Assembly: GCA_040902195.1 (NCBI GenBank) | Contig: JBBDXS010000019.1 | Location: 213,969-277,968 of the forward strand | Direction of reading: 5' to 3' | DNA from: Dehalococcoidia bacterium | GTDB lineage: Bacteria; Chloroflexota; Dehalococcoidia; DSTF01; RBG-16-68-14 | DNA length: 64,000 nucleotides | Part shown: piece after piece, positions 1 through 64,000 of the stretch | Layout of the letters: the number at the start of each line of letters is the position of its first letter | Position numbering within the stretch: position 1 is the first letter of the stretch | Program-made: the position numbers and the translations under genes | Notes under the pieces: generated by a model | Told to the model about the DNA's origin: nothing | Seen by the model: the letters and a program-made list of their open reading frames with translations, nothing else | Databases searched by the model: none

Positions 1-365
1 GGCGCGTACGTCCCGTTGTCCCACACGATGACCTGTCCAGCGCCGTAGCGCCCCTTCGGGATCACGCCCTCGAACGAGGCGTAGTCCATCGGGTGGTCCT
101 CGACCATGACGGCGAGATGCTTCTCTTGCGGATCGAGCGAGGGGCCCTTGGGGACAGACCAGGACTTGAGGACGCCATCGACCTCCAGCCGGAAGTCATA
201 GTGCAGGCGCGAGGCGTCGTGCTTCTGGATGACGAACGTCAGCGGCCCCTTGCCGCCGCGCTTCGTCGAGGGAGGCGGCTCAGGCGTCTGCTCGAAGTCG
301 CGCTTCTTGTCGTACTCTTCGAGCGGCTTCTTAGGGGAACGTGGCGATGCGTTGGCGCGGGGCAT
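1..365 (-). CDS. LigD 3'-phosphoesterase (PE) domain protein, N-terminal fragment; gene continues beyond window start
   Basis: Absent from the ORF track because there is no in-window stop. Reverse complement from the ATG at 365 reads [69 protein letters not shown], which contains the [15 protein letters not shown] / VLKSWAVPKGPS signature of LigD phosphoesterase modules. Lies 12 nt downstream of ku. Confidence 0.75.
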
Positions 366-377
366 TGCGCCGCGACG

Positions 378-1229
378 TTATCCCGCGGCGGCCTTGCGGC
401 GGCGCGTCGTGCTCGACTGGCCGTTGCTCGCAGCGCGCCGCGATCGTGTCGGGGCCTTCTGCTGCTTCTTCGCCGTCTCGACGCTCTTTTTGAGCGCCGA
501 CATGAGGTCGACGATTTTGCCGCGCGGCGCCGCCGGCGCTTCGACGATCTCCGCGCCCTGCAGCTTCGCCTCGATGACCTGCATCAGCGCCTCGCGGTAG
601 TCGTCGTGGTACTCCTCCGGCTGGAACTCCTCCAGCATGAGGTCGACCAGCGACGACGCCATGTCTTCTTCCTTGCTGGAGACCTTCACGTCGGGAAGGT
701 CGAGACCTTTCTGGACGCGGATCTCGTCCGGGAAGTAGAGCGTTTCGAGCATGAGCGTGCCATCGTAGGCGCGCAGCGCGCAGAGGCGCTCTTTGTTGCG
801 GATCGCGATCTTGGCTACCGCCGTGAGGCCGCGCTTGGTCAGGACGCGCATCAGCAAGACGAACGGCTTTAACCCCTTCTCGTCCGGCTCTAGGTAGTAG
901 CCCTTTTCGTAGAAGATCGGGTCGATGTCGTCCATCTTCACGAAGCCGGCTAGGTCAATGGTGTGCTTGCTGGGGAGCGGCAGGTTCTCGAAGTCCTCTT
1001 CCGAAAGGACAACGTACTCGTCCTTCGCGTATTCGTAGCCGCGCTGGATATCGTCGTAGGCCACCTCGCGCTCGTGCACGGGGCACCAGCGGAGCTGCTT
1101 GATCCGGCTGCCGCAGTCCTTATGGAGCTGGTTGAACGAGATGTCTTTGCTCTCGGTAGCCGTGTAGAGCTTCACCGGGATGCTCACCATCCCGAAGCTG
1201 ATGACACCGTTCCAGATCGACCTCGGCAT
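378..1229 (-). CDS. ku: Ku DNA end-binding protein (NHEJ)
   Basis: 283 aa. N-terminus MPRSIWNGVISFGMVSIPVKLYTA matches the bacterial Ku core; basic K/R-rich C-terminal tail. Confidence 0.93.
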   Translation of the reverse strand: MPRSIWNGVISFGMVSIPVKLYTATESKDISFNQLHKDCGSRIKQLRWCPVHEREVAYDDIQRGYEYAKDEYVVLSEEDFENLPLPSKHTIDLAGFVKMDDIDPIFYEKGYYLEPDEKGLKPFVLLMRVLTKRGLTAVAKIAIRNKERLCALRAYDGTLMLETLYFPDEIRVQKGLDLPDVKVSSKEEDMASSLVDLMLEEFQPEEYHDDYREALMQVIEAKLQGAEIVEAPAAPRGKIVDLMSALKKSVETAKKQQKAPTRSRRAASNGQSSTTRRRKAAAG

Positions 1230-1382
1230 GCCCTGCCATCCTTTCCGTTCGGGAACCCTTCAGGGACAGCCTTCACTCCGCTTGGAGGCCTGCACCGGCC
1301 CTCCCCAGGCCGCGGGGGTAAGGGAAAGGTTACCGATTATGCGATTACCGGTCAACAGAATGGTCGGCGGTGAGCGCGCCGC

Positions 1383-2459
1383 CTACAGCACAGGCGCAAG
1401 GGGCTCGCGCAAGCACTCCTCCGGCGGTACATCTGGCCTGGGCGCCACGAAGACGGGGAAGCGCAGCACGCCGGCTGGCGTCCACGCGCTGAAACGGACG
1501 TGGCAGGCCAGCTCAGGCTGGCACCAGTAGAAGAAGCGCTGGACTGCGGGCGGCGCGCCAAAGGGCGCGCGCTCGGTATGGAGGGGCGTGAGCATCTCGA
1601 GAAGCTGACGAGCCTCCTTGTCGCTGCAGCCGATACTGACCTCCCCTACGAAGTGAAGCTGGCCTCGATCGTATGCTCCGAGCAGGATCGTCGAGATCAG
1701 GTCCTTCTTGCGGAGCCCGCCTCCGAACGTATAGCCGCCGATCACGAAGTCATCGCTCTGGGCGGCCCGGATTTCCTGCCAGCTAATCGAACGCTCGCCG
1801 GGCAGGTAGTGGCTGTGCTTGTCCTTCGCGACGACGCCCTCAAGGCGATAGCTCGCAGCGGCTTCGAAAAAGGCTATGCCTTCCTCACGCACGAAGTCGG
1901 CTGCCTGAATGTAGCGATTCGGCCCGATCCGCTCGTGGAGCAGGTTGCGCCGCTCGTAGAGCGGACGCTTCAGCAGCCACGAGCGGTCCAGCTCCAGAAG
2001 GTCGAAGACCTGGTAGGTCACGGTCGAGCGCGGCGGCCGGCGGACCGCATCGTTGTCGGGCTGGAGGAGGCGGCCCCGCAGCAGCTCGACGTCCGGTAGC
2101 GCTTCGGCGCCCCACGCGATGATCTCGCCGTCGATGACGGCGTGCTTCGCGGTGACGCAGCGCGCGAGCGACTGCAGCTCGGGATAGTGAGCCGTAAGAT
2201 CGCGCAGGTTGCGTCCGTGCAGGCGCACGTCGTCGCCGTCGATGACGGCGATCGCGCGCACACCGCCCCACTTCACTTCGTAGATGTGGTCGGGCGAGTC
2301 GAACGGCTCATCGATGACGACGGGGAGCATCGGACGCAGCTCGTGGGGAGCAGGCTTCGCCTGCGTGGGCGGACGGTTGCTGCGTGCGGGCGACCTTCTG
2401 GTCATAACGCGTCCATGCGAGGACACGTAGAGCGTATGTCCGTCTGGTGCTGGCGTCAA
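1383..2459 (-). CDS. ATP-dependent DNA ligase (LigD/LigC-like ligase domain, stand-alone)
   Basis: 358 aa. Motif I region YEVKWGGVRA, motif III YQVFDLLELD, motif IV LEGVVAKD, C-terminal OB/motif VI VLRFPVFVAPRPD. The TTG at 2459 overlaps the DUF72 stop (TTGA); alternative ATG starts lie at 2405 and 2330. Confidence 0.82.
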   Translation of the reverse strand: MTPAPDGHTLYVSSHGRVMTRRSPARSNRPPTQAKPAPHELRPMLPVVIDEPFDSPDHIYEVKWGGVRAIAVIDGDDVRLHGRNLRDLTAHYPELQSLARCVTAKHAVIDGEIIAWGAEALPDVELLRGRLLQPDNDAVRRPPRSTVTYQVFDLLELDRSWLLKRPLYERRNLLHERIGPNRYIQAADFVREEGIAFFEAAASYRLEGVVAKDKHSHYLPGERSISWQEIRAAQSDDFVIGGYTFGGGLRKKDLISTILLGAYDRGQLHFVGEVSIGCSDKEARQLLEMLTPLHTERAPFGAPPAVQRFFYWCQPELACHVRFSAWTPAGVLRFPVFVAPRPDVPPEECLREPLAPVL

Positions 2460-3367
2460 GCGCCCTTCACACCGAGCAGCTTCTGCAGCCTCGCCGCGTT
2501 TACCACGCCCTGGTCTTCAAGCTTCGTGTTGAACATAAGAAAGACGTCGTCGGCCTCCGCGGCGAGCTGGCCGATGCGCGGCAGCCACTCCGATAGCTCG
2601 TCGTCCGTGTAGAGCCAGTTCAGCTTTTCTTGGGTCGATGCTGTCTTGTCGTCCCATCGTTCGGCGTTGCGCCCGCGAAAGCGCACCGACGCAACGGGCG
2701 CTGTTACGGCAACGATCGGCGGAAAGCTTGTCTTGAGCTCCTGCGGCTCATCGACGCAGACGAAGCCGCACTTCAACTCGCGCAGGAGATCGAACGTCGA
2801 TGCCGCGCTCTCATCGTCGGAGACCCAGAGAGCGTTCCGGAACTCGACGATGACCGGGTCGTCCGCCAGACGCTCGCGCGCGTGTGCGATGAACTCGCGA
2901 TTCGCCTTCGACGGCACGAACCACGGCGGGAAGTCGAGCAACACCGCGCCCAGCTTGTCCTCGTCGCGGAGCGGCTGCAGCGCGCGGCGGAAGATCTGCC
3001 ACAGCTCCTCGCTGACCTCTGGGGGGATGTCCTTGTAGTAGACGCGCGCCTTCTTTTGGACGTCCGGCGGCAGCGATTCGTGGAAGCTCTTGGGGATGGA
3101 GGAGAAGCGCGTCGGGTGCTGGCTGAACAGCGCGAACACCTTGACGTTGAATCGAAAGCCCTCGGGCACCGCGCTGCCCCAACGCTCCATGTTTTTGTGC
3201 GACGGCATCGCGTAGTACGTGCTGTCGATCTCGGCCGTGCTGTACCGCTCGCCGTAGAAGGCGAGGCGTTCGGGCGTGTCCTTGAGCTCGGGCGGGTAGA
3301 AGCGCCCGCAATTGACGAGCGACTTTTCAGCCCACGATGACGTGCCGATGAAGAAGCGCGCTGCCAT
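2456..3367 (-). CDS. DUF72 (UPF0759) family protein
   Basis: True start is the internal ATG at 3367 (MAARFFIGTSSWAEK...), the typical DUF72 N-terminus. The upstream part of the 439-aa track ORF is non-coding leader. Confidence 0.82.
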   Translation of the reverse strand: MAARFFIGTSSWAEKSLVNCGRFYPPELKDTPERLAFYGERYSTAEIDSTYYAMPSHKNMERWGSAVPEGFRFNVKVFALFSQHPTRFSSIPKSFHESLPPDVQKKARVYYKDIPPEVSEELWQIFRRALQPLRDEDKLGAVLLDFPPWFVPSKANREFIAHARERLADDPVIVEFRNALWVSDDESAASTFDLLRELKCGFVCVDEPQELKTSFPPIVAVTAPVASVRFRGRNAERWDDKTASTQEKLNWLYTDDELSEWLPRIGQLAAEADDVFLMFNTKLEDQGVVNAARLQKLLGVKGA

Positions 3368-3550
3368 GGCCAGAAGGGAAGCGCGCTTTGCATGCGCTGT
3401 CAACTGTGCAGCGGCGCAGCCAGCGTTCGTTCCATAATGCGTATGTGCAACGCCGAACATACGCGAGAAAAAGAGCGGGTTCGCCTTTCGGGACCGGCGG
3501 TCGAGTGAGTGTGGCGGCTGTGCCAAGCGTCGCGACGGAACCTGGTAGGT

Positions 3551-3579
3551 TTGACAATTCTTTGCGTCAGCGCTAGCCT
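3551..3579 (+). promoter_or_regulatory. candidate sigma70-type promoter (TTGACA-N17-TAGCCT) driving the riboswitch leader and GT20 gene
   Basis: Perfect -35 hexamer TTGACA is rare in this GC-rich DNA; a weak -10 follows after a 17-nt spacer, about 15 nt upstream of the structured leader. Confidence 0.3.
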
Positions 3580-3594
3580 TATAGCAAGAAATCG

Positions 3595-3730
3595 AATATG
3601 GCCGAGTCCCGAAAGGGAACGGGGGAACCACCCGAATTTGGGGTGCATCCTTCCGGAGCGGAAGGAAGGGCAGTTCTTTCAGCCCTAACCCGACAGCTAA
3701 CCCCGTAGGCCACTGGAAGAAGAGGTGATC
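3595..3730 (+). ncRNA. ydaO/kimA-class (c-di-AMP) riboswitch-like 5' leader
   Basis: Contains GAACGGGGGAACC ... GGGGUGCAUCC ... ACCCGACAGCUAACCCCGUAGGC. These closely resemble the conserved ydaO elements (CGGGGGA-CC, GGGGUGAAUCC, CCCGACAGCUAACCUCGUAAGC, recalled from B. subtilis ydaO). A 5' UCCCGAAAGGGA hairpin is also present. The leader sits in a 558-nt intergenic region about 195 nt upstream of the GT20 start. Confidence 0.5.
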
Positions 3731-3924
3731 GTGAGCACCATCGGGTCGGCGTAGCCGCGTCGGCCCCTTTGTCATCTTGCAGATGACGTTCCGCGGCTGT
3801 TCGCTGGCGAAGGCGGCAGTTCGCTCAACAATCGAAATCTAAACGACTAATGCGGTTCCCGGCCGGGAGGCAGCTTCGAGTCTGTATGGCAGCGCTTTGG
3901 GCTCATGAGAACCAGGAGGCTTAG

Positions 3925-5478
3925 GTGTCAGGACGAACGAACGACCGCGCTTCCGAGAACGCTTCCGCGAATCAGAAGCTGAGCGGCCCGCAATCCAGCC
4001 GCAGGCTGATCTTGGTCAGCAACCGCGGCCCTGTCGAGCATCGCACGAACGAGCGCGGCGACATAGAGCAAGTCTGTGCCAGCGGCGGCGTTGCGGCTGC
4101 GCTTAGCGCGCTCGCCCCGGGCCGGCCGATCACGTGGATAGCCGCCGCCACAGGCGCGCTCGATCGCGTGCTGGCGACGCAAGGGGAGCTACTTCCTCTC
4201 GATGACGGAAAGTACGTTCGCCTGATCGCTCCGCCGCGGGAGGTCTACGATCTCTTCTACGGCACATTCAGCAATCCGGTCCTCTGGTTTGTCCAACACG
4301 CGATGTACGATCGTTTGGAGATGGACGACGTTGATGCCGTCGCTGTCGACGCGTGGCAGCGCGGTTATTTGCCGGTGAACCAGATCTTCGCTGAGACCGT
4401 GATCGATGAGCTGGAGCGAAGCGGAAGCCGCGGGCGCGTCATGTTGCACGATTATCACCTGTACGCCGCGCCGCTCTTCATCCGGAACCGCCGGCCCGAC
4501 GCTGTGCTCCAGCACTTCGTGCACATTCCCTGGCCCCAGCCCGACGCATGGCGCGTCCTACGAACGCCCATCGTCCAGTCCATTTGCGAAGGCCTCCTCG
4601 CAAACGACAGCGTGGCGTTCCAGACACAAGCCTTCGCGCGCAATTTCATCGATACGTGCCGCGCGTACCTCACGGATTGTGAGGCGACGGCGGATCGGAT
4701 CACGCACGCCGGCCGCTCGACGCGCGTCTGGGCGAATCCTGTGTCCGTTGACATCTGGGACCTGCGCCGTCAGCTCGCGTTGCCTGAGGCAGAAGCATAT
4801 CGCTCCAAGCTCGCCGCACCGCCGGAGATGCGCACGATCGTCCGCGTCGACCGGCTCGATCCGAGCAAGAACGTAGCGACAGGCTTCCGTGCCTTCGGCC
4901 GGCTGCTCGAATCGCACCCGGAGTGGGTGGGCAAGGTGCGCTTCCTGTCGTTCCTCGTGCCGTCGCGCACCGGCGTCGCGGAGTATCGCCGGTACAAGGA
5001 CGAAGTCTTCGCCGCTGCCGGGGAAGTAAACGCACGTTTTGCCACGCCGGATTGGCAGCCGGTCGCCATCTATTACGAACACAACCGCCTCCAAGCGCTC
5101 GTCGCCATGAGTCTCTACGACGTGCTGCTTGTCAATCCTCTCATCGATGGCATGAATCTGGTCTCCAAGGAAGGCCCGGCCGTGAACGCCAGGAACGGCG
5201 CCCTCGTGCTGTCCGAGACAACCGGTGCGTTCGAGGAGCTGCGTGCGGGAGCGATCCCGGTGCTGCCGCACGATATCGCCGGCACCGCCGCCGCGCTCGA
5301 TCGCGCACTCAGGCTTCCGGCGGAGGAGCGGCGCGAGTGCACGCGACTGCTGCGTGAGGCTATCGTGCGCCACGATCTGCGTCGCTGGTTCCGTCTGCTG
5401 CTCGAGGACCTCGACGCCATGTCGGAAGATGAGCCGCAAGCGAGCGGCCCCGCTCGCGAGGCGCTGCGCACGGGCTAG
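3925..5478 (+). CDS. otsA: GT20 family alpha,alpha-trehalose-phosphate synthase (OtsA-like; glucosylglycerol-phosphate synthase not excluded)
   Basis: 517 aa. LILVSNRGP, MLHDYHLY and a C-terminal UDP-binding region typical of GT20. GTG start preceded by AGGAGG with a 6-nt spacer. Confidence 0.85.
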   Translation: MSGRTNDRASENASANQKLSGPQSSRRLILVSNRGPVEHRTNERGDIEQVCASGGVAAALSALAPGRPITWIAAATGALDRVLATQGELLPLDDGKYVRLIAPPREVYDLFYGTFSNPVLWFVQHAMYDRLEMDDVDAVAVDAWQRGYLPVNQIFAETVIDELERSGSRGRVMLHDYHLYAAPLFIRNRRPDAVLQHFVHIPWPQPDAWRVLRTPIVQSICEGLLANDSVAFQTQAFARNFIDTCRAYLTDCEATADRITHAGRSTRVWANPVSVDIWDLRRQLALPEAEAYRSKLAAPPEMRTIVRVDRLDPSKNVATGFRAFGRLLESHPEWVGKVRFLSFLVPSRTGVAEYRRYKDEVFAAAGEVNARFATPDWQPVAIYYEHNRLQALVAMSLYDVLLVNPLIDGMNLVSKEGPAVNARNGALVLSETTGAFEELRAGAIPVLPHDIAGTAAALDRALRLPAEERRECTRLLREAIVRHDLRRWFRLLLEDLDAMSEDEPQASGPAREALRTG

Positions 5479-5498
5479 GCCCAACCTCCGGCATCTCC

Positions 5499-5529
5499 AG
5501 GGCTGCGGGCGATGGACGTCTGCAGCCCT
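5499..5529 (+). terminator. stem-loop (AGGGCTGC...GCAGCCCT, 8-bp stem) 20 nt after the otsA stop
   Basis: Perfect 8-bp inverted repeat with a 15-nt loop followed by TCTTCGTG; the loop is long for an intrinsic terminator. Confidence 0.3.
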
Positions 5530-5970
5530 TCTTCGTGCCCAAAGTTATCGCTCCGTTAACGAGCGTCAATCTTGCCTTAACGTCGCCTGTGTACCTTGGA
5601 ACTGTGAGGAGCCTCGTCGACCGTACGTCACGCAGAGGGTCCGCGGTCGATCCACGACACAGCATCGGGCTGAGCGCCGGAACACGAGCGGGTATTGTCT
5701 GGGGAACGCAGGACCGTCACCTCGTTGCTAACCTCCGTTCTGGCGCTCTGCCGGATGCTGCGGACTCATCGTTGATTGGCGCTCGACCTTGGGCGCGCCT
5801 CCTCAACCGCTTCGGCCGGGCGATGGAATGGCTGGCCCGCTACCCCCTCTACAGCATCGATGGTGAGATGCCACTTCCCGTCCGGCCGCACGACGAGCAC
5901 GTAGTGGAGCGTTAGATCCACATCCCGTATAGTCTGCACAGTGCCGTGAGGGCAGGCAGATATACGTTAG

Positions 5971-6813
5971 ATGGCGCTCGATCTCCTTAAGGCCGCAATT
6001 CTCGGCATCGTGCAAGGGCTGACCGAGTTCCTGCCGGTGTCGTCCACCGGACACCTCATTCTCGTCGAGAAGCTGTTGCGCGTCGATCAGGACCGCTACG
6101 GTCTCTCGTTCGATGCGGCATTGCACCTCGGCACGCTGGCGGCGCTACTTGTCTACTTCGGTCGTTCGTGGCTGGAGCTCATTGCCGGCTGGTTTCGCAC
6201 GATCGCCCAACGGTCGCTCGCCGACCCCGACGGGCGTATCGCATGGCTCATCATCCTCGGGACGATCCCGGCCGCTGCGATCGGTTTCGTGTTCGAAAGC
6301 CAGGTTGAGCACGCGTTTCGGAAGCCGGCGCTGGTCGGCGCGATGCTCATCGCCTTTAGCGCCGTGTTCTTCCTCGCCGAGGCAGCGGGCCGCCGAACGC
6401 GCAGCCGCGCCGGCCTGACCCCCGTCGATGCGCTCCTTATTGGGGGCGCGCAAGCGATCGCGCTCGTGCCCGGCGTCTCGCGATCCGGCGCGACGATCAG
6501 CATGGGCCTCTTTCGTAATTTCGAACGCGTTGAGGCGGCATCGTTCGCGTTCCTGCTCTCTGCGCCGATTATTGCCGGCGCGGGGCTGAAGAAAGCCTAT
6601 GACGTTGTCGGTGAGTTTCGCGATGGCACGTTGGGTGGCGCGGACGCGGCGTTCTTCGCCGTAGGCGCCGCGTGCGCCGCCATCGTCGGCTATATCAGCA
6701 TTGCGTTCCTGTTGCGCTTCCTCTCGACGAACAGCCTGCGGCCGTTCGCCTACTACCGTATCGCTTTGGGCGTGGGCGTGCTCGCGGTTGTTGGTGGGCA
6801 GGCGCTGTTCTAG
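5971..6813 (+). CDS. uppP: undecaprenyl-diphosphatase UppP (BacA)
   Basis: 280 aa polytopic membrane protein; GLTEFLPVSSTGHL and PGVSRSGATI signatures. Confidence 0.9.
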   Translation: MALDLLKAAILGIVQGLTEFLPVSSTGHLILVEKLLRVDQDRYGLSFDAALHLGTLAALLVYFGRSWLELIAGWFRTIAQRSLADPDGRIAWLIILGTIPAAAIGFVFESQVEHAFRKPALVGAMLIAFSAVFFLAEAAGRRTRSRAGLTPVDALLIGGAQAIALVPGVSRSGATISMGLFRNFERVEAASFAFLLSAPIIAGAGLKKAYDVVGEFRDGTLGGADAAFFAVGAACAAIVGYISIAFLLRFLSTNSLRPFAYYRIALGVGVLAVVGGQALF

Positions 6814-9131
6814 CGAAAGCGGACGGTCAGCGTCTTCGTTGCATCGAGCGTGAACGCGAAGCGGAGTACGCGCCCGTTTCGCTTCGGCGCTATCGACTCG
6901 CCATCGAGCGTCGCGCCGGCGAGTCGATAGGCCGCAGGCGCGTGTACGAAGACCGCACCGTCCTTCTTCGCGACCGGAGTGAGCGCCACACGCAGCGTCT
7001 TGCGTCGCGCGTCGTACGAGACGCGTTCGATCTCGCGGCCGCCCATCGATACGTGGAACGTCGTTGCGATGAGCTGCGGGCGGGCGACCGCGCGTCGCAG
7101 CGCGAGCAGCCGTGCGCCGTGCGACGGCATGTCCTGTAAGTTGACGTGTTGCTCGCGCACGCCGTAGTGGCGCTCCTCCCATAGCTCGAAGACGTGCCAG
7201 CGGCCGCGCGGCAGCGGCACGCGCATCGATTGCCGCCGTCCTGTCCAGTTGAATGCGCCGAGGAGCCGCCACGAACCGAACGGCCGCGAGAGATCGACCT
7301 CCATCCGCGCCGGCATCGATACGTCCATCAGGTCCGGTACGACGGGCGCGTCGCCGATCGGCGGCAGCAGAAGCGAGACGATGTCGAGCCGCTTCGCTGA
7401 GAGTGTCGTGACGTTGTCGCTGAGCAGCACCATGCCGCCGGACAGGCCGATCGCCGTCGCCAGCGATTGTACTTCGGGCAGCGTGAGCTTCGTGCGGTCC
7501 TCGCGTACGAGCAGGCAGTCGGGGTCGTTGGCCCACAGGCGCCCGTGCATCCAGGAGCGCGTGAACACGTTGCGCAGCGCATTCTCCATGCTCGGTTCGC
7601 CGCCTGCGCGCGGTCGTCCGGGGCGTTTCGGCGGCAGCGGGCGGTTGAATCGCCACCACGGTGCGACGTCCGGGCCGATGCGCTGTCCGTCGACGATGCC
7701 GGCCGATGCCCCCATCAGCGCGCCGCAGCCAAGCACGAACCGCTTGCCAACCGACGCGCGGATCGCGCGCAAGCCGCGTCGATACGCTTCGATGCGGGAC
7801 GCTGACGCGTCGCACCGCCGTCCCGCGAGCGCGCCGCCGTAGAGGAAATCGATCTTCACGTAGTCGTACGTCCAGTCACGCGTCACTGTGCGGAACAGGT
7901 CGCGCAGCCACGCCTCGGCGTCGGGATGCGTGCAATCGAGTCCGTAGCAATCCGAACCCCAGTTATGCAGCGCGAGGGCCGGCCCGCCCTGCTCGCTGTG
8001 GACCATCCAGTCGGGATGCTCGGCGTAGAGCTGTGACGTTTTGCTGGCGATGAACGGCGCGAGCCAGAGGCCGGGTTTGAATCCGGCATCGCGGATCGCT
8101 TCCGCAAGTGAGCGCATGCCGTTCGGGAACTTCTCGTTGGTCGTCGTCCAGTCGCCGATGTCCGCCTGGTAGCCGTCATCGATCTGCACGTAGTCGAATG
8201 GTAAGCGGTCGCGCAGCCCGCGCAGCCGGTCAAGGTTCGCGAGGATGTCGGCTTCCGTAACGTTCGTGAAGTAGTAGTACCAGGAGCACCAGCCTGTCGG
8301 GACCTCGCGCGGCACGCGAGCGCCCATCTCGCGGCCGAGCGCGCCGGCATAGCGCGCGAGCGCGGCCGGTACGTCGTCAGTCAGCTCAATGAGCAATCGC
8401 TCCGACCACAACGTCTCGCCGGGCGCGACCGTCGCGCCGTCCGCGAACGCGACGGCATCGAGCGCCTGGCGGGACGCGTCGACCCGCACCTGTGTCCACT
8501 GTCGATGCGCCGTTACGAAGCCGAGGACGGCGGAGCGGCCTGTGACGGGATCGCTGATCGCGGTGAACTCCTCCGACGCGAACGCCCCGCGGCCGTCCGG
8601 CACGTCGGCGGGCGCGTGCACGGGCGGCCGCACGTCGATGTCGCGTTGCGCGCCCGCAAGCGAAAGCGTCGGCGTCCACGACTGCCAGCCGTGCCGTAAG
8701 AAGCGCAATTGCGCCGGCGGCGACTCGAACGCGAGCGAATGCGTCGTGAGCGGCACGAACCGTCGAATGCGCCGCGCCGTACGGCCCGTGTTCTCCACGC
8801 CGACGCGCAACAGCACGAACGGCTGCTCGTCGTATGCGCACACGTCGAGATGTAGTCGCGCGCCCTCGATTGCGTCCGTCGCCAGAAAGACGCGAGTGCC
8901 GCGGCCGTGTGCGTCATCGACAAGCCTCGGACGGTCCTCCGCCCTCCAACCAGACGCAGCGGACGAGACCGTAGCGCCGCCCTCGAACTCCACCAGCGCC
9001 GTCGCTTTCGCGATCGGACGCCAGCGGCCCCACGAAACGTCTGCCGCGCCGTCGCGGAGCGACACGCGCACGCGCGTGCGGCCGGCCGCGACCGTGACCT
9101 CGTCCGAAGAAAGATCGACCTCTGCGCGCAC
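6810..9131 (-). CDS. alpha-galactosidase, GH36 family
   Basis: 773 aa. GWCSWYYYF, DYVQIDDGYQ, YVKIDFLY catalytic-region motifs. GTG start 1 nt after the galK stop. Confidence 0.85.
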   Translation of the reverse strand: MRAEVDLSSDEVTVAAGRTRVRVSLRDGAADVSWGRWRPIAKATALVEFEGGATVSSAASGWRAEDRPRLVDDAHGRGTRVFLATDAIEGARLHLDVCAYDEQPFVLLRVGVENTGRTARRIRRFVPLTTHSLAFESPPAQLRFLRHGWQSWTPTLSLAGAQRDIDVRPPVHAPADVPDGRGAFASEEFTAISDPVTGRSAVLGFVTAHRQWTQVRVDASRQALDAVAFADGATVAPGETLWSERLLIELTDDVPAALARYAGALGREMGARVPREVPTGWCSWYYYFTNVTEADILANLDRLRGLRDRLPFDYVQIDDGYQADIGDWTTTNEKFPNGMRSLAEAIRDAGFKPGLWLAPFIASKTSQLYAEHPDWMVHSEQGGPALALHNWGSDCYGLDCTHPDAEAWLRDLFRTVTRDWTYDYVKIDFLYGGALAGRRCDASASRIEAYRRGLRAIRASVGKRFVLGCGALMGASAGIVDGQRIGPDVAPWWRFNRPLPPKRPGRPRAGGEPSMENALRNVFTRSWMHGRLWANDPDCLLVREDRTKLTLPEVQSLATAIGLSGGMVLLSDNVTTLSAKRLDIVSLLLPPIGDAPVVPDLMDVSMPARMEVDLSRPFGSWRLLGAFNWTGRRQSMRVPLPRGRWHVFELWEERHYGVREQHVNLQDMPSHGARLLALRRAVARPQLIATTFHVSMGGREIERVSYDARRKTLRVALTPVAKKDGAVFVHAPAAYRLAGATLDGESIAPKRNGRVLRFAFTLDATKTLTVRFR

Positions 9132-9132
9132 G

Positions 9133-10335
9133 CTAGGTACTCGCTCTGTGCATACGCAGGCCGTCCGCGGCGCGGCAGACGACCATGCGCGCCTCGTGCT
9201 TCGTCTGCATCGCGTACCGTTCGACGACGTCAGCGCGAAACGAGGCGAGCGCTTCGCTGCGCACGAGATTCACCGTGCAGCCGCCGAAGCCCGCGCCCGT
9301 CAGCCGCGCCCCGAACACGCCGGCCGCACCTTGCGCCAGCGCGACCAGGCAGTCCAGCTCCGGAGCGCTCACCTCGAAGTCGTCGCGCAGGCTGGCGTGC
9401 GAAGCATTCATCATCGCGCCGAACGACTCGAGGTCGCCGCCGCGCAGCGCCTCTACCGCCGACACGACGCGCCGCTGCTCGCTTGCGACGTGTCGCGCGC
9501 GGCGCAGCAGCGTCTCGGGCAGCGCCGGGCCGTGCTGAGCGAGATCGTCCAGCGTGACATCGCACAGCGATGTGAGATCGCGGCCTGGCTGGGCGTCTCG
9601 GAGCGCGTCGAGCGCCTCGCCGCATTCCTCCCGCCGCGCGTTGTACGCAGAGTCCTCGAGCTGCCGGCGCACGCCCGAATCGACCACCACGATCGCAACG
9701 CCCTGATCCTCGAGCCGGAGCGGAACGGGTTCGTGCGCGAGCGAGCGGCAGTCGATCAGCAGCGCGTGGTCGCGGACGCCGAACGTTGCGGCGAGCTGGT
9801 CCATGACGCCGCAGTGCACGCCGACGAAGTCGTTCTCCGCGCGCTGCGCGAGCAGGGCGACGCGCAGGTCGTCGAGTTCGAGACGCCATGCGGCCCGCAG
9901 CGCGCCCAGCGTCGCGACTGCGAGCGCCGCGGAGGATGATAGCCCGGCGCCGATCGGTACGTTGCCTGCGATCGTGAGATCGACGCCCGGCGTAGCGAAG
10001 CCCTCGCCGCGCAGCACGTCCAGCACGCCTCGAACGTAGTTGCTCCACGAACGCGTGTCGTCGCGCGCGATCGGCGCGTCCAGCGCCAGCGAGGACTCCT
10101 CGTCGTAGTCGAGGGAGTAGCAGCGCGCGAGCGCATCGTCGCGCGCCGCGTACGCGACGAGCACGGAGCGGTCGATTGCCATCGGCAGGACGAGGCCGCC
10201 ATTGTAATCGAGGTGCTCGCCGATCAGGTTGACGCGTCCGGGCGCCTCCGCAACGCCGTCCGCCGTGCGGCCGAACCGCCTGCGGAACGCATCGCTTACC
10301 TTCGCAACGCGCCGCTCGATGGCCTCATCCTCCAT
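9133..10335 (-). CDS. galK: galactokinase
   Basis: 400 aa. APGRVNLIGEHLDYNGG (GHMP kinase/galactokinase signature) and PIGAGLSSSAA motif. Confidence 0.9.
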   Translation of the reverse strand: MEDEAIERRVAKVSDAFRRRFGRTADGVAEAPGRVNLIGEHLDYNGGLVLPMAIDRSVLVAYAARDDALARCYSLDYDEESSLALDAPIARDDTRSWSNYVRGVLDVLRGEGFATPGVDLTIAGNVPIGAGLSSSAALAVATLGALRAAWRLELDDLRVALLAQRAENDFVGVHCGVMDQLAATFGVRDHALLIDCRSLAHEPVPLRLEDQGVAIVVVDSGVRRQLEDSAYNARREECGEALDALRDAQPGRDLTSLCDVTLDDLAQHGPALPETLLRRARHVASEQRRVVSAVEALRGGDLESFGAMMNASHASLRDDFEVSAPELDCLVALAQGAAGVFGARLTGAGFGGCTVNLVRSEALASFRADVVERYAMQTKHEARMVVCRAADGLRMHRAST

Positions 10336-10339
10336 CGCG

Positions 10340-11470
10340 CTACGTCCGCGGAGCGACAGAGCGCAGACGGCGCGCTGTGTCCTCAGCCTTCGCGTCGAGG
10401 ATGTACGTGCCTGCGCCCGTCTCGCAGCCGGCGAGGAACTTCAGCTTGTCGGGTGTGCGGTGCGGCGGCGTGAACTCGATGTGGAAGTGACAGCCGGGAT
10501 GGCGGCCGCCGTCTGTAGGACGCTGGTGCATGACCATGATGTAGGGAAGGGGGAAGTCCCACAGGCCGTCGTACTTCTGCGTGATGATCTTCATCACCCG
10601 GGCCAGCCCTTCGCGCTCCGCCGCCGTCAGCTCCAGCAGGGACGGCCTGTGCGCCTTGCTAGCAACGTGTACTTCGTACGGAAAGCGCGCGTAATGCGGC
10701 ACGAACGCCACGAACGTCTCGTTCTGCGCGACGATGCGCTGCTTGTCGCGCAGCTCCGCCGCGACGATGTCGCAGTGCAGGCAACGGCCGTGCTCGCGCC
10801 GGTAGCGACGGGCCACCGCCAGCTCGCGCGCGGGCTCCGGCGGAAGGTACGAGAAGCCGTAGATCTGGCCGTGCGGGTGTGTCAGCGTTACGCCGATCTC
10901 CTTCCCGCGGTTCTCGAAGATCAGCACGTACGCGATCTCGCGCCGGGCCGCCAGATCGCGATAGCGGTCCGTCCACACCTCGACGAGGCGCGTGATGTGC
11001 TCGACCGGCAGTTGCGCCAGCGTCGTATCGTGCGCCGAAGTGTAGAGCGTGACCTCGCAGGTGCCGAGCGCGCGTGACGTCTCGAACGGCCGCCGCGTCT
11101 TCGATGGCGCAGGCGGGTCGCTACGTAGACTCGGAAAGCGGTTCTCGAACACGGCGATCTCGTAGTCGCGCGACGGCACCTCCGTCGGCGACTTCGCGTT
11201 GCGCGTTGGGCAGAGCGGGCAGTAGCGCGCGGGCGGCAAGAACGTCCGCCCTTGCCGTTCCGGTGCGACGATGACCCATTCGTCCAGCACGGGATGGCGG
11301 CGCAGCTCGAGTCCCTCCGACTCCAGCTTGTGCGCTCTCGATGGCTGTGCAACCTCCGGAAGCGGGCGGTCCCAGGCGTAGTACCAGAGGTGGCGGCCGT
11401 CAGGCTTGGTGACGCGGGCTTTGCGTAGGGGCATCGCTGCCAGTCTAGGCATGCCCCCGGCGGGCGGCAA
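10340..11470 (-). CDS. galT: galactose-1-phosphate uridylyltransferase
   Basis: 376 aa. CPLCP zinc motif and HPHGQIYG active-site His-Pro-His. Start ambiguous (TTG 11470, ATG 11452 or 11434). Confidence 0.88.
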   Translation of the reverse strand: MPPAGGMPRLAAMPLRKARVTKPDGRHLWYYAWDRPLPEVAQPSRAHKLESEGLELRRHPVLDEWVIVAPERQGRTFLPPARYCPLCPTRNAKSPTEVPSRDYEIAVFENRFPSLRSDPPAPSKTRRPFETSRALGTCEVTLYTSAHDTTLAQLPVEHITRLVEVWTDRYRDLAARREIAYVLIFENRGKEIGVTLTHPHGQIYGFSYLPPEPARELAVARRYRREHGRCLHCDIVAAELRDKQRIVAQNETFVAFVPHYARFPYEVHVASKAHRPSLLELTAAEREGLARVMKIITQKYDGLWDFPLPYIMVMHQRPTDGGRHPGCHFHIEFTPPHRTPDKLKFLAGCETGAGTYILDAKAEDTARRLRSVAPRT

Positions 11471-11472
11471 GA

Positions 11473-12729
11473 CTAGGTCGCGGCCGCCTCCGCGCTCACG
11501 TCGTCGCCGTAGGTCGCCGCCTTCGCGCTCGCGCCCGCGTGGTGCTCGACGGCGTAACGCAGGTCCGAAACGAACTCGTCCACTACGAGGTGATGTCGTG
11601 GACTCGCCATCAGGTGTAGCGCCCGGGGGGAGTCCTGCCGGTCGAAGAACCAGCCGCGCTCGTTCAGGATGTCGCCGATTGCGAAGATATCGTGCTCGCG
11701 CGAGCCGGCCGCGACGACCGTCATGTCGGGTTCACCCCAGATGTGGATGCCGTCGATCGATTCGATCCCCTGCTTCAGCCGTCGCGTCGCGTCGACAGTC
11801 TGCTCGGCGAGGCGGAGGTAGCCGTCCTCGCCGAGGAACTGCATCACCGCCCACGCCGCGCCGATCGGCGCGGCTGGCTTCGTGCCCTGGAACGCCTGCG
11901 TGCCGTAGATGCCGCCGGGCCAGTCGCTGAACTGGAAGACCTGGTAACGCAAGTTCGTCTTCGGCTTGTGCAGTACGACCGACGCCCCTTTGACGCCGTA
12001 GCCGTACTTGTGCACGTCCGCAGAGATCGAGGTGACGCCGGGCACGCGAAAGTCCCACGGCGGCATCTCATGCCCGAGCCGTTCGAGGAACGGCAGCATC
12101 AGTCCGCCCAAACACGCGTCGACATGGAACGGAATGCCCGCGTCCAGCGCGACGGCCGCCAGCTCCGGGATCGGGTCGATCATGCCGAAGGGGAAGGCAG
12201 GCGCGCTGCCCACGATCAGCACCGTGTTCTCCGTCACGAGGCCGTCGATCGCGCTCGCGTGCGTGCGCAGGTCGTCGCCGAACGGCATCTGGACGAACTC
12301 AACGTCGAGCAGGTGCGCTGCCTTGGCGAACGCCGGGTGCGCCGTCTTTGGCACGACAAGCCGGCCCTTCTCGATGCCGCGTTCCGCACGCGCCTTATCG
12401 CGCGCCGTCGCGACCGCCATGAAGATCGACTCCGTCCCACCCGATGTCATCGAGCCGCTCGTCTCCTCGTCGCCGTGCAGCAAGTCAGCCACGATCGCGA
12501 CGACGTCGCGCTGCATCTCCTTCAGGCTCGGGAAGGCGAAGGGGTTGAGCGCGTTTTCGAGCAGGACATGGCCGGCCGCGGCCTGAAGCATCCCGTCGAC
12601 CTCGGGGCCGGCGTTATAGATCAGGGACCAGGTGCGCGCGTTGTGGTAATCGGCGTCATGCACCTCCATGGCGCGGAGCCGCGCCATGACCTCTTCGACC
12701 GACGATCCGTGTTCGGGCAGGCGGCGCAC
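11473..12729 (-). CDS. PLP-dependent group II decarboxylase (sphingosine-1-phosphate-lyase-like family)
   Basis: 418 aa. MTSGGTESI ... DVHKYGYG with the PLP-lysine context of the DDC/GAD/SPL family. Confidence 0.75.
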   Translation of the reverse strand: MRRLPEHGSSVEEVMARLRAMEVHDADYHNARTWSLIYNAGPEVDGMLQAAAGHVLLENALNPFAFPSLKEMQRDVVAIVADLLHGDEETSGSMTSGGTESIFMAVATARDKARAERGIEKGRLVVPKTAHPAFAKAAHLLDVEFVQMPFGDDLRTHASAIDGLVTENTVLIVGSAPAFPFGMIDPIPELAAVALDAGIPFHVDACLGGLMLPFLERLGHEMPPWDFRVPGVTSISADVHKYGYGVKGASVVLHKPKTNLRYQVFQFSDWPGGIYGTQAFQGTKPAAPIGAAWAVMQFLGEDGYLRLAEQTVDATRRLKQGIESIDGIHIWGEPDMTVVAAGSREHDIFAIGDILNERGWFFDRQDSPRALHLMASPRHHLVVDEFVSDLRYAVEHHAGASAKAATYGDDVSAEAAAT

Positions 12730-13163
12730 GGTGTCCTCCGGGGCGGCAGTATAGCACGCCCCGCGTCGCGGCTTGCCGTCTTCCTATCCGGGAACGTATG
12801 ACTGCGCAACGGACGGCGCGGGCGGCTCTACCCGCTACTGCTTCGCGACGGCGCAAACGGCTCGGATGGCTTACAAGAACATCGGCCTGTTGAACGACAC
12901 CTTCGGTGTCGCATTTACGTGCGGTTTGAAATCGTCGTCGCCGGGGTATCTGATGGTTTAGGACCGCGGGCCGCAGCTTGCACCCAACGCCTGGAATCTG
13001 AGCCCGGCTGACGGCCAATCGACCTCTTCAGCGATTTCTTCGGAGTGGCCTTCCAGTTCGGGCACCACCCCAATGAGGACCCCCGCGGCTCTGAGCTAGC
13101 TGGTAGATGCAGGGAGAGCCTAAACAGGCCGATATTCCCTCTAGGCGTTGATTGGAGGGCTGC

Positions 13164-15017
13164 GTGCCTCACAGGAGCACCGGCAAACGGGCCTGGCTCT
13201 CGACTGGAACTCGCTCAGTTGTTGCGTGGACGGTCGTGGCTGGAGCTGCGGCATTCCTGAAGCAACGCCTTGATCGCGAGGCTGTACATCGGGATGGTGA
13301 GGGAGACATCGACCGTCTCTATCGCGACAGCCTGAACGAAAATGCTCAGCTCGAGAAGGCGCTAGAGCGCGAGCGAGAGCTCGCCCGGCGCGATCCGCTC
13401 ACCGGCTGCCTAAACCACGCCGTCGTCCTAGAAGAATTACGACGAGCTCTGGGCCAAGAGGGCGTCCTGGCGCTGTCCGTTGCGTTGGTAGACGTCGATG
13501 GGCTGAAGGCGACCAACGATCTCTATGGACACCAGGTTGGCGATGCGGCGCTGATCAGCGTTGCGAACGCGCTCCAGCAGGGCGGCGCGATCGTTGGGCG
13601 CTATGGCGGCGACGAGTTCGTCGTCGTGCTGCCGGGCGTCGATCGCGATCAGGCCGAACGTTATCGCGAGCTTGTCCAGGGTCTGCTCGCCGCTGCGCAG
13701 CTCACGTCGCCAGACGGACCTGTCGATGTGCCCGTCATTGCGAGTATGGGTCTTGCCACGTACCCGGAAGAAGGCCACGCTGCAGAAGAGCTGCTCAAGC
13801 TCGCAGACAACGCGATGTACGCAGAGCGGCGCCGTCCTGCTCCCGGCCGCGTCGCCGCGCTACGATTCGATAGCGAGCGCGTCGCGAAGCTCCTCGGAGA
13901 CATCGTGCCGCTTCTTACGTCGAAGGGCACGCGCGAAGAGAAGCTGGAGACGCTTGCGCAGCACCTCTCCGTTGGCACCGGCTACGACGCCGTGAACATC
14001 GAGGTCGCAGGCATCCGCTCGGGACAAGCGGCCGAGTGGGAGAACACGTTTGCCCGCGCTCCGCGTGAGGTGCTCGATGCGTGGCAGGAAGAACAGCATC
14101 GCGAAGCGGAGCACCCGCTGAGCACGTTCCTTGAGGAAACGCGACAGCCGCACTTTGTCGCGGACGTCACGACGGAAGAGCGACTCACGGATAACGAACG
14201 ACAGATCCTGATGGCGTCCGGCATCAAGTCGGCCCTCGTCGTCCCCATGATCTGGCAGGACCAGTTCGTGGGTATGCTTTCAGTCGTCAGCAAGACACAC
14301 GGTACCTTCGGCGCGTGGGACGCACAGTTCCTGACCGCGGTCACGATGCACGTGACGGCTATCGTCTTCATGACCGATCTCGTCGAAGACCTTCAGGAAG
14401 CGTCCAAGTATCTCTCGGAGGCGCACGCCGAGACCGTCCTCATGCTCGCCGCCGCCGCCGAGGCCTACGACGACGGTACCGGCTCGCACCTCATGCGCGT
14501 GCGGACGATTACGGAGGCGCTGGCGAAGGAGCTGGGCTACAGCGATCACGACATCTGGCGCCTCGGCCTTGCCGCCGTGCTGCACGACGTGGGTAAGATC
14601 CGGGTACCGATCGCTGTCCTCACCAGCCCGCAGGGACTCACACAGGCCGAATGGGGCGAGATGCGCCGGCACACCGTGTGGGGCGCGGAGCTCCTGCGCG
14701 GACGGCGCGGGTTCGAGCTCGCATCGCAGGTTGCGCACTGCCATCACGAGCGCTGGGACGGGAAGGGCTACCCCGACGGCCTCGCCGGCGACGAGATCCC
14801 GGAAGCAGCCGCCATCGTCTCTGTCGCCGACAGCTTCGACGCGATGACGAGCGACCGGCCGTATCGAGTCTCGCGCCCGGCCGCCGAGGCGCTCGCCGAG
14901 ATCAACGCCTGCTCGGGCGTGCAGTTCAATCCGCACGTCGTCGCAGCGCTCAACAGGCTCGCCGAGCGAGGCGCGCTACCTGAGCACGAGCATCATGAGG
15001 AGGCGGCGGCCGCCTAG
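13164..15017 (+). CDS. GGDEF-GAF-HD-GYP multidomain c-di-GMP signalling protein
   Basis: RDPLTGCLNH ... GRYGGDEFVVVL (GGDEF with RYGGDEF A-site); central GAF (LVVPMIWQDQFVGML); C-terminal HD-GYP (HLMRV, LHDVGKI, HHERWDGKGYPDGL). Start moved to the GTG at 13164, preceded by GGAGGG (track ORF opens at TTG 13152). Confidence 0.85.
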   Translation: MPHRSTGKRAWLSTGTRSVVAWTVVAGAAAFLKQRLDREAVHRDGEGDIDRLYRDSLNENAQLEKALERERELARRDPLTGCLNHAVVLEELRRALGQEGVLALSVALVDVDGLKATNDLYGHQVGDAALISVANALQQGGAIVGRYGGDEFVVVLPGVDRDQAERYRELVQGLLAAAQLTSPDGPVDVPVIASMGLATYPEEGHAAEELLKLADNAMYAERRRPAPGRVAALRFDSERVAKLLGDIVPLLTSKGTREEKLETLAQHLSVGTGYDAVNIEVAGIRSGQAAEWENTFARAPREVLDAWQEEQHREAEHPLSTFLEETRQPHFVADVTTEERLTDNERQILMASGIKSALVVPMIWQDQFVGMLSVVSKTHGTFGAWDAQFLTAVTMHVTAIVFMTDLVEDLQEASKYLSEAHAETVLMLAAAAEAYDDGTGSHLMRVRTITEALAKELGYSDHDIWRLGLAAVLHDVGKIRVPIAVLTSPQGLTQAEWGEMRRHTVWGAELLRGRRGFELASQVAHCHHERWDGKGYPDGLAGDEIPEAAAIVSVADSFDAMTSDRPYRVSRPAAEALAEINACSGVQFNPHVVAALNRLAERGALPEHEHHEEAAAA

Positions 15018-16603
15018 TCGGGCTTCACTGAGCCGGCGTCCACAGCTCCGACCTCGACGGCGTCAGCGGCACCGATCGGTTCGGCTGGTCGCCCGCCGTC
15101 TGCCTGCAGGAACGCTGGTACGCGTTCTGTTGCTCGCCGGCGCTCGAAGCTCGCTCGGATGCGAGCACGCCGCTGTTCAAGATCGCGGCCGGCTTCGCGC
15201 CGAATGCGGTTGGCCAGCCAGCTCCGCGCAAATGGCAGGAGTCGAAGCGGGCGGGGCAGGGGATTAGCCAAGCCCATGAGCACGCCGTAGTTCGCACTCG
15301 CCGGGTCCTCGTAGTACTCGGGAACCGCGCGCAAGATATGGGCGCCGGGCACCGCCATGTAGCCGCGAACGTTGGAGCAGACGTAGTCGGCCGCTTCGTC
15401 ATCGGGAAGCTGCACCTCACCGCGTTCAGCGCGTATCGCCTGCACATGCTGGAAGTACTCGCCGTCTGGCAGGGGAGCGAGGCCGTTCTCAGCCCGCTCC
15501 TCGTTTAGCCGGTAGCCTCGGATCTCCCGGAGCATGACGTACTCCTCCGCCGAAAACATGCGCTTCCCCTCCGCGCGCCGGCGCTCGTTAAATGAGACGT
15601 AGCCGTTCATGCGGCTTCCGCCGATCATCCGGTTCTTGTTCCACTCAACGAGCGACGCGAGGATCTCGCCAAACATCGTGACTGTTGCGCCTTCTGTCAC
15701 CGATGTCAGGTTGACGCCGACGATCACGTCGCCGTCAGGGTCCGCGTTCGCGATCGTGCCGTTCGCCGTGACTTCGTCCCACGAGCGCACGTCTCCGATC
15801 TGCTGGTCGCGTAGCACGGAGATCGTGGACCAAGCGACGACCTTCTCTCGCACCCGCTGGCCGTCCATCTCCGTGACGTGGACGCAGGCGATCTGTCCCT
15901 GTGGAAACGCTGCGAGGCGCGAGTAGAACTGTTCGGCGGTGACGGCCTGTTCCTTCCACTTGATCTGCTCGATCTCCAGAATGCGGTCGAGGTCGCTGTC
16001 TCGCACGCGGCGTGTCTCGTAGTACGAGCGCTTCTCTGTCGCCGCGGCCGCCTCGGGTCGCACCATGATCACTTCCATGAATCCCCAGACCACCATCGTG
16101 ATCACGATGTCGAACAACGCCGAGCCGCGTAGCCCCAAAGGCGCGCCGCCGGCGCTGGCGATGAGCGCGTAGCAAAGCGGCACGAGCGCAGCAATGCGGT
16201 TGATGCGTCCCAGCGCGATGGCTTTCGTCGTGCGCAGGCGCAGGTCGAGGATCGGGAGGTCCCACGCGCCGATTGCGATCTGGCGCACACCGGACAGCAC
16301 GTTGCCGCGGCGCACCGCCTGCCAGCCCTTCGCGATCGCATCCGGCCAGATGCCGGCGTCCTCGCGGAAGATCCACACTCCCGTCGCGGCAACGATGATC
16401 TCGGAGCCGACGACGAGCGCGATGAACACGGGTACGTTGACGCCGTAGGGCGCCCACTTGCTCGCGCCCATAACCGCCTCGGCCACCAAATAGCCGACGA
16501 CCACCAGGTACGCCAGGATGCTGAGAACGAACGCCCTGTTCAGCCACCGCCGGACCGTTGGCGCGTCCGGCATAATGCCGCGGGCGAATCCGATGTGCTC
16601 CAT
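15014..16603 (-). CDS. integral membrane protein with unrecognised ~330-aa C-terminal soluble domain
   Basis: Hydrophobic N-terminal third (4-5 predicted helices); C-terminal part has no motif I recognise. ATG at 16603; TTG and GTG alternatives just upstream. Confidence 0.55.
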   Translation of the reverse strand: MEHIGFARGIMPDAPTVRRWLNRAFVLSILAYLVVVGYLVAEAVMGASKWAPYGVNVPVFIALVVGSEIIVAATGVWIFREDAGIWPDAIAKGWQAVRRGNVLSGVRQIAIGAWDLPILDLRLRTTKAIALGRINRIAALVPLCYALIASAGGAPLGLRGSALFDIVITMVVWGFMEVIMVRPEAAAATEKRSYYETRRVRDSDLDRILEIEQIKWKEQAVTAEQFYSRLAAFPQGQIACVHVTEMDGQRVREKVVAWSTISVLRDQQIGDVRSWDEVTANGTIANADPDGDVIVGVNLTSVTEGATVTMFGEILASLVEWNKNRMIGGSRMNGYVSFNERRRAEGKRMFSAEEYVMLREIRGYRLNEERAENGLAPLPDGEYFQHVQAIRAERGEVQLPDDEAADYVCSNVRGYMAVPGAHILRAVPEYYEDPASANYGVLMGLANPLPRPLRLLPFARSWLANRIRREAGRDLEQRRARIRASFERRRATERVPAFLQADGGRPAEPIGAADAVEVGAVDAGSVKPD

Positions 16604-16770
16604 CACTACAGATTCCAATCGTTGGCGGGGCTAGTAGAATGGCGGAGCTAGATCGCCTTATTTGTCCGCATCCACCTCGTACGGACCGTCAACCAGCCTA
16701 TACACGATCATGTACACCTGAGCGTTTCAGTTGTCAAGTTATCGTACGTTTACAGTTTTGTTAGAAATAG

Positions 16771-19221
16771 TCAGTCCGCGAGCGCCGGTTGCTCCTGCAA
16801 GGAAATCACGTGTATCTGCTGATCGGCCCACACGAGAAGCGACGGCAGGAGCAGGAGCGTTGTGAGCAGCGCAATGCCGACGTCCATCGCGGTCACGATG
16901 CCGAAGCTCTCGAGAAGCGGGAAGCCCGAAAACGCGAGGACGCCGAAGCCGCCGACCATTGTCAGCCCGGACGCCATAATCGCCCGCCCGATGCGTTGGT
17001 TCGTATCATCGATCGCCTCGCGTGGCGTGCGGCCGCGTCCTCGTTCTTCGAGATAGCGCCCCATTAACAGCACCGAAAACTCGACGCTGATCGCGATCAC
17101 GAGCGGCCCCGATAGCGCCGTGAGCGGGTTGATCTCGATGTTGAACAGATAGATGAATGTCGACGCCGCGCTGACCGCGATCACAACCGGGAAGAGAACC
17201 AGTAGCGTCCTTGCCAGACTTCGGTACACGATCAGAAACCAGGCGAACTTCACCGCGAGCGCCAGGTAGACCATGAGCGACCGGTTCGCGCTCAGGGCGT
17301 TCACCGTCTCGATCCCGATCACAGCCAGTCCGGCAGGCCGAACGCGAACGCCGGCCGGTGCGTCTAAGTCCGCTGCGATCTGGTCCGTCAGCCGCTCGCG
17401 CTCCTTTAGCGACACGTCGCCGATCGCGAAAATGATGTTCGCATGCTTACGGTCCTCGCTTACGAACGATCCCTTGAGCGATTCCGGCATCGTCGGGAGC
17501 ACCGCGTTCGCATCCGACTGCACCGGCGTCGCGCGCACGACCGAGTTCAGCGCCGACGCGATGCTGCCTGAGGTGACGATGTCGTGCGGATGGTTGTCGA
17601 TCGCGCGTTGCTGGAAGCCGGCCATCCAAGCGAGCATCTCGTCGCTCGTCACGTCGTCCGCATCGACGAGCAGGTTCAGCTCGGCCGATGAGCCGGCGGC
17701 GTCGCGGATCGTGAAGAGGTCCTGCAGGATAGGGCTGTCCTGCGGCACCCAGCGCTCCGGGTCGGTCTGCACGGTCACCCGGTGGTCGACCCAGAAGCCG
17801 GCTCCGATCAGCAGCAGACCAATCAAGATCCCTGGCAGCACGCGCGCATCGGCAGGGGAGGCGACTGTGCGCACCACGCGCTCGATCGGCAGGCGGCTCT
17901 TGCCAGAAGCGAAGCGCTCGGTAACGCCGCGATCACGGCAGTACAGCACGCTGCCCATGAACACGATTGATGCGATCAGGATCAGCACCGAGCCGACCGA
18001 CAGCATCGAACCGAAGTCCTGCACCATCGGCACTGCGGAGATCTGCAGCACCATGAAGCCACTGCTCGCCGCAATGACGGCGATCGTCAGCGGCGGCCCC
18101 AGGTGGGTCAACGTCTCGCTCAGAGCGGCATGTGCGTTCCCTGAGCGTTCGATCTCCTCTTCGTAGCGGCTGTGCACCTGGATCGCGAAGTCAACGCCGA
18201 GGCCGATCAGGACGGGCAGGGCGGAGATCGTCACCATCGTAAGCGGGATGCCCAGGTAGCCGATCAATCCGAACGCCCACACAGTGCTCATCAGCACGGC
18301 GCCCAGCGATAGTAGGCGCCACCGTGCGCGGAACATGACCGCGAGGACGATGGTCATCACACCCACCGCCAGCGCGCCCATCACGAGCACGCTGCCGCGC
18401 ATCGTTTCGTTGATCTCCGACAGCAGTACGGCAGGGCCCGAAGGCGTCACGGTGACGTTCTCGAAGTTACGCGAGTGGACGATGTCGACGACGTCCTGCG
18501 CCGCTGCCGACTGGTCGTCGAGCGAGAGGTTGCCGTTCAGCCGCACGACCATCAGCGCCGTCTTCTTGTTCATGAGGACGCCCTTCAGCTCCGGGCGGAC
18601 GTCGCCGTGCTCGTCGAACAGCACAAAGTCTACGAACTTCGGGTTGTCCAACGACAGCTCGCCCGCCTCCGCCAGCCGTCCTCCGTCGATGGCGTTGCGC
18701 TCGTTGATCGGGTCTGACGCGGCGTCAGCCGCTGCTGCGGCAGCGGCCTCTTGCTCCGCCGGCGTTGCTCCCGCGGCTGCGGCCTCCGCGCGCGCTTCCG
18801 CCGCGGCTTGCTCGCGCACCCGCTCGATCACCCCACCGACGAGGCTCGCCGCGGTCGGGATCGAGTCGCGGAAGTACGACGCTACCAGGAGAGGGCTGAT
18901 GATCGCGTGGTACTTGCCCGTCGCTCCCAGCTCGCGGTCGAGCGCGGCCATCTCCTCCATGTTGTGCGCGCTGAACAGATCGCGGATGTCGTTCGCCTGG
19001 AAGAGGACGAGCATCGGTTCGCCACCGAAAAGGCGCTGGTACTCCAAGTTGTCCTTGTAGATCTGCGTGTTGGGCGAAATGAGCGTGTCCTGGCTCGTCT
19101 TGAACTCGAGCCGCGTGATTCCGAAGCCGAGGGCAATTGTCACGACGCCGGAGATCGCGAGTAGCCAGACATACCGGCGCGCGATCAGCGTTGCGCAGCC
19201 CGCGAAGAGCGCCTGCACCAT
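16771..19221 (-). CDS. MMPL/RND superfamily membrane transporter
   Basis: 817 aa; two 6-TM bundles with periplasmic loops, MMPL-like. ATG at 19221 preceded by GGAGG at 6 nt. Ala-rich low-complexity segment in a loop. Confidence 0.82.
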   Translation of the reverse strand: MVQALFAGCATLIARRYVWLLAISGVVTIALGFGITRLEFKTSQDTLISPNTQIYKDNLEYQRLFGGEPMLVLFQANDIRDLFSAHNMEEMAALDRELGATGKYHAIISPLLVASYFRDSIPTAASLVGGVIERVREQAAAEARAEAAAAGATPAEQEAAAAAAADAASDPINERNAIDGGRLAEAGELSLDNPKFVDFVLFDEHGDVRPELKGVLMNKKTALMVVRLNGNLSLDDQSAAAQDVVDIVHSRNFENVTVTPSGPAVLLSEINETMRGSVLVMGALAVGVMTIVLAVMFRARWRLLSLGAVLMSTVWAFGLIGYLGIPLTMVTISALPVLIGLGVDFAIQVHSRYEEEIERSGNAHAALSETLTHLGPPLTIAVIAASSGFMVLQISAVPMVQDFGSMLSVGSVLILIASIVFMGSVLYCRDRGVTERFASGKSRLPIERVVRTVASPADARVLPGILIGLLLIGAGFWVDHRVTVQTDPERWVPQDSPILQDLFTIRDAAGSSAELNLLVDADDVTSDEMLAWMAGFQQRAIDNHPHDIVTSGSIASALNSVVRATPVQSDANAVLPTMPESLKGSFVSEDRKHANIIFAIGDVSLKERERLTDQIAADLDAPAGVRVRPAGLAVIGIETVNALSANRSLMVYLALAVKFAWFLIVYRSLARTLLVLFPVVIAVSAASTFIYLFNIEINPLTALSGPLVIAISVEFSVLLMGRYLEERGRGRTPREAIDDTNQRIGRAIMASGLTMVGGFGVLAFSGFPLLESFGIVTAMDVGIALLTTLLLLPSLLVWADQQIHVISLQEQPALAD

Positions 19222-19237
19222 CCCCACCCTCCGACGG

Positions 19238-20350
19238 TTAACCGGACGCTGCCGTATGCAGCGCCCCCGCAGCTTCCCCGAAGCCTCTCACTAGCTCTGA
19301 CATCACGTCATCGACCGAGCGGACGCGGTTCATGCTGCCGACGATCTGGCCCACCGGCGACGTTACCAGCTCGCGCGCGCCTTCGCTCTCATCCGCGAAG
19401 CGATGCATGCGGCTCATTGCATCCGCGTTCAGAAGGAACTGTAGCGGCATGGGCAGCGCGCCCGGCGACTCGACGCCGTCCCAGGCGTCCGTCCAGGGCG
19501 TGCGCAGCAGCCGGGCCGTCTTGCCGGTCATCGCCCGGCTGCGGACGGTGTCGCTGGAACCCGCGTGCAGGAGTTTCTCGATCACGGCGGGAGGCGTGTC
19601 GCTCTCTTCTGTCGTCAGCCAGATCGATCCCGTCCACGCCGCCTCCGCTCCCAGCGCGAGCGCGGCCGCGACCTGCCGCCCTTCACCGATGCCGCCTGCC
19701 GCCGCGACCGGAACTGGATGCACCGCGTCGACAACTTGTGGGACGAGCACCATCGTGCTCACCGCGCCGGTGTGGCCGCCCGCCTCCGTCCCGACGGCCA
19801 CGATCATGTCGCAGCCCGCCTCGACGTGGCGTTTCGCGTGTTCCGGCGTGCCGGCCAGCGCCGCGACGAGCGCGCCCCGTCGATGCGCTTCCTCGACCGT
19901 CGCGCGCGGCGGCGGGCCGAGCGCGCTCGCGAGCAGCTTGATCGGGTGCGCGAACGCGATCTCGGCCTGGCGCGTCGCGTTCTCGAGCGTCCAGCCCAGC
20001 AGCCCTTCCGTCGCCGATTCGCCCTCCGGCAAGGCCGGGACGTTGTAGCGCCGAAGAACGTCCTGCACCCACTGTCGGTGGCCCTCCGGGATCATCGCTT
20101 CGAGATCGATCTTCTCCGCGCCGGCCGCCTTCTCGACCGCGGGCACGACGATATCGACGCCGTAGGGCTTGCCATCGATGTGCTCGTCAATCCAGGCCAG
20201 CTCATTCTCGAGCTCGTCGGCGGAGTAGCCGACGGCGCCGAATACGCCCAGCCCGCCGCACCTGCTCACAGCGGCGACGACGTCGCGGCTGTGGCTGAAC
20301 GCGAAGATCGGGTACTCGATGCTAAACAGTTCGCAGACACGGGTTCGCAT
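19238..20350 (-). CDS. nitronate monooxygenase / 2-nitropropane dioxygenase family FMN oxidoreductase
   Basis: 371 aa from the ATG at 20350 (MRTRVCELFSIEYPIFAFSHS); NMO-like TIM barrel. Confidence 0.8.
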   Translation of the reverse strand: MRTRVCELFSIEYPIFAFSHSRDVVAAVSRCGGLGVFGAVGYSADELENELAWIDEHIDGKPYGVDIVVPAVEKAAGAEKIDLEAMIPEGHRQWVQDVLRRYNVPALPEGESATEGLLGWTLENATRQAEIAFAHPIKLLASALGPPPRATVEEAHRRGALVAALAGTPEHAKRHVEAGCDMIVAVGTEAGGHTGAVSTMVLVPQVVDAVHPVPVAAAGGIGEGRQVAAALALGAEAAWTGSIWLTTEESDTPPAVIEKLLHAGSSDTVRSRAMTGKTARLLRTPWTDAWDGVESPGALPMPLQFLLNADAMSRMHRFADESEGARELVTSPVGQIVGSMNRVRSVDDVMSELVRGFGEAAGALHTAASG

Positions 20351-20363
20351 ATTCGATCTCACC

Positions 20364-21572
20364 TCAGGCTGGAGTGATGCGCATCGGGATGTGCTTGACG
20401 CCGTTGATGAAGTTCGAGCGCAGCCGCGCAACGGGACCAGTCAGCTCGAACGAGGCGATGCTCTTCAGCAGCTCCTCGAAGATCAGGTTGATCTCCAGCC
20501 GGGCCAGGCTGTAGCCCAGGCAGAAGTGCGCGCCGCCGCCGCCGAACGTGATGTGCGGGTTCGGATTGCGCCGCACATCGAAGCGGTTGCTGTCCGGAAA
20601 CACCTCTTCGTCGCGGTTGCCAGAGATGTACCACAACGTAACGGGATCGCCCGCAGCAAGTTGCTGTCCGCGCAGCTCGATGTCTTGCGTCAGCGTCCGC
20701 CGGAAGTACATTACGGGCGTCACCCAGCGCAGCATCTCTTCGACCGTCGTCGGCAGTAGCGATGGGTCCCTCTGCACGTCCGAGAGCTGGTCGCCATGCT
20801 CGATCAGCGCCAGCATGCCGCCCGAGATGAGATTGCGCGTCGTCTCGTTGCCCGCAACGGCGAGCAACAAAAAGAAGACGTTGAACTCGATCGGCGTAAG
20901 CTTCTCGCCGTCGATCTCGGCCTCCATCAGCACGCTCACGAGATCATCTTGCGGCACGTCGCGACGCACCTGCGCGAGCTTGTCGGCGTACGCGAACATA
21001 TTGATCGCGGCCTGTTGCGCGTCGTCTTGCGTCAGGCCGTACTCGGGGTCTTCCACGCCGACCATGCGGTTGCTCCACTCGAAGATCGAGTGCCTGTCTT
21101 CCTGCGGGATGCCAATCATCTCGGCGATGACGCGCAGCGGCAGCTCGGCCGCGACCTCCGTCACGAAGTCGAACTCGCGCTTCTCCAGGGCGTCGCGCAC
21201 GATCGATTGCGCGATGCCGCGCACGTGCTGCTCCATCTGCCGGATCATCTTCGGCGTGAACCCCATGTTCACCAGCGTCCGAAGCTTCGTGTGCTGGGGC
21301 GGGTCCATGTTCAGCATCATCAGCTCGTAGCCGCCCTGGTTGATGTCGTCGCCGAGGATCACGCCCTTCGCGGACGAGAAGATGTCCGAGTGCTGGGAGG
21401 CATACACGATGTCGGCGTGCTTCGTGAGCACCCAGAACGGGCGGCCCCGCTCGGACTCTTGGCGGTAGACCGGCGCCTCCCGCCGCAGCCGCGCGAACGC
21501 CTCGTGCGGTACGCCGCCGACGAACGTGTCCGGGCTATCGAGTCGCGGGTTTGTGATCGTAGCGCTGGTCAT
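20364..21572 (-). CDS. cytochrome P450
   Basis: C-terminal FGGGGAHFCLG heme-cysteine loop. ATG at 21572 preceded by AGGAGG. Confidence 0.9.
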   Translation of the reverse strand: MTSATITNPRLDSPDTFVGGVPHEAFARLRREAPVYRQESERGRPFWVLTKHADIVYASQHSDIFSSAKGVILGDDINQGGYELMMLNMDPPQHTKLRTLVNMGFTPKMIRQMEQHVRGIAQSIVRDALEKREFDFVTEVAAELPLRVIAEMIGIPQEDRHSIFEWSNRMVGVEDPEYGLTQDDAQQAAINMFAYADKLAQVRRDVPQDDLVSVLMEAEIDGEKLTPIEFNVFFLLLAVAGNETTRNLISGGMLALIEHGDQLSDVQRDPSLLPTTVEEMLRWVTPVMYFRRTLTQDIELRGQQLAAGDPVTLWYISGNRDEEVFPDSNRFDVRRNPNPHITFGGGGAHFCLGYSLARLEINLIFEELLKSIASFELTGPVARLRSNFINGVKHIPMRITPA

Positions 21573-21582
21573 CGTGTCCCTC

Positions 21583-22779
21583 CTAGTACGAGCGTGGCAG
21601 GCCCAGGTCCTGCTCCGCAACGAAGTTCAGGATCATCTCGCGGCTCACCGGCGCCGTCTTCAGGATGCGCGCGCCGTTCCAGAGCTGGATCAGCCCGTAC
21701 TCGTCCGAGAAGCCGTTGCCGCCGTGCACCTCGATCGCGACGTCGGCCGCCCGGATCGCCAGGTCGGCCGCGAGGAACTTCGCCATGTTCGCCAGGCTCC
21801 CTACCTGCGCCGGATCGAGTCCCTGATCGTAGGCCCAGGCCGCCTTGTACGTCATCAGCTTCGCGGCTTCGAGGTTGATCTTCACCTCAGCCATCGGGTG
21901 CGCGATGCCCTGGTACGTGCCGATCGGTTTGTCGCCGAAGACGACGCGCTGCTTCGAGTACTCGACAGCCTTCGCGAGCGCTTGCTGCGCCATCCCCGTG
22001 CAGATGGCGCCCGTAAGGATGCGCTCCGGGTTGAGCGAGTTGAACATGACGAACGCGCCCTGGTCCTCCTCGCCCACGAGGTTGCACGCCGGCACTTCGA
22101 CGTCATCGAAGAAGAGCTGGAACTGCTTGTGCCCGTCGCTCGCCGGGATCGGGATCGGCTGCATCGAGATGCCCTTCGACTTCGTGTCGACGAGGAACAG
22201 CGATATGCCGAAGACTTTCGGCTTGCCTTGCTCCTTCAGCTCCTCGACCGACGTCGTCCGCGCGACGAGGAGCATGTAGTCGGACTGGTCGACGCCGGTA
22301 ATGAAGACTTTCTGTCCGTTGATCCGGTACGAGTCGCCGTTGCGCTTCGCGGACGTCTCGAGCCGGAACGTGTTCGTCCCGGCGTTCGGCTCCGTTACGG
22401 CGAAACAGAGCACCGTGGAGCCATCGACGACCGACGGCAGGATGCGGCGCTTCACGTCCTCCGACGCGTGCTTCACGAGGCACGCGCTGTCCATCGCCGT
22501 CACGAGCAGCAACCCGGGCGAGAACCCCTGCGCGACAATCTCCTCGAAGCCGTACGCGAGCGGGAGCAGCCCCGCGCCTGTGCCGCCGTACTCCGGGGGG
22601 ACGAGGCAGCCCATCAGCCCCACGTCCGCGAAGTCCTTCCACAGCTCTTCCGGGAAGACCCCCTCGGTGTTCATGATGCGCCGGATCTCTTGCCGTCTCG
22701 GCACGTATTTCTGCAGCATCGAACGCACGCTGTCGCGGATGAGACGTTCTTCTTCGGGCGGCGTGAAATCGAGTGACAT
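21583..22779 (-). CDS. acyl-CoA dehydrogenase
   Basis: 398 aa; ACAD fold with VTEPNAGTN, GQKVFITG and a C-terminal catalytic region. Confidence 0.9.
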   Translation of the reverse strand: MSLDFTPPEEERLIRDSVRSMLQKYVPRRQEIRRIMNTEGVFPEELWKDFADVGLMGCLVPPEYGGTGAGLLPLAYGFEEIVAQGFSPGLLLVTAMDSACLVKHASEDVKRRILPSVVDGSTVLCFAVTEPNAGTNTFRLETSAKRNGDSYRINGQKVFITGVDQSDYMLLVARTTSVEELKEQGKPKVFGISLFLVDTKSKGISMQPIPIPASDGHKQFQLFFDDVEVPACNLVGEEDQGAFVMFNSLNPERILTGAICTGMAQQALAKAVEYSKQRVVFGDKPIGTYQGIAHPMAEVKINLEAAKLMTYKAAWAYDQGLDPAQVGSLANMAKFLAADLAIRAADVAIEVHGGNGFSDEYGLIQLWNGARILKTAPVSREMILNFVAEQDLGLPRSY

Positions 22780-22781
22780 CG

Positions 22782-23603
22782 CTATCGTCCTTTGAACTGC
22801 GGCGTCCGCTTCTCTTTGAAGGCTCTCGGCCCTTCACGCGCGTCCTCCGTCGCGTAGACCTCCATGCCGATCCGGAACTCGATCTCGAGCGCCTGCTCTT
22901 CGGGCAACGCCTCGGTCTCCTGTACCGACTGCTTTACTTTCCCGACGGCGACCGGCCCGTTGGCGGCGATGCGCGCGGCGACCTCGCGCGCCACCGCTAG
23001 CGTTTCGCCGTCCGGCACGACGCGACCGATCAGGCCAATTCGGAGCGCCTCGTGCGCGGGGTAGTGGTCGCCAGTGAGAAGCATCTCCATCGCCTTGGTG
23101 TAGGAGATCTGACGCCTCAACCGCACGGTTGAGCCGCCCTGCGGGAACAGGCCCCAGCGCACCTCGGAGATGCCGAAGGTCGCACTCTCTCCGGCGATCC
23201 GGATGTCGGTCGTGAGCAGGACCTCGCTGCCGCCCGCGATACACGGGCCCTCGATCGCCGCGATGAGCGGCTTCGAGAGCCGGTAGCCGCGCAGCAGCCC
23301 CTGGAAGATCACGTTCGGGTCAGCGCGACAGCGCGCCTCGAACTCGTCCTCCGCCGGCACGTTCTTCATCATCCGCGTGACGAGCTGATCGAGGTCGGCG
23401 CCCGCGCAGAACGTCCCCTCCGCGCCCGTGAGGATCACGACACGCACGGCGTCGTCTTCGTTCGCCATCGTCCAGGCGTCCGCCATGCGACAGAGCATCT
23501 CGGGATTGAGCGCGTTTCTCGCGTACGGGCGGTTCATCGTCAGCGTGAGCACCGCGCCGTCGCGGTCGATGAGCAGGGCAGGGGCCTTCATCTCGGTTGC
23601 CAT
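22782..23603 (-). CDS. enoyl-CoA hydratase/isomerase (crotonase family)
   Basis: 273 aa; ILTGAEGTFCAGADL oxyanion-hole motif. Confidence 0.9.
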   Translation of the reverse strand: MATEMKAPALLIDRDGAVLTLTMNRPYARNALNPEMLCRMADAWTMANEDDAVRVVILTGAEGTFCAGADLDQLVTRMMKNVPAEDEFEARCRADPNVIFQGLLRGYRLSKPLIAAIEGPCIAGGSEVLLTTDIRIAGESATFGISEVRWGLFPQGGSTVRLRRQISYTKAMEMLLTGDHYPAHEALRIGLIGRVVPDGETLAVAREVAARIAANGPVAVGKVKQSVQETEALPEEQALEIEFRIGMEVYATEDAREGPRAFKEKRTPQFKGR

Positions 23604-23605
23604 CG

Positions 23606-25219
23606 TTACGCTGTCTCTCCTACCGCTTGCTCGGCGCTCAGCGCCTGCTCTTTCGCCCAGCGATAGTCCGCTTTACCGCTCGGCTGCCGCATCATCTCGT
23701 CGACGACGCACAGCAGTCGAGGGACCTTGTAGCCCGCGATGTGTTGTCGCGCGTGCGCATCGACGTCCTCGAGCGTGAGCGCCTGCCCGTCGCGCAGTTG
23801 CACAACAGCCGCGACCCGCTCGCCCCAGCGCTCGTCCGGCAAGCCGACGACGACGGCGTCGAACACGGCGGGGTGCTTTCTCAGCGCCGCCTCGACTTCT
23901 TCCGGGAAGACCTTCTCGCCGCCACTGTTGATGCACTGCGAGCCGCGGCCCAGCAGCGTGATCGCGCCGTCCGCCTCGATTATTGCCATGTCGCCGGGGA
24001 TCACCCAGCGCGTCCCGTCGATGTCGAGGAACGTCTTCGCCGTCTTCTCAGGGTCCTTGTAGTAGCCGAGCGGAATGTGCCCTCGACGCGCCAGCATGCC
24101 GGCGATTCCCGAGCCGGGCGCGATCGGCCGGTGGTGTTCGTCCAGTACCGCCGTGTGATCGTGTCCTTGGAAGCGCGGCCCCTGCGCTCCCGGGTCGCGC
24201 TCGACGCCGTGGCCCTGATTACCGCCCTCGCTGCCGCCAAACGTATCGAGCAGGATCGTGTTCGGCAGCTTGGCGCGCAGTTGCTCCTTCACGGCGTCCG
24301 AGAACGTCGCGCCGCCGGAGCCGATCACCATCAGCGACGACGTGTCGTAGCTTTCGTCGAGCGCTTCCGCCAGCGGCCGCCCGATCGCGTCGCCGACGAT
24401 CGAGAGCGCCTGCACCTTCTCGTCCTCCACAAGACGCCACACCTGCGCGGGATCAAATCGTTTTCCCGGCGCGAGGATCGTCTTGCCGCCCGCGTAGAGG
24501 AAGATCATTGCTGCCCACTGCGCGGCGCCGTGCATCAGCGGCGCGACCGGGAACGACGTCACGTCCGCGCTGCTCTTCGCGTTCTCGGCGACTTGCTCCG
24601 GCCGCTCCGGCGGCGCGCCGTACGGGTTGCCGCCCGAGAGCGCTGCGAAGAACAAGTCCTCGTGGCGCCACATCACGCCCTTGGGCATGCCGGTCGTGCC
24701 GCCCGTGTACAGGATATAGAGGTCGTCCGCCGATCGCGGCGGGAAATCGCGTGTCGATGGCGACGCCGCGATCGCTTCCTCGTAGTCGCTCGATCCGATC
24801 GTGGAGCAGTCGGCGTCGCTGCCGTCCTCGACGGCGAGGAACGTACGCAGCTTCGGTAAGTCGCTGGCGATCGCGGCGATGCGCGGCGCGAACTCCCGGT
24901 GGTGGATGACGCCGGCGAGGTCCGCGTTGTCGAACAGGTAGCGCAGCTCTTCTTCGACGTAGCGATAGTTGATGTTGATCGGCACCGCGCGGATCTTGTA
25001 CGCCGCCAGCGATGCCTCCATGTACTCTGAGCCGTTATACAGGTAGAGACCGATGTGGTCTCCCTTGCCGAGCCCTTGCGCGCGCAGCCAGTGCGCGAGG
25101 CGCGTCGCGCGCTCGTCGAGCTGCGCGAACGTCAGGCGGCGGTTGCCGCACACGATCGCCTCGCGCTCCGGCACGGCGTCCGCGACGTCTTCGAACAGGT
25201 CGGCCAGGTTGAACTCCAT
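23606..25219 (-). CDS. AMP-dependent acyl-CoA synthetase/ligase (FadD-like)
   Basis: 537 aa; YTGGTTGMPKGV AMP-binding motif; AGGAGG Shine-Dalgarno. Confidence 0.9.
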   Translation of the reverse strand: MEFNLADLFEDVADAVPEREAIVCGNRRLTFAQLDERATRLAHWLRAQGLGKGDHIGLYLYNGSEYMEASLAAYKIRAVPININYRYVEEELRYLFDNADLAGVIHHREFAPRIAAIASDLPKLRTFLAVEDGSDADCSTIGSSDYEEAIAASPSTRDFPPRSADDLYILYTGGTTGMPKGVMWRHEDLFFAALSGGNPYGAPPERPEQVAENAKSSADVTSFPVAPLMHGAAQWAAMIFLYAGGKTILAPGKRFDPAQVWRLVEDEKVQALSIVGDAIGRPLAEALDESYDTSSLMVIGSGGATFSDAVKEQLRAKLPNTILLDTFGGSEGGNQGHGVERDPGAQGPRFQGHDHTAVLDEHHRPIAPGSGIAGMLARRGHIPLGYYKDPEKTAKTFLDIDGTRWVIPGDMAIIEADGAITLLGRGSQCINSGGEKVFPEEVEAALRKHPAVFDAVVVGLPDERWGERVAAVVQLRDGQALTLEDVDAHARQHIAGYKVPRLLCVVDEMMRQPSGKADYRWAKEQALSAEQAVGETA

Positions 25220-25228
25220 GCCCGCCTC

Positions 25229-26386
25229 CTACGGCTTCTCGCTCCCGACGATCCACATCGAGAAGAACTGTGACCCGCCCCCGTACGCGTGCCCGAGCGC
25301 CTTGCGCGCGCCGTCGATCTGGTGCTCGCCCGCGAGGCCGCGCACTTGCAACGCCGCCTCGGCGAAACGGAGCATCCCGGACGCGCCGATCGGGTTCGAT
25401 GACAGCACGCCGCCCGACGCGTTTACCGGCAGCTCGCCGTCGAGCGCCGTCGCGCCGCCGAGTGTCATCTTCCAGCCTTCGCCTTCTTCCGCGAAGCCGA
25501 GGTTCTCGAGCCACATCGGCTCGAACCAGCTAAACGGCACGTAGATCTCCGCCGCGTCGATCTCCCCGCGCGGGTTCTCGATGCCGGCTTCCGCATAGAC
25601 GGCGGCGGCGCACTCGCGTCCGGCGCGCGGGCTCACTTCGTCGCGCCCGGGGAACATGATCGGCTCGCTGCGCATCGCGGTCGCGTGTACCCACGCCGGC
25701 GCCTTCGCTGCGCGGTCGCCGCCCGCTTCGTTCGTGAGCACCATCGCGCAGGCGCCGTCGGATGAGGGACACGTTTCGTGGAATCGAACGGGCTCCCACA
25801 ACATCGGCGACTCCGCGATCGTGTCGTAGGTCAGCGACTCGTCGCGGATGTGCGCGTAGGGGTTCTTCAACGCGTTCTGCCGGTCCTTCAGCGCGACGCG
25901 TATGCCAACGTCGTCCGGCGCGTTCGACCGCTCGATGTACGCGCGGATGTGCGGCGCGAAGTATCCGCCCGCGCCCGCGACGACGGGCGGCTGGAACGGG
26001 ATCTTCGGCGTAAGCGCCCACATCGCATTGCTCTCCGACTGTTTCTCGAACGCGACGGTTAGCACGCGCTCGTGGATGCCGCCTTGTATCAGGCTCGACG
26101 CGGCGATCGCCGTCGAACCGCCGACGCTGCCCGCCGTGTGCACACGCATCATCGGTTTGCCGCTCGCCCCCAGCGCGTCGGCGAGGTAGAGCTCGGGCAT
26201 CATCACGCCCTCGAACAGGTCGGGCGCCTTGCCGATCACGACAGCGTCGATGTCGCCCCACGACATGTCCGCGTCCTCGAGCGCGCGCGACGCCGCCTCG
26301 CGCACAAGTCCGGCGATCGAAACGTCGTCGCGCCGCGAGGCGTGCTTTGTCTGTCCGATGCCCACCACGGCGCAGCGCTCCGCCAT
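25229..26386 (-). CDS. SCP-x-type thiolase-like protein (lipid-transfer-protein family)
   Basis: Start at internal ATG 26386 (MAERCAVVGIGQTKH...), which forms an ATGA overlap with the upstream stop; nsLTP-thiolase-like. Confidence 0.82.
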   Translation of the reverse strand: MAERCAVVGIGQTKHASRRDDVSIAGLVREAASRALEDADMSWGDIDAVVIGKAPDLFEGVMMPELYLADALGASGKPMMRVHTAGSVGGSTAIAASSLIQGGIHERVLTVAFEKQSESNAMWALTPKIPFQPPVVAGAGGYFAPHIRAYIERSNAPDDVGIRVALKDRQNALKNPYAHIRDESLTYDTIAESPMLWEPVRFHETCPSSDGACAMVLTNEAGGDRAAKAPAWVHATAMRSEPIMFPGRDEVSPRAGRECAAAVYAEAGIENPRGEIDAAEIYVPFSWFEPMWLENLGFAEEGEGWKMTLGGATALDGELPVNASGGVLSSNPIGASGMLRFAEAALQVRGLAGEHQIDGARKALGHAYGGGSQFFSMWIVGSEKP

Positions 26387-27405
26387 CACGCCGCCTCCAT
26401 CACGCAGACGAGGTTCTGTTGCAGGCACGGCCCCGCGCTCGCGTGGGCCAGCGCGCGCTTCGCCTCGCCGCTCATGATGCGCGAGGCCGCCTCACCGATG
26501 CGGATCAGCCCGGTGACCATCACGGGATCGGCCGCCAGCGCGCCGCCCGATGGGTTGATCGCCACGCCCGCGCCGAGGCCCATCGCTTCGCGCAAGATCA
26601 GCTCCTGGTGTGTGTACGACGCGTGCAGCTCCGCGACATCGATCGGTCCGTTGCCCGCTCCGACGTGGCGCGCCGCCAGCGCCGCTGATGTCGAGCGCGC
26701 TAGGTCGCGCAAGCCAAGCCCCTGCGGCTCGATGCGGTGGTCGATGCCCCGGATCCACGCCGGCCGCTCGCATATCTCGCGTGCGAGATTGCCCGCCGCC
26801 AGCACGACCGCGGCCGCCCCGTCTGAGACGGGTGGGCAGTCGTGCTCGCGCAAGGGCGAGGCGACGTACGGTAGGGTGAGCAGCTCGTCGATTGTCGCGT
26901 CGCGCCGGCCGCGCGCGGCCACGGCGGCCATATCGCGCTCGGTGTAGTCCGAGCCCTCCAGCAGCGCGCGCGCCTGGAGCGCGGCGATCGCGTGCGTGTC
27001 CGGCCACAACGGCGCGACGTAGTAGGGATCGAGCTGGAGCGTCAGCACGTCGCGGATGCTGCCGAGCGAAGACTTGCCGAACGCGTAGACCAGCGCGGAA
27101 TCGATCTCGTCGTGCTGCATCCGCACCCACGCCTCGTAGAGCGCCCACGCACCGTCCTGCTCCACGTGCGACTCCTGCTTCGGCGGCCACAGCCCGACGG
27201 CGTCCAGCGCCGTCACGAAGGCGAACGGCTGCCCGGCCAGATAGTCGCACGAGCCGGACATCACGAAGCCGATCTCTTGGATCGACAACCCCGCGCGGTC
27301 GAGCGCCTCGCGAACGACCGGGGCGAGCATCTCCACCTCGTTCCGTTCGGCGTCAGGAGAGAAGCTCGGCGCCTGCGCGAACGCGACAACGGCGACTTCA
27401 CGCAT
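26386..27405 (-). CDS. second SCP-x-type thiolase-like protein (paralogous partner subunit)
   Basis: Start at ATG 27405 (MREVAVVAFAQAPSF...), 8 nt inside the end of the upstream gene; thiolase-like fold. Confidence 0.78.
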   Translation of the reverse strand: MREVAVVAFAQAPSFSPDAERNEVEMLAPVVREALDRAGLSIQEIGFVMSGSCDYLAGQPFAFVTALDAVGLWPPKQESHVEQDGAWALYEAWVRMQHDEIDSALVYAFGKSSLGSIRDVLTLQLDPYYVAPLWPDTHAIAALQARALLEGSDYTERDMAAVAARGRRDATIDELLTLPYVASPLREHDCPPVSDGAAAVVLAAGNLAREICERPAWIRGIDHRIEPQGLGLRDLARSTSAALAARHVGAGNGPIDVAELHASYTHQELILREAMGLGAGVAINPSGGALAADPVMVTGLIRIGEAASRIMSGEAKRALAHASAGPCLQQNLVCVMEAA

Positions 27406-27853
27406 GGTCGCCCCCGACGGGCCGGAAATAGCGCACGCTCTCCATCGACGGCCGCCGCTCGTTTTCCCAGACCGGCTCAACGCGCAGACCCGTGCGCACT
27501 TCGTTGGCGGAGATCTCCTGCACGAGGTGGAACAGCGCGACATCCGCGCCGTCCAGCATGATCGACGCGCAGGCGTAGGGCGGCTCGACCTGCTGGCCGG
27601 CGAACGGCACGTTCACGATGCAGAACATCGTGACGGTGCCCTGCGGTCCAACGTCGACCTCCTCGTCCGTCGCGATGCCGCAGATCGCGCACGAGCCACG
27701 CCCCGGCACATAGACGCCCTGACACTTTCCGCACCGCTGCCCGACAAAGCGCCGCTCCATCAGCCCGCGCAAAAATCGCGATTGCGCCCGGCCTGCGCTG
27801 AACGTGTACTCCAGTCGTACCGGCGAGACCACACCCAGGACCGGATCGCTCAC
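27398..27853 (-). CDS. DUF35 OB-fold/zinc-ribbon protein (ChsH2-C-terminal-like thiolase partner)
   Basis: 151 aa from the GTG at 27853, which overlaps the upstream stop (GTGA) and is preceded by GGAGGAGG. Rubredoxin-like CGKC...CAIC plus an OB region. Confidence 0.75.
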   Translation of the reverse strand: MSDPVLGVVSPVRLEYTFSAGRAQSRFLRGLMERRFVGQRCGKCQGVYVPGRGSCAICGIATDEEVDVGPQGTVTMFCIVNVPFAGQQVEPPYACASIMLDGADVALFHLVQEISANEVRTGLRVEPVWENERRPSMESVRYFRPVGGDHA

Positions 27854-28314
27854 GACTCCTCCTCCGGCTCGAAGCACTCGAGGTCGCTTAGGTCGCCCTT
27901 GCGCTCGGCTCGCCAGCGAGCCCGCACGCGCATGCCGGTCGCCATCCGTGACTCGTCGCTGGCATCGACGGCCTGCAGCATCGCGGTGTCCGCGCCGTCG
28001 AGCTTGATCAGCGCCCAGGCAAACGGCCTGTCCAGCGGCTGGTGCGGCCGAGGCTCGCTCGCCCACGTCCACGTCGTCACGACGCCGCTCTGACCCACCT
28101 CGACGAGCTCGTCCAGCCCGTCGCCCGTGTCCGGGTCGTATTCCAGCGGCGGCACGATCACCCGGCCGGCGTTCGTCTTGATGCCGAGCAGCTTGCCGGC
28201 GCGCAGCCCTGCGAGAAAACGCCCGACGACCGGCCCGACGCTGCGTGTGTACGCGTACTCGAGGACGTGCGGCGCCGTCAGCGCGGCCTCGGCGGCGACG
28301 GGCGTTTCGCTCAC
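27850..28314 (-). CDS. DUF35-like OB-fold protein (cysteine-less paralog)
   Basis: 154 aa from the GTG at 28314 overlapping the amidohydrolase stop (GTGA). DUF35-like C-terminal OB region, no zinc-ribbon cysteines. Confidence 0.65.
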   Translation of the reverse strand: MSETPVAAEAALTAPHVLEYAYTRSVGPVVGRFLAGLRAGKLLGIKTNAGRVIVPPLEYDPDTGDGLDELVEVGQSGVVTTWTWASEPRPHQPLDRPFAWALIKLDGADTAMLQAVDASDESRMATGMRVRARWRAERKGDLSDLECFEPEEES

Positions 28315-29129
28315 GCTTCGTTCTCTTTGCTGAACAGCAATCGCTGCGCGTTTGCGTAGAGGAACTTGTCGAGCACGCCCTCGCGCAGATCGAGTGCCTC
28401 CGCCTCCGGCACGCACCGCTCGAACGACAGTACCGGGTGGTCCGACGCGAACAGGATCTTGTCCTGCCCGCGCGTGTTCATGAAGTGGATCAGCTCGGGC
28501 GGGAAGTATTTCGGCGCATACGCCGAAGTCTGCAGATAAAGGTTGCGGTACTTGATCATCAGCCGTATCGCGACGTCCCACCACGGGTCCGCTCCGTGCG
28601 CCATCACGATCTTCAGCTCTGGGAAGAAGTAACAGACCTCATCAAGGTGCATCGGGTCCTGCATCTTGCCAGGCACGGGCGGCCCCGGCAGCCCGGTGTT
28701 GATCGCGATCGGCAGGTCCATCTCGATGCATTTCGCGTAGATCGGGTAGTATGCGCGGTCGTCCGGCGGCAGGCCCACCATGAACGGCACGGCACGCGCC
28801 AGCACGACCGGATGCTCGCGTACCAGCCGCTCGAGCGCGCGCACAGCTTTCATGCCCTGCTTCGGCTCGACCTGCACGCTCAGCGCGAAGCGCTCCGGGT
28901 GCTTCTCCGGAAACGACAGCACGTGCGGCGAGGGCGCGTCCGCCGTCGTCGTGAGGACCGCCTTCTCCATGCCGACGCGGTCCATCGCCTCGATCAGCTC
29001 CGGGATCTCGATGTTGCGAAACGTCTCGCTCGCGCGCTTGAAGTAGTCTTCAGCGACGCGCACCAGCCAGTCGGGCGGCGTCGACTCGCCCATATTCACG
29101 TTGACGAAGGTATCGATGCAGCGTGGCAT
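28311..29129 (-). CDS. amidohydrolase-2 (ACMSD/LigJ-like metal-dependent TIM-barrel hydrolase/decarboxylase)
   Basis: 272 aa from the ATG at 29129 (MPRCIDTFVNVNMGE...), 2 nt after the Rieske stop. Amidohydrolase_2-like HxH...D pattern. Confidence 0.75.
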   Translation of the reverse strand: MPRCIDTFVNVNMGESTPPDWLVRVAEDYFKRASETFRNIEIPELIEAMDRVGMEKAVLTTTADAPSPHVLSFPEKHPERFALSVQVEPKQGMKAVRALERLVREHPVVLARAVPFMVGLPPDDRAYYPIYAKCIEMDLPIAINTGLPGPPVPGKMQDPMHLDEVCYFFPELKIVMAHGADPWWDVAIRLMIKYRNLYLQTSAYAPKYFPPELIHFMNTRGQDKILFASDHPVLSFERCVPEAEALDLREGVLDKFLYANAQRLLFSKENEA

Positions 29130-29131
29130 GG

Positions 29132-30130
29132 CTATGCGTCCTGCGGCGGATCGATGTAGAACTGCCTGCACCAGCGCCGGAAGATGCCGATTGGACCATC
29201 GCCGTCGCAGAGCATCGGGCGCTCGACCATCTGCTTATGCTCCCAGATCGGGATGTCCTGCCCGAGCTGCCGCTCGATCTCCGCAATGAACGCCTTGCTC
29301 ACGTTCTCCGTCAGCGATTCGTTGCCGACCTTCTTCGCCATGAACGAGAAGCGCACATCGACGTACTCGCCGTCGATCGGCGTCACGGACGAGACGAGCA
29401 GCGTCTCGACGATGCCGGTGAACCGCACCAGCCCGAAGCCGAAGCCGTGCGAATCGGAAGCGATCTGCCCCTCGATCTCGCCCTGCGGCGTCGAGTACTG
29501 AACCGGCGATCGCACGCGCAAGATGTGCCCGTCGATCTCCGCGCGCGTTGCCGGCATCTCCGGCGTGCCGTGGACGTACTTGAAATGCGCTGCATCGACC
29601 GCGTTCTCCGCCATCTCCTGGTTGTGCGTGCGTATCCTCCAGCGCCCGCGGTGGTACGGTGTCCAGTTGTCGGAGCCATACTCAGGCACGACGGGCAGTT
29701 CGTAACGCGGCGGGTCGCCATGCATGTGGTGATGCACCATGATCAGGCCGTTGATCTCGTTCACCGGCCATGCGCCCAGCTTCGCAAGCGGCGGGATTTT
29801 GGTCGCGTAGGGCACTTCGACGCACGTCCCCTCGCCGTCGAAACGCCAGGCGTGGAACGGACAGCGGATCGTTGATCCTTCGATCGTGCCGCCGTACCCG
29901 AGATGCGCGCCGAGGTGCGGGCAGAACGCGTCCAGGACGCGCGCGGTGCCGTCGTCGCCGCGAAACATCACGAGCTGCCGCCCGAAGTACTGCAGCGGTA
30001 CCACGTCGCCCTGCGTTAGCTCGTCGCTGTAGGCAACTTGGAACCAGCCGTTGGGGTAGGGCGGTACCGGGAATCGATAGTCCGGCGTCACTTCCGCGCC
30101 GTTCGTTGTCGGCTCCGCAAGTTGCGTCAT
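29132..30130 (-). CDS. Rieske [2Fe-2S] non-heme iron oxygenase, KshA-like
   Basis: CPHLGAHL...CPFHAW Rieske motif; NQEMAENAVDAAHFKYVHG matches the KshA-type N..EN..D..H....H iron site. ATGA overlap with the tetR stop. Confidence 0.85.
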   Translation of the reverse strand: MTQLAEPTTNGAEVTPDYRFPVPPYPNGWFQVAYSDELTQGDVVPLQYFGRQLVMFRGDDGTARVLDAFCPHLGAHLGYGGTIEGSTIRCPFHAWRFDGEGTCVEVPYATKIPPLAKLGAWPVNEINGLIMVHHHMHGDPPRYELPVVPEYGSDNWTPYHRGRWRIRTHNQEMAENAVDAAHFKYVHGTPEMPATRAEIDGHILRVRSPVQYSTPQGEIEGQIASDSHGFGFGLVRFTGIVETLLVSSVTPIDGEYVDVRFSFMAKKVGNESLTENVSKAFIAEIERQLGQDIPIWEHKQMVERPMLCDGDGPIGIFRRWCRQFYIDPPQDA

Positions 30131-30807
30131 GGCGTACCTCCCTCTGCGCCCTCAGTGCCGGCGCCAAGCCGGAAGTCCTCCAAGGGGCCGAACTGGCGAA
30201 AGATCTGATCGACAAGGTAATCGCGCCGCTGGATCAGCGCGTCGATCGTGAACGGGTCCGAGTGGCGCAGCCGCTCCAGCAGCGGCCGGTGGCAGAAGTA
30301 GCCGATGAGCTGCACGTGGATGTCGTGGATGAAGAGCGCCGGATCGAGGCGCCGGATCAGGCCTGCATCCATCGCCCGCGTGAGCGTTTCGACGGCCGGC
30401 ACGTAGATCGGCTCGACGAAGCGGCTCAGGTACGCCTCGGGATCGGTCGACTCCAGCAGCTCCCGCTCGAGGAGGCGCGCCAGCGCAATGTGCTCGACGA
30501 AGAACGCCTGGATCTGATCGAGCAGGTACGCGACACGCTCCTTCGAGAACTCACCGCCCAGGAACTCGCGCATGACCTCGGAGATGCGGCCGAGCGCCTC
30601 GTCCAGGACGGCCTCGTGCAGCGCCTCCTTGCTCGGGAAGTGGTAGAGCAGGGTCGTCTTGTGCGTCTTCGCCGCGTCCGCGATGTCCTGGACCGTCACG
30701 CCCGAGAAGCCCCGCTCCGCGAACAGGAGCGTCCCGGCATCGATCACGGCGCGCCGCCTATCAGCGCGCGTCACCGACCGGCGGGTATGAGTAGGTTTTG
30801 CTACCAT
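30127..30807 (-). CDS. TetR family transcriptional regulator (first gene of the catabolic operon)
   Basis: 226 aa; N-terminal HTH (RRAVIDAGTLLFAERGFSGVTVQDIADAA). Confidence 0.9.
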   Translation of the reverse strand: MVAKPTHTRRSVTRADRRRAVIDAGTLLFAERGFSGVTVQDIADAAKTHKTTLLYHFPSKEALHEAVLDEALGRISEVMREFLGGEFSKERVAYLLDQIQAFFVEHIALARLLERELLESTDPEAYLSRFVEPIYVPAVETLTRAMDAGLIRRLDPALFIHDIHVQLIGYFCHRPLLERLRHSDPFTIDALIQRRDYLVDQIFRQFGPLEDFRLGAGTEGAEGGTP

Positions 30808-30949
30808 TTAGTCGGATATTGCTCCCAACTGGACGATTTGTCAAACGGGCCTAACGGCGTTGGCAGACGTTGAGCGCCAAGTAGGGCCATTCTCGGTGAA
30901 ATGCCGCAAGACCTGCGACACGGGAGATTAGCGTTCTGGAGCTAGCGGG

Positions 30950-31157
30950 AGCCATTCGACCCCGAAGGCCAGGCCTCGCCCCGGAGGCCAGGCCTTCAGG
31001 CTGGCGGAGCTCACGCAGGGATGGAAGACTAGGAGGTCCCGGTCTGTAGCGTTACGCCATGGCCCGAAGGCCAGGCTTTTCATAGAGTCGCCTCAGGCGA
31101 CAGCCTGGCGGAGCCCGCCTCAAGCGACAGCATGGCGCTGGCGCAGGTCTCGCGCGT
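30950..31157. repeat. degenerate ~103-bp tandem duplication in the tetR upstream region
   Basis: CCCGAAGGCCAGGC at ~30961 and ~31063; CTGGCGGAGC at ~31001 and ~31105; CCTCA(G/A)GCGACAGC twice; GTCGCC-TCA-GGCGAC hairpin. Confidence 0.5.
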
Positions 31158-31159
31158 TC

Positions 31160-32215
31160 TTACGCCCCGCGCAGCGTCTCGAGCAGCTCCCGCACGAGCC
31201 TCTCGTCGCTCCGCATTCCCGGCGCCAGCCCGAGGAACAGCGTCGACGCGATGCCGCCCCAGCGCTCTTTGAGCTGCGGGCCGACTTCGTCATAGGTCCC
31301 GATCACCGCGAATTCGGCAAGCATCTCGTCCGTGATGAGGCGGCCCATCTCGCCCCACTTTCCCTCTATCGAGTAGGCGTGGAGCGTCTGCCCGGCCTCC
31401 GTCCAGCCGTGATGGTCCAGCACCGCGTGGTACGTCCGCGTTGATGCGTAGAACGCGATGTGCTGCCGTACGCCCGGCTTCGCCGCCTCGACTTCGTCAC
31501 GCGTCTCGCCGGTGATCACGAACGGCGTCGCGACGAGATCGACGTCGCTCGCGAGGCGGCCGGTCTTCTGCGCGCCCGCCTCGATGGCTGGCCGCAGCAC
31601 ATCGGCCGTGTACTTCGCTGTGACGAGCGGATGGACGCGGACGCCTTCGCAGATTTCGCCCGCCAGTTTCGCCATGTAGGGGTTCAGCGCCGAGATGTAG
31701 ATCGGCACGTTCGGATGCTCGATCGGCCCCGGGTTGAAGAACGGCGTCATGAGCGTGTAGGTGTAATACTTGCCCTGGAAGCTGGGCCGCGTGCCGTTTT
31801 GGAACGAGTCGAAGATCGCGCGCAGGCATTCGACGTACTCGCGCATGCGCGGCCCCGCCGGTCCCGACCACGGCGTCGAGTAGCGCCGCTCGTTGTGGCC
31901 CTTTACCTGCGTGCCGATGCCCAGCTCGAACCGCCCGTTCGACCAGCGCTGCAGGTCCCACGCGATCTGCGCCGTCACCATCGGGCTGCGCGGGAACGCG
32001 ATCGCCACGTTCGTACCGAGGTGGAGGCGCTGCGTATGCTCCGCCGCGATCATGAGCGGCAGGAACGGGTCGTGCCCCGTCTCCGGTGTGCTCGCTGCGT
32101 CGAACCCCAGCGCCTCAATCTCACGCGCCGCCTCCGCGATCCCGTCGAGCGGGTTCGTCAGCGCCGCGCCCCCCGGCCCTGCCCCCGCGCCCGCCAGTAT
32201 CGTCTCTACGCGCAT
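31160..32215 (-). CDS. LLM-class (luciferase-like) flavin/F420-dependent oxidoreductase
   Basis: 351 aa from the ATG at 32215 (MRVETILAG...), preceded by GGGAGGA. The longer 542-aa track ORF runs through the tRNA-Pro and is not coding there. Confidence 0.85.
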   Translation of the reverse strand: MRVETILAGAGAGPGGAALTNPLDGIAEAAREIEALGFDAASTPETGHDPFLPLMIAAEHTQRLHLGTNVAIAFPRSPMVTAQIAWDLQRWSNGRFELGIGTQVKGHNERRYSTPWSGPAGPRMREYVECLRAIFDSFQNGTRPSFQGKYYTYTLMTPFFNPGPIEHPNVPIYISALNPYMAKLAGEICEGVRVHPLVTAKYTADVLRPAIEAGAQKTGRLASDVDLVATPFVITGETRDEVEAAKPGVRQHIAFYASTRTYHAVLDHHGWTEAGQTLHAYSIEGKWGEMGRLITDEMLAEFAVIGTYDEVGPQLKERWGGIASTLFLGLAPGMRSDERLVRELLETLRGA

Positions 32216-32240
32216 ATGCGTCCTCCCGAAGTCATGGAGT

Positions 32241-32257
32241 TGGATTGGATTGGATTG
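32241..32257. repeat. (GGATT)3 microsatellite between the LLM start and tRNA-Pro
   Basis: ggattggattggattgg read directly. Confidence 0.6.
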
Positions 32258-32270
32258 GAGAGGGGAGAGT

Positions 32271-32347
32271 TGGTCGGGGCGACTGGACTCGAACCAGCGA
32301 CCTCCTGACCCCCAGTCAGGTGCCCTACCAAGCTGGGCCACGCCCCG
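32271..32347 (-). tRNA. tRNA-Pro(GGG): tRNA-Pro (anticodon GGG), CCA encoded
   Basis: Reverse complement folds as CGGGGCG/CGCCCCG acceptor, GCCC/GGGC D-stem, CCUGA/UCAGG anticodon stem with loop CUGGGGG (U33, G37), GCUGG-UUCGAGU-CCAGU T-arm, discriminator A, CCA. Confidence 0.88.
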
Positions 32348-32421
32348 GACCTTGGCTCCAGGGTATCCGCGCGCCGTGCTGTCCGTCAAACGATGCCGCC
32401 AGCTCTCATCACACGCTCGCG

Positions 32422-33288
32422 CTAGCGAATAGCCGCCAGCCACGCCGTCGCCAGGACCGCCGTCGCCATGCCGATCAGGCCGAAGCCGATCTGGTGCGCC
32501 GCCTGCCCCGGACGCACGACGTGCGCGCCGATGGCGCCCCCAAGCAGCGCCGCCGCTAGCGCGGCACCGGTTGCGAAGGGTCGCCAGTCGTAGTCCAGGC
32601 GGAATCCGAGGGCTACCGCGAGCACCAGCGCGAGCGCGAAGCTGCCCCAGGCGAGCCGCCGCGTCGCGTCCGCGCCGATCGTGTGGGCAAGCCCGCGGAC
32701 CCCGGCCCTCCTGTCGGCCGCGATGTCCGGAAGGGTGTTGGAGAGGTGAACAGCCAGGCCCGCCAGGGGTGCGAACGGGATCAGCCACCAGAGTTCGCTT
32801 GAGAACCGGTCAAGCGACACCCAGACCCAAAAGGGCAGCGCCGGCAACGCGATCATGAAGGGGACCGGGCTCAAGATGCTTCGCTTAAGACGGACGTTGT
32901 ACGCCAGTCCCGCGGCCAGCCCAATGGCTCCAACGGCCAGCGATAACGGGCCGAACGTGGCGGCGAGCACGCCTGCTACCAGCGCCGCACCGCCGGCGAG
33001 CAGCAGCGCCGTCCTCGGCTCGAGCAGCCCCTGAACGATCGGCTTGTACGGCTTCGTTTCGGCGTCCAGATCTCGGTCGCAGTAGTCGTTCGAGGCGCCG
33101 ATGGCCGCCTGCGCGCAGAACATTGCGCCTGCGAGGCGGACGAGCGTCGAGCCCGCGGGGATGCCCTCATTGGCGATGGTTGCCAGGCCTATCGTCGCGG
33201 CAACGTTCAGCGCGACCGGGAAGGGGTGGATTACGCGTGCCGCCCGGATAACGCGGCCGAGAGATCGTTCGGCGCCTCGTCCCTCCAT
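32422..33288 (-). CDS. UbiA family aromatic prenyltransferase
   Basis: NDYCDRDLD (first Asp-rich UbiA motif); polytopic membrane protein. ATG at 33288. Confidence 0.85.
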   Translation of the reverse strand: MEGRGAERSLGRVIRAARVIHPFPVALNVAATIGLATIANEGIPAGSTLVRLAGAMFCAQAAIGASNDYCDRDLDAETKPYKPIVQGLLEPRTALLLAGGAALVAGVLAATFGPLSLAVGAIGLAAGLAYNVRLKRSILSPVPFMIALPALPFWVWVSLDRFSSELWWLIPFAPLAGLAVHLSNTLPDIAADRRAGVRGLAHTIGADATRRLAWGSFALALVLAVALGFRLDYDWRPFATGAALAAALLGGAIGAHVVRPGQAAHQIGFGLIGMATAVLATAWLAAIR

Positions 33289-33412
33289 CACGTGTCCATC
33301 ATGATCGGTCAGCTGTCCTGGATCGGGCTAACAATAGCGGTAACCGCACCGCCGCCGTCGAACGCAGATGTGTAAAGGTGGAGGCGAGCTGGGGTGTCCG
33401 CCCGGCTGGCCG

Positions 33413-34321
33413 CTAGCCGAGCACGCGGCCGAGAACGACGATCAGTACGCCGGCCGCCGTTACGAGCGTAAACTCCCCGGCGATGCGCCGGTCCAGGTCA
33501 CCCGTTAAGTGGTGCTGCACGAGGCCGGTCGAGAGGTAGAAGCCAAGTAGGAGCACAATTGCCGAGAGGAACTCCTCGAGGGGGATGAAGTAAAGCGCCC
33601 AGCGCGCTTCCGCCACGACAAGTCCGATCACGCCCGCGAACACGAGCGCGCGGTAGGCGTCCGCCTCAGCCTCGCGGAACAGCTCGATGGCGAGCAGCAT
33701 GCTGAACAGTCCGGTCGCAAACGCCGCAGGCAGCAGGTCGACGTCGAACTCGAAGACAACAGCGTAGAACCCGAACGCCGCGACGTACGTGAGGACGTGC
33801 AGCGCCAGCCGCCCGAACGCGAACGAAGGCCCGTGGCTTACCGACGCGTACTCGCCGTAGAGCGCCCCGGCGAACAGGACCGACGCGCCCAGCACTGCGG
33901 GTACCGTCTGGTAGCCGTCGACGACCTCCTCCAGGAAGAGGCCGCTCGCCAGCGCGAAGAGCACCGGGATGAACAGGAAGGGCGCCGTATCGGCCAGGCC
34001 GCGCAGCTCGACGCGCGGGTGCGTGCGCAGGATGCCGTCGGTGCCGAGGCCAACGAGCGCGACCATCGCGAGCAGGATCCAGGGCTGCGTCGGCTCCACC
34101 GCCAGGTACAGCGCGAGACCAATGCCGTAGACGGCCGCCAGCAGCGGGATCGGCGCAGAGCGCGGCAGCCCGCTCAGGTCGAACGTCGCGTAGTCATCGT
34201 GCGGCCAGCTCGTGCGGTCGAGCGTCGTCTGTGCCATGAGTGCATCTTGAGGGTCTTTGAGCTTACATAAGCCCAGCCACCAAGCTTCGGCCATTCTAGG
34301 CGGCAGGGCCCTCTCGGTCAA
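33413..34321 (-). CDS. hypothetical integral membrane protein
   Basis: 302 aa, about 8 hydrophobic helices, no recognisable motif; GC3-rich codon usage. Confidence 0.6.
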   Translation of the reverse strand: MTERALPPRMAEAWWLGLCKLKDPQDALMAQTTLDRTSWPHDDYATFDLSGLPRSAPIPLLAAVYGIGLALYLAVEPTQPWILLAMVALVGLGTDGILRTHPRVELRGLADTAPFLFIPVLFALASGLFLEEVVDGYQTVPAVLGASVLFAGALYGEYASVSHGPSFAFGRLALHVLTYVAAFGFYAVVFEFDVDLLPAAFATGLFSMLLAIELFREAEADAYRALVFAGVIGLVVAEARWALYFIPLEEFLSAIVLLLGFYLSTGLVQHHLTGDLDRRIAGEFTLVTAAGVLIVVLGRVLG

Positions 34322-34379
34322 ACGAAGAGGCTGGCTGCGAGTCGCGAGCGAGTTCCACGCCCGGTCGTTTGGGCTTCGC

Positions 34380-37300
34380 TTAGGTATTTACGGAAGCTAA
34401 GGAGGCCTCTTGCGCCAGTTTCGTCATCACACGTTCGAGCGCGTCCTGCCAACCCTCGCCCAGCGCGCCGAGGTCGAGCCGGGCCTGCGACGCTCCTGCC
34501 TTCAGGCCGGGTATACGTGCGCCAGCGAACACCTCGCGCGGCACGAGGCCGTCCTCGATGCGAACGACGAGCTCGTCGCCTTCCCGCTGTACGGCTGAGG
34601 CGTTCGCCTTCTTCGCCAGCGCCCGGATGCGGACGACGAACAGGAGGTTGCGCGCCGGCGCCGGGGCCGGCCCGAAGCGGTCGTCCAGCTCCTGCGCGAC
34701 CGACTCCGCTTCTTCCGGCGACTCGACTTCGGCCATGCGCTGGTAGAGCGCCAGGCGCACGTTCAGGTCGCCGACATACGCCGACGGGAGGTGCGCCGAG
34801 AACGGCAGGTCGATCGTCAGCGAGGGCTGCTGCGTCTTCGGCACGGGCGGGGTGCGCCCCTCGCGTAGCGCCTTCAGCCGCTCGACGGCGTCGGAGAGCA
34901 AACGCACGTACAGGTCGAAGCCGACAGCGCCGATGTGCCCGCTCTGCTCCGCCCCGAGCAGGTTGCCGGCGCCCCGGATTTCCAGGTCGCGCAGCGCGAT
35001 CTGGAAGCCAGACCCCAGTTCCGTCGCCTGGAAGATCGCCTGGAGCCGCTTCTGCGCCTGCTCCGAAAGCGATCGGTACTTGTCGAACAGCAGGTACGCG
35101 TATGCGCGCGCCGCGCCGCGCCCGACGCGCCCGCGTAGCTGATAGAGCTGCGCCAGCCCGAGCCGGTCCGCGCGGTCGATGATGATCGTGTTCACGTTCG
35201 GGATGTCCAGCCCGGACTCGATGATCGTCGTGCATACCAGGACGTCGACCCGTCCGTCTACGAAATCGACCATCACGCGTTCGAGCTGCTCCTCCGGCTG
35301 CTGTCCGTGCCCGATGCTGATCGCCGCTTCCGGCACGAGGTCGCTCAGCTTGCGCGCTACGGCCTCGATGTCCTGCACGCGGTTATGCACGAAGTAGACC
35401 TGCCCGCCGCGCTCCAGCTCGCGCACGATCGCGTCGCGCACCAGCTTGTCGTCCGACTCCGAGACGTAGGTCTTGATCGGCAGGCGCTGCTCGGGTGGCG
35501 TCTCCATCGTCGACATGTCCCGGATACCCGTCAGCGACATGTGCAGCGTTCGCGGGATCGGCGTCGCCGAGAGCGTCAGCACGTCGACCTCGCGGCGCAT
35601 CTGCTTCAGCCGCTCCTTGTGCGCCACGCCGAAGCGCTGCTCCTCATCGATGATCGCGAGGCCCAGGTTTTTGATCGCGACGTCCTTCTGCAGCAGACGG
35701 TGCGTGCCGATCACGATGTCGACCGAGCCGTCCTTCAGCCCCTCGATCGTCTCGCGCTGCTCCTTGTCCGACCGGAAGCGCGACAGCATGTCGACCCGCG
35801 CCGGAAATCCCGACAGCCGCTCGCGGAACGTGTTGTAGTGTTGCTGCGCCAGCACCGTCGTCGGCACAAGCATCGCCACCTGGCGGCCGTCCGTGATCGC
35901 CTTGAACGCCGCGCGCACAGCGACCTCCGTCTTGCCGTAGCCGACATCGCCGCAAACGACGCGGTCCATCGGGCGGTCGTGCTCCATATCGGCCTTCACG
36001 GCGCACACCGCCGCGAGCTGGTCCGGCGTCTCCACATAGGGGAACGACGCCTCCAGCTCCTGCTGCCACGGCGAGTCCTGCGGAAACGCGTGCCCTTCGA
36101 TGAGCTGGCGTGACGCGTACAGCTCGAGCAGCTCCTTCGCGAGGTCGGCGACGGCGCGGCGTACGCGTGCCTTGGCGCGTGTCCACTCCTGGCTGCCCAG
36201 CCGCGTCAGGTGCGGCGTCGCGTCGCCCGGCCCGACGTAGCGGCTCACACGGTCGACCTGCTCCGCCGGCACGAAGAGCTTGTCTCCCTGCGCGTACCGC
36301 AGGTCGAGGTACTCGTGCTCGATTTCGTCGACGCGCCGCCGGATCAGTCCCGCGAACCGCGCGATGCCGTGCTCCGTGTGCACGACGTAGTCGCCCGGCG
36401 AGAGGTCTGCGAGGAACGCCTCGCGCCCTGCCCCCGCCCGTCGCGGCAGCCGGCGGCGTTGCTTCACGAAGCCGAAGACCTCGGCGTCCGTCAACAGCGT
36501 CAGCGGCGGCTGCGATGTCGTCAGACGCCAGCCCTGCGGCAGCGAGCCATGTACCAGGACGATCGCGCCCGCCTCCGGCATCGATGGTGTCTCTGCCAGC
36601 GACGCCGGGACGCCTTGCTCTGCGAACACCTCCGCCAGCCGCTCCGCTTGCTGCGACACGATGACGATCGCGCGGCCGCGGGCCGTCGCTTCTGCGCCGT
36701 CCGAGACCAGGTTGCGCAGCCGCCCGCCATACGCATCGGGCGGCGCGAACGGCAGCCGCGCGCCCGTCCCCGAAGGCGTCTCGACCGCGACGCCGTCCTC
36801 ACGCGTGTCTACGGCCCAGCGCGAGAAGTGGACCCTCCGCGCGACGCCGTCAAGCGCGGCGCGCACGTCGCTCTCGGAAAAATGCGGCGAAGGCAGCCCT
36901 TCCGGCAGCTCGCCGCGCGATTGTAGGTCGATGCGCGCCTCCGCGCTCTGCGTGTCGTGCTCCTCGAGCGCCTTCGCCACGTCCGCCGGCTCATCGATGA
37001 GGAGCAGCGCGCCGGCAGGTACGTGGTCGAGCAAAGACCCCGACGCGAGCAGCGGTACGTAGAAGCCTTCCTCTGCGAACGCCGCGTCCTCCTCCAGCTT
37101 TACGAGCTCTTCCTCGAACCGCTCGCGTCCCTCCGGCGACAGCGTCGACAGGTCGATGCGTTGCGCCAGCTCTCGCGCGGCGCTCGCCATGTCGAGCACC
37201 TCGCGCGCGGGCCCAAGCGTCACTGCGTCGACCAGGCCGCCCGATCGCTGCGTCGCGACATCGAACCGGCGCATGCTCTCGATGCGGTCGCCGGCGAACT

Positions 37301-37883
37301 CGATGCGCAGCGGCGCGTCACCTGTCGACGGCAACACGTCGATGATCCCGCCGCGCCGCGCCGCCTCGCCCGGCTCCGCGACGACAGGCGCGGTTCGATA
37401 GCCCAGCCGCAGCAGGGACATCAGCAGCGCGTCGGGCGTCATCTGCGCGCCGACCGCGAGATCGACCATCGCATCTTCGTCGCGCGCCAGGGTGCGTTGC
37501 GCCAGCGCCGCCGCCGGCGCGACCATGATGCAGGGCTGCCTGCTGTGCAGCGTCTCGAGCGCGCGCAGCCTGTCCATGACGGCATCGATATCGGTCGCGA
37601 GCCGCTCGTAGGGGAGGGCATCGCGCTCCGGGAACGGAAGGACGGGTAGGGTGTCGCCCAGCCAGAGCTGCAACTCCTCGATCAGCGCCAGCGCGCGCGG
37701 GGGTTTCGGCACGACAACGATCACCGGCGCTCGCCCGACATCTGCCAGCCCGGCAATCAGCGCGCCCTTCGCCGCGTCCGTAATGCCCAGCACGACGGGC
37801 TCGCGCGCACCGAGGCGGCCGCTCAGCGCGCGCAGTCCGCAGGCATCCTCGATGGCCGCTAGTAGATTTCGTAAGTCACTCAT
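34380..37883 (-). CDS. mfd: transcription-repair coupling factor Mfd
   Basis: 1167 aa; UvrB-homology N-terminus, RecG-like SF2 helicase motifs (GDVGYGKTEVAVRAAF, DEEQRFG), TRG motif and C-terminal domain. Confidence 0.95.
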   Translation of the reverse strand: MSDLRNLLAAIEDACGLRALSGRLGAREPVVLGITDAAKGALIAGLADVGRAPVIVVVPKPPRALALIEELQLWLGDTLPVLPFPERDALPYERLATDIDAVMDRLRALETLHSRQPCIMVAPAAALAQRTLARDEDAMVDLAVGAQMTPDALLMSLLRLGYRTAPVVAEPGEAARRGGIIDVLPSTGDAPLRIEFAGDRIESMRRFDVATQRSGGLVDAVTLGPAREVLDMASAARELAQRIDLSTLSPEGRERFEEELVKLEEDAAFAEEGFYVPLLASGSLLDHVPAGALLLIDEPADVAKALEEHDTQSAEARIDLQSRGELPEGLPSPHFSESDVRAALDGVARRVHFSRWAVDTREDGVAVETPSGTGARLPFAPPDAYGGRLRNLVSDGAEATARGRAIVIVSQQAERLAEVFAEQGVPASLAETPSMPEAGAIVLVHGSLPQGWRLTTSQPPLTLLTDAEVFGFVKQRRRLPRRAGAGREAFLADLSPGDYVVHTEHGIARFAGLIRRRVDEIEHEYLDLRYAQGDKLFVPAEQVDRVSRYVGPGDATPHLTRLGSQEWTRAKARVRRAVADLAKELLELYASRQLIEGHAFPQDSPWQQELEASFPYVETPDQLAAVCAVKADMEHDRPMDRVVCGDVGYGKTEVAVRAAFKAITDGRQVAMLVPTTVLAQQHYNTFRERLSGFPARVDMLSRFRSDKEQRETIEGLKDGSVDIVIGTHRLLQKDVAIKNLGLAIIDEEQRFGVAHKERLKQMRREVDVLTLSATPIPRTLHMSLTGIRDMSTMETPPEQRLPIKTYVSESDDKLVRDAIVRELERGGQVYFVHNRVQDIEAVARKLSDLVPEAAISIGHGQQPEEQLERVMVDFVDGRVDVLVCTTIIESGLDIPNVNTIIIDRADRLGLAQLYQLRGRVGRGAARAYAYLLFDKYRSLSEQAQKRLQAIFQATELGSGFQIALRDLEIRGAGNLLGAEQSGHIGAVGFDLYVRLLSDAVERLKALREGRTPPVPKTQQPSLTIDLPFSAHLPSAYVGDLNVRLALYQRMAEVESPEEAESVAQELDDRFGPAPAPARNLLFVVRIRALAKKANASAVQREGDELVVRIEDGLVPREVFAGARIPGLKAGASQARLDLGALGEGWQDALERVMTKLAQEASLASVNT

Positions 37884-37956
37884 GTTCGGTACACGCGAAA
37901 ACGGGCTGGCCGCTCAGCGACCACCCCTCACACATCTATTGTACCGCAGCGCCTAT

Positions 37957-38613
37957 CTACGTGTTGTAGCGCCCCATCGCGACCGCGATGCCGTCCGTCA
38001 CCGCACACTCGATCGCCTCCATTGCGCGCTCGACGGCGGCGTCTAGCAGCGCGCGTTCGTCCGGCGGTGGGTCGGAAAGCACGTAGTTCGCCACGTGCTC
38101 GGGGTCCCACGACGGCTCGCCGTTCACGACCGGCCTGCCGATACCGATGCGCAGCCGCGCGAACTCGTCCGTCCCCGTCGCGTCGATGATCGACTTCAAC
38201 CCCTTGTAGCCGCCCGAGCCGCCGCGCGCGCGCAGCCGTACCTTCCCCACCGGCAGATCGAGCTCGTCATACACCACCAGCAGCTCCCGCGCGTCGTCCA
38301 GCCCGAGGCGCTTGATCAGGTTCCAGATGACATCGCCGCTCTTGTTGACGAACGTGCGTGGCTTCGCCAGCGCCACCTCGTGCCCGCCGATGCGTCCCTT
38401 GCCTAGCGCTGCCTGTCCACTGACCGACAGCTCGATACCGTGCCGTTTCGCGAGGCGGTTGATCGTCCAGAAGCCGACGTTGTGCCGGTTGCCCGCGTAC
38501 TCGCTGCTGGGGTTTCCTAGCCCGGCGATTAGCCGGATGCGATACTCGCGCGGCTCCTCGTCTGCGAACTTCTCCTTGCGCCCGAAGAAGCGTCGCAGCA
38601 ACCCGCCACTCAC
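37957..38613 (-). CDS. pth: peptidyl-tRNA hydrolase
   Basis: IRLIAGLGNPSSEYAGNRHNVGF, the classic Pth N-terminal motif. Start placed at the GTG at 38613 overlapping the upstream stop (GTGA); no in-frame ATG exists upstream of the conserved core. Confidence 0.8.
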   Translation of the reverse strand: MSGGLLRRFFGRKEKFADEEPREYRIRLIAGLGNPSSEYAGNRHNVGFWTINRLAKRHGIELSVSGQAALGKGRIGGHEVALAKPRTFVNKSGDVIWNLIKRLGLDDARELLVVYDELDLPVGKVRLRARGGSGGYKGLKSIIDATGTDEFARLRIGIGRPVVNGEPSWDPEHVANYVLSDPPPDERALLDAAVERAMEAIECAVTDGIAVAMGRYNT

Positions 38614-40121
38614 GTCGATTCGTTGGCGAGACGTACCTCGCCCTGTGAGGTTGCCCGCTCCGTTAGCAGCGTGCGCATCGTTTCCACCGCGGCATCGACG
38701 TCGTCCGGGCGCACGACCGGATGCGCGCGCGCGAACGCATCGATCAGGTGTACCGCGTCGGTTGTGATCGATACCGGCTGCTCGAGTAGGTCCTGCACGA
38801 ACGCGATCAGCTCGTCGTCCAGCACGCGTACCAGCCCCGCCTGGTCGGACGCTTGCACGATCTGGAGGAACTGCTCGATGCGCTCGCCACCGCGCGCCAG
38901 GATGCGCCGGATCGTCTCGGTCGCCAGCCGCGCCTGCTGCCGTTCGAGCGCGCGCCGTAGCCGCCGCACGACGTCCTGCGCCTGCTCTCGCGGCGTCTCG
39001 TCGTCCAGCGCGACGTTGCAGTCGGCACAGCGAGGCGTGTGGTGGAGGAACTCGCGGAGGTCCGCGCGCGTGCACGGCGCGATCTCGCGGCCAAGCGACG
39101 CGTACTCTCGCAGCGCCGCAACGCCGGCCGGCCTGCCCAGGCCACGGAGCACATTCAGCCGCTCCAGCGCGACAGCAAACGGCTTCGCGTCGTCGATCGC
39201 GCGCTGCAGCTGCGCCGTCGCCCGCACGTACGAAGCGTGGTGCTCCACGTAGGCGCGCGCGTATGCCGCCCGGAACGACTCGAACGCCGCGCGCATCCCG
39301 CCCAGGCTATGCGGCTCCGATAACAGCGCCACGAACGACAGCCGCTCGCGCGTCGAGGCGTGGTCGACGATCAGCTCGTGCTGCTGCGTCCCCGGCTGCG
39401 CGCCGGCAAGATACGCGCGCAGGCTGGCAAGCTCTCGCGCCCCTTCGGCGTGCTCGATGACGCAGCGGGCCAGCGCGGCGTCTTCTGCCAGCGAGCCGGG
39501 CGTTTCGACAATGTTCGGTTCCGCGCCGTCCGCGATCGCACGTAGCCGCTCGATCGCGGACGCGGCGTACGCCGGTGTGCTGTCGATTTCCTTAAGCAGC
39601 CGTCGCAACCGCACACGCAGCGCGTCGGGCCTCGCCAGCTTCGATGACTCGTTGGGGAACGAGAGCACCGCGTCGAGCGCGCGCCAGGAGCGGTCCGCTG
39701 TACGCCCATCGATCAGCAGCGCGCGCGCCAGCGATTCGAGATCGGCCTTGCCGTTGCTGGCGAACACTTCGCGAGCCGTAAGGGTCAACGGATGGGCCGT
39801 CAGCACCACACCGACGGCGTAGGAGTCGAGCGCTCGGCGTGGCAGCCGTATCGGCGGCGGGTCGCCGTTCGTTGCGTACGCGACGCGGCTCTCGCCGATC
39901 GCCGGGCCCAAACGCGTCGGCTCGGCCGGGGCGCAGAGCGCTAGTCCGGGCGTGCGAATCCGCGTGCCGTTGTTCAGCGGCCGTTCAGAGAGGACGATGG
40001 TGAAGGCGGCGTCCGGGCTGGTCGCAACGTCGTCCCGCCACGCGGGCACGATGACCACCTCGCCCCGGCGCGAAACGCCTTCGTCATCCTGGACGGCGAA
40101 GGGCAGGCGTCGCTCGGCCAC
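38610..40121 (-). CDS. hypothetical protein (503 aa, mostly alpha-helical, Ala/Arg/Leu-rich, with a C-x(n)-HH-x3-C-x2-C cluster)
   Basis: Long ORF with genome-typical GC3 usage, translationally coupled to pth. No Walker, nuclease or other motif I recognise. IAPCTRADLREFLHHTPRCADCN is a possible metal site. Confidence 0.6.
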   Translation of the reverse strand: MAERRLPFAVQDDEGVSRRGEVVIVPAWRDDVATSPDAAFTIVLSERPLNNGTRIRTPGLALCAPAEPTRLGPAIGESRVAYATNGDPPPIRLPRRALDSYAVGVVLTAHPLTLTAREVFASNGKADLESLARALLIDGRTADRSWRALDAVLSFPNESSKLARPDALRVRLRRLLKEIDSTPAYAASAIERLRAIADGAEPNIVETPGSLAEDAALARCVIEHAEGARELASLRAYLAGAQPGTQQHELIVDHASTRERLSFVALLSEPHSLGGMRAAFESFRAAYARAYVEHHASYVRATAQLQRAIDDAKPFAVALERLNVLRGLGRPAGVAALREYASLGREIAPCTRADLREFLHHTPRCADCNVALDDETPREQAQDVVRRLRRALERQQARLATETIRRILARGGERIEQFLQIVQASDQAGLVRVLDDELIAFVQDLLEQPVSITTDAVHLIDAFARAHPVVRPDDVDAAVETMRTLLTERATSQGEVRLANEST

Positions 40122-40156
40122 GCAGCGATGATAGCACAGGTGTCGAGGTGGTAAGC

Positions 40157-41344
40157 CTAGCTTGCCGCCACGCCTGCGCTGGCCTGTGCGCGCTCGACGA
40201 TGTCCGGCAGTACGTCCAGCAGCCTATCGATGTCGTCCGCCGATGTCGCCGGGCTCACGGTGAACCGCAGCGTGCCGGCCGCGCGGTTGAGCGGCACGTC
40301 CATCGCCAGCAGCACGTGTGAAGGCTCCAGCGTCTCTTCGTTGCACGCCGAGCCCGCGCTCGCGGCGAAGCCCGCCTCATCGAGCAGGCGCAGGAGGATG
40401 CGCGCATCGGCTCCCGCAAAGCTCACGTTAACGTTGTTCGGCACGCGGCGCTCGCGGTCGCCGTTCAGCGTCGCGCCGGGTACGCGCGCCGTGATGCCGT
40501 CGAGCAGCCGGTCGCGGGTCGCTCGACACGTTGCGCTGTACGCCTCTCGATTCGCCTGCGCCAGCTCGAACGCGCGCGCCGTCCCCACGATGCCCGCGAC
40601 GTTCTCGGTGCCCGCGCGGCGCTGTCGCTCCTGCCCGCCGCCCGACTGCTGCGCCAGAAACGGCGTGCCCCGTCGTAAATAGAGGATGCCGGCGCCCTTC
40701 GGCCCGCCGAATTTGTGCGACGAGAGGCTGAGCGCGTCGACCCCCAGCGCGTCTACATTCAGATCGAACGCGTTCGCTCCCTGCACGGCGTCCGTGTGCA
40801 ACGGTACCTCACGCCCGATCGATTTCGCCCGCTCGCGCACGGCCCGCGCGATGTCGGCTACTGGCTGTACGATGCCGGTCTCGTTGTTCGCCAGCATCAC
40901 GCTGACCAGCACTGTCCGCTCGTGTACTGCCCGCGCCGCCTCCTCCGGATCGACGAGGCCATCCCGGCTCACGCGCAGGTACGTCACTTCGAAGCCGAAC
41001 TTCTCCAGATACTGGCAGCTATGCAGCACCGCGTGGTGCTCGATCGACGACGTGACGATGTGGTTGCCGACGCGCGCAAGCTGTTGTGCGAACGCTACGC
41101 CCTTGATCGCCGCGTTGATCGATTCGGTGCCGCCGCTCGTAAAGATGATCTCCTGCGGCCGGGCGCCCAGTAGTCGTGCGACGGTCTCGCGTGCCGCATC
41201 GACGGCGTCACGGGCCGTTCGCGCCGGCGCATACGTCGCGGACGGGTTGCCGAAGCTTTCGTCCAGATAGGGCGTCATCGCGTCGCGCACCTCCGCCCGG
41301 AGAGGCGTCGTCGCCGCGTAGTCGAGATAGATGGAGTCGTTCAC
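40157..41344 (-). CDS. cysteine desulfurase (class V aminotransferase, IscS/NifS-like)
   Basis: 395 aa; IYLDYAATTP, SSHKFGGPKG (PLP lysine), C-terminal catalytic Cys region (SAGSACN). Confidence 0.9.
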   Translation of the reverse strand: MNDSIYLDYAATTPLRAEVRDAMTPYLDESFGNPSATYAPARTARDAVDAARETVARLLGARPQEIIFTSGGTESINAAIKGVAFAQQLARVGNHIVTSSIEHHAVLHSCQYLEKFGFEVTYLRVSRDGLVDPEEAARAVHERTVLVSVMLANNETGIVQPVADIARAVRERAKSIGREVPLHTDAVQGANAFDLNVDALGVDALSLSSHKFGGPKGAGILYLRRGTPFLAQQSGGGQERQRRAGTENVAGIVGTARAFELAQANREAYSATCRATRDRLLDGITARVPGATLNGDRERRVPNNVNVSFAGADARILLRLLDEAGFAASAGSACNEETLEPSHVLLAMDVPLNRAAGTLRFTVSPATSADDIDRLLDVLPDIVERAQASAGVAAS

Positions 41345-41417
41345 AGCAGTTGCGCTGTATCGAGTACAGCGCCCTGATCGTACCCCCAGCAGGTCTGTCG
41401 CGTCAAACGTCTTCGCG

Positions 41418-42125
41418 CTAGCAGAAGCCTTCCGGATCGAATCGGCAGTAGAGCATGTCGATGAACTCCTGCAGCCTGTCCAGATCGAGCTCGGTCGCGG
41501 GCATCAGGTCGCGTCGGCCCCAGACGGTGATCGCGACGGTCTCCATAGCCATGTTGGGGTAGGGGGCCAGCACCAGCGTAACGTCGTCGTTCAGGTTTTC
41601 CGTCGCAAACGTCTCCAGCTGGTCGATGACGTCTTCGTCCGCCGTGTTGTACCAGACGATCACCCCGGCGTGCTCCATATTGTGCACAAGCGTCTCGGCC
41701 GGCCAGGGCTCGCGGTAGATGCCCCACGGTGCCGGGCCGCACAAGGGCGGTGATGATGAGGGGTCCTGGCCGCACGCCGCGCTTCCCCAGTGCGGCCCGC
41801 CCGCCGGCGGCAGTCCCTGCGGCGAGTAGTCCATCGCGTAAGTAACGTGCGCTGAGGTGCCGGGACGTGTGCCGTACGCTCCGCCGTAGATTGCGGCCAG
41901 GTCGACGTATTCCCCGGGCAACGATGCGTCGTCATCCGCTTCCGCCGTCTGTTCGGGCGAGAGGCGGTCCACTGTCGTTGGCTGTGCGGTCGGCGTCGTT
42001 TCGGTGCTTTCGCCGCCACCACCTCCGAGTGCAGTCACGACCACAGTGGCGGCGAGCGCCACAGCCAGCACGACGATGGCGACGAGCATCGCCCCAATCA
42101 GGCGTCTAGTCGAAGACGATGACAC
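41418..42125 (-). CDS. DUF3105 domain membrane-anchored protein
   Basis: N-terminal signal-anchor; VHNMEHAGVIVWY core typical of DUF3105; Cys-rich C-terminus. Alternative start at 42089 would remove the 20-nt overlap with the ADH gene. Confidence 0.7.
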   Translation of the reverse strand: MSSSSTRRLIGAMLVAIVVLAVALAATVVVTALGGGGGESTETTPTAQPTTVDRLSPEQTAEADDDASLPGEYVDLAAIYGGAYGTRPGTSAHVTYAMDYSPQGLPPAGGPHWGSAACGQDPSSSPPLCGPAPWGIYREPWPAETLVHNMEHAGVIVWYNTADEDVIDQLETFATENLNDDVTLVLAPYPNMAMETVAITVWGRRDLMPATELDLDRLQEFIDMLYCRFDPEGFC

Positions 42126-43179
42126 TCCGTGCCACTTCGCCGTTCTTCATCGCTGCGAAGGCGTCGTTGATGCCTTCGAGCGGGTAAGTGCGCGACACGA
42201 GCTCGTCCAGCTTCAGCTTGCCGGCCATGTACAGGTCCAGGATGCGCGGCATGTCGTAGCGCGGCCTAGTCGAGCCGTAGACGCAGCCTCGCAACACCTT
42301 CTCAGCCAGGAACGCCGGGGCGCTGATCGCCGCCTCGGAGCCGACCGGCGCCATCCCCACCACGATAGCCTCGCCGCCGCGGCGGACCATGTTGAACGCC
42401 TGCGTGATCGCCGCCGGCAGGCCGATCACCTCGAACGCGTAGTCCGCGCCGGCGCCGCCCGTCAGTTCCTGCACCTTCGCGACCGGGTCTTCTTTCGACG
42501 CGTCGACGAAATGCGTCGCGCCGAACTCGCGCGCCATCTCGAGTTTGTTCGTGTTCACATCGATTGCGATGATCTTCTCCGCGCCCGCGAGCGCGCAGCC
42601 CTGGATCACGTTCAGCCCGACGCCGCCCGCGCCGATCACGGCGCAGCTTGCGCCCGGTTCCACCTTCGCGGTGTTGATCGCCGCGCCGACGCCTGTCATT
42701 ACGCTACAACCGACGAGCGCGGCCACGTTCATCGGCACGTCCTCGCGGATCTTCACGACGCCGCCCTGCGGCACGACCATGTACTCAGCAAACGACGACA
42801 TCGACAAGAACGGCGCGACGGCCCGGTCGCCGATCTTCAGCGTTGGGGTGCTCGCGCGTCCTTCGCCACAGAGGTTCGGCCGGCCCGTTGTGCAGTAGCG
42901 GCACACGCCGCAGAACGGCGTGAACAGCATCACGACGTGGTCGCCCGGCTTTACGTACGTCACGCCGTCGCCGACCTTCTCGACGATGCCCGAGGCCTCG
43001 TGCCCGAGGATCGCCGGCGTCGGGATGGGCCACGACCCCTCGATGAAGTGGAGGTCACTGTGACATACGCCGCTCGCGCTTGTCTTGACCAGGACAAGTC
43101 CCGGCCCCGGGTTCTTGTCGATGCCGACGTCCTCGATAACAAGCGGCTTCTTCGCTTCGCGTAGGACTGCTGCCTTCAT
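42106..43179 (-). CDS. zinc-dependent alcohol dehydrogenase (MDR family)
   Basis: 357 aa from the ATG at 43179 (MKAAVLREAKK). GVCHSDLH catalytic zinc, CGVCRYCTTGRPNLC structural zinc, GAGGVG Rossmann. Confidence 0.85.
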   Translation of the reverse strand: MKAAVLREAKKPLVIEDVGIDKNPGPGLVLVKTSASGVCHSDLHFIEGSWPIPTPAILGHEASGIVEKVGDGVTYVKPGDHVVMLFTPFCGVCRYCTTGRPNLCGEGRASTPTLKIGDRAVAPFLSMSSFAEYMVVPQGGVVKIREDVPMNVAALVGCSVMTGVGAAINTAKVEPGASCAVIGAGGVGLNVIQGCALAGAEKIIAIDVNTNKLEMAREFGATHFVDASKEDPVAKVQELTGGAGADYAFEVIGLPAAITQAFNMVRRGGEAIVVGMAPVGSEAAISAPAFLAEKVLRGCVYGSTRPRYDMPRILDLYMAGKLKLDELVSRTYPLEGINDAFAAMKNGEVARSVIVFD

Positions 43180-43325
43180 GGGGCTCCTTTCGTGTCGGTA
43201 CGATGGCGCCCGCTGCGGGGCGCGGACTGCATTGTACACATTGCGCCTGATCTATAGGGGCGCACGCCTGTGCGCCCCCGAGGTCAGTCGCCGCATGCCG
43301 CACCGTTCATGGTGCGGGGGTGTTA

Positions 43326-44537
43326 TCAATAGGCAGCACACGTGACCGACAGCACCGGCGGTAGCGTGCCGGGCAGGCGCTGCCAGCTTTCTCCGCGGTC
43401 GGCGCTGGCGTAGACCTCGCCGTTGCTCGTGCCGACGTAGACGCCCTCCGGATCGAGACCGTCCGTGTCGAGTCCTTCTCGATACACGCTCTGGTAGTCG
43501 TGCGGGCCCGGCAGGCCGTTCGTCAGCGGCTCCCACGTCTTCGCGCCGTCTTGCGTTCGGTACACCGTGAACTGGCCGAGGGATACGCGGAAGTTGTCCT
43601 GGCCGTAGTCCAGCGGGACCACGTAGACCGCGTCCGGCTGGCGGCGCGTGACGGCGATGGGGAAGCCGTGGAATGAGGGGAGGCCCTCCGTGACGTCCTG
43701 CCAGTTAGCGCCGCTGTCGTCGGAGCGGAAGACGCCCCAGTGCGCCTGACCCCAGATGCGCTCGGGGTTCTTCGTGTCCACCCGCATCTTGTGCATCTCG
43801 TTGAGCCCGGCCGGGTCCTTGTCCCACGGCCCGCGGTCGATTGACGGGTCCATGCCCTCGACCATGAACTGTTGGACCAGCTTCTTCGCCTCTGGATTCG
43901 TCGCGACCGCGTTGTGCGAGAAGAGATCCCAGCTTGCTCCGCCGTCCTTCGACTCGTACGAACCCCCTGCGCCGACGCATAGGAAGACGTGCTTCGCATC
44001 GCGCGGGTCGACCTGGACCGAATGGATGCAGGAGTCACCACCGCCCGTGCCCGACCAGTACTTGCGATAGGGGTGCCGGTTCATCGACTCTACCGGTGTC
44101 CACGACTGGCCCCAGTCCTCGCTGCGGAAGAGGCCGGCGGGCTGCGTTCCGGCGTACACGACACCCGGCTCGCTCTCGTGCCCCGGCGCGACGTTCCAGA
44201 TGTTGCCTATCGCGCCCGGCGGGGTGTTCTGCCACTCGCCGGGCGCGCCGGGCGGTGGCACGGAAGGGCTCTTCATGTCGGGCGGGAACTTGAGCCCCTC
44301 GCTGCGATAGTCCCACGTCTTGCCCAGGTCCGTGCTCTTTGCAACCGAGGGGCCCCACGCCCAGTGGTTTGCGGCCGCATAGAACCTCGGTGGATCGCTC
44401 CGCAGGTCGGCCGCCATGTGGAAGAACGACCAGCCGGGCAGGATCGGCTCGGAGACCTCCCACTTCTGTCGCTTCCCGTCCGAGGAATAGATAAACGCGC
44501 CCTTCTTTGTACCCACCAGCAATCGTGTTTCGCTCAT
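43326..44537 (-). CDS. BNR/Asp-box repeat beta-propeller protein (sialidase/glycosidase-like)
   Basis: Six S/T-x-D-x-G-x-x-W Asp-boxes (STDLGKTW, SEDWGQSW, SKDGGASW, SDDSGANW, TQDGAKTW, ADRGESW). Confidence 0.75.
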   Translation of the reverse strand: MSETRLLVGTKKGAFIYSSDGKRQKWEVSEPILPGWSFFHMAADLRSDPPRFYAAANHWAWGPSVAKSTDLGKTWDYRSEGLKFPPDMKSPSVPPPGAPGEWQNTPPGAIGNIWNVAPGHESEPGVVYAGTQPAGLFRSEDWGQSWTPVESMNRHPYRKYWSGTGGGDSCIHSVQVDPRDAKHVFLCVGAGGSYESKDGGASWDLFSHNAVATNPEAKKLVQQFMVEGMDPSIDRGPWDKDPAGLNEMHKMRVDTKNPERIWGQAHWGVFRSDDSGANWQDVTEGLPSFHGFPIAVTRRQPDAVYVVPLDYGQDNFRVSLGQFTVYRTQDGAKTWEPLTNGLPGPHDYQSVYREGLDTDGLDPEGVYVGTSNGEVYASADRGESWQRLPGTLPPVLSVTCAAY

Positions 44538-44589
44538 GCGGCCTTCCTTTCGCTAGGACGACGAATTTCCCGCCTTGAGTTCGACAGCC

Positions 44590-46023
44590 TTAGTCCAACC
44601 CTTCGACCGATCGCCAGTATCTTATCGCACGGCTCAGCGCCACTGCCGCGCGCTCGAACGAATGGAACGCCGGGATCCCGCGCTCGATGACCTTCGTACG
44701 CGCATGGAAGGTCACGTCTTCGACGTGGCCCGGGTGCAGGATCGTGAGGAACGGCTTGTCCGAGCGCTCTTTGTGCGCCGTTAGCAGGTCGAGCATGCGG
44801 TCCAGGCTCAATGGGTCAGCCTGCCACTGCCGCGCCATGAAGCCCGACGCGAGCTCCATCGCGATCGCGTCGACGTGCTTGTCCTCATTTAGGATCGTCA
44901 GCAGCCGCTCGAGCGCGCCCTGCTGCCCGCCGAAGCCGATCGTCCCGCCCATGTCGAGTGGATTGCGGTAGCTCCCGCCGATGATGTTGAAAAAGCTCGC
45001 GAGCGTCTCGTAGCTCGATTCCGTCAGCAGCGGCACGTCCAGTCCCGCGCGCACGAACGCGTCCGTGATCACGACGGACTGCCCGCCCGTCATCGCCATC
45101 AGCCCCATCCCGCGGCCCGTGCCGGGCTTGCAGTAGAGCAGCGCCTTCAGCACGTCGATCGTGTCGTCGACGGTGTCCGTAGCGATCGCGCCGCACTGCC
45201 GCACGACGGCGTCCCACACGTGCTGCGACGTCGCCAGCGCCGCCGTGTGCGATGCCGTCGCGCGCGCGCCCGCCTCCGTCACGCCGCCTTTCCAGACCAC
45301 GACGGGCTTCTCGTCCGCCGCGCGCTTGAGCGCCTCGAACAGCCGCCGGCCGTCCTTTGTCCCTTCGATATACATCGCGATGACCTTTGTGTCGCGGTCC
45401 GCAGCGAGGTAGTCGAGATAGTCCGGTGCATCCAGCACCTCGGCATTGCCCATACTGATCGCTGTGCTGATCCGCACGCCCTGCGCCGCGCCGACCTGGC
45501 TGAAGTTGATCGCGTGCGTGCCCGATTGCGAGATGAAACCGACCGGCCCGCCTTCGCCTGCCGGCTGCTCAGCAGACTGGCGCACGCCCAGGCCGGGGTT
45601 GTACACGCCCATGCAGTTCGGTCCGATCAGCGCGAGTCCGGCCTCGCGCGCGATGCGTCCGATCTCGTGTTGGAGGCGTACGCCCTCATCTTCGCCCGTC
45701 TCGGCGAACCCCGAAGTGAACAGCGCGACGCCGCCCACACCTTTCGCTGCGCAGTCCGCGATGATCCGCGGCGCGATCGTCCGCGGTACTGCGCACATCA
45801 CGTAATCGATATCGTCCGGAATGTCCGCCAGCGATGCGAAGTTGGGTACGCCCAACTCTTCGATGCCCGGGATCTCATTCGGGTCGACCTGGACGGAGTA
45901 CACCTTCCCCTGGAAGGTGCTCATGTTGCGTAGCCAGAGGTACGCGTTCGCCCGCTTGTCGCCTACGACGGCGACCGTGCGCGGACGCAACGCGCGGGCG
46001 AGGCCGTCTCGTGGCTCCGGCAC
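44590..46023 (-). CDS. acetyl-CoA synthetase (ADP-forming) alpha subunit (CoA-binding + CoA-ligase domains)
   Basis: 477 aa; LRPRTVAVVGD CoA-binding Rossmann, LIGPNCMG, ISQSG, active-site His context (ATASHTAA). GTG start. Confidence 0.8.
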   Translation of the reverse strand: MPEPRDGLARALRPRTVAVVGDKRANAYLWLRNMSTFQGKVYSVQVDPNEIPGIEELGVPNFASLADIPDDIDYVMCAVPRTIAPRIIADCAAKGVGGVALFTSGFAETGEDEGVRLQHEIGRIAREAGLALIGPNCMGVYNPGLGVRQSAEQPAGEGGPVGFISQSGTHAINFSQVGAAQGVRISTAISMGNAEVLDAPDYLDYLAADRDTKVIAMYIEGTKDGRRLFEALKRAADEKPVVVWKGGVTEAGARATASHTAALATSQHVWDAVVRQCGAIATDTVDDTIDVLKALLYCKPGTGRGMGLMAMTGGQSVVITDAFVRAGLDVPLLTESSYETLASFFNIIGGSYRNPLDMGGTIGFGGQQGALERLLTILNEDKHVDAIAMELASGFMARQWQADPLSLDRMLDLLTAHKERSDKPFLTILHPGHVEDVTFHARTKVIERGIPAFHSFERAAVALSRAIRYWRSVEGLD

Positions 46024-46034
46024 GATAGCGTCCG

Positions 46035-46133
46035 CTAGCGCGCCGGCGTCTTCGCCTGCGCTTTGCGCTTGTCTTTCGCCTTGCGTTCCTTCACGCGGCG
46101 TTTGTTCAGTGCGACTTTCCTCGATTTGTTCAT
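46035..46133 (-). CDS. candidate small basic protein (32 aa: [32 protein letters not shown])
   Basis: ATG overlaps the stop of the upstream beta-subunit gene (ATGA); AGGA Shine-Dalgarno 6 nt upstream; stop 11 nt before the alpha-subunit GTG; 78% GC3 like genuine genes; 14 of 32 residues Lys/Arg. Confidence 0.4.
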   Translation of the reverse strand: MNKSRKVALNKRRVKERKAKDKRKAQAKTPAR

Positions 46134-46867
46134 GGCACGTCCTTTAGTGTGATGCGCGCGTCGACAGCGATGGCGCCGTCTGGGTAGGCGAACACCGGGT
46201 TCAGGTCGAGCTCGTCGAGCTCGGGATGCGCTTGCGCGAAGCTCGAGAGCTTGAGCAAGATGTCTTGCAGCGCGTCGAGGTCCGCCGGCTCCTGTCCTCG
46301 ATACCCTTCCAGCAGCGGGAAGCCCTGGAGCTCGCGTATCATCTGCGATGCGTCTCGTTTCGTGATCGGCACGACGCGGAACGCGACGTCCTTCAGCACC
46401 TCGACAAGCACGCCGCCCAATCCGAACATCAACACCGGGCCAAACTGCGCGTCGGTCGTCATACCGGCAATTACCTCTACGCCTGGCTTGGCCATGCGTT
46501 GCACGGAGACGCCATCGATCGCTGCGTTCGGCTCGGCGCGCTTCGCCGCCGCGACGATATCGTCGTACGCGCTCGACACGCCGTCTGCCGATGTGAGCCC
46601 GAGCTTTACGCCGCCGGCGTCGCTTTTGTGCGTAATCTGCGGCGATACGATTTTGAGCGCGACCGGATAGCCCAGCTCGCCCGCGATCGAGACCGCCTCG
46701 TCCTTGGTCTTCGCGAGCCGCGTCTCGACCACAGGAATGCCCGCTTCTCTGAGGAGCTGCTTCGCCTCGACCTCATTGAGAAGCGTCCGTCCCTGCGCCC
46801 GGGCCTGCTCGATCACCGCAGCAGTCATACGATGACGTATCTTACGCAAGCCCGCGTAACGCGTCAA
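46130..46867 (-). CDS. acetyl-CoA synthetase (ADP-forming) beta subunit (ATP-grasp domain)
   Basis: ATP-grasp ([17 protein letters not shown] ... [22 protein letters not shown]). TTG 46867 preceded by AGAGGGAG; internal ATG at 46828 is an alternative start. Confidence 0.8.
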
Positions 46868-46919
46868 ACGGCGCTCCCTCTTGCAATCCTCTCGACGCTC
46901 GCTATACTAAGAGCTACGA

Positions 46920-46994
<75 letters not shown>

Positions 46995-47087
46995 CAACGC
47001 ACATTAGGCGCACGGCTCGAATCTAGAATTGCCCCGTTCCGGTTCGCAGGTTCGAGTTCTGCCGAGGATACCAGACACGTGACAACA

Positions 47088-47119
47088 CCACGGCGCCCCG
47101 TAGATGCGGGGCGCCGTGG
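47088..47119. terminator. 13-bp perfect GC-rich hairpin (CCACGGCGCCCCG-TAGATG-CGGGGCGCCGTGG) between convergent tRNA-Gly and the SDR gene
   Basis: Perfect inverted repeat read directly. No U-tract, as often seen in high-GC genomes. Positioned to terminate both convergent transcripts. Confidence 0.45.
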
Positions 47120-47149
47120 CATATCGAGGACGTTTGTTGGCGGTCAAAC

Positions 47150-47908
47150 CTAGCGCGCAACGAACCCGCCATCGACCGGGATCACGGCGCCTGTGATGAA
47201 TGACGAGCGGTCGGACGCGAGGAAGAGCGCAAGCTGCGCTACCTCCTTCGGCGTGCCGAAGCGTCCCACAGGCTCCAGCGCCTCCATTTGCGCAACTGCT
47301 GCGGGATCGTCGTGCGTGAACCGGCCGACCATAGGCGTGTCGATCACGCCCGGACAGAGGCAGTTCACGCGGACGCCCTGCTCGGCGTACTCCAGCGCTG
47401 CGGTTCGGGTGAGTTGGACGACTCCACCCTTGGAGGCGCAGTACGCCGGGATGCCCGGGAAGCCAACGAGCCCGGCGACAGAGGCGTTGTTGATCACCGA
47501 GCCGCCGCCGCCGCGCAGCATCGCGTCGATGCCGAACTTCAGGCCAAGGAACACGCTCTTCAGGTTGCAATCGATGACGCGCTGCCAGTTGTCAACTGTC
47601 GCTTGCGCCGTCGGCGCCTGCTCACCCTCAATGCCGGCGTTGTTGAAGAGCACGTCCAACCGCCCGTACTGGCTCAGCGCCAGATGGATCATCGCTTCAA
47701 CATCGCCCTCGCGTGACACGTCGGCGTGGACGTAGGCGCAGGTCGAACCCGTTCGCGCCAACTCGTCCGCAAGCTGCTGCCCCGCCTCGTCCTGGACGTC
47801 CGCCGCGATGACGACCGCACCCTCCGAGGCAAAGAGTTCAACGCTCGCCCGGCCGATACCGGACGCCGCCCCCGTGACAATGGCGACTTTGTTCTCTAGC
47901 TCGCCCAT
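47150..47908 (-). CDS. short-chain dehydrogenase/reductase (SDR)
   Basis: TGAASGIGRA cofactor motif, NNAG, YCASKGG catalytic Tyr-x3-Lys. ATG at 47908 preceded by GGGAGA. Confidence 0.85.
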   Translation of the reverse strand: MGELENKVAIVTGAASGIGRASVELFASEGAVVIAADVQDEAGQQLADELARTGSTCAYVHADVSREGDVEAMIHLALSQYGRLDVLFNNAGIEGEQAPTAQATVDNWQRVIDCNLKSVFLGLKFGIDAMLRGGGGSVINNASVAGLVGFPGIPAYCASKGGVVQLTRTAALEYAEQGVRVNCLCPGVIDTPMVGRFTHDDPAAVAQMEALEPVGRFGTPKEVAQLALFLASDRSSFITGAVIPVDGGFVAR

Positions 47909-48028
47909 CACTGTCTCTCCCTTTTCTGCATCGCTGGCTGCGCGGATATTTCGCGGTTTCTATCTTCTCGTAATGCTCGTCCGTCTGGCACGGCCAAGAG
48001 GCCCCTAGCTGCGAGCCATTCGGCACAT

Positions 48029-49300
48029 ATGCAGCGTCGTCCTTCCGATGTGAACGGCAAAAAGTCCTATACTGCTTTAGTGACTCAGGAAGGGCAGTCG
48101 GAGCATCCGCCAGAAGACGGCAGGCCAGAGCGCAGAGCTCGCGAGCTCTTGAACCTGCGGGCGGAGAACGAACGCCTGCGAACGCGCCTCATTTTGCTGA
48201 GCCGGCTCGGCCAGCAGATCGCCTCGTCACTCGACCTGACAACTGTGTTTCAGCAGGTCGTCGACAGCGCTTGCGAGCTGACGAGTGCTCGCTACGGCGC
48301 GCTTGGCATCTTCGATCGGCACGGACAGATCGAACAGTTCATTACGCATGGCCTGACGGACGAAGAACAGGACCGCATCGGCAGGCTGCCGGAGGGGCTC
48401 GGGGTCCTGGGCTGGCTCCGAGATCTTCAGGAGCCGCTTCGCTTGGGCGACCTGACGAAGCACCCGCGTTCCGCCGGCTTTCCCTCGAACCACCCAGCAA
48501 TGAAGACGTTTCTGGGTGCGCCCATCCGGCATGGCGCAGTGTCTCTCGGCAACCTCTATCTGACCGAGAAGGCTGAAGAACAGGACTTCACGCCGGAAGA
48601 CGAGAACCTGCTCGTCCTGTTTGCGGCGCAGGCGGCAATGGCGATCCGTAACGCGCAACTACACCGCCAAGTGCAGGACCTAGCCATACTGGAGGAGCGC
48701 GACCGGATCGGCATGGACCTACATGACGGCGTGATCCAGTCGCTCTACGCGACAGGGCTGAAGCTCGAAAGCGTATTGGACGACATGGCGAAGAACCCGC
48801 AGGAGGTCGCGTCCGAAGTTGGGCGCGCAATCGATCAGCTCAACCAGGTCATTGGCGACATCAGGAGCTACATCTTTCACCTCCGCCCCACCGCTCTCTC
48901 AGAGACCGACCTTGCCGGGGCGGTGGGTGGGCTGCTGCGTGAGCTCAAGGTCAACACGTTGATAGACGTTGAAATGCTGGAGGCGCCTGGTGCTTGTCGT
49001 GGGCTGGACCAGGAGCTTGCCGGAGGGTTGTTCCTGGTCGCCAAGGAGGCAATCGCGAACGCTCAGAAGCACGCAAAAGCGAAGCGCGTGTCCGCTTCAC
49101 TCGAGCGGTACAACGGCACCCTCAAGATGATCATTGCGGACGACGGCTCAGGATTCGATCCAGCCCTACCGAGCAGCGGCCTAGGCCTGCATAATGTCCG
49201 CGAGCGCATCGAGCGGCTTGGCGGAACGTTGTCGTTGGAGTCCAGTCCCCGGGATGGGACGCGCATCGTCGTAGAGGTCCCAGTCGCGGCTGGAAACTGA
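48029..49300 (+). CDS. GAF-domain sensor histidine kinase (HisKA_3/NarL-partner type, DevS/DosT-like architecture)
   Basis: GAF (TSARYGALGIFDRHGQI...), H-box RDRIGMDLHDGVIQSL, HATPase (ADDGSGFD, GLGLHNVRERI). Confidence 0.85.
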   Translation: MQRRPSDVNGKKSYTALVTQEGQSEHPPEDGRPERRARELLNLRAENERLRTRLILLSRLGQQIASSLDLTTVFQQVVDSACELTSARYGALGIFDRHGQIEQFITHGLTDEEQDRIGRLPEGLGVLGWLRDLQEPLRLGDLTKHPRSAGFPSNHPAMKTFLGAPIRHGAVSLGNLYLTEKAEEQDFTPEDENLLVLFAAQAAMAIRNAQLHRQVQDLAILEERDRIGMDLHDGVIQSLYATGLKLESVLDDMAKNPQEVASEVGRAIDQLNQVIGDIRSYIFHLRPTALSETDLAGAVGGLLRELKVNTLIDVEMLEAPGACRGLDQELAGGLFLVAKEAIANAQKHAKAKRVSASLERYNGTLKMIIADDGSGFDPALPSSGLGLHNVRERIERLGGTLSLESSPRDGTRIVVEVPVAAGN

Positions 49301-49956
49301 TGGTTGAGCAGGCGCGTGTGCTTCTCGTAGACGACCATGACGTCGTTCGCGAAGGCCTGCGCGCGCTGCTGCGTAGGCGCGATGAGTTGGTCGTGGTCGG
49401 CGAGGCGGACTCCGTCGCCTCCGCCATCGAGGCCGCGCGCGCCAGCCAGCCGGACGTCGTCGTTATGGACGTCCGCCTCCCTGATGGTACCGGCGTTCAG
49501 GCGTGCCGGGCGATCAGGGCCGAGCGGCCGGATACGAAGGTCATCATGCTCACGTCATACGCAGACGATGAGGCCGTCTTGGCATCGATCATGGCCGGCG
49601 CGAGCGGCTATCTCCTCAAGCAGACGCGCGGTCAGGACCTGCTCGACGCCATCGGGCGGGTCCTGCGCGGCGAGTCTCTCCTCGACCCCGTCGTGACGAG
49701 CCGGGTGCTCGAACGCGTGCGCAGTGCCGGACAAGGGAAACCTGACGAGCTCTCGCTCCTGTCGGAGCAAGAGCGCAAGATCCTCGACCTGATCGCAGAG
49801 GGCAAGACGAATAAGGAGATAGCGGAAGATGTCTTCCTCAGCGACAAGACGGTCAAGAACTACGTTAGTAGCATCCTGAGCAAGCTCGACCTGCGGCGTC
49901 GCTCCGAAGCCGCCGCGTTCATAGCCCGGCGTCAGACGCCTCCCCCGCAAGACTAG
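49300..49956 (+). CDS. NarL/LuxR-family response regulator (DevR/DosR-like)
   Basis: REC domain (LLVDDHDVVREG, VVMDVRLPDG, KVIMLTSY) plus C-terminal LuxR HTH (LSEQERKILDLIAEGKTNKEIA). TGATG overlap with the kinase gene. Confidence 0.9.
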   Translation: MVEQARVLLVDDHDVVREGLRALLRRRDELVVVGEADSVASAIEAARASQPDVVVMDVRLPDGTGVQACRAIRAERPDTKVIMLTSYADDEAVLASIMAGASGYLLKQTRGQDLLDAIGRVLRGESLLDPVVTSRVLERVRSAGQGKPDELSLLSEQERKILDLIAEGKTNKEIAEDVFLSDKTVKNYVSSILSKLDLRRRSEAAAFIARRQTPPPQD

Positions 49957-49965
49957 ACCTCCTCG

Positions 49966-49999
49966 CAGGGGCCATTCGGCCCCCCGGAAACGGGATTTT
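49966..49999 (+). terminator. GGGGCC-ATTC-GGCCCC hairpin followed by CCGG-AAA-CGGG-ATTTTC immediately after the regulator stop
   Basis: Inverted repeats read directly, 12 nt after the TAG of the regulator and about 35 nt before the orphan receiver gene; short T-run present. Confidence 0.3.
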
Positions 50000-50032
50000 C
50001 GGTTCTGGGGTCGTTGCCTCGGTCGTCGTACC

Positions 50033-50467
50033 TTGGCTACGGAGGGTACGATGTCTGAAACGGTGCCGCTTCCGGCAATCCGGGTCTTGCTCGTCGATGA
50101 AGATAGCAAGACGCGCGCAGCCATCGCAGACCGGATCGGACGAATGGAAGGTATGGAGCTTGCGGGGGCGGCCGGGGACGTGCAAGGCGTACGCGATCTC
50201 CTTCACAGCGCGCAGACGGACGTCATCCTCCTCGACCTACACCAGTACGACGGGCAGGACGGCGGCGTCTGTCGCAGCATCCGGGCGCTGACGGATCTGC
50301 CGGTTATCGTCCTCGCCTCGTTCATGACAGTAGAGCGCTGGCAGGAGGCAAGCGCCGCCGGCGCGACAGCGTATGTCCTCAAGAACATCGATACCGAGCA
50401 GCTTAGCCGCGAGATCAAAGAGCTCACGGCGAAGGCTGGACGCGGCAGCGGAGGAGGAGAAGAATGA
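50033..50467 (+). CDS. single-domain response regulator (CheY-like receiver)
   Basis: IRVLLVDED, DVILLDLHQYDG, VIVLASF, K at position 117. TTG start; ATG at 50051 is an alternative. Gly-rich acidic tail. Confidence 0.7.
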   Translation: MATEGTMSETVPLPAIRVLLVDEDSKTRAAIADRIGRMEGMELAGAAGDVQGVRDLLHSAQTDVILLDLHQYDGQDGGVCRSIRALTDLPVIVLASFMTVERWQEASAAGATAYVLKNIDTEQLSREIKELTAKAGRGSGGGEE

Positions 50468-50985
50468 TCAAGCGAATTCTCGTTCCACTCGATGGGTCAG
50501 CGCTCGCGGAGCGTGTACTGGATGAGGCGAGGCCTCTTGCGCAGAGCCTTGGCAGCACTCTTGTCCTTATCCGCGTCGTGCCGGCGCAGGAGGACGCGGT
50601 ACTGTACGTGCCCCAGCTTGTCGATGAGCTCCGAGAAGCCCACGTTCGAGCAGCGGAGGAGTATCTCACGACGATCGCAGCGCACATCGCCACAGATCAG
50701 CTGCCGACCGAGACGTACGTCTGTGTCGGCGCTGTCGCCCCCACGCTGGCCGACAAGGCAACGGAACTCCATTGCGACCTGATTGCGCTCACCTCACACG
50801 GGATGGGTGGCCTTGGCGCGGCCGTGTTCGGCAGCATTGCGCTGAAGTTGTTGCACAGCGCGCCGTGTCCCGTTCTCGTCATTCGTTCAACGGCGGGACA
50901 GCTCGAGGGCGAAGAGGAAGCGGAAGAGAGTGCGGCCGACCAAGCACTCCTGCGAGAGCTATCGAGTACGCCGGCCGCGCGATAG
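50464..50985 (+). CDS. universal stress protein (UspA family)
   Basis: ILVPLDGS ... LIALTSHGMGG ... GSIALKLLHSAPCPVLVI. ATGA overlap with the receiver gene. Confidence 0.9.
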   Translation: MIKRILVPLDGSALAERVLDEARPLAQSLGSTLVLIRVVPAQEDAVLYVPQLVDELREAHVRAAEEYLTTIAAHIATDQLPTETYVCVGAVAPTLADKATELHCDLIALTSHGMGGLGAAVFGSIALKLLHSAPCPVLVIRSTAGQLEGEEEAEESAADQALLRELSSTPAAR

Positions 50986-50997
50986 GGAGCTTCAACC

Positions 50998-52179
50998 ATG
51001 GATACGCCAACGATTCTCGTACCGCTGGATGGCTCGGAACTGGCCGAGGCAGCCCTTGACGTCGCTGAAGCGTTCGCAAAGGCCATCGGCGCTCGCATAC
51101 TGCTCTTCGCCGCGTTCGAAGACGTGGCCCAGGGGCCGCTCGCGGAGAACTCACGGGCTGCGGAGTACCAACAGCGCGGGATCGACGAGCTCCGTGCTTA
51201 CATTGCGAAGATGGCGAGTGAGCTTGGCCGCGACGGCATCCACGTCGACACAAAGGTTGTCCACGGTGCAGCGTCGGATGAGATTCTCCGCGTCATCGGA
51301 GACGAGGACCCGAGCTTCGTCGTTCTGACGACGCATGGGCGTTCCGGTATCAGTCGTTGGCGCTACGGGAGCGTCGCGTCCAGGCTGGTCCACGAATCGT
51401 CGGCCGCCACCGTCGTCGTCGGGCCTAACGCCCGTCATCCCAGAGGCGCGCACGCAAAACCTGTTCGCCACATCCTCGTCCCGCTCGATGGCTCCGCCCA
51501 GGCCGAGGTCGCGCTGGGGCCGGCAACGGAACTAGCCAAGGCGTTCGGCGCCGAGCTGGTTCTTGCGCAGGTCGTCCAATGGCCCGGAAGCGCGTATATC
51601 GCCGGCGCTCCAGAGCTCGACTTCGCTCAGATAGAGATTGAGCTCACCGAAGCGGCGGCCGAACATCTTCGCATGGTGCGCGACCGCCTCGCCGGCCGTG
51701 TCGCCGGCCGGACCGTTAGAACGTTCGTGCAACGCGGCCCGGCGGTGGACGCGTTGACCTCGCTCGTGGACGGGGAGGGCATCGACCTCGTCGTGATGAC
51801 CTCTCACTGTCGTACCGGTTTCGCTCGCGCCGTCCTCGGTAGCGTCGCCGACCGGATGCTGCAATGCAACGTGCCGGTGGTTCTCATCCGGCCGGAAGGC
51901 GCCGTTCCGACGGTGCACCGGCCTCGTGGGCGCTACTGCCACAACTGCGGCCGCTCGTCACCGTACGCGAACGTGCTGGAAGACGACGTCTGCCTGCGCT
52001 GCGGGCAGCACCTGCACACGTGCGGGAACTGCGCGTACTTTGACGGCGTAGCTTGCATCATGCAGCGTCCGGAAGCTCATAGCCTGCTGCCCGGCAGCGA
52101 CTGCCCGTACTTCCAGTTTCGCGAGAGCGAAGCGCCGCCTGTGCATTCGGCCATCGCTGCTAAACGCGACGACCGCTAG
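50998..52179 (+). CDS. tandem universal stress protein fused to a C-terminal Cys-rich zinc-ribbon region
   Basis: Two USP repeats (ILVPLDGSELAEAAL... and ILVPLDGSAQAEVAL...) followed by CHNCGR...CLRCGQHLHTCGNCAYFDGVACIMQ...CPYF. Confidence 0.85.
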   Translation: MDTPTILVPLDGSELAEAALDVAEAFAKAIGARILLFAAFEDVAQGPLAENSRAAEYQQRGIDELRAYIAKMASELGRDGIHVDTKVVHGAASDEILRVIGDEDPSFVVLTTHGRSGISRWRYGSVASRLVHESSAATVVVGPNARHPRGAHAKPVRHILVPLDGSAQAEVALGPATELAKAFGAELVLAQVVQWPGSAYIAGAPELDFAQIEIELTEAAAEHLRMVRDRLAGRVAGRTVRTFVQRGPAVDALTSLVDGEGIDLVVMTSHCRTGFARAVLGSVADRMLQCNVPVVLIRPEGAVPTVHRPRGRYCHNCGRSSPYANVLEDDVCLRCGQHLHTCGNCAYFDGVACIMQRPEAHSLLPGSDCPYFQFRESEAPPVHSAIAAKRDDR

Positions 52180-53561
52180 TGCGCCCCAGCGATAGCCGTC
52201 TCCTCCAGGTACTTGGTGTACTGGCACATTGCGGCCAAGGCCTGCACCGCTCGCTCCGGGTAAGCGTAGACTGGAACGCGCGCTTCGTCGAGGAGCTTGC
52301 GGCCACGGTCGACCGCTTCGCCGCCCATGAACACGGCGATGAGCGGCTTCGCAAATTCCCGCGCAAGGTATGAGATCACACGCGCGGTGCGTTCCGGCTC
52401 CGTCACTCGTTGCGGGGTAAGGAGCACGAGGAGGGAATCAACCGTGTCGTCCGCGGCGAGCGCCTCCAGGGCCAACTGGTAGCGGTCCGCGCCAGCGTCT
52501 CCAAGCAGATCGACAGGGTTGGTTGTCGCCGCTGCCGCCGGAAGCCGCTCCTTGAGGGCAAGCATCGTATCGCGGGATAGCGGCGCAAGCTTGAGACCAA
52601 CCCGCTCGATGGCATCCGACGCCATGACCGCAGGACCGCCCGCGTTCGTCACGACACCGACCCGCGGTCCTCTCGGCAATGTGGAGAACGAGAAGCAGAG
52701 CGTGTAATCGAACAGCTCCGCCATCGTCGCCGCGCGAACGATCCCGGCCTGCCGGAAGGCCCCGTCGACGATTGCGTCGGAGCTCGCGAGCGCGCCCGTG
52801 TGCGAGCTAGCCGCTCGTGCGCCGCCGCCCGTCGTGCCGACCTTGATCAAGATGACCGGCTTCGATGCGGTCACGCGTCTCGCTACATCCATGAAGCGTC
52901 TGCCGTCCGTTATGCCCTCGAGATAGCCGATGATGATCTTCGTCTGCGGGTCGTCGCCAAGGTAGTCGAGACAGTCGACGTCATTGAGGTCCGCCATGTT
53001 GCCTAGTGAGACGAACTTCGCGAAGCCGAGATCGATCGAGCGCGCCCAGTCAAGGATCGCCGTTGCCACGGCGCCGGACTGCGAGAGCATACTCACATCG
53101 AACTGGAGCGGCGTCGTCTCAGCGAAGGTAGCGTTCATCCCGATCGCCGCATTGATGATCCCGACGGAGTTCGGCCCGATAAGCCGCATGCCGTACCGCC
53201 GCGCGCACTCCACGAGCTCTCGCTCGACAGCAGCCCCCTCCGGTCCGGTTTCGCGGAAGCCTGCCGTTATCACAACCGCAGCGCGGACGCCCTTCCGGCC
53301 GCATTCGTCCAGCGCCGAGAGCACGGCCGCTGCCGGAACGGCAAGAATCGCTAAGTCGGGGACTTCATCGATATCTAGGACGCTGGCGTAGGAGTGCAAG
53401 CCGAGAACTCGCTCAATGTTCGGATTCACGGCGTACAGACAGCCCTGGTAGCGTGCTCGCTGGAGGTTGTCGAGCACCACGTACCCGATCTTTTGCGGGC
53501 TGCGCGATGCGCCGATCACGGCGATGCTTCGCGGATTGAAGAATCGATTGAGATCAATCAC
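52176..53561 (-). CDS. acetyl-CoA synthetase (ADP-forming) alpha-subunit paralog / CoA-binding acyl-CoA synthetase
   Basis: 461 aa; FNPRSIAVIGASRSPQKIG, LIGPNSVGI, SQSGA, HTGALAS. Confidence 0.8.
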   Translation of the reverse strand: MIDLNRFFNPRSIAVIGASRSPQKIGYVVLDNLQRARYQGCLYAVNPNIERVLGLHSYASVLDIDEVPDLAILAVPAAAVLSALDECGRKGVRAAVVITAGFRETGPEGAAVERELVECARRYGMRLIGPNSVGIINAAIGMNATFAETTPLQFDVSMLSQSGAVATAILDWARSIDLGFAKFVSLGNMADLNDVDCLDYLGDDPQTKIIIGYLEGITDGRRFMDVARRVTASKPVILIKVGTTGGGARAASSHTGALASSDAIVDGAFRQAGIVRAATMAELFDYTLCFSFSTLPRGPRVGVVTNAGGPAVMASDAIERVGLKLAPLSRDTMLALKERLPAAAATTNPVDLLGDAGADRYQLALEALAADDTVDSLLVLLTPQRVTEPERTARVISYLAREFAKPLIAVFMGGEAVDRGRKLLDEARVPVYAYPERAVQALAAMCQYTKYLEETAIAGAH

Positions 53562-53632
53562 GACGTACGGCCACGGTTGTCAGCGGCAGTGGTGGCCATG
53601 TGGAGCGTAGCACACGAGCCGTCGGCTGGCTG

Positions 53633-54790
53633 TCAGTAGCGAAGCACGGCGGCGATGCAGGCCTCTTCGAGGAGCGCGGCCTCGGCGTCTTGGTGGACGG
53701 TCTCGATGAGCGCGCCGGTTTGCAGCGCTCGTTCGATGGCCCATTCAGCGAGATCGGCCACCGGCTCAAGCGTCTGGCCACACACAGGGCACTCGCCCAG
53801 GGTTTCGATAGCGGCAAAGTCGCCGGCGGGGCATGCGCTGCCCTTGATGTTGCGCTGTGTCGCTACAACCAGTTTATGGACCCGCCCCTCACCCAGCGCC
53901 TGCAGCGTGTCGTCCCAGCCGACAGTCCCCAGCGCTCCGGAACGAGCCGCGTCAAGAACGTCGGAAACGATCTGGCGCTCGGCTTCGCTTTCGGCGGCGG
54001 CTTCGACCTCTTCGACGCGCTCGACAATCTGCTCGTCGGAGAGGAACTCTTCTGCCGCGAACGTACCGGCCACGCGCGTCCGCAGACCCCGAGGTAGCAC
54101 GGAGAGGAAGGCTGCGCGCGCCTCGTCCGGGCCCCCGACAATCAACCGATCGAATGAACGACGCTTAGCCTCAACCTGCAACTGCTTGGCGGCGCGCACG
54201 AGGTGACTGTGGAGGTGGGCATCGCGGTGCCGCGAGTAGCCGGGCTGGGCCCACCCGCCCCTCTTGCTGCGGCCAGGGTACTTGTCAACGACGTCTACCG
54301 CGTGCTCGACTCGCCCCAGGTACACGTGCAGCAGACGGGCGTGGTCTTTATCGACAAGAGCGACGGCGTACCGCTCGTAGTCGTCTAGAATGGCTGCGAG
54401 CGGCGCAAGGACCGGCCGCTCGGCAAAACGGGCGAGCGGCTGGACCGGTACCTGCAACTGAAACAGGTCCCACAACCCGCGCGGCTGGCAAGAAAAGAGC
54501 GCAACACCGCGGCCGGCCAGCTCGAAGTCATCGCGGAGGAATTCGATCACGCGGCGTCGCTCGTCGTCCACGCGGCCCTGGAGAAGGCCGCGCGCAGTGC
54601 CGCCGAGCGTATGGAGGACGTTCGTGGCTACACCGTGAATATCGCGCCGCTCGCCTCCCGACGTCTCGAAGGAAAGGTACACAGAGAGCACCCCGTGCGG
54701 ACTGCGAAAGCGCCCCAACCGGCGCAGGTCCCCTTCGGTTGGCGCTCGGAGCTGGTTGATTGTTGCCCGGTTTCGTGTTGGCATAGTCAT
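53633..54790 (-). CDS. eRF1/Pelota-like (bacterial baeRF family) protein with C-terminal zinc ribbon
   Basis: Central PGRSKRGGWAQPGYSRHRDAH parallels eRF1 domain-2 HGRGGQSALRFARLR (GGQ replaced by GGW-AQ). C-terminal CPAGD...CPVCGQ zinc ribbon. From memory it resembles M. tuberculosis Rv2629 (recalled as eRF1-like). Confidence 0.65.
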   Translation of the reverse strand: MTMPTRNRATINQLRAPTEGDLRRLGRFRSPHGVLSVYLSFETSGGERRDIHGVATNVLHTLGGTARGLLQGRVDDERRRVIEFLRDDFELAGRGVALFSCQPRGLWDLFQLQVPVQPLARFAERPVLAPLAAILDDYERYAVALVDKDHARLLHVYLGRVEHAVDVVDKYPGRSKRGGWAQPGYSRHRDAHLHSHLVRAAKQLQVEAKRRSFDRLIVGGPDEARAAFLSVLPRGLRTRVAGTFAAEEFLSDEQIVERVEEVEAAAESEAERQIVSDVLDAARSGALGTVGWDDTLQALGEGRVHKLVVATQRNIKGSACPAGDFAAIETLGECPVCGQTLEPVADLAEWAIERALQTGALIETVHQDAEAALLEEACIAAVLRY

Positions 54791-55215
54791 GGGCCCTTCT
54801 GTGAATGATGGCCGGCGACGGCGAGGAACGCATCGAGGTACTGCTTGACGTCATGCGCGACGTCGTCCAACGACAGCACGCCGATGACTCGGCCGCCGCT
54901 GATCGTGACCGGCATACGCCGCGCGCCGGCATTCCTCATCATCTCCACAGCCTTCTCCAGATCGACACCGCCATACACCGTCGTCGGGTGGAGCTCCATG
55001 CATGCACCGACGGGGCGCTTGGCGGGATCGCCACCGAGCGCCATACAGCGCACGACGAGATCGCGATCCGTGATCACCCCCTCAATGATGCGGCCCTCTT
55101 TCGTCGCGACAAGCATCCCAACGTGGTGGTCGCGCATGAGCTGGGCCGCGCGTTGGCAACTATCGACGGCTGACACTTCGACAAGGGCGAAGTTCATCAC
55201 GTCGTTGACCTTCAT
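54787..55215 (-). CDS. CBS-domain pair protein (Hrp1/Rv2626c-like)
   Basis: 142 aa, two CBS repeats (VGMLVATKEGRIIEGVITDRDLV; RRMPVTISGGRVIGVLSLDDV). ATGA overlap with the eRF1-like gene. Confidence 0.85.
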   Translation of the reverse strand: MKVNDVMNFALVEVSAVDSCQRAAQLMRDHHVGMLVATKEGRIIEGVITDRDLVVRCMALGGDPAKRPVGACMELHPTTVYGGVDLEKAVEMMRNAGARRMPVTISGGRVIGVLSLDDVAHDVKQYLDAFLAVAGHHSQKGP

Positions 55216-55233
55216 GCCGGTCCCTCCATTCGT

Positions 55234-55707
55234 TTAGGCGGTGGCAAGTTGGGCCACCTTCGGCTCGGCCACGCGCGTGTAATCTGCGAACGCCAAGCTA
55301 ATGGTGTCCGTATGCGTACCGGCCTGAAATCGGATCGTCTCGCCTGCTGCCAGTCCGGAGTCGATATACAACGGAATGTCATACAGTTTGCCGATCGGTG
55401 GCATCGCGCCGACGTCACAGTCGGGGAAGCGGGCAGCGAACTCCTCCTCTGTCGCCAGACGGACATCCGTCGCTCCAAGCAGCGCCTTCAGGTTCGTGAG
55501 GTTGACGTGCTCAGGCGCGGGCAGCGCTAGCATGATGAGCTTGCCGTCCCCCAGCACCATCACGACCTTCGCGAACTGTTTCCCGGACACATGCTCGCTC
55601 GCAGCAACCTCCTGAGCGGTGAACACTTCCGGATGATGCTGCACCTGAAACGGCACGTGCTGCTCGCGCAGGTATTGCTCAAGCCTCACTTTGCAGTCCA
55701 TGGCCAT
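55234..55707 (-). CDS. YbaK/ProX-like aminoacyl-tRNA deacylase domain protein
   Basis: 157 aa; fits the free-standing ProX/YbaK pattern (VPFQVQHHPEVFTAQEVAA ... KVVMVLGDGKLIMLALPAPEHVNLTNLKALLG ... GAMPPIG ... PLYIDSGL ... IRFQAGTHTDTISL). Confidence 0.72.
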   Translation of the reverse strand: MAMDCKVRLEQYLREQHVPFQVQHHPEVFTAQEVAASEHVSGKQFAKVVMVLGDGKLIMLALPAPEHVNLTNLKALLGATDVRLATEEEFAARFPDCDVGAMPPIGKLYDIPLYIDSGLAAGETIRFQAGTHTDTISLAFADYTRVAEPKVAQLATA

Positions 55708-55855
55708 CCTCCTCTGACTCCAGCCTAACGGGCTACGGACGGGCCGATGAGTGTCAAACAGCCCGTTCCTGGCGGGCTGTTTGGCCTGTAGGACGCAAGA
55801 CGGGGGCTACTGGTGGGCTGAGCCGAGAATGCGCGCCTTGGAGGTCTCCGCGGTC

Positions 55856-56794
55856 CTACTTGTAGTCGATCAGTCCTACCAACGAGCGGGACGCGTGCAG
55901 TCGTTGAATCGCCTCAGACAGGAGCTGTCGCAGACTGATCACCTGGACTGGTAGGCCGGTCTCTGCAGGCGATTTGACGCTGTCGGTAACGATGACGTGC
56001 TTCACAGGCAACGAGCGCAGTCGCTCAACAGCCTGGCCGGCAAACAGCCCGTGTGTGGCTGCGACGATCAACTCTGTGCTTGAACCAGCGTCCAGAACGG
56101 CCCGGTATGCCGCCTCAATGGTCCCGCCGGTGCTAATCATGTCATCCACGATGACCGGAGAGCGCCCGCGTACTTCCCCGCTGACGCGGGAGACCCGGAC
56201 TTCCGCGCCGGAAATACGGGTCTTGTGCACAACAGCCATCGGAACGCCCAAGGCGTCCGCAAATCGTTCGGCAAGGTGGGCTGCACCGAGGTCCGGTGCG
56301 ACGATGACGCTTGTCTCACCGCACAGAGGGCGGGCACTCTCGATCAGCGACTGGACAGCACTGAGGTGGGCGACGGGGATGCTGGTGAGAGCCTCGATGG
56401 CCGGCGTGTGAACGTCGACAGCGACTATCTGCTCGATGCCGCTTGCCTGGATGAGATCGGCTGCAAGCCGGGCGGCGATCGCCTCCCGTCCGCGCGCGCG
56501 TCGATCCTGTCGCGCATAGCCGAAATACGGGATGACCGCGGTGGTGCGCCCCGCCCCGGCGCGGCGGCAGGCATCGGCAAGCAAGAGCAGTTCCACTAGA
56601 TGCTGATCCGGCGGCGGGCTTGTCGCCTGAATGATGAAGACGTCGCGGCCGCGAACGGAGTCAACGAGTTCGACCTGAAGCTCTCCGTCAGGGAATCGCT
56701 CCACTCGGCGATTCGTCAGATCAATCGCAATGTCCGTCGCGACATGTTGGGCGAGCTCCAGGCTCGCCGTGCCAGCTATCAGCGAGAGTTCCAC
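55856..56794 (-). CDS. prs: ribose-phosphate pyrophosphokinase (PRPP synthetase)
   Basis: 312 aa; DGELQVELVDSVRGRDVFIIQ, PYFGYARQDRR, VIVDDMISTGGT PRPP-binding loop. Confidence 0.9.
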   Translation of the reverse strand: MELSLIAGTASLELAQHVATDIAIDLTNRRVERFPDGELQVELVDSVRGRDVFIIQATSPPPDQHLVELLLLADACRRAGAGRTTAVIPYFGYARQDRRARGREAIAARLAADLIQASGIEQIVAVDVHTPAIEALTSIPVAHLSAVQSLIESARPLCGETSVIVAPDLGAAHLAERFADALGVPMAVVHKTRISGAEVRVSRVSGEVRGRSPVIVDDMISTGGTIEAAYRAVLDAGSSTELIVAATHGLFAGQAVERLRSLPVKHVIVTDSVKSPAETGLPVQVISLRQLLSEAIQRLHASRSLVGLIDYK

Positions 56795-56865
56795 CGGCTA
56801 GCGCCTTCCGAGCCCTGCATTCCAATCCCCGATGGCGAACGGGCCGCGACCGTGCGCTCCCTGTG

Positions 56866-58239
56866 TCAATGGCTAGCCCGCGCTCGAACGGGCCGCCGCA
56901 TGTGCGCGTCCGTCAAGATCTGCTGTACTTCTGCGTCCTCGGTCTGTCCGAATTGCTCGTAATAGTAGCCAACGGCCAAGAACGGCTCGGGTTGGTATAG
57001 GCACACAACATCGTCGACCTCGTCGCCAAGAGCTGAGCAGGCCTCTGTGGATCCGACTGGTACAGCAACCACGATCTTCAAGGGACCTCCGGCCCGAACC
57101 GAGCGCACTGACGCTCGCATCGTCGCGCCGGTCGCAAGTCCATCGTCTGCGATAATCACAACGCGTCCGGAGAACACTCCCGCCGGCCGGCCCTTGCGGA
57201 ACTGTGTCTCGCGACGACGGGCCTCTTCTCGTTGCTCCGCGGTCTCCTCCTCCAGATATCTTTTGCTCACCGCGAGCTCGCGGATGACGTTCTCGTTGAG
57301 GAACCGTCCGCCGTTCGCGGTCACGGCCCCGATCGCCAGCTCCGGGTAGCCTGGAGCGCCAAGCTTGCGGGCGACGACGACATCGAGGTCAGCGTCCAGC
57401 CGCTTGGCGATCTCGTCCGCGACTGGTACGCCTCCTCGCGGAATACCCAGCACAATAACGTCCTGACCGCCGTACGCCTCAACGAGGCGCTCACCCAACT
57501 GCCGGCCGGCGTCGCGCCGGTCGCGAAAGTGCGGGCCATAGTCCGGCGCCCGCCGCGCGACCGGTGCCACCGGCTCCCCCCAAGGCGGATCTTCCTTCAG
57601 CCCAAGCTTCACGAGGAACCATTCGACCGTCCGATCGAGGGCTTGCTCCAGCGTCCCCGGCTCTTCGAAGAGGTGCCCGGCTCCCTCGACGATCGAAGTC
57701 GTCGCGAAGGAACATTGAGCGGCTCCATCGCGGATCTCGGAGAGCAGCGGGTCGGCGGAGCCAACGAGGACGAGCGACGGGACATCGAGCGCCTTCCAGC
57801 TGTCGGAGCTGAGCGGAGGCGCTCGCAACACCATCGTGGCCGGGCGAACGCGCCCGCGCCGAACAGCCTCGGTGGCCACGACGGCGCCGAAGCTCGAGCC
57901 GGCGATGGCGAGCCGCGCGGGGTCGAGCTGCGGATGCGCCAGGGCCCACTGGAAAACGGCCACAAGATCGTCGAGGAACGCCTCCTGGCCGCGCGGATCG
58001 TCAGAGGACTCGCCGTGGCCGCTGAGATCGAAGAGAATCGCCGCGATACCGGCGTCGAGCAGGTGCGCTGCAATTACGCTGTTGCGTGGCGACGCCTTAC
58101 TGCTTCCTAGCCCGTGGACAAAGATTACGCCCGGCACGCGGCCTGCAGTGGCCGGGGCCAGTAGACGTGCCGAGAGACGGGCGCCGTTTCGCGTGATAGT
58201 AACGTCCTTACATGTACCAACCATTTGCTTCCTCCACAT
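56866..58239 (-). CDS. alpha/beta-hydrolase (dienelactone-hydrolase-like) - phosphoribosyltransferase fusion protein (M. tuberculosis Rv0571c-like architecture)
   Basis: N-terminal GVIFVHGLGSSKAS ... AGSSFGA hydrolase motifs; C-terminal type I PRTase (VVIIADDGLATGATM). Confidence 0.8.
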   Translation of the reverse strand: MWRKQMVGTCKDVTITRNGARLSARLLAPATAGRVPGVIFVHGLGSSKASPRNSVIAAHLLDAGIAAILFDLSGHGESSDDPRGQEAFLDDLVAVFQWALAHPQLDPARLAIAGSSFGAVVATEAVRRGRVRPATMVLRAPPLSSDSWKALDVPSLVLVGSADPLLSEIRDGAAQCSFATTSIVEGAGHLFEEPGTLEQALDRTVEWFLVKLGLKEDPPWGEPVAPVARRAPDYGPHFRDRRDAGRQLGERLVEAYGGQDVIVLGIPRGGVPVADEIAKRLDADLDVVVARKLGAPGYPELAIGAVTANGGRFLNENVIRELAVSKRYLEEETAEQREEARRRETQFRKGRPAGVFSGRVVIIADDGLATGATMRASVRSVRAGGPLKIVVAVPVGSTEACSALGDEVDDVVCLYQPEPFLAVGYYYEQFGQTEDAEVQQILTDAHMRRPVRARASH

Positions 58240-58255
58240 GCTGCTTCACCTCGCG

Positions 58256-58558
58256 TCACTTCCGAAGGCTGGTGGCCTGTCCGAGGAAACGCTCCCAAGA
58301 AGTGGCGAGCCAGGTTTCGGTGGTAGCATGCCCAAGCGATCGCACGAGTAAGGCCACCTTGTTCGCGGAATCGCTATCGGGCGCCTCGTAGATATCGAGG
58401 TAGTCATAGGGACCAAGCAGGGCGTAGTTCGCTAGCCACTTGACGTTCGGGCATTGTTCCTTGATGCGGCTTTCCACCTCACGGTTCAGCGTTTCAACAG
58501 CGTCAGGACGGTTCAGCGCTTCAGGCGACAGGCGTGTGAGAAGGACATACGTTGGCAT
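58256..58558 (-). CDS. GYD domain protein
   Basis: 100 aa; LLGPYDYLDIYEAPD matches the GYD-family core. Confidence 0.8.
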   Translation of the reverse strand: MPTYVLLTRLSPEALNRPDAVETLNREVESRIKEQCPNVKWLANYALLGPYDYLDIYEAPDSDSANKVALLVRSLGHATTETWLATSWERFLGQATSLRK

Positions 58559-58866
58559 TGGTAGACTCCTTCATTACGCAGCGCGCGTTCGTTTGGTAGC
58601 GCTGCCTCTCCGTGTCGTCGTTAGCCGTCTCGGTAAGCTGATGGCCGCACTGGATACGATCCACGGCCCGTAGGAACGAGGGCTCGCGGTACAAGAGTGG
58701 GCCACGGCGCGACCGCCGGGGAGGGCGGACTTCCGACCGCTCTGGTGACTCCGCCTGGTGGGCTTTCGCCGTCCTTAGGCTCTGCCTCCGGGGAGGTCTT
58801 CCGTCCGTCCTCCACATACAACCCTACGACGAATGCCAGCTCGTGCTGAGTGCCGTATAGCCCTTC

Positions 58867-61812
58867 TTGGTCGAGCCGATCGTCCTAACCATCCGCGATG
58901 TTGGATGCGATATACGACTCGTATGCGGCGCGTTGCAGGAAGGGCCTGTTGACCTGCGAAACGGGGGCCGGATGCGGGTATGCTTCCGCGTCTCCGATCG
59001 CCTTTACTTACGTCGCGAGGTACCTGCGATTGTAAGGGACGTTCCGACCACAGCAGCGCCGAGCGTACAGAACACCAACGACCTCGTCGGCGCGGCGGCG
59101 GACGGCGTGTATGGCGTCCTCGGTACCTCTCCTGCGGGTCTGAGCAGCGAGGAGGCGCGGAACCGGCTGCTCCAGCATGGGCCGAACGAGTTGCCGCGCC
59201 CGCGACCCGCAAATCCAGCACGGCTGCTCTTTGAGCAGGTCAGCCACACGCTCGCGCTGCTGCTCTGGGCCGGGGCTGGACTTGCTTTCCTTGCGGGCCT
59301 GCCGCAGTTGGGTTGGGCGATCCTTGCCATCGTGGTCATCAACGCCGCATTTAGCTTCTGGCAGGAATACAGGGCAAGCCGGCTCATCGAGACATTGAAC
59401 CGGCGCCTGCCCGCGGTCGTTCGCGTTCGACGTGACGGCGTGGAGCATCGCGTACACACAGACGACCTGGTGCCGGGCGACTTGCTCATCGTCCGCCGAG
59501 GAGATCGCGTTCCAGCGGATGCCCGGCTCGTCCGCGCCGTAGACCTTCGCCTCGACTACAGCAGCCTCACGGGAGAATCGGAGCCGGTCGAGCGTGAAGC
59601 GCCGTCCGCGCCGCCCGCGCCCCTTGCCGATGCGCCCAATTGCGTTCTTGCCGGAACGACGGTCGTCGATGGAAGCGGCGAGGCCGTGGTGTTTGCGACG
59701 GGTAAGAGCACCGCTTTCGGCCAGGTGGCCGGGCTGACTGAGCGCGTCTACCTGGAGCCGAGCCCGCTCCAGCGCGAGCTCGCGCGCACTGCCCGCGCGA
59801 TCGCCGCGGTTGCGGTGATCACCGGGCTCTTTTTCTTTCTGGCGGGAGATGCGACCGGCCGTCTCACTGCCAGAGAAAGCTTCATCTTTGGCGTAGGCAT
59901 CCTCGTCGCGATCGTTCCCGAAGGGCTTCTTCCAACCGTGACGCTTGCGCTCGCGCTGACGGTGCAACGGATGGGACACCACAACGCGATCGTGAAGCGG
60001 CTTTCTTCGGCGGAGGCTTTGGGTTGCACGACGGTCATCTGCACCGACAAGACGGGCACGATCACAATGAACGAGATGACAGCCCGCCAGGTCTGGGCCG
60101 GCGAAGCCCACTATGGTATCAGCGGACAAGGATATGGATTGGGTGGCAAGCTGCGAGAGGCGGACGACAGCGGCAGGGACGAGGTCGCGTCGCTAGAACT
60201 ACTGCTGCGCTGCGCCGTCCTCTGCAACAACGGCATTCCTCCGCGCTCGGACACTCGCGTCGCTGAGCTGGGCGACCCGCTGGATGAAGCGCTGCTCGTT
60301 CTGGCGATCAAGGGAGGTCTGGATCCGGACGCGATTCGCCGCCAGTGGCGTCGACTTCGGGAGTACCCTTTTCACGCCGAGCGTCGCAGTATGGCCACGC
60401 TGCATGAGCGTGACGGCGAGTTGAAGGTCTTTGCCAAAGGCGGGCCGCTGGAGATACTCGAGCGGTGTACGGGCGAACTGCGAGCCGGCACTCCGCGCGT
60501 CCTCGACGACGCGAGACGGATAGAACTGCAACGGCGCGTCGAAGACATGTCGGATCGCGGACTGCGCGTCCTCGGCTTCGCCTATCGCGACGCACGGGAC
60601 GAGAACGATGTGAAGGACATCGATCGAGTAGAGAGGGACCTGGTCTTCCTGGGACTGGTCGGTCTCGATAATCCGCTCCGGTCCGAAGTCCCGGAGGCTG
60701 TCGAGCGCTGCCACAGCGCGGGCATCCAGGTCGTGATGCTCACAGGTGACTACGCGCACACGGCGCTCGCGGTGGCGCGCGAAGCTCGCATTGCGTCTAG
60801 CGCCGATGACGCGGTAACGGGAGCAGAACTCGATGCACTAAGCGACGATGCGCTCGGGAAACTGCTGGCGGACCGGCAACCCACCGTCTTCGCTCGCGTC
60901 ACACCGGAACACAAGCTCCGGCTGGTCGAAGCGTATCAGCGTCTGGGGCACATCGTGGCGGTCACGGGAGATGGCGTGAACGACGCGCCCGCGCTCAAGG
61001 CAGCCGAAGTGGGCATCGCGATGGGGCGTACCGGAACGGACGTCGCGCGCGAAGCGGCAGACATGGTGCTCATGGACGACAACTTTGCCACGATCGTCCG
61101 CGCCGTCGAAGAAGGACGAACGGTGTTCGCCAACATCAAGAAGTTTCTGACCTATGTCTTAACCAGCAACGTCGCGGAGGCCGCCCCCTTTGTTCTCTTT
61201 GTACTTGTCGGCGTGCCGTTGCCGCTGACGATCTTGCAAGTGCTGCTTGTCGACGTGGGAACGGACATGTTCCCGGCGATCGCGCTGGGGATCGATCCGC
61301 CCGATCCCGGCGTGATGCAGCGACCACCCCGCGCTAGGAACGAGCGCATCGTTTCGGCCGGCTTGCTGCTGAGGGCGCTGGGCTTCCTCGGGATGCTAGC
61401 CGCAGCGCTTAGCCTGGCCGCCTATTTCTACGTCCAGTGGGACATGACGGGACACGTTTTCCACGGCCTCGCCGATGAGGGCGCGCAGTACCGCGCAGCA
61501 ACGACCGTCACGATGGCGGCTATCGTCGCTTGCCAGGTAGCCAATGCGTTCGCGTGCCGGAGCGAACACGGTTCGGCGCTGGGCCGCGAGATGCTGGCGA
61601 ATCGCGCCCTCCTAATCGGTATCGCGGCGGAGATCTTACTGCTGACTGCGCTGATCGGCCTGCCGCCTCTGCGTCACATCTTCGATCTGGAGCCAATCGA
61701 CCGCACGTACTGGCCGGTGCTGGCCTCGTTTCCGATCGTCTTTCTGGCGGTGGAGGAGGTCCGGAAATCCATTGTGCGAGCGATGTCGCGAAGTGCTGGG
61801 GCGAAAGCGTGA
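58867..61812 (+). CDS. P-type cation-transporting ATPase (P2-type, Ca2+/CtpF-like)
   Basis: N-terminal cation-ATPase domain (LGTSPAGLSSEEARNRLLQHGPNEL), TGES, DKTGTITMN phosphorylation motif, TGD, GDGVNDAPAL. True start is probably downstream of 58867 (first ATG 58972; GTG 59107) because the first ~35 codons have atypical low GC3. Confidence 0.82.
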   Translation: MVEPIVLTIRDVGCDIRLVCGALQEGPVDLRNGGRMRVCFRVSDRLYLRREVPAIVRDVPTTAAPSVQNTNDLVGAAADGVYGVLGTSPAGLSSEEARNRLLQHGPNELPRPRPANPARLLFEQVSHTLALLLWAGAGLAFLAGLPQLGWAILAIVVINAAFSFWQEYRASRLIETLNRRLPAVVRVRRDGVEHRVHTDDLVPGDLLIVRRGDRVPADARLVRAVDLRLDYSSLTGESEPVEREAPSAPPAPLADAPNCVLAGTTVVDGSGEAVVFATGKSTAFGQVAGLTERVYLEPSPLQRELARTARAIAAVAVITGLFFFLAGDATGRLTARESFIFGVGILVAIVPEGLLPTVTLALALTVQRMGHHNAIVKRLSSAEALGCTTVICTDKTGTITMNEMTARQVWAGEAHYGISGQGYGLGGKLREADDSGRDEVASLELLLRCAVLCNNGIPPRSDTRVAELGDPLDEALLVLAIKGGLDPDAIRRQWRRLREYPFHAERRSMATLHERDGELKVFAKGGPLEILERCTGELRAGTPRVLDDARRIELQRRVEDMSDRGLRVLGFAYRDARDENDVKDIDRVERDLVFLGLVGLDNPLRSEVPEAVERCHSAGIQVVMLTGDYAHTALAVAREARIASSADDAVTGAELDALSDDALGKLLADRQPTVFARVTPEHKLRLVEAYQRLGHIVAVTGDGVNDAPALKAAEVGIAMGRTGTDVAREAADMVLMDDNFATIVRAVEEGRTVFANIKKFLTYVLTSNVAEAAPFVLFVLVGVPLPLTILQVLLVDVGTDMFPAIALGIDPPDPGVMQRPPRARNERIVSAGLLLRALGFLGMLAAALSLAAYFYVQWDMTGHVFHGLADEGAQYRAATTVTMAAIVACQVANAFACRSEHGSALGREMLANRALLIGIAAEILLLTALIGLPPLRHIFDLEPIDRTYWPVLASFPIVFLAVEEVRKSIVRAMSRSAGAKA

Positions 61813-64000
61813 GGGTTCCCGCACACCAATCTTCGGAGGACAAGCGGCCCGCTGGCCCGCGCCGCTCGCGCTCAGACGCATCGCTTCGTGACAGGGCAAA
61901 CCCCGCCTGGCACGCCGGACCGTCCTCGGTTGTCTGCGAAAAGCTGGGGGTAGACCCCGGCGAAGGTTTGTCTGAACACGAGGCGCAGCGCCGGCTTCAG
62001 CAATGGGGTCCCAACCGGCTGCCGGAAGAGCGGGGTCCCGGCTGGCTGGATTTGCTGCGGCGGCAGTTCGCACAGTTCCTCATCGCCGTCTTGGTCGTCG
62101 CTGCGGCCCTCGCCCTCGCGCTCGGGGAACGGCTTGACGCCGCAGCTATTCTCGGCATCATCGTCATCAACGCGGCGCTCGGCTTTGCTCAGGAGTACCG
62201 GGCCGAGCGAGCGCTGGCGTCGCTCCGCTCGCTGTCGGCGCCGACGGCTACCGTGCTGCGTAGCGGCGCCTTCGCCGTCTCGCCGGCGGCACAGGTGGCG
62301 CCGGGGGACATCCTCCGCTTGGAGGCTGGCGACATCGTTCCTGCGGATGCGCGGCTTCTTGAGGTCGCGGCGCTTCGGCTGAACGAGGCGCTCCTGACGG
62401 GCGAGTCCATCCCCGTCGACAAGAGCGTTTCGCCGGTTCCTGCCGAGGCGGACCTGGCCGAACGAACCTCCATGGTCTACCAGGGTGGTCTCGTCGTCAA
62501 CGGTCGCGCGCTGGCCGTCGTCGTTGCAACCGGCGAACGGACGGAGATGGGCGGCATCGCTGCCTCACTGCAAGGCCAGGCGCCGCGCAGCACTCCGCTC
62601 CAGCGGCGCTTGGCGGAGATGGGCCGCTGGCTGGTGTACGGTGCGGGCGGTCTTTGTGCCCTTGTCTTCATCGTCGGACTCTTGCGCGGCATTGACGTCA
62701 GCGAGATGGTCCTCACGTCAGCGAGCCTCGCCGTGGCGGCCATTCCAGAGGGCCTCCCCGCGGCCACGACGATCGTGCTCGCGCTGGCCGTCCAGCGCAT
62801 GGTGCGCCGGAATGCGATTGTTCGGCGGCTCGCCGCGGTGGAAGCGCTCGGCTCGGTCACAGTGATCTGCGTCGACAAGACCGGGACGCTCACCGAGAAC
62901 CGGATGAATGCTCAGGAGCTCTGGATCGAGGGCCATCCCGTGGTATTGGTCGAAGGCGGAAGCAGCTTAAGTGGCCGGAGCGACACGCTCACCCGCCTGC
63001 TGATCGCCGGCGTGCTGTGCAACGACGCGAGCCCGCAGGATGGCGCGGGCCTTGTCCGGGCGGTCGGCGATCCCACCGAGGGCGCTCTGCTCGATCTCGC
63101 CAGGCGGTTTGGCATGGACGCGAAGGAGGTGCGCGCAAAGGCCCCCCGGCTGCATGAGCTGCCGTTTGACGCCGAGCGCAGCCGCATGGCGGTAGTCTCC
63201 CAGACGACGAGCGGCGTCATGGCGTTTACGAAGGGAGCTCCGGAGGTTATCCTTCCGCTGGCGGCGGCCGTGCTGTTGGACGGCCGAGAGCGCGAGATCG
63301 ACGACCCTGCTCGCGAAGACCTCCTGCAGGCAGCCAGGAGTATGGCCGGCAGGGGCATGCGCGTCCTCGCGTTTGCCCAGCGCCTCCTGCGGTCTGGGAA
63401 CGATGAAGCGATCGAGGAGCAGCTCGTCCTGCTCGGGCTCGTGGGCCTCGCCGATCCTCTGCGCCCCGACGCCAAGGCTTCGATCGCGCGCGCGCGCGCC
63501 GCTGGCATCCGGACCGTCATGCTGACGGGCGACCATCCCAGCACGGCCCGCGCTGTGGCGAGACAGCTCGACTTGCCTGCCGGCGAGGTCGTCCTCGGGC
63601 GGCAAGTCGAGGAGCTCACGGACACCGAGCTCGACAGAGCGGTCGCACAGGCGAACGTCTTCGCCCGGGTCTCGAGCAGACACAAGCTTAGGCTGATCGA
63701 GTCGCTCCGTCGGCTCGGCCACATCATCGCCATGACCGGCGACGGCGTGAACGATGCTCCCGCGCTGCGCGCCGCGGACGTCGGCGTCGCCATGGGGCAG
63801 GGCGGGACGGACATCGCCCGCGACGCCTCGGATATCGTCCTCGTCGACAACAGCCTTCACTCCATCGTGGCCGCGATCGAGGACGGACGGACCATCTACG
63901 ACAACATCCGGAAGTTCGTCCACTATCTCGTCACCTGCAACCTGGCGGAGCTGGCGGTCGTCTTCTTAGTCCTGACCGTCGACGGAACGACTCCGCTCTT
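61809..64000 (+). CDS. second P-type cation-transporting ATPase, 5' portion (continues beyond window end)
   Basis: Not in the ORF track (no in-window stop). From the GTG at 61809 (GTGA overlap with the first ATPase stop) the frame reads ...VCEKLGVDPGEGLSEHEAQRRLQQWGPNRL ... TGESIPVDKS ... CVDKTGTLTENRM ... MLTGDHPSTA ... GDGVNDAPAL to the window end. Confidence 0.8.
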   Translation, partial: MRVPAHQSSEDKRPAGPRRSRSDASLRDRANPAWHAGPSSVVCEKLGVDPGEGLSEHEAQRRLQQWGPNRLPEERGPGWLDLLRRQFAQFLIAVLVVAAALALALGERLDAAAILGIIVINAALGFAQEYRAERALASLRSLSAPTATVLRSGAFAVSPAAQVAPGDILRLEAGDIVPADARLLEVAALRLNEALLTGESIPVDKSVSPVPAEADLAERTSMVYQGGLVVNGRALAVVVATGERTEMGGIAASLQGQAPRSTPLQRRLAEMGRWLVYGAGGLCALVFIVGLLRGIDVSEMVLTSASLAVAAIPEGLPAATTIVLALAVQRMVRRNAIVRRLAAVEALGSVTVICVDKTGTLTENRMNAQELWIEGHPVVLVEGGSSLSGRSDTLTRLLIAGVLCNDASPQDGAGLVRAVGDPTEGALLDLARRFGMDAKEVRAKAPRLHELPFDAERSRMAVVSQTTSGVMAFTKGAPEVILPLAAAVLLDGREREIDDPAREDLLQAARSMAGRGMRVLAFAQRLLRSGNDEAIEEQLVLLGLVGLADPLRPDAKASIARARAAGIRTVMLTGDHPSTARAVARQLDLPAGEVVLGRQVEELTDTELDRAVAQANVFARVSSRHKLRLIESLRRLGHIIAMTGDGVNDAPALRAADVGVAMGQGGTDIARDASDIVLVDNSLHSIVAAIEDGRTIYDNIRKFVHYLVTCNLAELAVVFLVLTVDGTTPL

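What the first reader, a model, noticed from the sequence alone, without database searches (positions are those of the whole stretch)
38610..40121. Unrecognisable 503-aa protein translationally coupled to pth-mfd
Immediately upstream of pth, where many bacteria carry rplY (L25/Ctc), there is a 503-aa Ala/Arg/Leu-rich, apparently all-helical protein with no motif I can place and a possible metal site (C-x9-HH-x3-C-x2-C). Its stop overlaps the pth GTG start (GTGA), arguing for co-translation with the ribosome-rescue (Pth) and transcription-repair (Mfd) genes.
Basis: partly seen in the sequence, partly recalled or inferred. Interest (0 to 1): 0.6.

Follow-up and report, generated by a model that had tools for sequence, protein, structure and literature searches.

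The report
ATPase-less BrxC relative coupled to pth
The "unrecognisable" 503-residue protein is a cut-down relative of BrxC, the large ATPase of the BREX anti-phage system, that has lost its motor half and, across Chloroflexota, is almost always encoded directly in front of, and usually overlapping, the essential peptidyl-tRNA hydrolase gene.

Summary
The ORF (38610-40121, minus strand, 503 aa) is real. Its TGA stop overlaps the pth GTG start (GTGA). It is under purifying selection (dN/dS 0.28) and folds confidently (pLDDT 85).

It is not unrecognisable. Curated libraries miss it, but a family profile aligns residues 17-493 to residues 596-1302 of ~1300-aa DUF6079/BrxC proteins (HHalign probability 100%, E 1.8e-55). 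Those proteins lie in genuine BREX loci with PglZ, a methyltransferase and BrxL.

The window protein keeps three BrxC parts:
- the alpha+beta domain
- the coiled-coil arm, with an apex Cys triad (C350, C365, C368)
- the C-terminal helical bundle

It lacks the AAA+ ATPase, and this short form also lacks the second winged-helix region.

In 55 of 58 ATPase-less loci with enough downstream DNA, pth follows within 200 nt on the same strand, usually overlapping or within 9 nt. This holds in three different upstream contexts (NifS-like, LigA, SecB/DUF2007). None of 6 BrxC-type loci has pth.

The homology and the gene pairing are shown. The function is inferred: most likely a non-enzymatic coiled-coil scaffold or adaptor made together with Pth. 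No paper in the searched library mentions BrxC together with peptidyl-tRNA hydrolase.

The parts
38610..40121 (-). Gene X: 503-aa ATPase-less BrxC-like protein (GTG start at 40121, TGA stop at 38610-38612)
   Evidence: ORF. 69 full-length homologues and 781 profile hits. HHalign to BrxC-like proteins at probability 100%, E 1.8e-55. dN/dS 0.28.
39747..40121 (-). Residues 1-125: beta-rich N-terminal domain, homologous to the BrxC region ~596-750 (by position, the BrxC alpha+beta domain)
   Evidence: AF2 strands 4-11, 17-25, 41-45, 60-64 and 105-108. hmmsearch domain hits to 1300-aa proteins at ~585-745, i-E 5e-10 and 7e-11. HHalign. Domain naming follows bioRxiv 10.1101/2025.10.09.681413.
39315..39746 (-). 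Residues 126-269: helical region. Relative to BrxC and to the ~700-aa X forms, a ~160-200-residue winged-helix-containing segment is missing near its start.
   Evidence: The HHalign gap spans BrxC-like ~750-910. Long forms keep the 'GL..L..LYLLAF....P..EL.L.P.H' segment.
39153..39314 (-). Residues 270-323: long ascending coiled-coil helix with invariant Y291 and H295
   Evidence: AF2 helix 270-323, pLDDT >90. Invariant columns.
38991..39152 (-). Residues 324-377: apex subdomain with the conserved Cys triad. Cys codons are C350 at 39072-39074, C365 at 39027-39029 and C368 at 39018-39020. Also carries the RLN..L..LG.P.G motif.
   Evidence: Invariant C350/C365/C368. Motif C-x12-16-C-x2-C in 203 of 264 members. 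Also invariant in BrxC-like proteins.
38895..38990 (-). Residues 378-409: descending coiled-coil helix (pI 11.9) carrying the most conserved motif, RLA(S/T)EA(V/I)RRILARGG
   Evidence: AF2 helix 378-409. Conservation. pI.
38613..38894 (-). Residues 410-503: acidic C-terminal helical bundle (pI 4.4) with the motif ERIEQFLQIVQASD...VLDDELL.FL
   Evidence: AF2 helices 415-493. Conservation shared with BrxC-like proteins. pI.
38610..38613 (-). GTGA: the X stop codon (TGA) overlaps the pth start codon (GTG)
   Evidence: Sequence. The same -4 overlap occurs in ~22 related loci, and others lie within +1 to +9 nt.
37957..38613 (-). pth, peptidyl-tRNA hydrolase (218 aa). Residues 1-27 (38533-38613) form a basic N-terminal extension (pI 10.2) that is conserved in the short-X lineage.
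   Evidence: Pfam PF01195, E 4.4e-58, domain from residue 28. Extension motif conserved. pI.
34380..37883 (-). mfd (transcription-repair coupling factor, 1167 aa), 73 nt downstream of pth. Linked to X-pth only in the short-X lineage.
   Evidence: ORF. Synteny.
40157..41344 (-). Class-V aminotransferase / cysteine-desulfurase-like gene, 35 nt upstream of X. Conserved upstream neighbour in most, but not all, loci of the short-X lineage.
   Evidence: Pfam PF00266, E 2.6e-73. Synteny.
41377..41406 (-). Sigma-70-like promoter match (TTGACG-18-TACGAT) upstream of the desulfurase-like gene. No promoter-like or minus-strand terminator-like site lies between it and the end of pth.
   Evidence: Consensus scan only. 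Weak evidence.

Best explanation
Gene X encodes a descendant of the BREX protein BrxC that has lost the N-terminal AAA+ ATPase and first winged helix. This 503-aa form has also lost the second winged-helix segment.

What remains:
- the BrxC alpha+beta domain
- the long antiparallel coiled-coil arm, tipped by a small subdomain with three invariant cysteines (probably a structural metal knuckle or hook)
- the conserved C-terminal helical bundle

The gene is inherited vertically in Chloroflexota as the upstream partner of the essential peptidyl-tRNA hydrolase gene. The two genes usually overlap, so both proteins are made from one mRNA. Pth translation probably starts by termination-reinitiation.

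Most likely mode of action (inferred): X has no catalytic residues of its own. It forms an elongated, probably self-associating scaffold or adaptor that acts with Pth, for example by positioning or regulating Pth on its nucleic-acid substrates (peptidyl-tRNA, or obstructed ribosomal subunits).

Shown: homology, domain losses, gene pairing, purifying selection. Inferred: metal binding, oligomerisation, physical or functional partnership with Pth.
For: Homology to BrxC:
- A profile of 34 family members hits ~1300-aa proteins at E 1e-50 to 1e-67 over their last ~340 residues.
- The N-terminal domain hits the same proteins at ~585-745.
- HHalign gives probability 100%, E 1.8e-55, aligning X 17-493 to BrxC-like 596-1302.
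- BLASTP of X against the L021 protein gives 35% identity, E 2e-35.

The long relatives are BrxC:
- They pass Pfam DUF6079 or BrxC_BrxD and PADLOC BrxC.
- They lie in loci with PglZ and a PglXI-type methyltransferase, or with a methyltransferase, PglZ and BrxL.
- DUF6079 is canonical BrxC.
- The pth-linked long X forms P0172 and P0124 hit the C-terminal part of the Pfam DUF6079 and PADLOC BrxC models directly.

Architecture: the predicted coiled-coil hairpin with an apex subdomain matches the published description of the BrxC tail.

Pairing with pth:
- 55 of 58 ATPase-less loci have pth within 200 nt downstream. None of 6 BrxC-type loci does.
- Upstream neighbours differ between lineages: NifS-like, LigA, or SecB/DUF2007.
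- The stop and start overlap, or are at most 9 nt apart, in most loci.

Real gene: dN/dS 0.28, pLDDT 85.4.

Not a defence island: no BrxC ATPase or PglZ homologue is in the 64-kb window.
Against: - No direct evidence that X and Pth interact. No X-Pth fusion exists among the 221 family sequences held.
- The pairing could reflect conserved operon structure within one phylum. All named sources are Chloroflexota MAGs, so the loci are not phylogenetically independent.
- In one lineage (L025), two unrelated genes separate X from pth.
- X is slightly acidic overall (pI 6.07) and this short form has lost the winged helix. This weakens the case for nucleic-acid binding.
- No fourth metal ligand is conserved near the Cys triad. 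The model coordinates could not be inspected.
- A rough NJ tree does not separate BrxC-type from long X-type C-terminal modules, so the direction and number of truncation events are unresolved.
Confidence: 0.4

Rival explanations
1. X is a DNA-associated scaffold for genome maintenance. It keeps the predicted DNA-binding alpha+beta domain and coiled-coil arm of BrxC and works with the repair enzymes encoded beside it (LigA upstream in one lineage, Mfd downstream in another). On this view pth is only a passenger in the operon.
For: - LigA-X junctions overlap or abut in L027, L030 and L031.
- mfd follows pth in the short-X lineage.
- The BrxC region C-terminal to the ATPase is proposed to bind DNA, and BrxC binds DNA experimentally.
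Against: - Neither LigA nor Mfd is a constant neighbour, whereas pth is.
- P0084 has neither LigA nor NifS upstream.
- The window form has lost the winged-helix segment and is mildly acidic.
- From my own knowledge, pth-mfd adjacency is common in bacteria that lack X.
Confidence: 0.2
2. X still acts in phage defence. It would be a BrxC-derived sensing arm that modulates the essential Pth on infection, shutting down translation through build-up of peptidyl-tRNA. Alternatively it acts in trans on a resident BREX system.
For: - Its closest full-length relatives are BrxC proteins in BREX loci.
- From my own knowledge, and the reference list seen: reduced Pth activity in E. coli (the rap allele) blocks lambda growth through bar minigenes. 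A link between Pth and phage exclusion therefore has precedent.
Against: - X occupies a fixed syntenic housekeeping position and diverges along with its neighbours. This is unlike defence islands.
- No other BREX gene is in the window.
- No PADLOC hit for X.
- dN/dS 0.28 shows no sign of arms-race evolution, though this is a single pair.
Confidence: 0.1
3. The Cys triad binds an Fe-S cluster or a redox-active metal delivered by the cysteine desulfurase encoded just upstream. On this view X is a redox or metal sensor.
For: - A class-V aminotransferase (NifS-like) lies 35 nt upstream in the window and in most short-X loci.
- Three invariant Cys, plus the X-specific conserved C63 and C220.
Against: - The desulfurase is absent upstream in the LigA and SecB/DUF2007 contexts.
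- The same Cys triad is invariant in BrxC-like proteins that have no desulfurase neighbour.
- The spacing C-x14-C-x2-C at the tip of a coiled coil looks like a structural knuckle.
Confidence: 0.05
4. One reading: an orphan protein of unrecognisable type occupying the rplY (L25/Ctc) slot, perhaps a ribosome-associated substitute for L25.
For: - The position directly upstream of pth is where rplY often lies (my own knowledge).
- No hit in curated domain libraries.
Against: - Clear homology to BrxC.
- No similarity to L25 or to sigma factors.
- The size and predicted fold are unlike L25.
Confidence: 0.03
5. X is a decaying remnant of a BrxC gene, or a spurious ORF in GC-rich DNA.
For: It is a truncated version of a larger protein. 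High-GC DNA produces many long ORFs.
Against: - Hundreds of homologues with conserved ends and invariant residues.
- dN/dS 0.28.
- A confident fold.
- Conserved translational coupling to an essential gene.
Confidence: 0.02

Closest known systems
BrxC / PglY (Pfam DUF6079, PF19557), the AAA+ ATPase of BREX anti-phage systems
   Same: - X residues 17-493 are homologous to BrxC-like residues ~596-1302. [quoted passage not shown]
- The longer pth-linked forms also keep the second winged-helix segment.
   Different: - No ORC/Cdc6-type AAA+ ATPase and no first winged helix. This form also lacks the second winged helix.
- No PglZ, PglX, BrxA, BrxB or BrxL neighbours.
- It sits in a fixed housekeeping position, coupled to pth.
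- It is not detected by the Pfam or PADLOC BrxC models.
Rad50 / SMC-type coiled-coil arms with a zinc hook or hinge at the apex
   Same: An antiparallel coiled-coil hairpin with a small Cys-containing (CxxC) subdomain at the tip. The authors of the BREX survey draw the same analogy for BrxC.
   Different: - No ABC ATPase head.
- Three Cys per chain (C-x14-C-x2-C) rather than a CxxC hook shared between two chains.
- No sequence or fold match to Rad50 or SMC in the PDB.
- This is an analogy only.
MutS2/RqcU-type cases, in which a paralogue from a DNA-handling family acts in ribosome rescue (my own knowledge)
   Same: A conceptual precedent: a module from a DNA-directed system is reused next to translation quality-control functions, and Pth is the nascent-chain release factor in bacterial RQC (my own knowledge).
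   Different: No homology. Nothing here shows that X binds ribosomes.
P0070-type 768-aa proteins: a P-loop NTPase N-terminus plus the same C-terminal module
   Same: The C-terminal ~170 residues align to X 280-448 (BLASTP E 3e-15).
   Different: It has a Walker A motif (GAGKTH) and weak AAA_22/AAA_16 matches. It is not next to pth.

Membership tests
BrxC / DUF6079 (BREX ATPase) | N-terminal ORC/Cdc6-type AAA+ ATPase with Walker A/B motifs and an arginine finger | tested here: not met
   X begins at the equivalent of BrxC-like residue ~596. It has no P-loop and no AAA match. tblastn with the BrxC N-terminal 570 aa finds nothing in the window.
BrxC / DUF6079 (BREX ATPase) | Alpha+beta domain following the first winged helix | tested here: met
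   X 15-143 matches BrxC-like ~585-745 (i-E 5e-10 and 7e-11), and the region is included in the HHalign alignment. Assigning it to the 'alpha+beta domain' is by position, from the published description.
BrxC / DUF6079 (BREX ATPase) | Winged-helix modules flanking the alpha+beta domain | tested here: not met
   BrxC-like ~750-910 has no counterpart in X (the HHalign gap). The ~700-aa pth-linked forms keep this segment.
BrxC / DUF6079 (BREX ATPase) | C-terminal extended coiled coil with a small apex subdomain | tested here: met
   AF2 helices 270-323 and 378-409 flank the apex at 324-377. X 199-493 aligns to BrxC-like 991-1302. The Cys triad is shared.
BrxC / DUF6079 (BREX ATPase) | Encoded with PglZ and a PglX methyltransferase (BREX locus) | tested here: not met
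   The neighbours are a desulfurase-like gene, pth, mfd, DUF5656, DUF3105 and an ADH. No PglZ homologue is in the window. The 1300-aa relatives do have PglZ, a methyltransferase and BrxL.
BrxC / DUF6079 (BREX ATPase) | Score above the Pfam PF19557 gathering threshold or a PADLOC BrxC model hit | tested here: not met
   No hit for X. The relatives P0172 (25.2 bits against a cut-off of 23) and P0124 (PADLOC E 4e-6) do hit the C-terminal part of these models.
Ribosomal protein L25/Ctc | Ribosomal_L25p beta-barrel domain | tested here: not met
   No Pfam or NCBIfam match, even at E up to 10.
Rad50/SMC zinc-hook or hinge proteins | ABC ATPase head split by the coiled coil, with a CxxC hook that binds Zn between two chains | tested here: inconclusive
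   No ATPase head and no sequence or fold match. CxxC at a coiled-coil apex is present. Metal binding and dimerisation cannot be tested with these tools.
New family: pth-linked ATPase-less BrxC-like proteins of Chloroflexota | BrxC-type C-terminal module with a Cys triad, no ATPase, and a gene directly upstream of pth | tested here: met
   The window protein meets all three criteria. 55 of 58 testable loci share the arrangement.

The most novel reading that the evidence does not exclude
X and Pth form a previously unknown two-protein module. A sensor or scaffold arm taken from the BREX defence ATPase controls where or when the essential peptidyl-tRNA hydrolase acts. It could recruit Pth to obstructed ribosomal subunits as a lineage-specific ribosome-quality-control adaptor. 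Alternatively it could switch Pth off on phage or DNA-damage signals, arresting translation.
Probability: 0.15. Interest if true: 0.8.

Novelty: new variant of a known kind. Interest (0 to 1): 0.6.

Why it matters
- **Annotation.** The result gives a large set of 'hypothetical proteins' in Chloroflexota MAGs an evolutionary identity. There are 781 clusters at 50% identity, none with a Pfam domain.
- **Access to the BrxC tail.** This is a natural stand-alone version of the half of BrxC that is disordered in the cryo-EM structure and whose role in BREX is unknown. A 500-aa soluble homologue could make the arm, its Cys-triad tip and its conserved C-terminal bundle open to structural and biochemical study.
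- **Exaptation of a defence module.** The fixed, usually overlapping pairing with an essential translation-recycling enzyme would be an unusual case of a defence-system module reused in a housekeeping operon. As far as I know, bacterial Pth has no dedicated partner protein, so a real X-Pth partnership would be new biology for a well-studied essential enzyme.
- **Limits.** Everything beyond homology and gene order is inference, and all sources are uncultured organisms.

Tried and rejected
- **Direct domain and sequence searches with X.** Pfam, NCBIfam, PADLOC and PDB sequence searches gave nothing significant, and neither did the family profile against the PDB.
- **Widening the census.** The second and third word-indexed homologue searches added almost nothing: only P0174, named 'Chloroflexi bacterium'. 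The cluster look-up gave no organism names.
- **Metagenome scan.** The first alignment (A2) was too diverse to yield search patterns. A narrower one worked.
- **Phylogeny.** An NJ tree of the C-terminal module did not resolve BrxC-type from long X-type sequences (after a timeout), so I make no claim about a single truncation event.
- **Ideas rejected.** L25/Ctc or sigma-factor relationship (no similarity). 'HH' as metal ligands (not conserved). Spurious ORF. An RNA element in the intergenic gaps (no Rfam hit in the region).
Full report
**1.

The minus-strand ORF 38610..40121 encodes 503 aa from a GTG start. Its last sense codon and stop read ACG TGA. The G before that TGA plus the TG of the stop form the GTG of the next ORF, so GTGA at 38610-38613 is shared.

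The next ORF is peptidyl-tRNA hydrolase (PF01195, E 4.4e-58), with the catalytic domain starting at residue 28. It is followed after 73 nt by mfd. A class-V aminotransferase (cysteine-desulfurase-like) gene ends 35 nt upstream of X.

The composition is Ala 16.1%, Arg 11.9%, Leu 11.3%. Window GC is 0.63-0.70, which explains the many spurious antisense ORFs.

X is a real gene:
- 69 full-length homologues at 40-93% identity share its N-terminus and many invariant residues.
- dN/dS against a 93%-identical relative is 0.28, compared with 0.14 for pth.
- AlphaFold2 gives mean pLDDT 85.4.

- The first ~110 residues are beta-rich, not helical.
- Of the proposed metal site only the three cysteines (C350, C365, C368) are conserved. 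The two histidines occur only in this protein and its closest relative.

**2. What the protein is**

Pfam, NCBIfam, PADLOC and PDB sequence searches give nothing for X itself. A profile of 34 family members, searched against 1.8 billion cluster representatives, found 781 proteins. They fall into three groups:
- full-length X-like proteins of 500-570 aa
- 650-730-aa proteins with the same N-terminal motif (Y.GEV...W....FRIV.L) and C-terminal module, plus a ~200-residue insert
- ~1300-aa proteins whose last ~340 residues match at E 1e-50 to 1e-67

The ~1300-aa proteins pass Pfam DUF6079 or BrxC_BrxD and PADLOC BrxC. They are encoded in BREX loci:
- L021 carries a PglXI-type methyltransferase fragment and PglZ.
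- L069 carries 251-aa and 163-aa genes, the BrxC, an 800-aa N6_N4 methyltransferase, PglZ and BrxL.

A recent survey states that DUF6079 is the canonical BrxC profile.

The N-terminal domain of X also matches these proteins, at ~585-745. A profile-profile alignment joins everything: X 17-493 aligns to BrxC-like 596-1302 with probability 100% and E 1.8e-55. BrxC residues 1-595 and ~750-910 have no counterpart in X. Pairwise BLASTP of X against the L021 BrxC-like protein gives 35% identity over 281 residues, E 2e-35.

[quoted passage not shown] By that order, X is the alpha+beta domain plus the coiled-coil arm, apex and C-terminal bundle. It lacks the ATPase, and in this short form also the second winged helix.

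The AF2 secondary structure fits this: a 54-residue helix (270-323), an apex at 324-377 containing the Cys triad, and a return helix (378-409). The triad is invariant in the BrxC-like proteins too.

Foldseek found no PDB or viral match. That is expected, because only residues 1-551 of BrxC have been resolved experimentally.

**3. The conserved partner is pth**

In all 20 Dehalococcoidia/Chloroflexota loci from species-representative genomes, X is followed by pth. This holds even where X identity falls to 28-33% while Pth stays at 55-59%.

Forms from other lineages show LigA-X-pth, with overlapping or abutting junctions. This applies to the 717-, 674- and 439-aa forms. A 567-aa form shows SecB/DUF2007-X-pth.

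Across all loci gathered, including 38 from metagenomes:
- 58 ATPase-less loci have at least 400 nt downstream of X.
- 55 of those have a Pth match starting within 200 nt on the same strand.
- The exceptions are one lineage with two genes in between (L025/L026) and one small fragment (L067).
- None of the six BrxC-type loci has pth, and five of them have PglZ.

The pth start codon overlaps the X stop (offset -4) in the window and ~22 other loci. In most of the rest it lies within +1 to +9 nt.

In the short-X lineage the residues encoded from that overlapping start form a conserved basic amphipathic extension, for example VSGGLLRRFF, MSEGLLGQLRRIF, MSGGIIGRLRRLV. This shows that the upstream start is used. 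In the long-X lineages Pth starts directly at MKLIVGLGNP.

A consensus scan finds one sigma-70-like site upstream of the desulfurase-like gene. It finds no promoter-like or minus-strand terminator-like site from there to the end of pth. This agrees with one transcript but is weak evidence. No Rfam element lies in the region.

Some loci in this count are duplicates of one contig, and every source that carries a name is a Chloroflexota MAG. The count therefore measures conservation within one phylum, not independent events.

**4. How it most likely works**

Shown:
- X has no ATPase and no match to any enzyme family.
- Its most conserved parts are the return helix and C-terminal bundle (RLASEAVRRILARGGERIEQFLQIVQASD...VLDDELL.FL), which it shares with BrxC.
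- It is made from the same message as an essential enzyme, in an arrangement typical of proteins needed together.

Inferred:
- The Cys triad at the coiled-coil tip binds a structural metal. As proposed for BrxC by analogy with zinc hooks, it stabilises or links arms.
- X is therefore an elongated, self-associating scaffold.
- Its function is tied to Pth.

A speculative point: the acidic C-terminal bundle of X (pI 4.4) and the basic Pth extension (pI 10.2) could interact.

I put the combined statement (BrxC-derived scaffold acting with Pth) at 0.4. The homology part alone is near certain.

The rivals are:
- a DNA-repair scaffold associated with LigA/Mfd, with pth as a passenger (0.2)
- a retained defence role that modulates Pth (0.1)
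- an Fe-S or redox sensor fed by the neighbouring desulfurase (0.05)
- the L25-slot orphan idea (0.03)
- a decaying remnant or spurious ORF (0.02)

Against the repair idea, only pth is a constant neighbour. Against the defence idea are the fixed syntenic position, the absence of other BREX genes in the window and the lack of any PADLOC hit.

**5. Comparison with what is known**

X works like the tail of BrxC but is not a BrxC. Of the features tested:
- Not met: ATPase, flanking winged helices, BREX neighbourhood, model thresholds.
- Met: alpha+beta domain, coiled-coil arm with apex.

It is best filed as a new family derived from BrxC.

A rough NJ tree of the shared module does not separate BrxC-type from long X-type sequences. 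I make no claim about how many times, or in which direction, the ATPase was lost.

A related 768-aa architecture, with a P-loop plus the same C-terminal module, exists outside the pth context.

No paper in the searched library contains both 'BrxC' and 'peptidyl-tRNA hydrolase'. The BREX survey does not mention Chloroflexota, peptidyl-tRNA or ATPase-less BrxC forms. A review of release and rescue factors mentions Pth but nothing like X.

**6. Verdict**

The finding is real and more interesting than an orphan ORF, but for a different reason than proposed. The protein is recognisable as half of a defence ATPase, and it is fixed in front of pth across a phylum.

- Novelty: new variant of a known kind.
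- Interest: 0.6. The homology and gene pairing are solid and apparently unreported. The function remains inferential, and all sources are uncultured organisms.

Noticed in passing
window 38533-38613 (-), and pth genes in L001-L017, L043-L055, L062: In the short-X lineage Pth carries a 25-38-residue basic amphipathic N-terminal extension. Examples are (M/V)S.GL(L/F).RLR.L... and MPSRIFRSFLAGRRR... It is absent from Pth in the LigA-X-pth lineages, which start MKLIVGLGNP. Its role is unknown.
   Followed up: partly
window 38220-38250 (-), Pth residues ~125-135: The Pth motif that reads GGHGGHNG in E. coli (from memory) reads GGSGGYKG here, and G(Q/H/Y)KG in many related loci. The Asn reported to contact the substrate CCA end is therefore Lys in this clade. 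The residue numbering and role come from memory and were not checked.
   Followed up: no
window 3590-3726 (+): A c-di-AMP riboswitch (RF00379, 103.5 bits, E 1.6e-23) lies upstream of the + strand ORF 3925..5478. It overlaps the upstream end of the listed minus-strand ORF 2456..3775, which is therefore probably over-extended.
   Followed up: no
window 32271-32347 (-) and 46920-46994 (+): tRNA-Pro(GGG) and tRNA-Gly(GCC) genes flank the conserved syntenic block.
   Followed up: no
window 33413-46867 (-), and L001-L019: A ~13-kb gene order is conserved across these Chloroflexota MAGs: ATP-grasp_5, CoA-ligase (ADP-forming acyl-CoA synthetase-like), BNR/Sortilin-like, Zn-ADH, DUF3105, desulfurase-like, X, pth, mfd, DUF5656. 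DUF3105 and the BNR gene are duplicated in some loci. DUF5656 (a predicted membrane protein) follows mfd consistently.
   Followed up: partly
P0070 (768 aa; JGI 3300041966 contig, no DNA held): This protein has a short P-loop NTPase N-terminus (GAGKTH) fused to the same coiled-coil and Cys C-terminal module. It is encoded near ParA-like, DUF4838 and mraZ/rsmH genes rather than near pth or BREX genes. It is a third architecture for this module.
   Followed up: partly
L021 7907-9142 (+): In the Anaerolineae BREX-like locus, an OLD/AbiL-type AAA_21 ATPase (PADLOC HEC-01A, E 1e-58) lies directly after the BrxC-like gene. It is probably an embedded accessory defence gene.
   Followed up: no
L057, L058 (X genes of 384-399 aa): Some pth-linked family members seem to lack the N-terminal beta-rich domain altogether and keep only the coiled-coil and C-terminal module. 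That module would then be the minimal conserved unit.
   Followed up: no

Follow-up and report, generated by a model that had tools for sequence, protein, structure and literature searches.

A 32-codon gene between the beta and alpha genes of a Chloroflexota acyl-CoA synthetase operon and its membership of an unnamed family of tiny basic proteins

Among described proteins, those closest in kind to the one considered here are the bS22 ribosomal proteins, which are 30-33 aa long, helical and composed of up to 61% K/R (PMC10618245 with Supplementary Note 1; PMC12123416; bioRxiv 10.1101/2023.03.31.535098). They occupy the h27/h44/h45 pocket and are non-essential in M. smegmatis; bS22 is unannotated in Borrelia and labelled 'hypothetical' in Porphyromonas, and tblastn with the mycobacterial protein failed in Borrelia (PMC10618245; PMC12123416; bioRxiv 10.1101/2023.03.31.535098). 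Identity between bS22 proteins of different phyla is only 19%, so sequence searches from one phylum to another fail, and proteins of fewer than 50 residues are systematically missed or left 'hypothetical'. Other tiny ribosomal proteins, such as bL37, bTHX and bL38, were discovered only via ribosomes and not through annotation. The second system of relevance is that of the NDP-forming acyl-CoA synthetases, whose operons have beta and alpha genes in the standard beta-to-alpha order, as in the fused archaeal enzymes, and for which no third gene or small subunit is known.

The window (the whole stretch of DNA analysed here, 64,000 nucleotides) contains an operon of this second kind in which a small ORF, called x below, lies between the two subunit genes. 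The features of the region, given in the order of transcription, are:

46130..46867, minus strand: ACD beta gene (ATP-grasp_5; Pfam PF13549, E = 8e-91)
46140..46144, minus strand: Shine-Dalgarno-like AAGGA within the 3′ end of beta, read from the sequence
46130..46133, minus strand: ATGA overlap of the x start and the beta stop (ATG 46133-46131, TGA 46132-46130)
46035..46133, minus strand: x, a 32-codon gene and divergent member of a Chloroflexota family (family profile, dN/dS, predicted helix)
46024..46034, minus strand: 11-nt spacer from the x stop to the alpha GTG, without a good Shine-Dalgarno
44590..46023, minus strand: ACD alpha gene (CoA_binding_2 + Succ_CoA_lig; Pfam, NCBIfam), with its GTG start at 46023

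By their domains the flanking genes can be assigned securely to the beta and alpha subunits of an ACD-type NDP-forming acyl-CoA synthetase. Alpha matches PF13607 (E = 1e-45) and PF13380 (E = 6e-14) in Pfam and scores 301 bits against TIGR02717 (acetate--CoA ligase alpha), under that model's 567-bit equivalog cut-off; the substrate may thus be acetate or a different acid. The longest ORF for beta starts at TTG 46867, and an identical public contig (L081) calls the ATG at 46828 (232 aa). We also note a promoter-like TTGACG-17-TAAGAT at window positions 46839-46867 (minus strand) that ends about 11 nt upstream of this ATG; its nearness suggests that the operon mRNA has a very short leader or none. 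An SDR gene lies immediately upstream of beta (47150-47911, minus strand), and a divergent GAF-histidine kinase and LuxR-type response regulator pair occupies 48029-49956 (plus strand). Downstream of alpha are a BNR/sortilin-like repeat protein gene and a zinc alcohol dehydrogenase gene (42106-44537, minus strand); in L178 an alcohol dehydrogenase gene and a DUF3105 gene likewise follow alpha.

An earlier note on this DNA, made from the sequence alone, had described a highly basic 32-codon ORF between the two genes, with an ATG that overlaps the beta stop as ATGA, an AGGA Shine-Dalgarno, a genome-typical GC3 of 78% and a stop 11 nt from the alpha GTG. This description holds throughout, and to it can be added the orientation, which the note left unstated: x runs on the minus strand from 46133 to 46035, its TAG stop included. 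The AGGA ends 6 nt upstream of the ATG, GC3 is 0.781 for x (0.79 for beta and 0.86 for alpha), and the peptide (3.8 kDa) has K+R at 15 of 32 positions (47%), a pI of 12.0 and a net charge of about +13. Beta, x and alpha use three different reading frames. At 66% GC the window holds 601 ORFs of at least 32 codons over its six frames (9.4 per kb), and the length of x is therefore by itself unremarkable, no more than chance; what lifts it above chance is its start context and its conservation in relatives, not the open frame.

The identical 32-aa peptide has been called as a gene in the public assembly that matches the window over beta-x-alpha (L081), and six more variants, 88-97% identical to it, occur on at least 10 further short public contigs (from four sources, including Logan, JGI and ENA), all of them in the arrangement beta-x-alpha. 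The nearest genomes by flanking genes are Dehalococcoidia/Chloroflexota MAGs. When one genome per species was scanned with the beta protein and the spacers were read in three frames, 27 Chloroflexota loci with beta followed by alpha were obtained, which puts the window in a Dehalococcoidia-type member of that phylum; the closest genome, L001 (alpha 82% identical), carries MNKRKRVAIKKHSQKLKKLKDKRKAPPPATGGRAGAHR at the same place, and in the remaining loci beta and alpha are either fused in frame or separated by 1-140 nt of unrelated sequence. When metagenomes were scanned with alpha, clear x homologues of 32-50 aa appeared in L091, L092, L093, L094 and L167, along with a decayed x in L097, and L095, L096 and L123 had none. 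Loci further removed (alpha 77-89% identical) still preserve the reading frame and the first 25 residues but differ in tail and in length (32-50 aa). These homologues came from spacer reading and a motif scan; tblastn with the peptide against the first 80 loci gave no match at E <= 1e-3. For protein searches the 32-aa query was extended upstream in frame and later replaced by profiles.

For 13 ACD-linked copies, compared over their first 25 codons, the median dN/dS in the x frame is 0.32-0.36, with close pairs at 0.13-0.26, and each of the other frames either contains stops or has a higher dN/dS; K/R exchanges make up many of the replacements. The earlier note had allowed that the frame might be lost in relatives and had proposed Ka/Ks and synteny as checks. 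The frame is instead kept at the orthologous site, dN/dS in it spans 0.13-0.36 and is worse in the others, and the order beta-x-alpha is kept in every x-bearing ACD locus. Its expectation that gene callers would skip x also agrees with what we find, since default annotation tends to miss it or to call it 'hypothetical'. On these patterns of conservation, we regard x as almost certainly a real, translated and conserved gene.

Homologues of x extend well beyond this operon. A first profile, built from eight copies, retrieved 62 clusters at 90% identity with lengths of 29-54 residues; a second, built from those 62 and searched against 1.84 billion proteins with a limit of E <= 1e-3, gave 157 representatives of clusters at 50% identity, and a wider profile gave 269 clusters at 90% identity. 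Family members are about 29-60 aa long and have a core, MNKRKRVAxxKHRxKxKK(L)(E/x)(E/x)KRK, at the very N-terminus, followed by an unconstrained tail. Among 149 diverse members K11 is invariant, and M1, N2, K3, K5, V7, A8 and K18 are at least 90% conserved. The x of the window matches the family profile of its relatives at E = 3.3e-9, and in a six-frame translation of the window it is the sole family match (E = 3e-10), there being no second copy in the 64 kb. It agrees with the family in length (32 aa) and in having the motif at its very N-terminus, and it retains M1, N2, K3, V7, A8, K11 and K18. Among family members it is divergent, the usual Arg, Trp and His being replaced by Ser4, Leu9 and Arg12; it also evolves faster than alpha, and this rate, together with the changes at positions 9 and 12, could reflect relaxed constraint.

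Labelled members are all 'hypothetical protein' and come from Chloroflexi, Chloroflexota, Ktedonobacteraceae, Ktedonobacterales and Dehalococcoidia; most members are unlabelled, so a restriction to Chloroflexota is not proven. Scans of 11 members against Pfam and NCBIfam at E <= 10 matched no family entry, PF08213 (bS22) included, and profile and single-sequence searches of the PDB returned 0 matches at E <= 10. A full-text literature search for the family motif strings found no paper, and tblastn of a family member against the PLSDB plasmids gave no match, a search with which the low-complexity filter may have interfered. AlphaFold2, given the 62-sequence alignment, predicts one helix over residues 3-28 (pLDDT 88.9), and Foldseek with this model found no match in the PDB, as expected for a lone helix. 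The family to which x belongs is large and unnamed, made up of tiny, very basic proteins of predicted helical form, and so far seen in Chloroflexota only.

The earlier note had called the peptide 'bS22-like'. As to length and charge this was correct; size, K/R content and helicity of x are all like those of bS22, but these properties are not family-specific. Homology to bS22 or to another ribosomal family is the part that did not hold, and for bS22, eL41 and mS38 it found no support in five tests. PF08213 and the eL41 family (PF05162) were without a Pfam match, and the PDB searches were empty although the library includes bS22 chains. An hhalign comparison with M. tuberculosis bS22 gave a probability of 2.8%, with KRKrVAxrKHRiKxKK aligned to RRKRMSKKKHRKLLRR; the bS22 query sequence was confirmed through its PDB matches. 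When the family HMM was run against 5,000 composition-matched shuffles of each protein, p was 0.53, 0.14, 0.03 and 0.34 for bS22 of Msm, Mtb, Bbu and Fjo, respectively, 0.43 for eL41 (human sequence) and 0.41 for mS38. By this measure the real proteins fare no better than their shuffles, and the statement that x 'is a bS22' is not supported.

Two subfamilies, P0026 and P0030, are ACD-linked with the same 4-nt overlap; the other subfamilies examined occur in quite different surroundings. P0047 follows a divergent SHMT gene and precedes a weak receiver-like gene of 113 aa, and P0062 lies upstream of a 141-aa counterpart of that receiver-like gene (copies with SHMT, receiver-like and SDR genes nearby are those of L171, L172 and L177). 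The SDR neighbors of P0047 and P0062 (L172 and L177) are orthologous and 67% identical, and x is 69% identical there, from which it appears that x evolves like an ordinary constrained protein. The SDR gene of the window was considered as a shared ancestral neighbor of x with these two and rejected, being only 30% identical and not orthologous. P0046 lies between ParB and C39-type peptidase genes (L173-176) and overlaps the peptidase gene by 4 nt, and P0059 (L184) lies between rhodanese and PaREP1 genes. None of the neighborhoods read for the family is a ribosomal-protein operon. Since the stand-alone copies sit in unrelated neighborhoods, the family protein is not ACD-specific; the tie to ACD that the earlier note implied is true of one clade, but not of the subfamilies in SHMT, ParB/C39 and rhodanese/PaREP1 contexts.

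Stand-alone copies mostly possess a good Shine-Dalgarno of their own. At L171:3985-4012 and L172:12-39 there is none, and a TAGAAT ends about 9 nt upstream of the ATG, so that the mRNA there may be leaderless. The gene call starts 3 codons further upstream, at MLLMNK. At L173:2931-3949 (also in L174-L176), the small gene, which lies downstream of the divergent ParB gene, shares 4 nt with the beginning of a gene for a 291-aa Peptidase_C39_2-like protein, a second case of coupling to a neighbor gene.

A neighbor-joining tree built on alpha subunits places all x-bearing loci within a single clade, whose alpha is at least 77% identical to that of the window; the sister pair L006 and L098 and all deeper branches are without x. 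Inside the clade x is missing from L002 and L095 together and from L096, and it is decayed in L097; L123 is also without x, its partial alpha (83% identical) being too short to be placed. Its loss from close relatives (L002, L095, L096, L123) means that x is dispensable there or that a second copy lies elsewhere. On this tree the insertion of x between beta and alpha is confined to one Dehalococcoidia-type Chloroflexota clade, and the simplest history would be that a stand-alone gene was captured once at the beta-alpha junction and then descended vertically, with a few losses. The decayed copy (L097:2364-2470) begins MNKADSVAWRKH, continues into an unrelated proline-rich sequence, MNKADSVAWRKHPTDTPSPPAPLPPRGRGVAVRPR, and retains the ATGA overlap with the beta stop.

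The junction has been altered in other ways as well. Beta and alpha form one in-frame fused ORF at L007:4001-6151 and L017:4001-6139. At L002:4679-4772 the beta stop is in frame with alpha and an arginine-rich stretch of 30 codons lies between them, which would fit a recently split fusion or read-through of the stop. The 513-nt spacer at L099:1988-2500 holds a pyridoxamine 5′-phosphate oxidase-like ORF (PF01243, E = 4e-13), an independent insertion at the same junction. In a sister ACD clade the spacers consist of tandem heptamers, (ACAGCAA)n or (ACAGCCA)n:

L005:1544-1615, L008:4689-4762, L100:2403-2474 and L106:2385-2455: heptamer-repeat spacers

These repeats make inverted repeats of 22-33 nt (long hairpins) in L005, L008 and L106, and L100 has direct repeats only; they could represent either a repeat element or a signal that acts between the genes through its structure. 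Judged from this range of fusions, insertions and repeat hairpins, the beta-alpha junction is an evolutionary hot spot. We also note that the closest beta relatives outside Chloroflexota (about 48-51% identity) are those of Asgard archaea (Promethearchaeota, Hodarchaeota, Odinarchaeota), and that the Asgard loci (L028-L061, L067, L068, L079) have no alpha homologue within 4 kb of beta.

An ATGA overlap combined with a short distance from stop to next start is the classical layout of termination-reinitiation. The (A/G)TGA overlap of the x start with the beta stop is present in all 13 ACD-linked homologues, in all 13 of which the x stop lies 5-31 nt ahead of the alpha start, and a GGAG/AAGGA-type motif is found at a similar distance in five of nine divergent x-bearing relatives as well as in the window lineage. 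From this anatomy, ribosomes that end beta would restart on x at the ATGA overlap, aided by the AAGGA, and those that end x would stop 11 nt short of the alpha GTG and restart there, so that x would relay translation from beta to alpha. Because the spacer has no good Shine-Dalgarno, initiation of alpha is probably reliant on ribosomes that terminate at x. Masking of the alpha start by a hairpin was considered and rejected: in the window a hairpin that contains both the x stop and the alpha GTG has a folding z of -2.1, seen in the window only, and across the 13 loci it is neither stable nor conserved (z from -2.3 to +1.5, mostly about 0). Rfam gave no match at the locus at E <= 1. The leader peptide that the earlier note had offered as one possibility finds no backing in these results, given no Rfam match, no conserved RNA structure and the same protein standing alone elsewhere, and a leader peptide or attenuator is rejected also because the protein sequence of x is itself conserved.

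The reading that we put forward, tentatively and at somewhat less than even odds, is that x is a translationally coupled passenger gene whose small product binds RNA and may sit on the ribosome. The parts of this reading differ in strength. That x is a passenger of the operon rather than a component of ACD is very likely from the comparison of contexts. That its product binds RNA or the ribosome is a possibility suggested by analogy and the guess at its function with most in its favor, and the least certain step is the protein's own job, which would be independent of ACD. Position-specific conservation in a tiny K/R-rich helix would point to a defined, structured RNA as its target, the likeliest being the ribosome, in the manner of bS22, eL41 and bL37, to which homology is undetectable. 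Exact residues conserved across the phylum, a +13 helix and occurrence in many contexts together make a profile most like that of the lineage-specific mini ribosomal proteins. A more specific version, that the family is a phylum-specific ribosomal protein seated in the bS22/eL41 or another rRNA pocket, with the only copy locked to ACD in one Dehalococcoidia lineage, is rather unlikely; were it true, production of a ribosome component would be coupled to how strongly an ATP-yielding, acetate-forming enzyme is expressed.

Of the rival explanations the one that survives best, though we consider it unlikely, is that x is a general, non-ribosomal nucleic-acid binder, for example a nucleoid-associated or RNA-chaperone-like basic helix. 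A net charge of about +13, a predicted single helix and phylum-wide occurrence would all suit such a protein, as would the want of a ribosomal gene neighborhood and its seeming dispensability in some relatives. Non-specific polyanion binders, however, usually keep their composition and not exact positions, and here at least 90% of the 149 diverse sequences, and all of them at K11, agree at M1, N2, K3, K5, V7, A8, K11 and K18.

It is improbable that x serves mainly as a translational relay over the 110-nt gap, keeping alpha in step with beta, with the peptide itself of minor importance. Conservation of the beta-stop overlap and of the short distance to alpha in 13 of 13 copies, the drift of the C-terminal tail and length, and an alpha GTG whose preceding spacer has no good Shine-Dalgarno are what such a role would lead one to expect. 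A mere relay does not explain why the N-terminal 25 residues are conserved as protein (dN/dS about 0.3, mostly K/R exchanges) or why the same sequence is conserved in stand-alone genes; moreover, relatives without x have spacers of 0-20 nt and so need no relay, and no stable, conserved hairpin covers the alpha start (z about 0).

More improbable still is that x in this clade serves ACD as a small subunit or regulator, being either the general protein co-opted or a specialized paralogue that binds the enzyme; such a partner might shield a nucleotide site or an acidic surface, or adjust the ratio of beta to alpha. The strict retention of x with its 4-nt overlap even where alpha is only 77% identical is also what a true ACD partner would show over so long a time, the ACD-linked copies are recognizable subfamilies, and their evolution faster than alpha, with consensus residues lost in the window lineage, is as would be seen under a new function. 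Yet the same conserved core occurs in four unrelated contexts without ACD, close relatives do without x (L096, with a 0-nt gap, and L002, L095 and L123), in-frame beta-alpha fusions exist (L007, L017), and NDP-forming acyl-CoA synthetases are not known to have a small subunit. Finally, that x is a chance ORF, a high-GC shadow or the linker remnant of a once-fused beta-alpha gene is scarcely credible, for although ORFs of its length are as dense in the window as given above and fused genes with 15-25-residue linkers occur in relatives and in NCBIfam models, the frame, start overlap and protein sequence are kept over long divergence, hundreds of homologues lie in other contexts, the x frame differs from those of beta and alpha and the fusion linkers are unlike x, so that the conservation data refute this reading.

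Returning to x as a coupled passenger gene, the locus would illustrate how a stand-alone small gene can be captured by a metabolic operon and then be expressed purely by predicted translational coupling. Behind this single gene stands a family that numbers hundreds of sequence clusters, has a sharp core and lacks an entry in Pfam, NCBIfam or the PDB. If family members are ribosome-bound, they would give a major but poorly cultured phylum a new ribosomal protein specific to its lineage and would be a further escape from annotation after those in Mycobacterium, Flavobacterium, Borrelia and Porphyromonas; if they are not, they would still be a testable and abundant candidate RNA- or DNA-binding mini-protein.

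Comparison with the known systems shows likenesses and differences in each case. As an NDP-forming acyl-CoA synthetase operon the locus has the usual beta and alpha genes in the usual order, and it differs in having the third gene, x, which is inserted there in one Chloroflexota clade only. With other coupled small ORFs that have ATGA overlaps it shares the 4-nt overlap, a Shine-Dalgarno within the upstream gene and the short distance from stop to start; unlike a relay that is indifferent to its sequence, x is itself conserved and also forms a stand-alone protein family. bL37 (Actinobacteria), bTHX (Thermus) and bL38 (Bacteroidota, Borrelia) are likewise tiny, very basic and found in one phylum each; no sequence relation of theirs to x was found, the PDB profile search having given no match at E <= 10.

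The fullest comparison is with bS22 (PF08213/DUF1713; its relatives are mS38/AURKAIP1/Cox24, and eL41 is a structural analogue). The x family differs from it in that sequence similarity between the two is without statistical support, in having an acidic EE/DE patch past the core and not having the five N-terminal residues of bS22, in the absence of a bend from the AlphaFold2 model and, for the x of the window, in its seat within a metabolic operon. The two are alike in size, in having about half or more K/R and a pI of about 12, in being essentially one helix, in a stand-alone gene outside ribosomal-protein operons that is often unannotated, in the loose local pattern KRKR-[VM]-[AS]-x-x-K-H-R seen with hhalign, and in forming lineage-specific sequence types that are unrecognizable across phyla (PMC10618245, PMC12123416).

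Follow-up and report, generated by a model that had tools for sequence, protein, structure and literature searches.

The window, a 64-kb stretch of DNA from an NCBI MAG of an uncultured Dehalococcoidia bacterium (Chloroflexota), carries at 47.9–64 kb an island of stress-related genes around a two-component system, which had been proposed to reproduce much of the mycobacterial DosR regulon as one contiguous block. Pfam recovers every gene on the proposed list, uninterrupted (Table 1), and the expected homology to DosR-regulon proteins is borne out by the top PDB matches, DevS/DosT, DevR, Rv2626c (Hrp1) and MSMEG_1130. The grouping of these genes exceeds chance, because the gene set recurs in related genomes and an operator is common to the island promoters. 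The GT20 trehalose gene that the original prediction had counted as fitting, GT20/OtsA at 3925–5478, is 42 kb upstream and has no operator, and so lies outside the island; the tRNA-Gly(GCC) gene next to the island is context with no functional part.

Table 1 Features of the island and its left flank in the 64-kb window
Feature	Position	Strand	Evidence and remarks
tRNA-Gly(GCC)	46920..46994	+	ARAGORN, Rfam; left edge of lower-GC3 block
SDR-family oxidoreductase	47150..47911	-	Pfam adh_short_C2, E 6e-70; divergent from kinase
Candidate operator TGCGAGCCATTCGGCACATA	48010..48029	.	Between SDR and kinase genes; PWM 13.8 bits, moderate
DevS/DosT-like kinase	48029..49300	+	Pfam GAF, HisKA_3, HATPase_c; soluble
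DevR/OsdR-like NarL-family (NarL/GerE) regulator	49300..49956	+	Pfam; best PDB match DevR 3c3w
Strong candidate operator CAGGGGCCATTCGGCCCCCC	49966..49985	.	After regulator gene; PWM 21.4 bits
Stand-alone receiver (REC)	50033..50467	+	Pfam Response_reg; likely start ATG 50051
Universal stress protein (USP), single domain	50464..50985	+	Pfam Usp, E 4e-28
Tandem USP	50998..52179	+	Pfam Usp x2
ADP-forming acetyl-CoA synthetase (ACS) alpha	52176..53561	-	Pfam; TIGR02717 560 bits vs cut-off 567
Balon-family ribosome hibernation factor (eRF1-like fold)	53633..54790	-	Pfam baeRF_family10
Hrp1-like CBS-pair protein	54787..55215	-	Pfam CBS x2; best PDB match Rv2626c, E 5e-12
YbaK/ProX-type aminoacyl-tRNA deacylase	55234..55707	-	Pfam tRNA_edit, E 3e-25; TIGR00011 weak match
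Weak operator-like site GGCGGGCTGTTTGGCCTGTA	55771..55790	.	Upstream of YbaK; 11.0-12.9 bits; kept in L098
Ribose-phosphate diphosphokinase (PRPP synthetase, prs)	55856..56794	-	Pfam; TIGR01251 309 bits vs cut-off 113
Alpha/beta-hydrolase + phosphoribosyltransferase (PRTase) fusion	56866..58239	-	Pfam; likely start ATG 58224
GYD-domain protein	58256..58558	-	Pfam GYD, E 5e-23; first gene of minus-strand operon
Operator-like site TGAGTGCCGTATAGCCCTTC	58847..58866	.	413-bp divergent GYD/ATPase region; 14.9 bits, independent PWM
Type II P-type cation ATPase 1	58972..61812	+	Pfam Cation_ATPase_N / E1-E2 / Cation_ATPase_C
Type II P-type cation ATPase 2	61809..64000	+	Pfam; continues past window end

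Operons of the island

The receiver of the REC–USP–USP operon has an intact acid pocket and phospho-acceptor Asp, and is kept within the USP operon in related loci L095–L099 and L101. The tandem USP carries a Cys-rich C-terminal extension of ~85 aa; its proposed specific likeness to Rv2623 is not supported, as a PDB search returned no Rv2623 match even at E ≤ 1.

In the YbaK–CBS–Balon–ACS operon, the CBS and Balon genes share a 4-bp overlap, and they are likewise paired in L098, in L100 and on the P0004 contig. The assignment of the CBS-pair protein as Hrp1-like agrees with its top PDB match. The eRF1-like protein, expected to resemble Rv2629, shares the Balon family with it (Rv2629 is a Balon homologue; PMC10901736) but is nearer the MSMEG_1130 subfamily: MSMEG_1130 is its best PDB match (E = 2e-10) and aligns over its full length, and its matches to both curated NCBIfam RHF families fall below the cut-offs. 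Like Psychrobacter Balon, MSMEG_1130 and Rv2629, it has an aeRF1-like architecture that has lost the catalytic GGQ motif (GGW in the aRF1 alignment). In contrast to known Balons, it belongs to baeRF_family10, a clade mostly from Chloroflexota, carries a C-terminal CxxC...CxxC insertion kept in its relatives, and is translationally coupled to the CBS gene. One mycobacterial copy also sits in a stress operon and is reported beside an Hrp1-type CBS gene (PMC10901736). The operon ends with the ACS gene; the predicted ADP-forming enzyme is thus represented in the island, but by its alpha subunit only, whereas genes for a beta subunit of the ATP-grasp type and for another alpha subunit lie just outside, at 44590–46867.

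The fusion protein combines a Hydrolase_4/Abhydrolase domain (residues 38–149) with a Pribosyltran domain (residues 246–398), and its suggested resemblance to Rv0571c is limited to the domain level. The duplicated CtpF-like Ca-ATPase of the original prediction corresponds to two type II P-type ATPases, but these are old paralogues (43% identity) rather than a recent duplication, and Ca is only one candidate for their ion specificity, the best matches dividing between Na/K- and Ca-ATPases. ATPase 1, whose start codon follows the L001 gene call, matches the NCBIfam PMR1, SERCA and IIC models below their cut-offs; its stop codon overlaps the GTG start of ATPase 2 (GTGA).

A two-component system related to DevS/DevR

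The kinase gene probably starts at GTG 48080, judging from an alignment with a 75%-identical homologue (P0068). Consistent with the proposed DevS likeness, the top PDB matches of its GAF domain are the haem-binding GAF-A domains of Mycobacterium tuberculosis DevS and DosT (~50% identity, E = 7e-38). This domain retains the equivalents of DevS H149 (proximal His) and Y171 (distal Tyr); numbered H155 and Y177 here, these residues do not vary among 12 homologues. Unlike DevS, which has tandem GAF domains, the kinase has a single one, GAF-B being missing.

The regulator likewise conforms to its assignment as DevR-like. DevR (3c3w) is its top solved-structure match (E = 8e-58), the equivalents of D54 and T82 are present, and the recognition helix KTVKNYVS, with K179, K182 and N183, is identical to that of DevR and kept in the regulators of five Dehalococcoidia loci. 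A NarL-type regulator paired with a DevS/DosT-like kinase is also found in Streptomyces coelicolor OsdK/OsdR (SCO0203/SCO0204), from which the island system differs in its phylum (Chloroflexota vs Actinomycetota) and its one-GAF kinase.

Palindromic candidate operator sites

One motif was found across the island intergenic regions, in agreement with the expectation of a shared palindrome: a 16–20-bp element, (A/G)GGGCC(A/G)WT(C/T)GGCCC(C/T), equal to the OsdR/DevR-type box. It is essentially the OsdR box AGGGCCGATCGGCCCT, which has been validated experimentally in Streptomyces; OsdR binds M. tuberculosis DevR targets too (PMC5069765). As with OsdR, boxes cluster around the locus that encodes the regulator and in front of USP genes, and USP genes in related MAGs are likewise preceded by a box. 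The DosR operator shares the 20-bp palindromic form (GGG-N-C-N4-G-N-CCC) but has the half-site GGGAC in place of GGGCC, and the canonical M. tuberculosis box GGGACNNNNGTCCC showed no enrichment.

To score sites we used a PWM whose training loci excluded the window and its near-identical relatives; the training sites had been chosen by eye within orthologous regions, which makes the enrichment in those loci partly circular. Five matches of at least 10 bits occur in the window, four of them in ~1.1 kb of intergenic DNA from the island, where Markov simulations predict 0.026 matches and none of 2,000 simulations reached the observed count. At 14 bits or more, only 27 matches were found over 1.37 Mb of loci, nearly all in two-component-system loci or closely related Balon loci. 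The sites thus exist and are non-random.

Two of the four island boxes are strong, either themselves or through their orthologues, and these two are positionally conserved. The 49966 box is centred ~75 bp upstream of the REC–USP–USP operon and has orthologues 3′ of the regulator gene in L097, L099, L096, L102 and L103; the L098 orthologue of the 48010 box, GGGCCATTCGGCAC, scores 20.6 bits. The 55771 site is uncertain because it overlaps a hairpin with a 10-bp stem. In relatives, boxes stand directly upstream of Balon (L002, L003), HSP20 (L100, L002), CBS (L102) and kinase (L103) genes. Given the identical recognition helix and the identity to the validated OsdR box, we infer that the regulator would bind these palindromes.

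Extent, origin and function of the proposed regulon

In relatives, no gene accompanies the two-component system more constantly than the SDR gene, which adjoins the kinase–regulator pair in L095, L096, L098, L099, L101, L007 and L100. Together with ACS alpha (L007, L100, L101), P-type ATPase, HSP20 and TreT genes, it recurs near the system in shuffled order, as does the gene set in L098, L099, L100, L101, L102 and L007. Among 80 Balon loci from many lineages, other island genes are seldom adjacent to Balon, so the linkage is lineage-specific.

We consider it likely that the island encodes a DevS/DevR (OsdK/OsdR)-type two-component hypoxia/redox-stress regulon. Alternatively, the GC-rich palindromes could terminate transcription or be extragenic hairpins of a generic, repeated kind: GGGGCC-N4-GGCCCC can fold into a 6-bp hairpin, and copies lie directly 3′ of a regulator or TreT stop codon (window 49966; L099 5735 and 9304). 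This is very improbable, as the palindromes have no trailing T-tract and a terminator scan called none, they match a validated operator and hardly occur in the remaining 47 kb of the window or in ~1.1 Mb of unrelated loci, and the copies in divergent promoter regions (L095 8211, L102 17659, L002 18244) cannot be terminators there. The kinase GAF might also bind another ligand or none, its signal being, for example, nutrient or envelope stress. Its lone GAF, and the replacement by G and F of E87 and H89, which form a hydrogen-bond network in DevS, would fit such a sensor. However, DosT likewise has Gly in place of E87, all 12 homologues retain both the proximal His and the distal Tyr, a cytochrome c oxidase operon adjoins one kinase homologue (L103) and the host encodes many O2-dependent enzymes; we regard a non-haem signal as quite improbable.

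How far the regulon reaches is a separate matter. Apart from its own genes, the system might control just the SDR gene and the REC–USP–USP operon, the remaining stress genes (Balon, CBS, YbaK, prs, PRTase fusion, GYD, ACS, ATPases) being otherwise controlled bystanders. The restriction of strong, positionally conserved boxes to 49966 and 48010 favours this narrower reading, as do the core of L095–L097, which is just the SDR, the kinase–regulator pair and USP/REC/USP, and the high variability of Balon neighbourhoods. Yet the relatives' strong boxes just upstream of Balon, HSP20 and CBS genes, the accessory genes adjoining the system in differing orders and the two further window sites at non-orthologous island promoters make it rather unlikely. 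It is also unlikely that the block represents a genomic island of ultimately actinobacterial origin that was inserted recently beside tRNA-Gly, its DosR likeness then being due to horizontal transfer rather than to a native Chloroflexota programme. The tRNA-Gly at the left edge, the fall in GC3 from 0.80–0.88 upstream to 0.70–0.78 in island genes and an identity of ~50% to mycobacterial DevS GAF and DevR, high between phyla, favour transfer; against it, more than 100 kinase homologues are closer than the mycobacterial ones (53–93% identity), those with a taxon name being nearly all from Dehalococcoidia or Chloroflexi MAGs, the core module occupies differing chromosomal contexts across many such MAGs, and neither an integrase nor a direct repeat turned up in the window, which ends before the island does.

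The likely DevS/DevR-type regulon has in common with that of M. tuberculosis DosR its USPs, an Hrp1-type CBS protein, a Balon/Rv2629-type factor, a ctpF-class type II P-type ATPase and, given the annotation of Rv0571c as a phosphoribosyltransferase, a protein with a PRTase domain. Its relatives add HSP20 (hspX class), a trehalose gene and an archease–RtcB–Balon arrangement like that of Rv2629–Rv2631. In contrast, the hallmark nitroreductases, narK2X, tgs1 and fdxA were not seen in the island, nor was nrdZ, and hspX is missing from the window itself, and the stand-alone receiver, SDR, ACS alpha, YbaK, prs and GYD are extras. The OsdK/OsdR cargo differs too, with Streptomyces developmental or nitrate-reductase genes rather than Balon, CBS, YbaK, prs, PRTase fusion, ACS alpha and P-type ATPases.

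By analogy with DevS/DosT, the soluble kinase, predicted to bind haem through its conserved proximal His, with a distal Tyr, would autophosphorylate on loss of O2 or binding of NO or CO and phosphorylate the regulator, which would then bind the palindromes at island promoters. The best-supported direct targets are the REC–USP–tandem USP operon and the divergent SDR/kinase–regulator promoter. Autoregulation would follow from the latter, as in the autoregulated OsdK/OsdR system (PMC5069765). The GYD–hydrolase/PRTase–prs operon and the ATPase pair, with one medium-scoring box, and the YbaK–CBS–Balon–ACS operon, with one weak box, are probable targets, and co-regulation may extend to the whole island. 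The predicted outcome is a quiescence programme in which Balon would hibernate ribosomes with the Hrp1-like CBS protein as partner, USPs would bind nucleotides, salvage would depend on PRPP, ACS would make ATP from acetyl-CoA by substrate-level phosphorylation, the SDR would balance redox and the P-type ATPases would serve cation homeostasis. More speculatively, the receiver, presumably co-induced, could be a second phospho-acceptor, acting as a sink or branch. A DevS/DevR relative and a recognizable operator beside stress and ribosome-hibernation genes in Chloroflexota would mean that this dormancy programme extends past mycobacteria, and even past Actinobacteria.

Gene layout and setting of the island

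The island combines homologues of DevS, DevR, Hrp1 and Balon in one block, and Pfam searches recovered every gene that the original prediction had placed from 47.9 kb to the window's end (G+C about 65%). A Logan contig carries the same DNA; a search with the GYD protein for sequence past the window end led back to this short contig only.

Features of the island and its surroundings, in window coordinates, with the operon layout judged from overlaps and spacing
Feature	Position	Strand	Remarks
Ku	378-1259	-	Adjoins the ligase gene; bacterial NHEJ pair
LigD-type ATP-dependent DNA ligase	1383-2516	-	Adjoins Ku
GT20/OtsA trehalose-6-phosphate synthase	3925-5478	+	About 1.4 kb from the Ku/ligase pair
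P450, Rieske/KshA-like oxygenase, luciferase-like monooxygenase, nitronate monooxygenase (all O2-dependent); beta-oxidation genes; MMPL transporter	19238-32809		Upstream of the island
Second ADP-forming ACS alpha and sole ATP-grasp beta	44590-46867	-	Just outside tRNA-Gly
tRNA-Gly(GCC)	46920-46994		Left border of the island
SDR gene	47150-47911	-	Divergent from the kinase-regulator pair
Kinase-regulator pair	48029/48080-49956
Palindrome GGGGCCATTCGGCCCC	49968-49983		Follows the regulator gene, ahead of the REC-USP operon
REC-USP-tandem USP operon	50051-52179		Convergent with the minus-strand run
Island ACS alpha	52176-53561	-	Paralogue of the second ACS alpha; without its own beta gene
YbaK-CBS-Balon-ACS alpha	55707 down to 52176	-	Behind the hairpin after prs
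GYD, hydrolase/PRTase, prs	58558 down to 55856	-	Convergent with the REC-USP-tandem USP operon
Gap between GYD and ATPase 1	58559-58971		413 bp
Two type II P-type ATPases	58972 to beyond 64000		Transcribed away from GYD, beyond the gap

The gap contains no convincing ORF, and Rfam searches of 46-64 kb returned nothing beyond the tRNA, with neither a riboswitch nor an sRNA in the gap. Alignment of the window to L098, a locus from a related metagenome-assembled genome (MAG), ends at 58625, where L098 carries an HSP20 gene; the window lineage thus appears to have lost or replaced HSP20. Both HSP20 and TreT are present in relatives, and a search of the window for remnants found neither. Scans for sigma-70 promoters and terminators gave no useful signal, and a generic repeat search of the island returned chance and paralogue-derived repeats only.

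Upstream of the island, the NHEJ pair and the trehalose-6-phosphate synthase represent typical desiccation and stationary-phase functions. The GT20 gene had been thought to fit the island, but it lies 42 kb away and, like the Ku and ligase genes, carries no DevR-type box, and we do not count it as a member. The O2-dependent enzymes, beta-oxidation genes and MMPL transporter suggest an aerobic lipid- or steroid-degrading lifestyle.

The two-component system and its probable operator

Likeness to DevS, DosT, DevR, Rv2626c and MSMEG_1130 was judged against PDB entries, used as stand-ins for the H37Rv proteins. When solved structures are ranked against the kinase GAF domain, the top five are all GAF-A domains from DevS or DosT of M. 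tuberculosis, at about 50% identity (E 7e-38 to 2e-36), and the proximal haem ligand His149 and distal Tyr171 of DevS align to identical kinase residues (2w3d, 2vzw; NHPAM, LYLTEK). These residues, H155 and Y177 in the kinase, are invariant across 12 homologues of 37-74% identity. DevS E87 and H89 are replaced by G and F, respectively; DosT also has Gly at the E87 position. In contrast to DevS, which has tandem GAF-A and GAF-B domains, the island kinase contains a single GAF domain (residues 68-206), followed by HisKA_3 and HATPase_c (Pfam). The kinase is therefore DevS-like by sequence, as predicted, on the strength of its GAF-A match and the retained His149 and Tyr171 equivalents.

In Chloroflexota and other MAGs, DevS-type GAF kinases (P0126, P0144, P0173, P0132 and P0185) display several architectures: soluble proteins with one GAF domain, proteins of about 448 aa with a hydrophobic N-terminal extension that look membrane-anchored, and proteins with two or three GAF domains, including the distant homologues P0132 and P0185. 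In the two- and three-GAF kinases, the extra GAF domain also bears the His/Tyr haem motif. A scan of JGI metagenome contigs with the island kinase yielded distant kinases only. Alignment to the homologue P0068 suggests that the kinase starts at GTG 48080; the NCBI annotation puts the start at residue 56. With a TATACT hexamer lying 8 nt upstream of this GTG, the transcript may be leaderless or have a short leader. An operator-like site runs right up to the ATG at 48029.

The regulator comprises NarL-family REC and GerE domains, and DevR, aligned over the full length, is its best match (3c3w, E 8e-58), with VraR and NarL behind. It keeps the equivalents of Asp54 and Thr82 (MDVRLPDG, LTSY), and its KTVKNYVS recognition helix is identical to that of DevR, where it holds the DNA-contacting residues K179, K182 and N183. 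Regulators at five related loci have this same helix. The best match and the identical helix bear out the predicted DevR-like regulator.

The canonical M. tuberculosis DosR box (TTSGGGACTWWAGTCCCSAA) does not stand out here: its core GGGACNNNNGTCCC, with up to two mismatches, gave 25 matches versus 48.7 expected and is not enriched, and a position weight matrix (PWM) built from local sites gives the M. tuberculosis consensus 0.6-2.6 bits. The palindrome GGGGCCATTCGGCCCC has near-identical counterparts at the same position in five related loci (L096, L097, L099, L102 and L103). The PWM was symmetrized and built from 16 training sites chosen by hand, none of them from the window or from the near-identical L001 and L098. 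At a threshold of at least 10 bits it finds five matches in the whole 64-kb window, four of which (48010, 49966, 55771 and 58847) fall within the roughly 1.1 kb of island intergenic DNA, a set that includes the probably coding region 61813-61950; first-order Markov simulations gave 0.026 expected, and none of 2,000 reached the observed count. The site at 49966 scores 21.4 bits and, being orthologous to some training sites, has to be read as a phylogenetic footprint and not as an independent find; that at 48010 scores 13.8 bits, and that at 55771 is weak and overlaps a hairpin. Across 1.37 Mb of fetched loci, almost all of the 27 matches of at least 14 bits lie in two-component-system loci or closely related Balon loci.

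The predicted shared motif of the island intergenic regions is thus found in these four PWM sites, and the palindromic operator GGG-N-C-N4-G-N-CCC lies upstream of both the system's own operon and USP genes. Its consensus, (A/G)GGGCC(A/G)WT(C/T)GGCCC(C/T), is essentially the 16-nt box of Streptomyces OsdR, AGGGCCGATCGGCCCT. Binding of OsdR to this box was verified by EMSA and mutagenesis, and the protein also binds three M. tuberculosis promoters, those of devR, hspX and Rv3134c (PMC5069765). The occurrence of this OsdR-type operator is non-random, both at the promoters of the island and at promoters elsewhere that are orthologous to them or match them in function.

Cargo genes and their neighbourhoods

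The best structural relative of the CBS-pair protein is Rv2626c/Hrp1 (E 5e-12), in agreement with its proposed Hrp1 likeness. The eRF1-like protein belongs to Pfam baeRF_family10 (110 bits), and its best PDB match is Balon (8v9j, M. smegmatis MSMEG_1130), over residues 76-385. It is a homologue of MSMEG_1130 and Rv2629 with an aeRF1-like fold lacking the catalytic GGQ, which is replaced with GGW (KGGQSAQ of the aRF1 4af1 aligns to RGGWAQP). The curated NCBIfam models for MSMEG_1130 and Rv2629 match it at scores far below their cut-offs (95 bits versus 480 for NF052288; 44.5 versus 320 for NF052289), and the Rv2629-like assignment thus stands at the level of the Balon superfamily and fails at that of the Rv2629 equivalog model. 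Helena-Bueno et al. (PMC10901736) identified Rv2629 and MSMEG_1130 as homologues of Balon, located in the A site of the ribosome, and showed that hrp1 lies near one mycobacterial copy and that RtcB is often a neighbour. In the island, the CBS and Balon genes overlap by 4 bp (54787-54790), and the pair is kept in L098, L100 and the P0004 contig. PDB matches of the CBS protein include chains with ribosome-style names (9znf_4, 9zni_6 and 9l96_a), and archaeal CBS-containing ribosome hibernation factors (Hib/AHA/Sri) have recently been described.

The remaining cargo is less specific in its relationships. USPs, part of the M. tuberculosis DosR gene content, are present (Pfam), and the tandem USP shares the tandem Usp architecture of Rv2623; a more specific link did not emerge from the PDB search (E<=1), which returned 15 USP structures and no Rv2623. 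The C terminus of this protein (about 51925-52179) forms a Cys-rich tail of about 85 aa (CHNCG...CLRCG...CGNC...) that looks like a zinc ribbon; the tail is found in the 393-aa and 384-aa orthologues of L098 and L099 and is absent from the 286-311-aa ones of L095-L097. As members of type II, both ATPases share the class of CtpF, but their top matches divide between Na/K- and Ca-pumps, so that only the class assignment of the proposed CtpF-like Ca pumps is retained. They are 43% identical to each other, and the only plausible start of ATPase 2, GTG 61809, overlaps the stop of ATPase 1 (GTGA, 61809-61812); the two are thus probably translationally coupled. Rv0571c, annotated as a phosphoribosyltransferase of the DosR regulon, presumably also has a hydrolase half; the likeness of the island fusion to it is at the PRTase-domain level only. 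Among the island proteins scanned with Pfam, none matched the nitroreductase, NarK/NarX or Tgs families. We thus consider the cargo to be partly DosR-like.

The core, consisting of the SDR gene, the kinase-regulator pair and the USP/REC/USP genes, is conserved in six related loci (L095-L099 and L101). L098, whose kinase is 93% identical, preserves the whole island and adds HSP20 beyond GYD; L099 adds an ABC exporter and TreT. In L100, the order is CBS-Balon-P-ATPase-HSP20-ABC-SDR-TreT-ACS-USP, with a box before HSP20, and in L101 multicopper oxidase, ClpB, SDR, TreT and ACS genes precede kinase-regulator-USP-REC. L102 contains a tandem USP, PFOR-like genes, another USP and a CBS gene with a strong box, and L103 adjoins a cytochrome c oxidase operon. 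L002, from the same MAG as L095, carries archease-RtcB-[box]-Balon as well as divergent HSP20 and USP genes that flank a second box (7938-11155 and 17655-18988); the former arrangement recurs in L003 (62-2290), with archease and RtcB in both loci recognized by sequence motifs only. This arrangement mirrors the M. tuberculosis Rv2629-Rv2631 neighbourhood. Across the Balon genes of 80 genomes from several phyla, island-type neighbours are rare, indicating that the association is specific to this lineage. As a synteny anchor, Balon was rejected: neighbours at the 80 loci are mostly unrelated, and island-wide synteny is limited to close relatives. Because the genes recur in shuffled order, selection for co-regulation or co-function is a likelier cause than inherited synteny.

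Proposed response and its significance

We propose a model in which the kinase would bind haem and be activated on loss of O2 or on binding of NO or CO. The phosphorylated regulator would bind the boxes and induce itself, the SDR gene and the REC/USP operon and, more tentatively, the two minus-strand operons and the ATPases. The induced products would bring quiescence: Balon with its CBS partner would park ribosomes, YbaK may clear mis-acylated tRNA, PRPP from prs would supply the PRTase fusion for salvage, ACS would generate ATP from acetyl-CoA, the SDR would re-oxidize NAD(P)H and the P-type pumps would keep ion balance. More speculatively, the stand-alone receiver could compete for phosphoryl groups.

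Other explanations touch different parts of this model. That the palindromes are terminators or REP-like hairpins is highly improbable: in L095, L102 and L002 the palindrome lies between divergently transcribed genes, where it cannot be a terminator. A sensor that is not haem-based would alter the signal assigned to the kinase, and we judge this distinctly improbable; a minimal regulon, in which the system controls the core only, would leave the rest of the cargo outside the response and is unlikely. Recent horizontal acquisition of the block next to a tRNA concerns its origin and is compatible with the proposed function. The tRNA-Gly at the left border and the lower GC3 of island genes (0.70-0.78 for 47000-64000 versus 0.80-0.88 upstream) could be the signature of an integrated island, but no integrase or flanking repeat was seen in the window, which ends before the right end of the island, and we regard such an acquisition as rather improbable.

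Returning to the DevR-type dormancy module, such regulons have been described outside mycobacteria in Actinomycetota, namely OsdKR in Streptomyces (PMC5069765), and DosR has been mentioned for Rhodococcus. Within the literature searched, we found no report linking DosR or DevS to Chloroflexi; JGI automatic annotation already labels one kinase homologue "DevS". We therefore classify the novelty as the phylum, Chloroflexota, and the simplified sensor of a known DevRS/OsdKR kind of system. A broader reading, which we hold as doubtful though conceivable, is that this is an ancient, Terrabacteria-wide DevR/OsdR dormancy module and not an actinobacterial invention. Such a module would unite a haem-GAF kinase, a regulator whose recognition helix does not vary, a constant GGGCC-N4-GGCCC operator and, as its recurring core, USPs, HSP20, Balon (accompanied by archease and RtcB), Hrp1-type CBS, type II P-ATPase and trehalose synthesis. 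It would include the translationally coupled CBS-Balon pair as a two-protein hibernation unit sensing adenylate or energy status, a bacterial counterpart of the archaeal CBS-containing factors; if true, this would give M. tuberculosis Hrp1 a function.

Models of tuberculosis latency give the DosR regulon a central place and, to our knowledge, many of its members, including USPs, Hrp1, Rv0571c and CtpF, still have no known function. The occurrence of a DevRS/OsdKR system with the same operator in free-living Chloroflexota, beside Balon, Hrp1-like CBS, USPs, a PRTase fusion and P-type ATPases, would mean that the programme is, at its core, a way in which bacteria in general respond to oxygen limitation and quiescence, and not an adaptation of pathogens. 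It provides an independent lineage for guilt-by-association, for example of Hrp1 with Balon or of PRPP synthetase feeding the PRTase, and, for biochemistry, a sensor simplified to a single GAF domain. The finding is thus of moderate interest for dormancy biology and for the functions of Hrp1, USPs and the PRTase fusion, and it offers a prediction of how abundant uncultured subsurface and soil bacteria of the Dehalococcoidia class may survive oxygen fluctuation.
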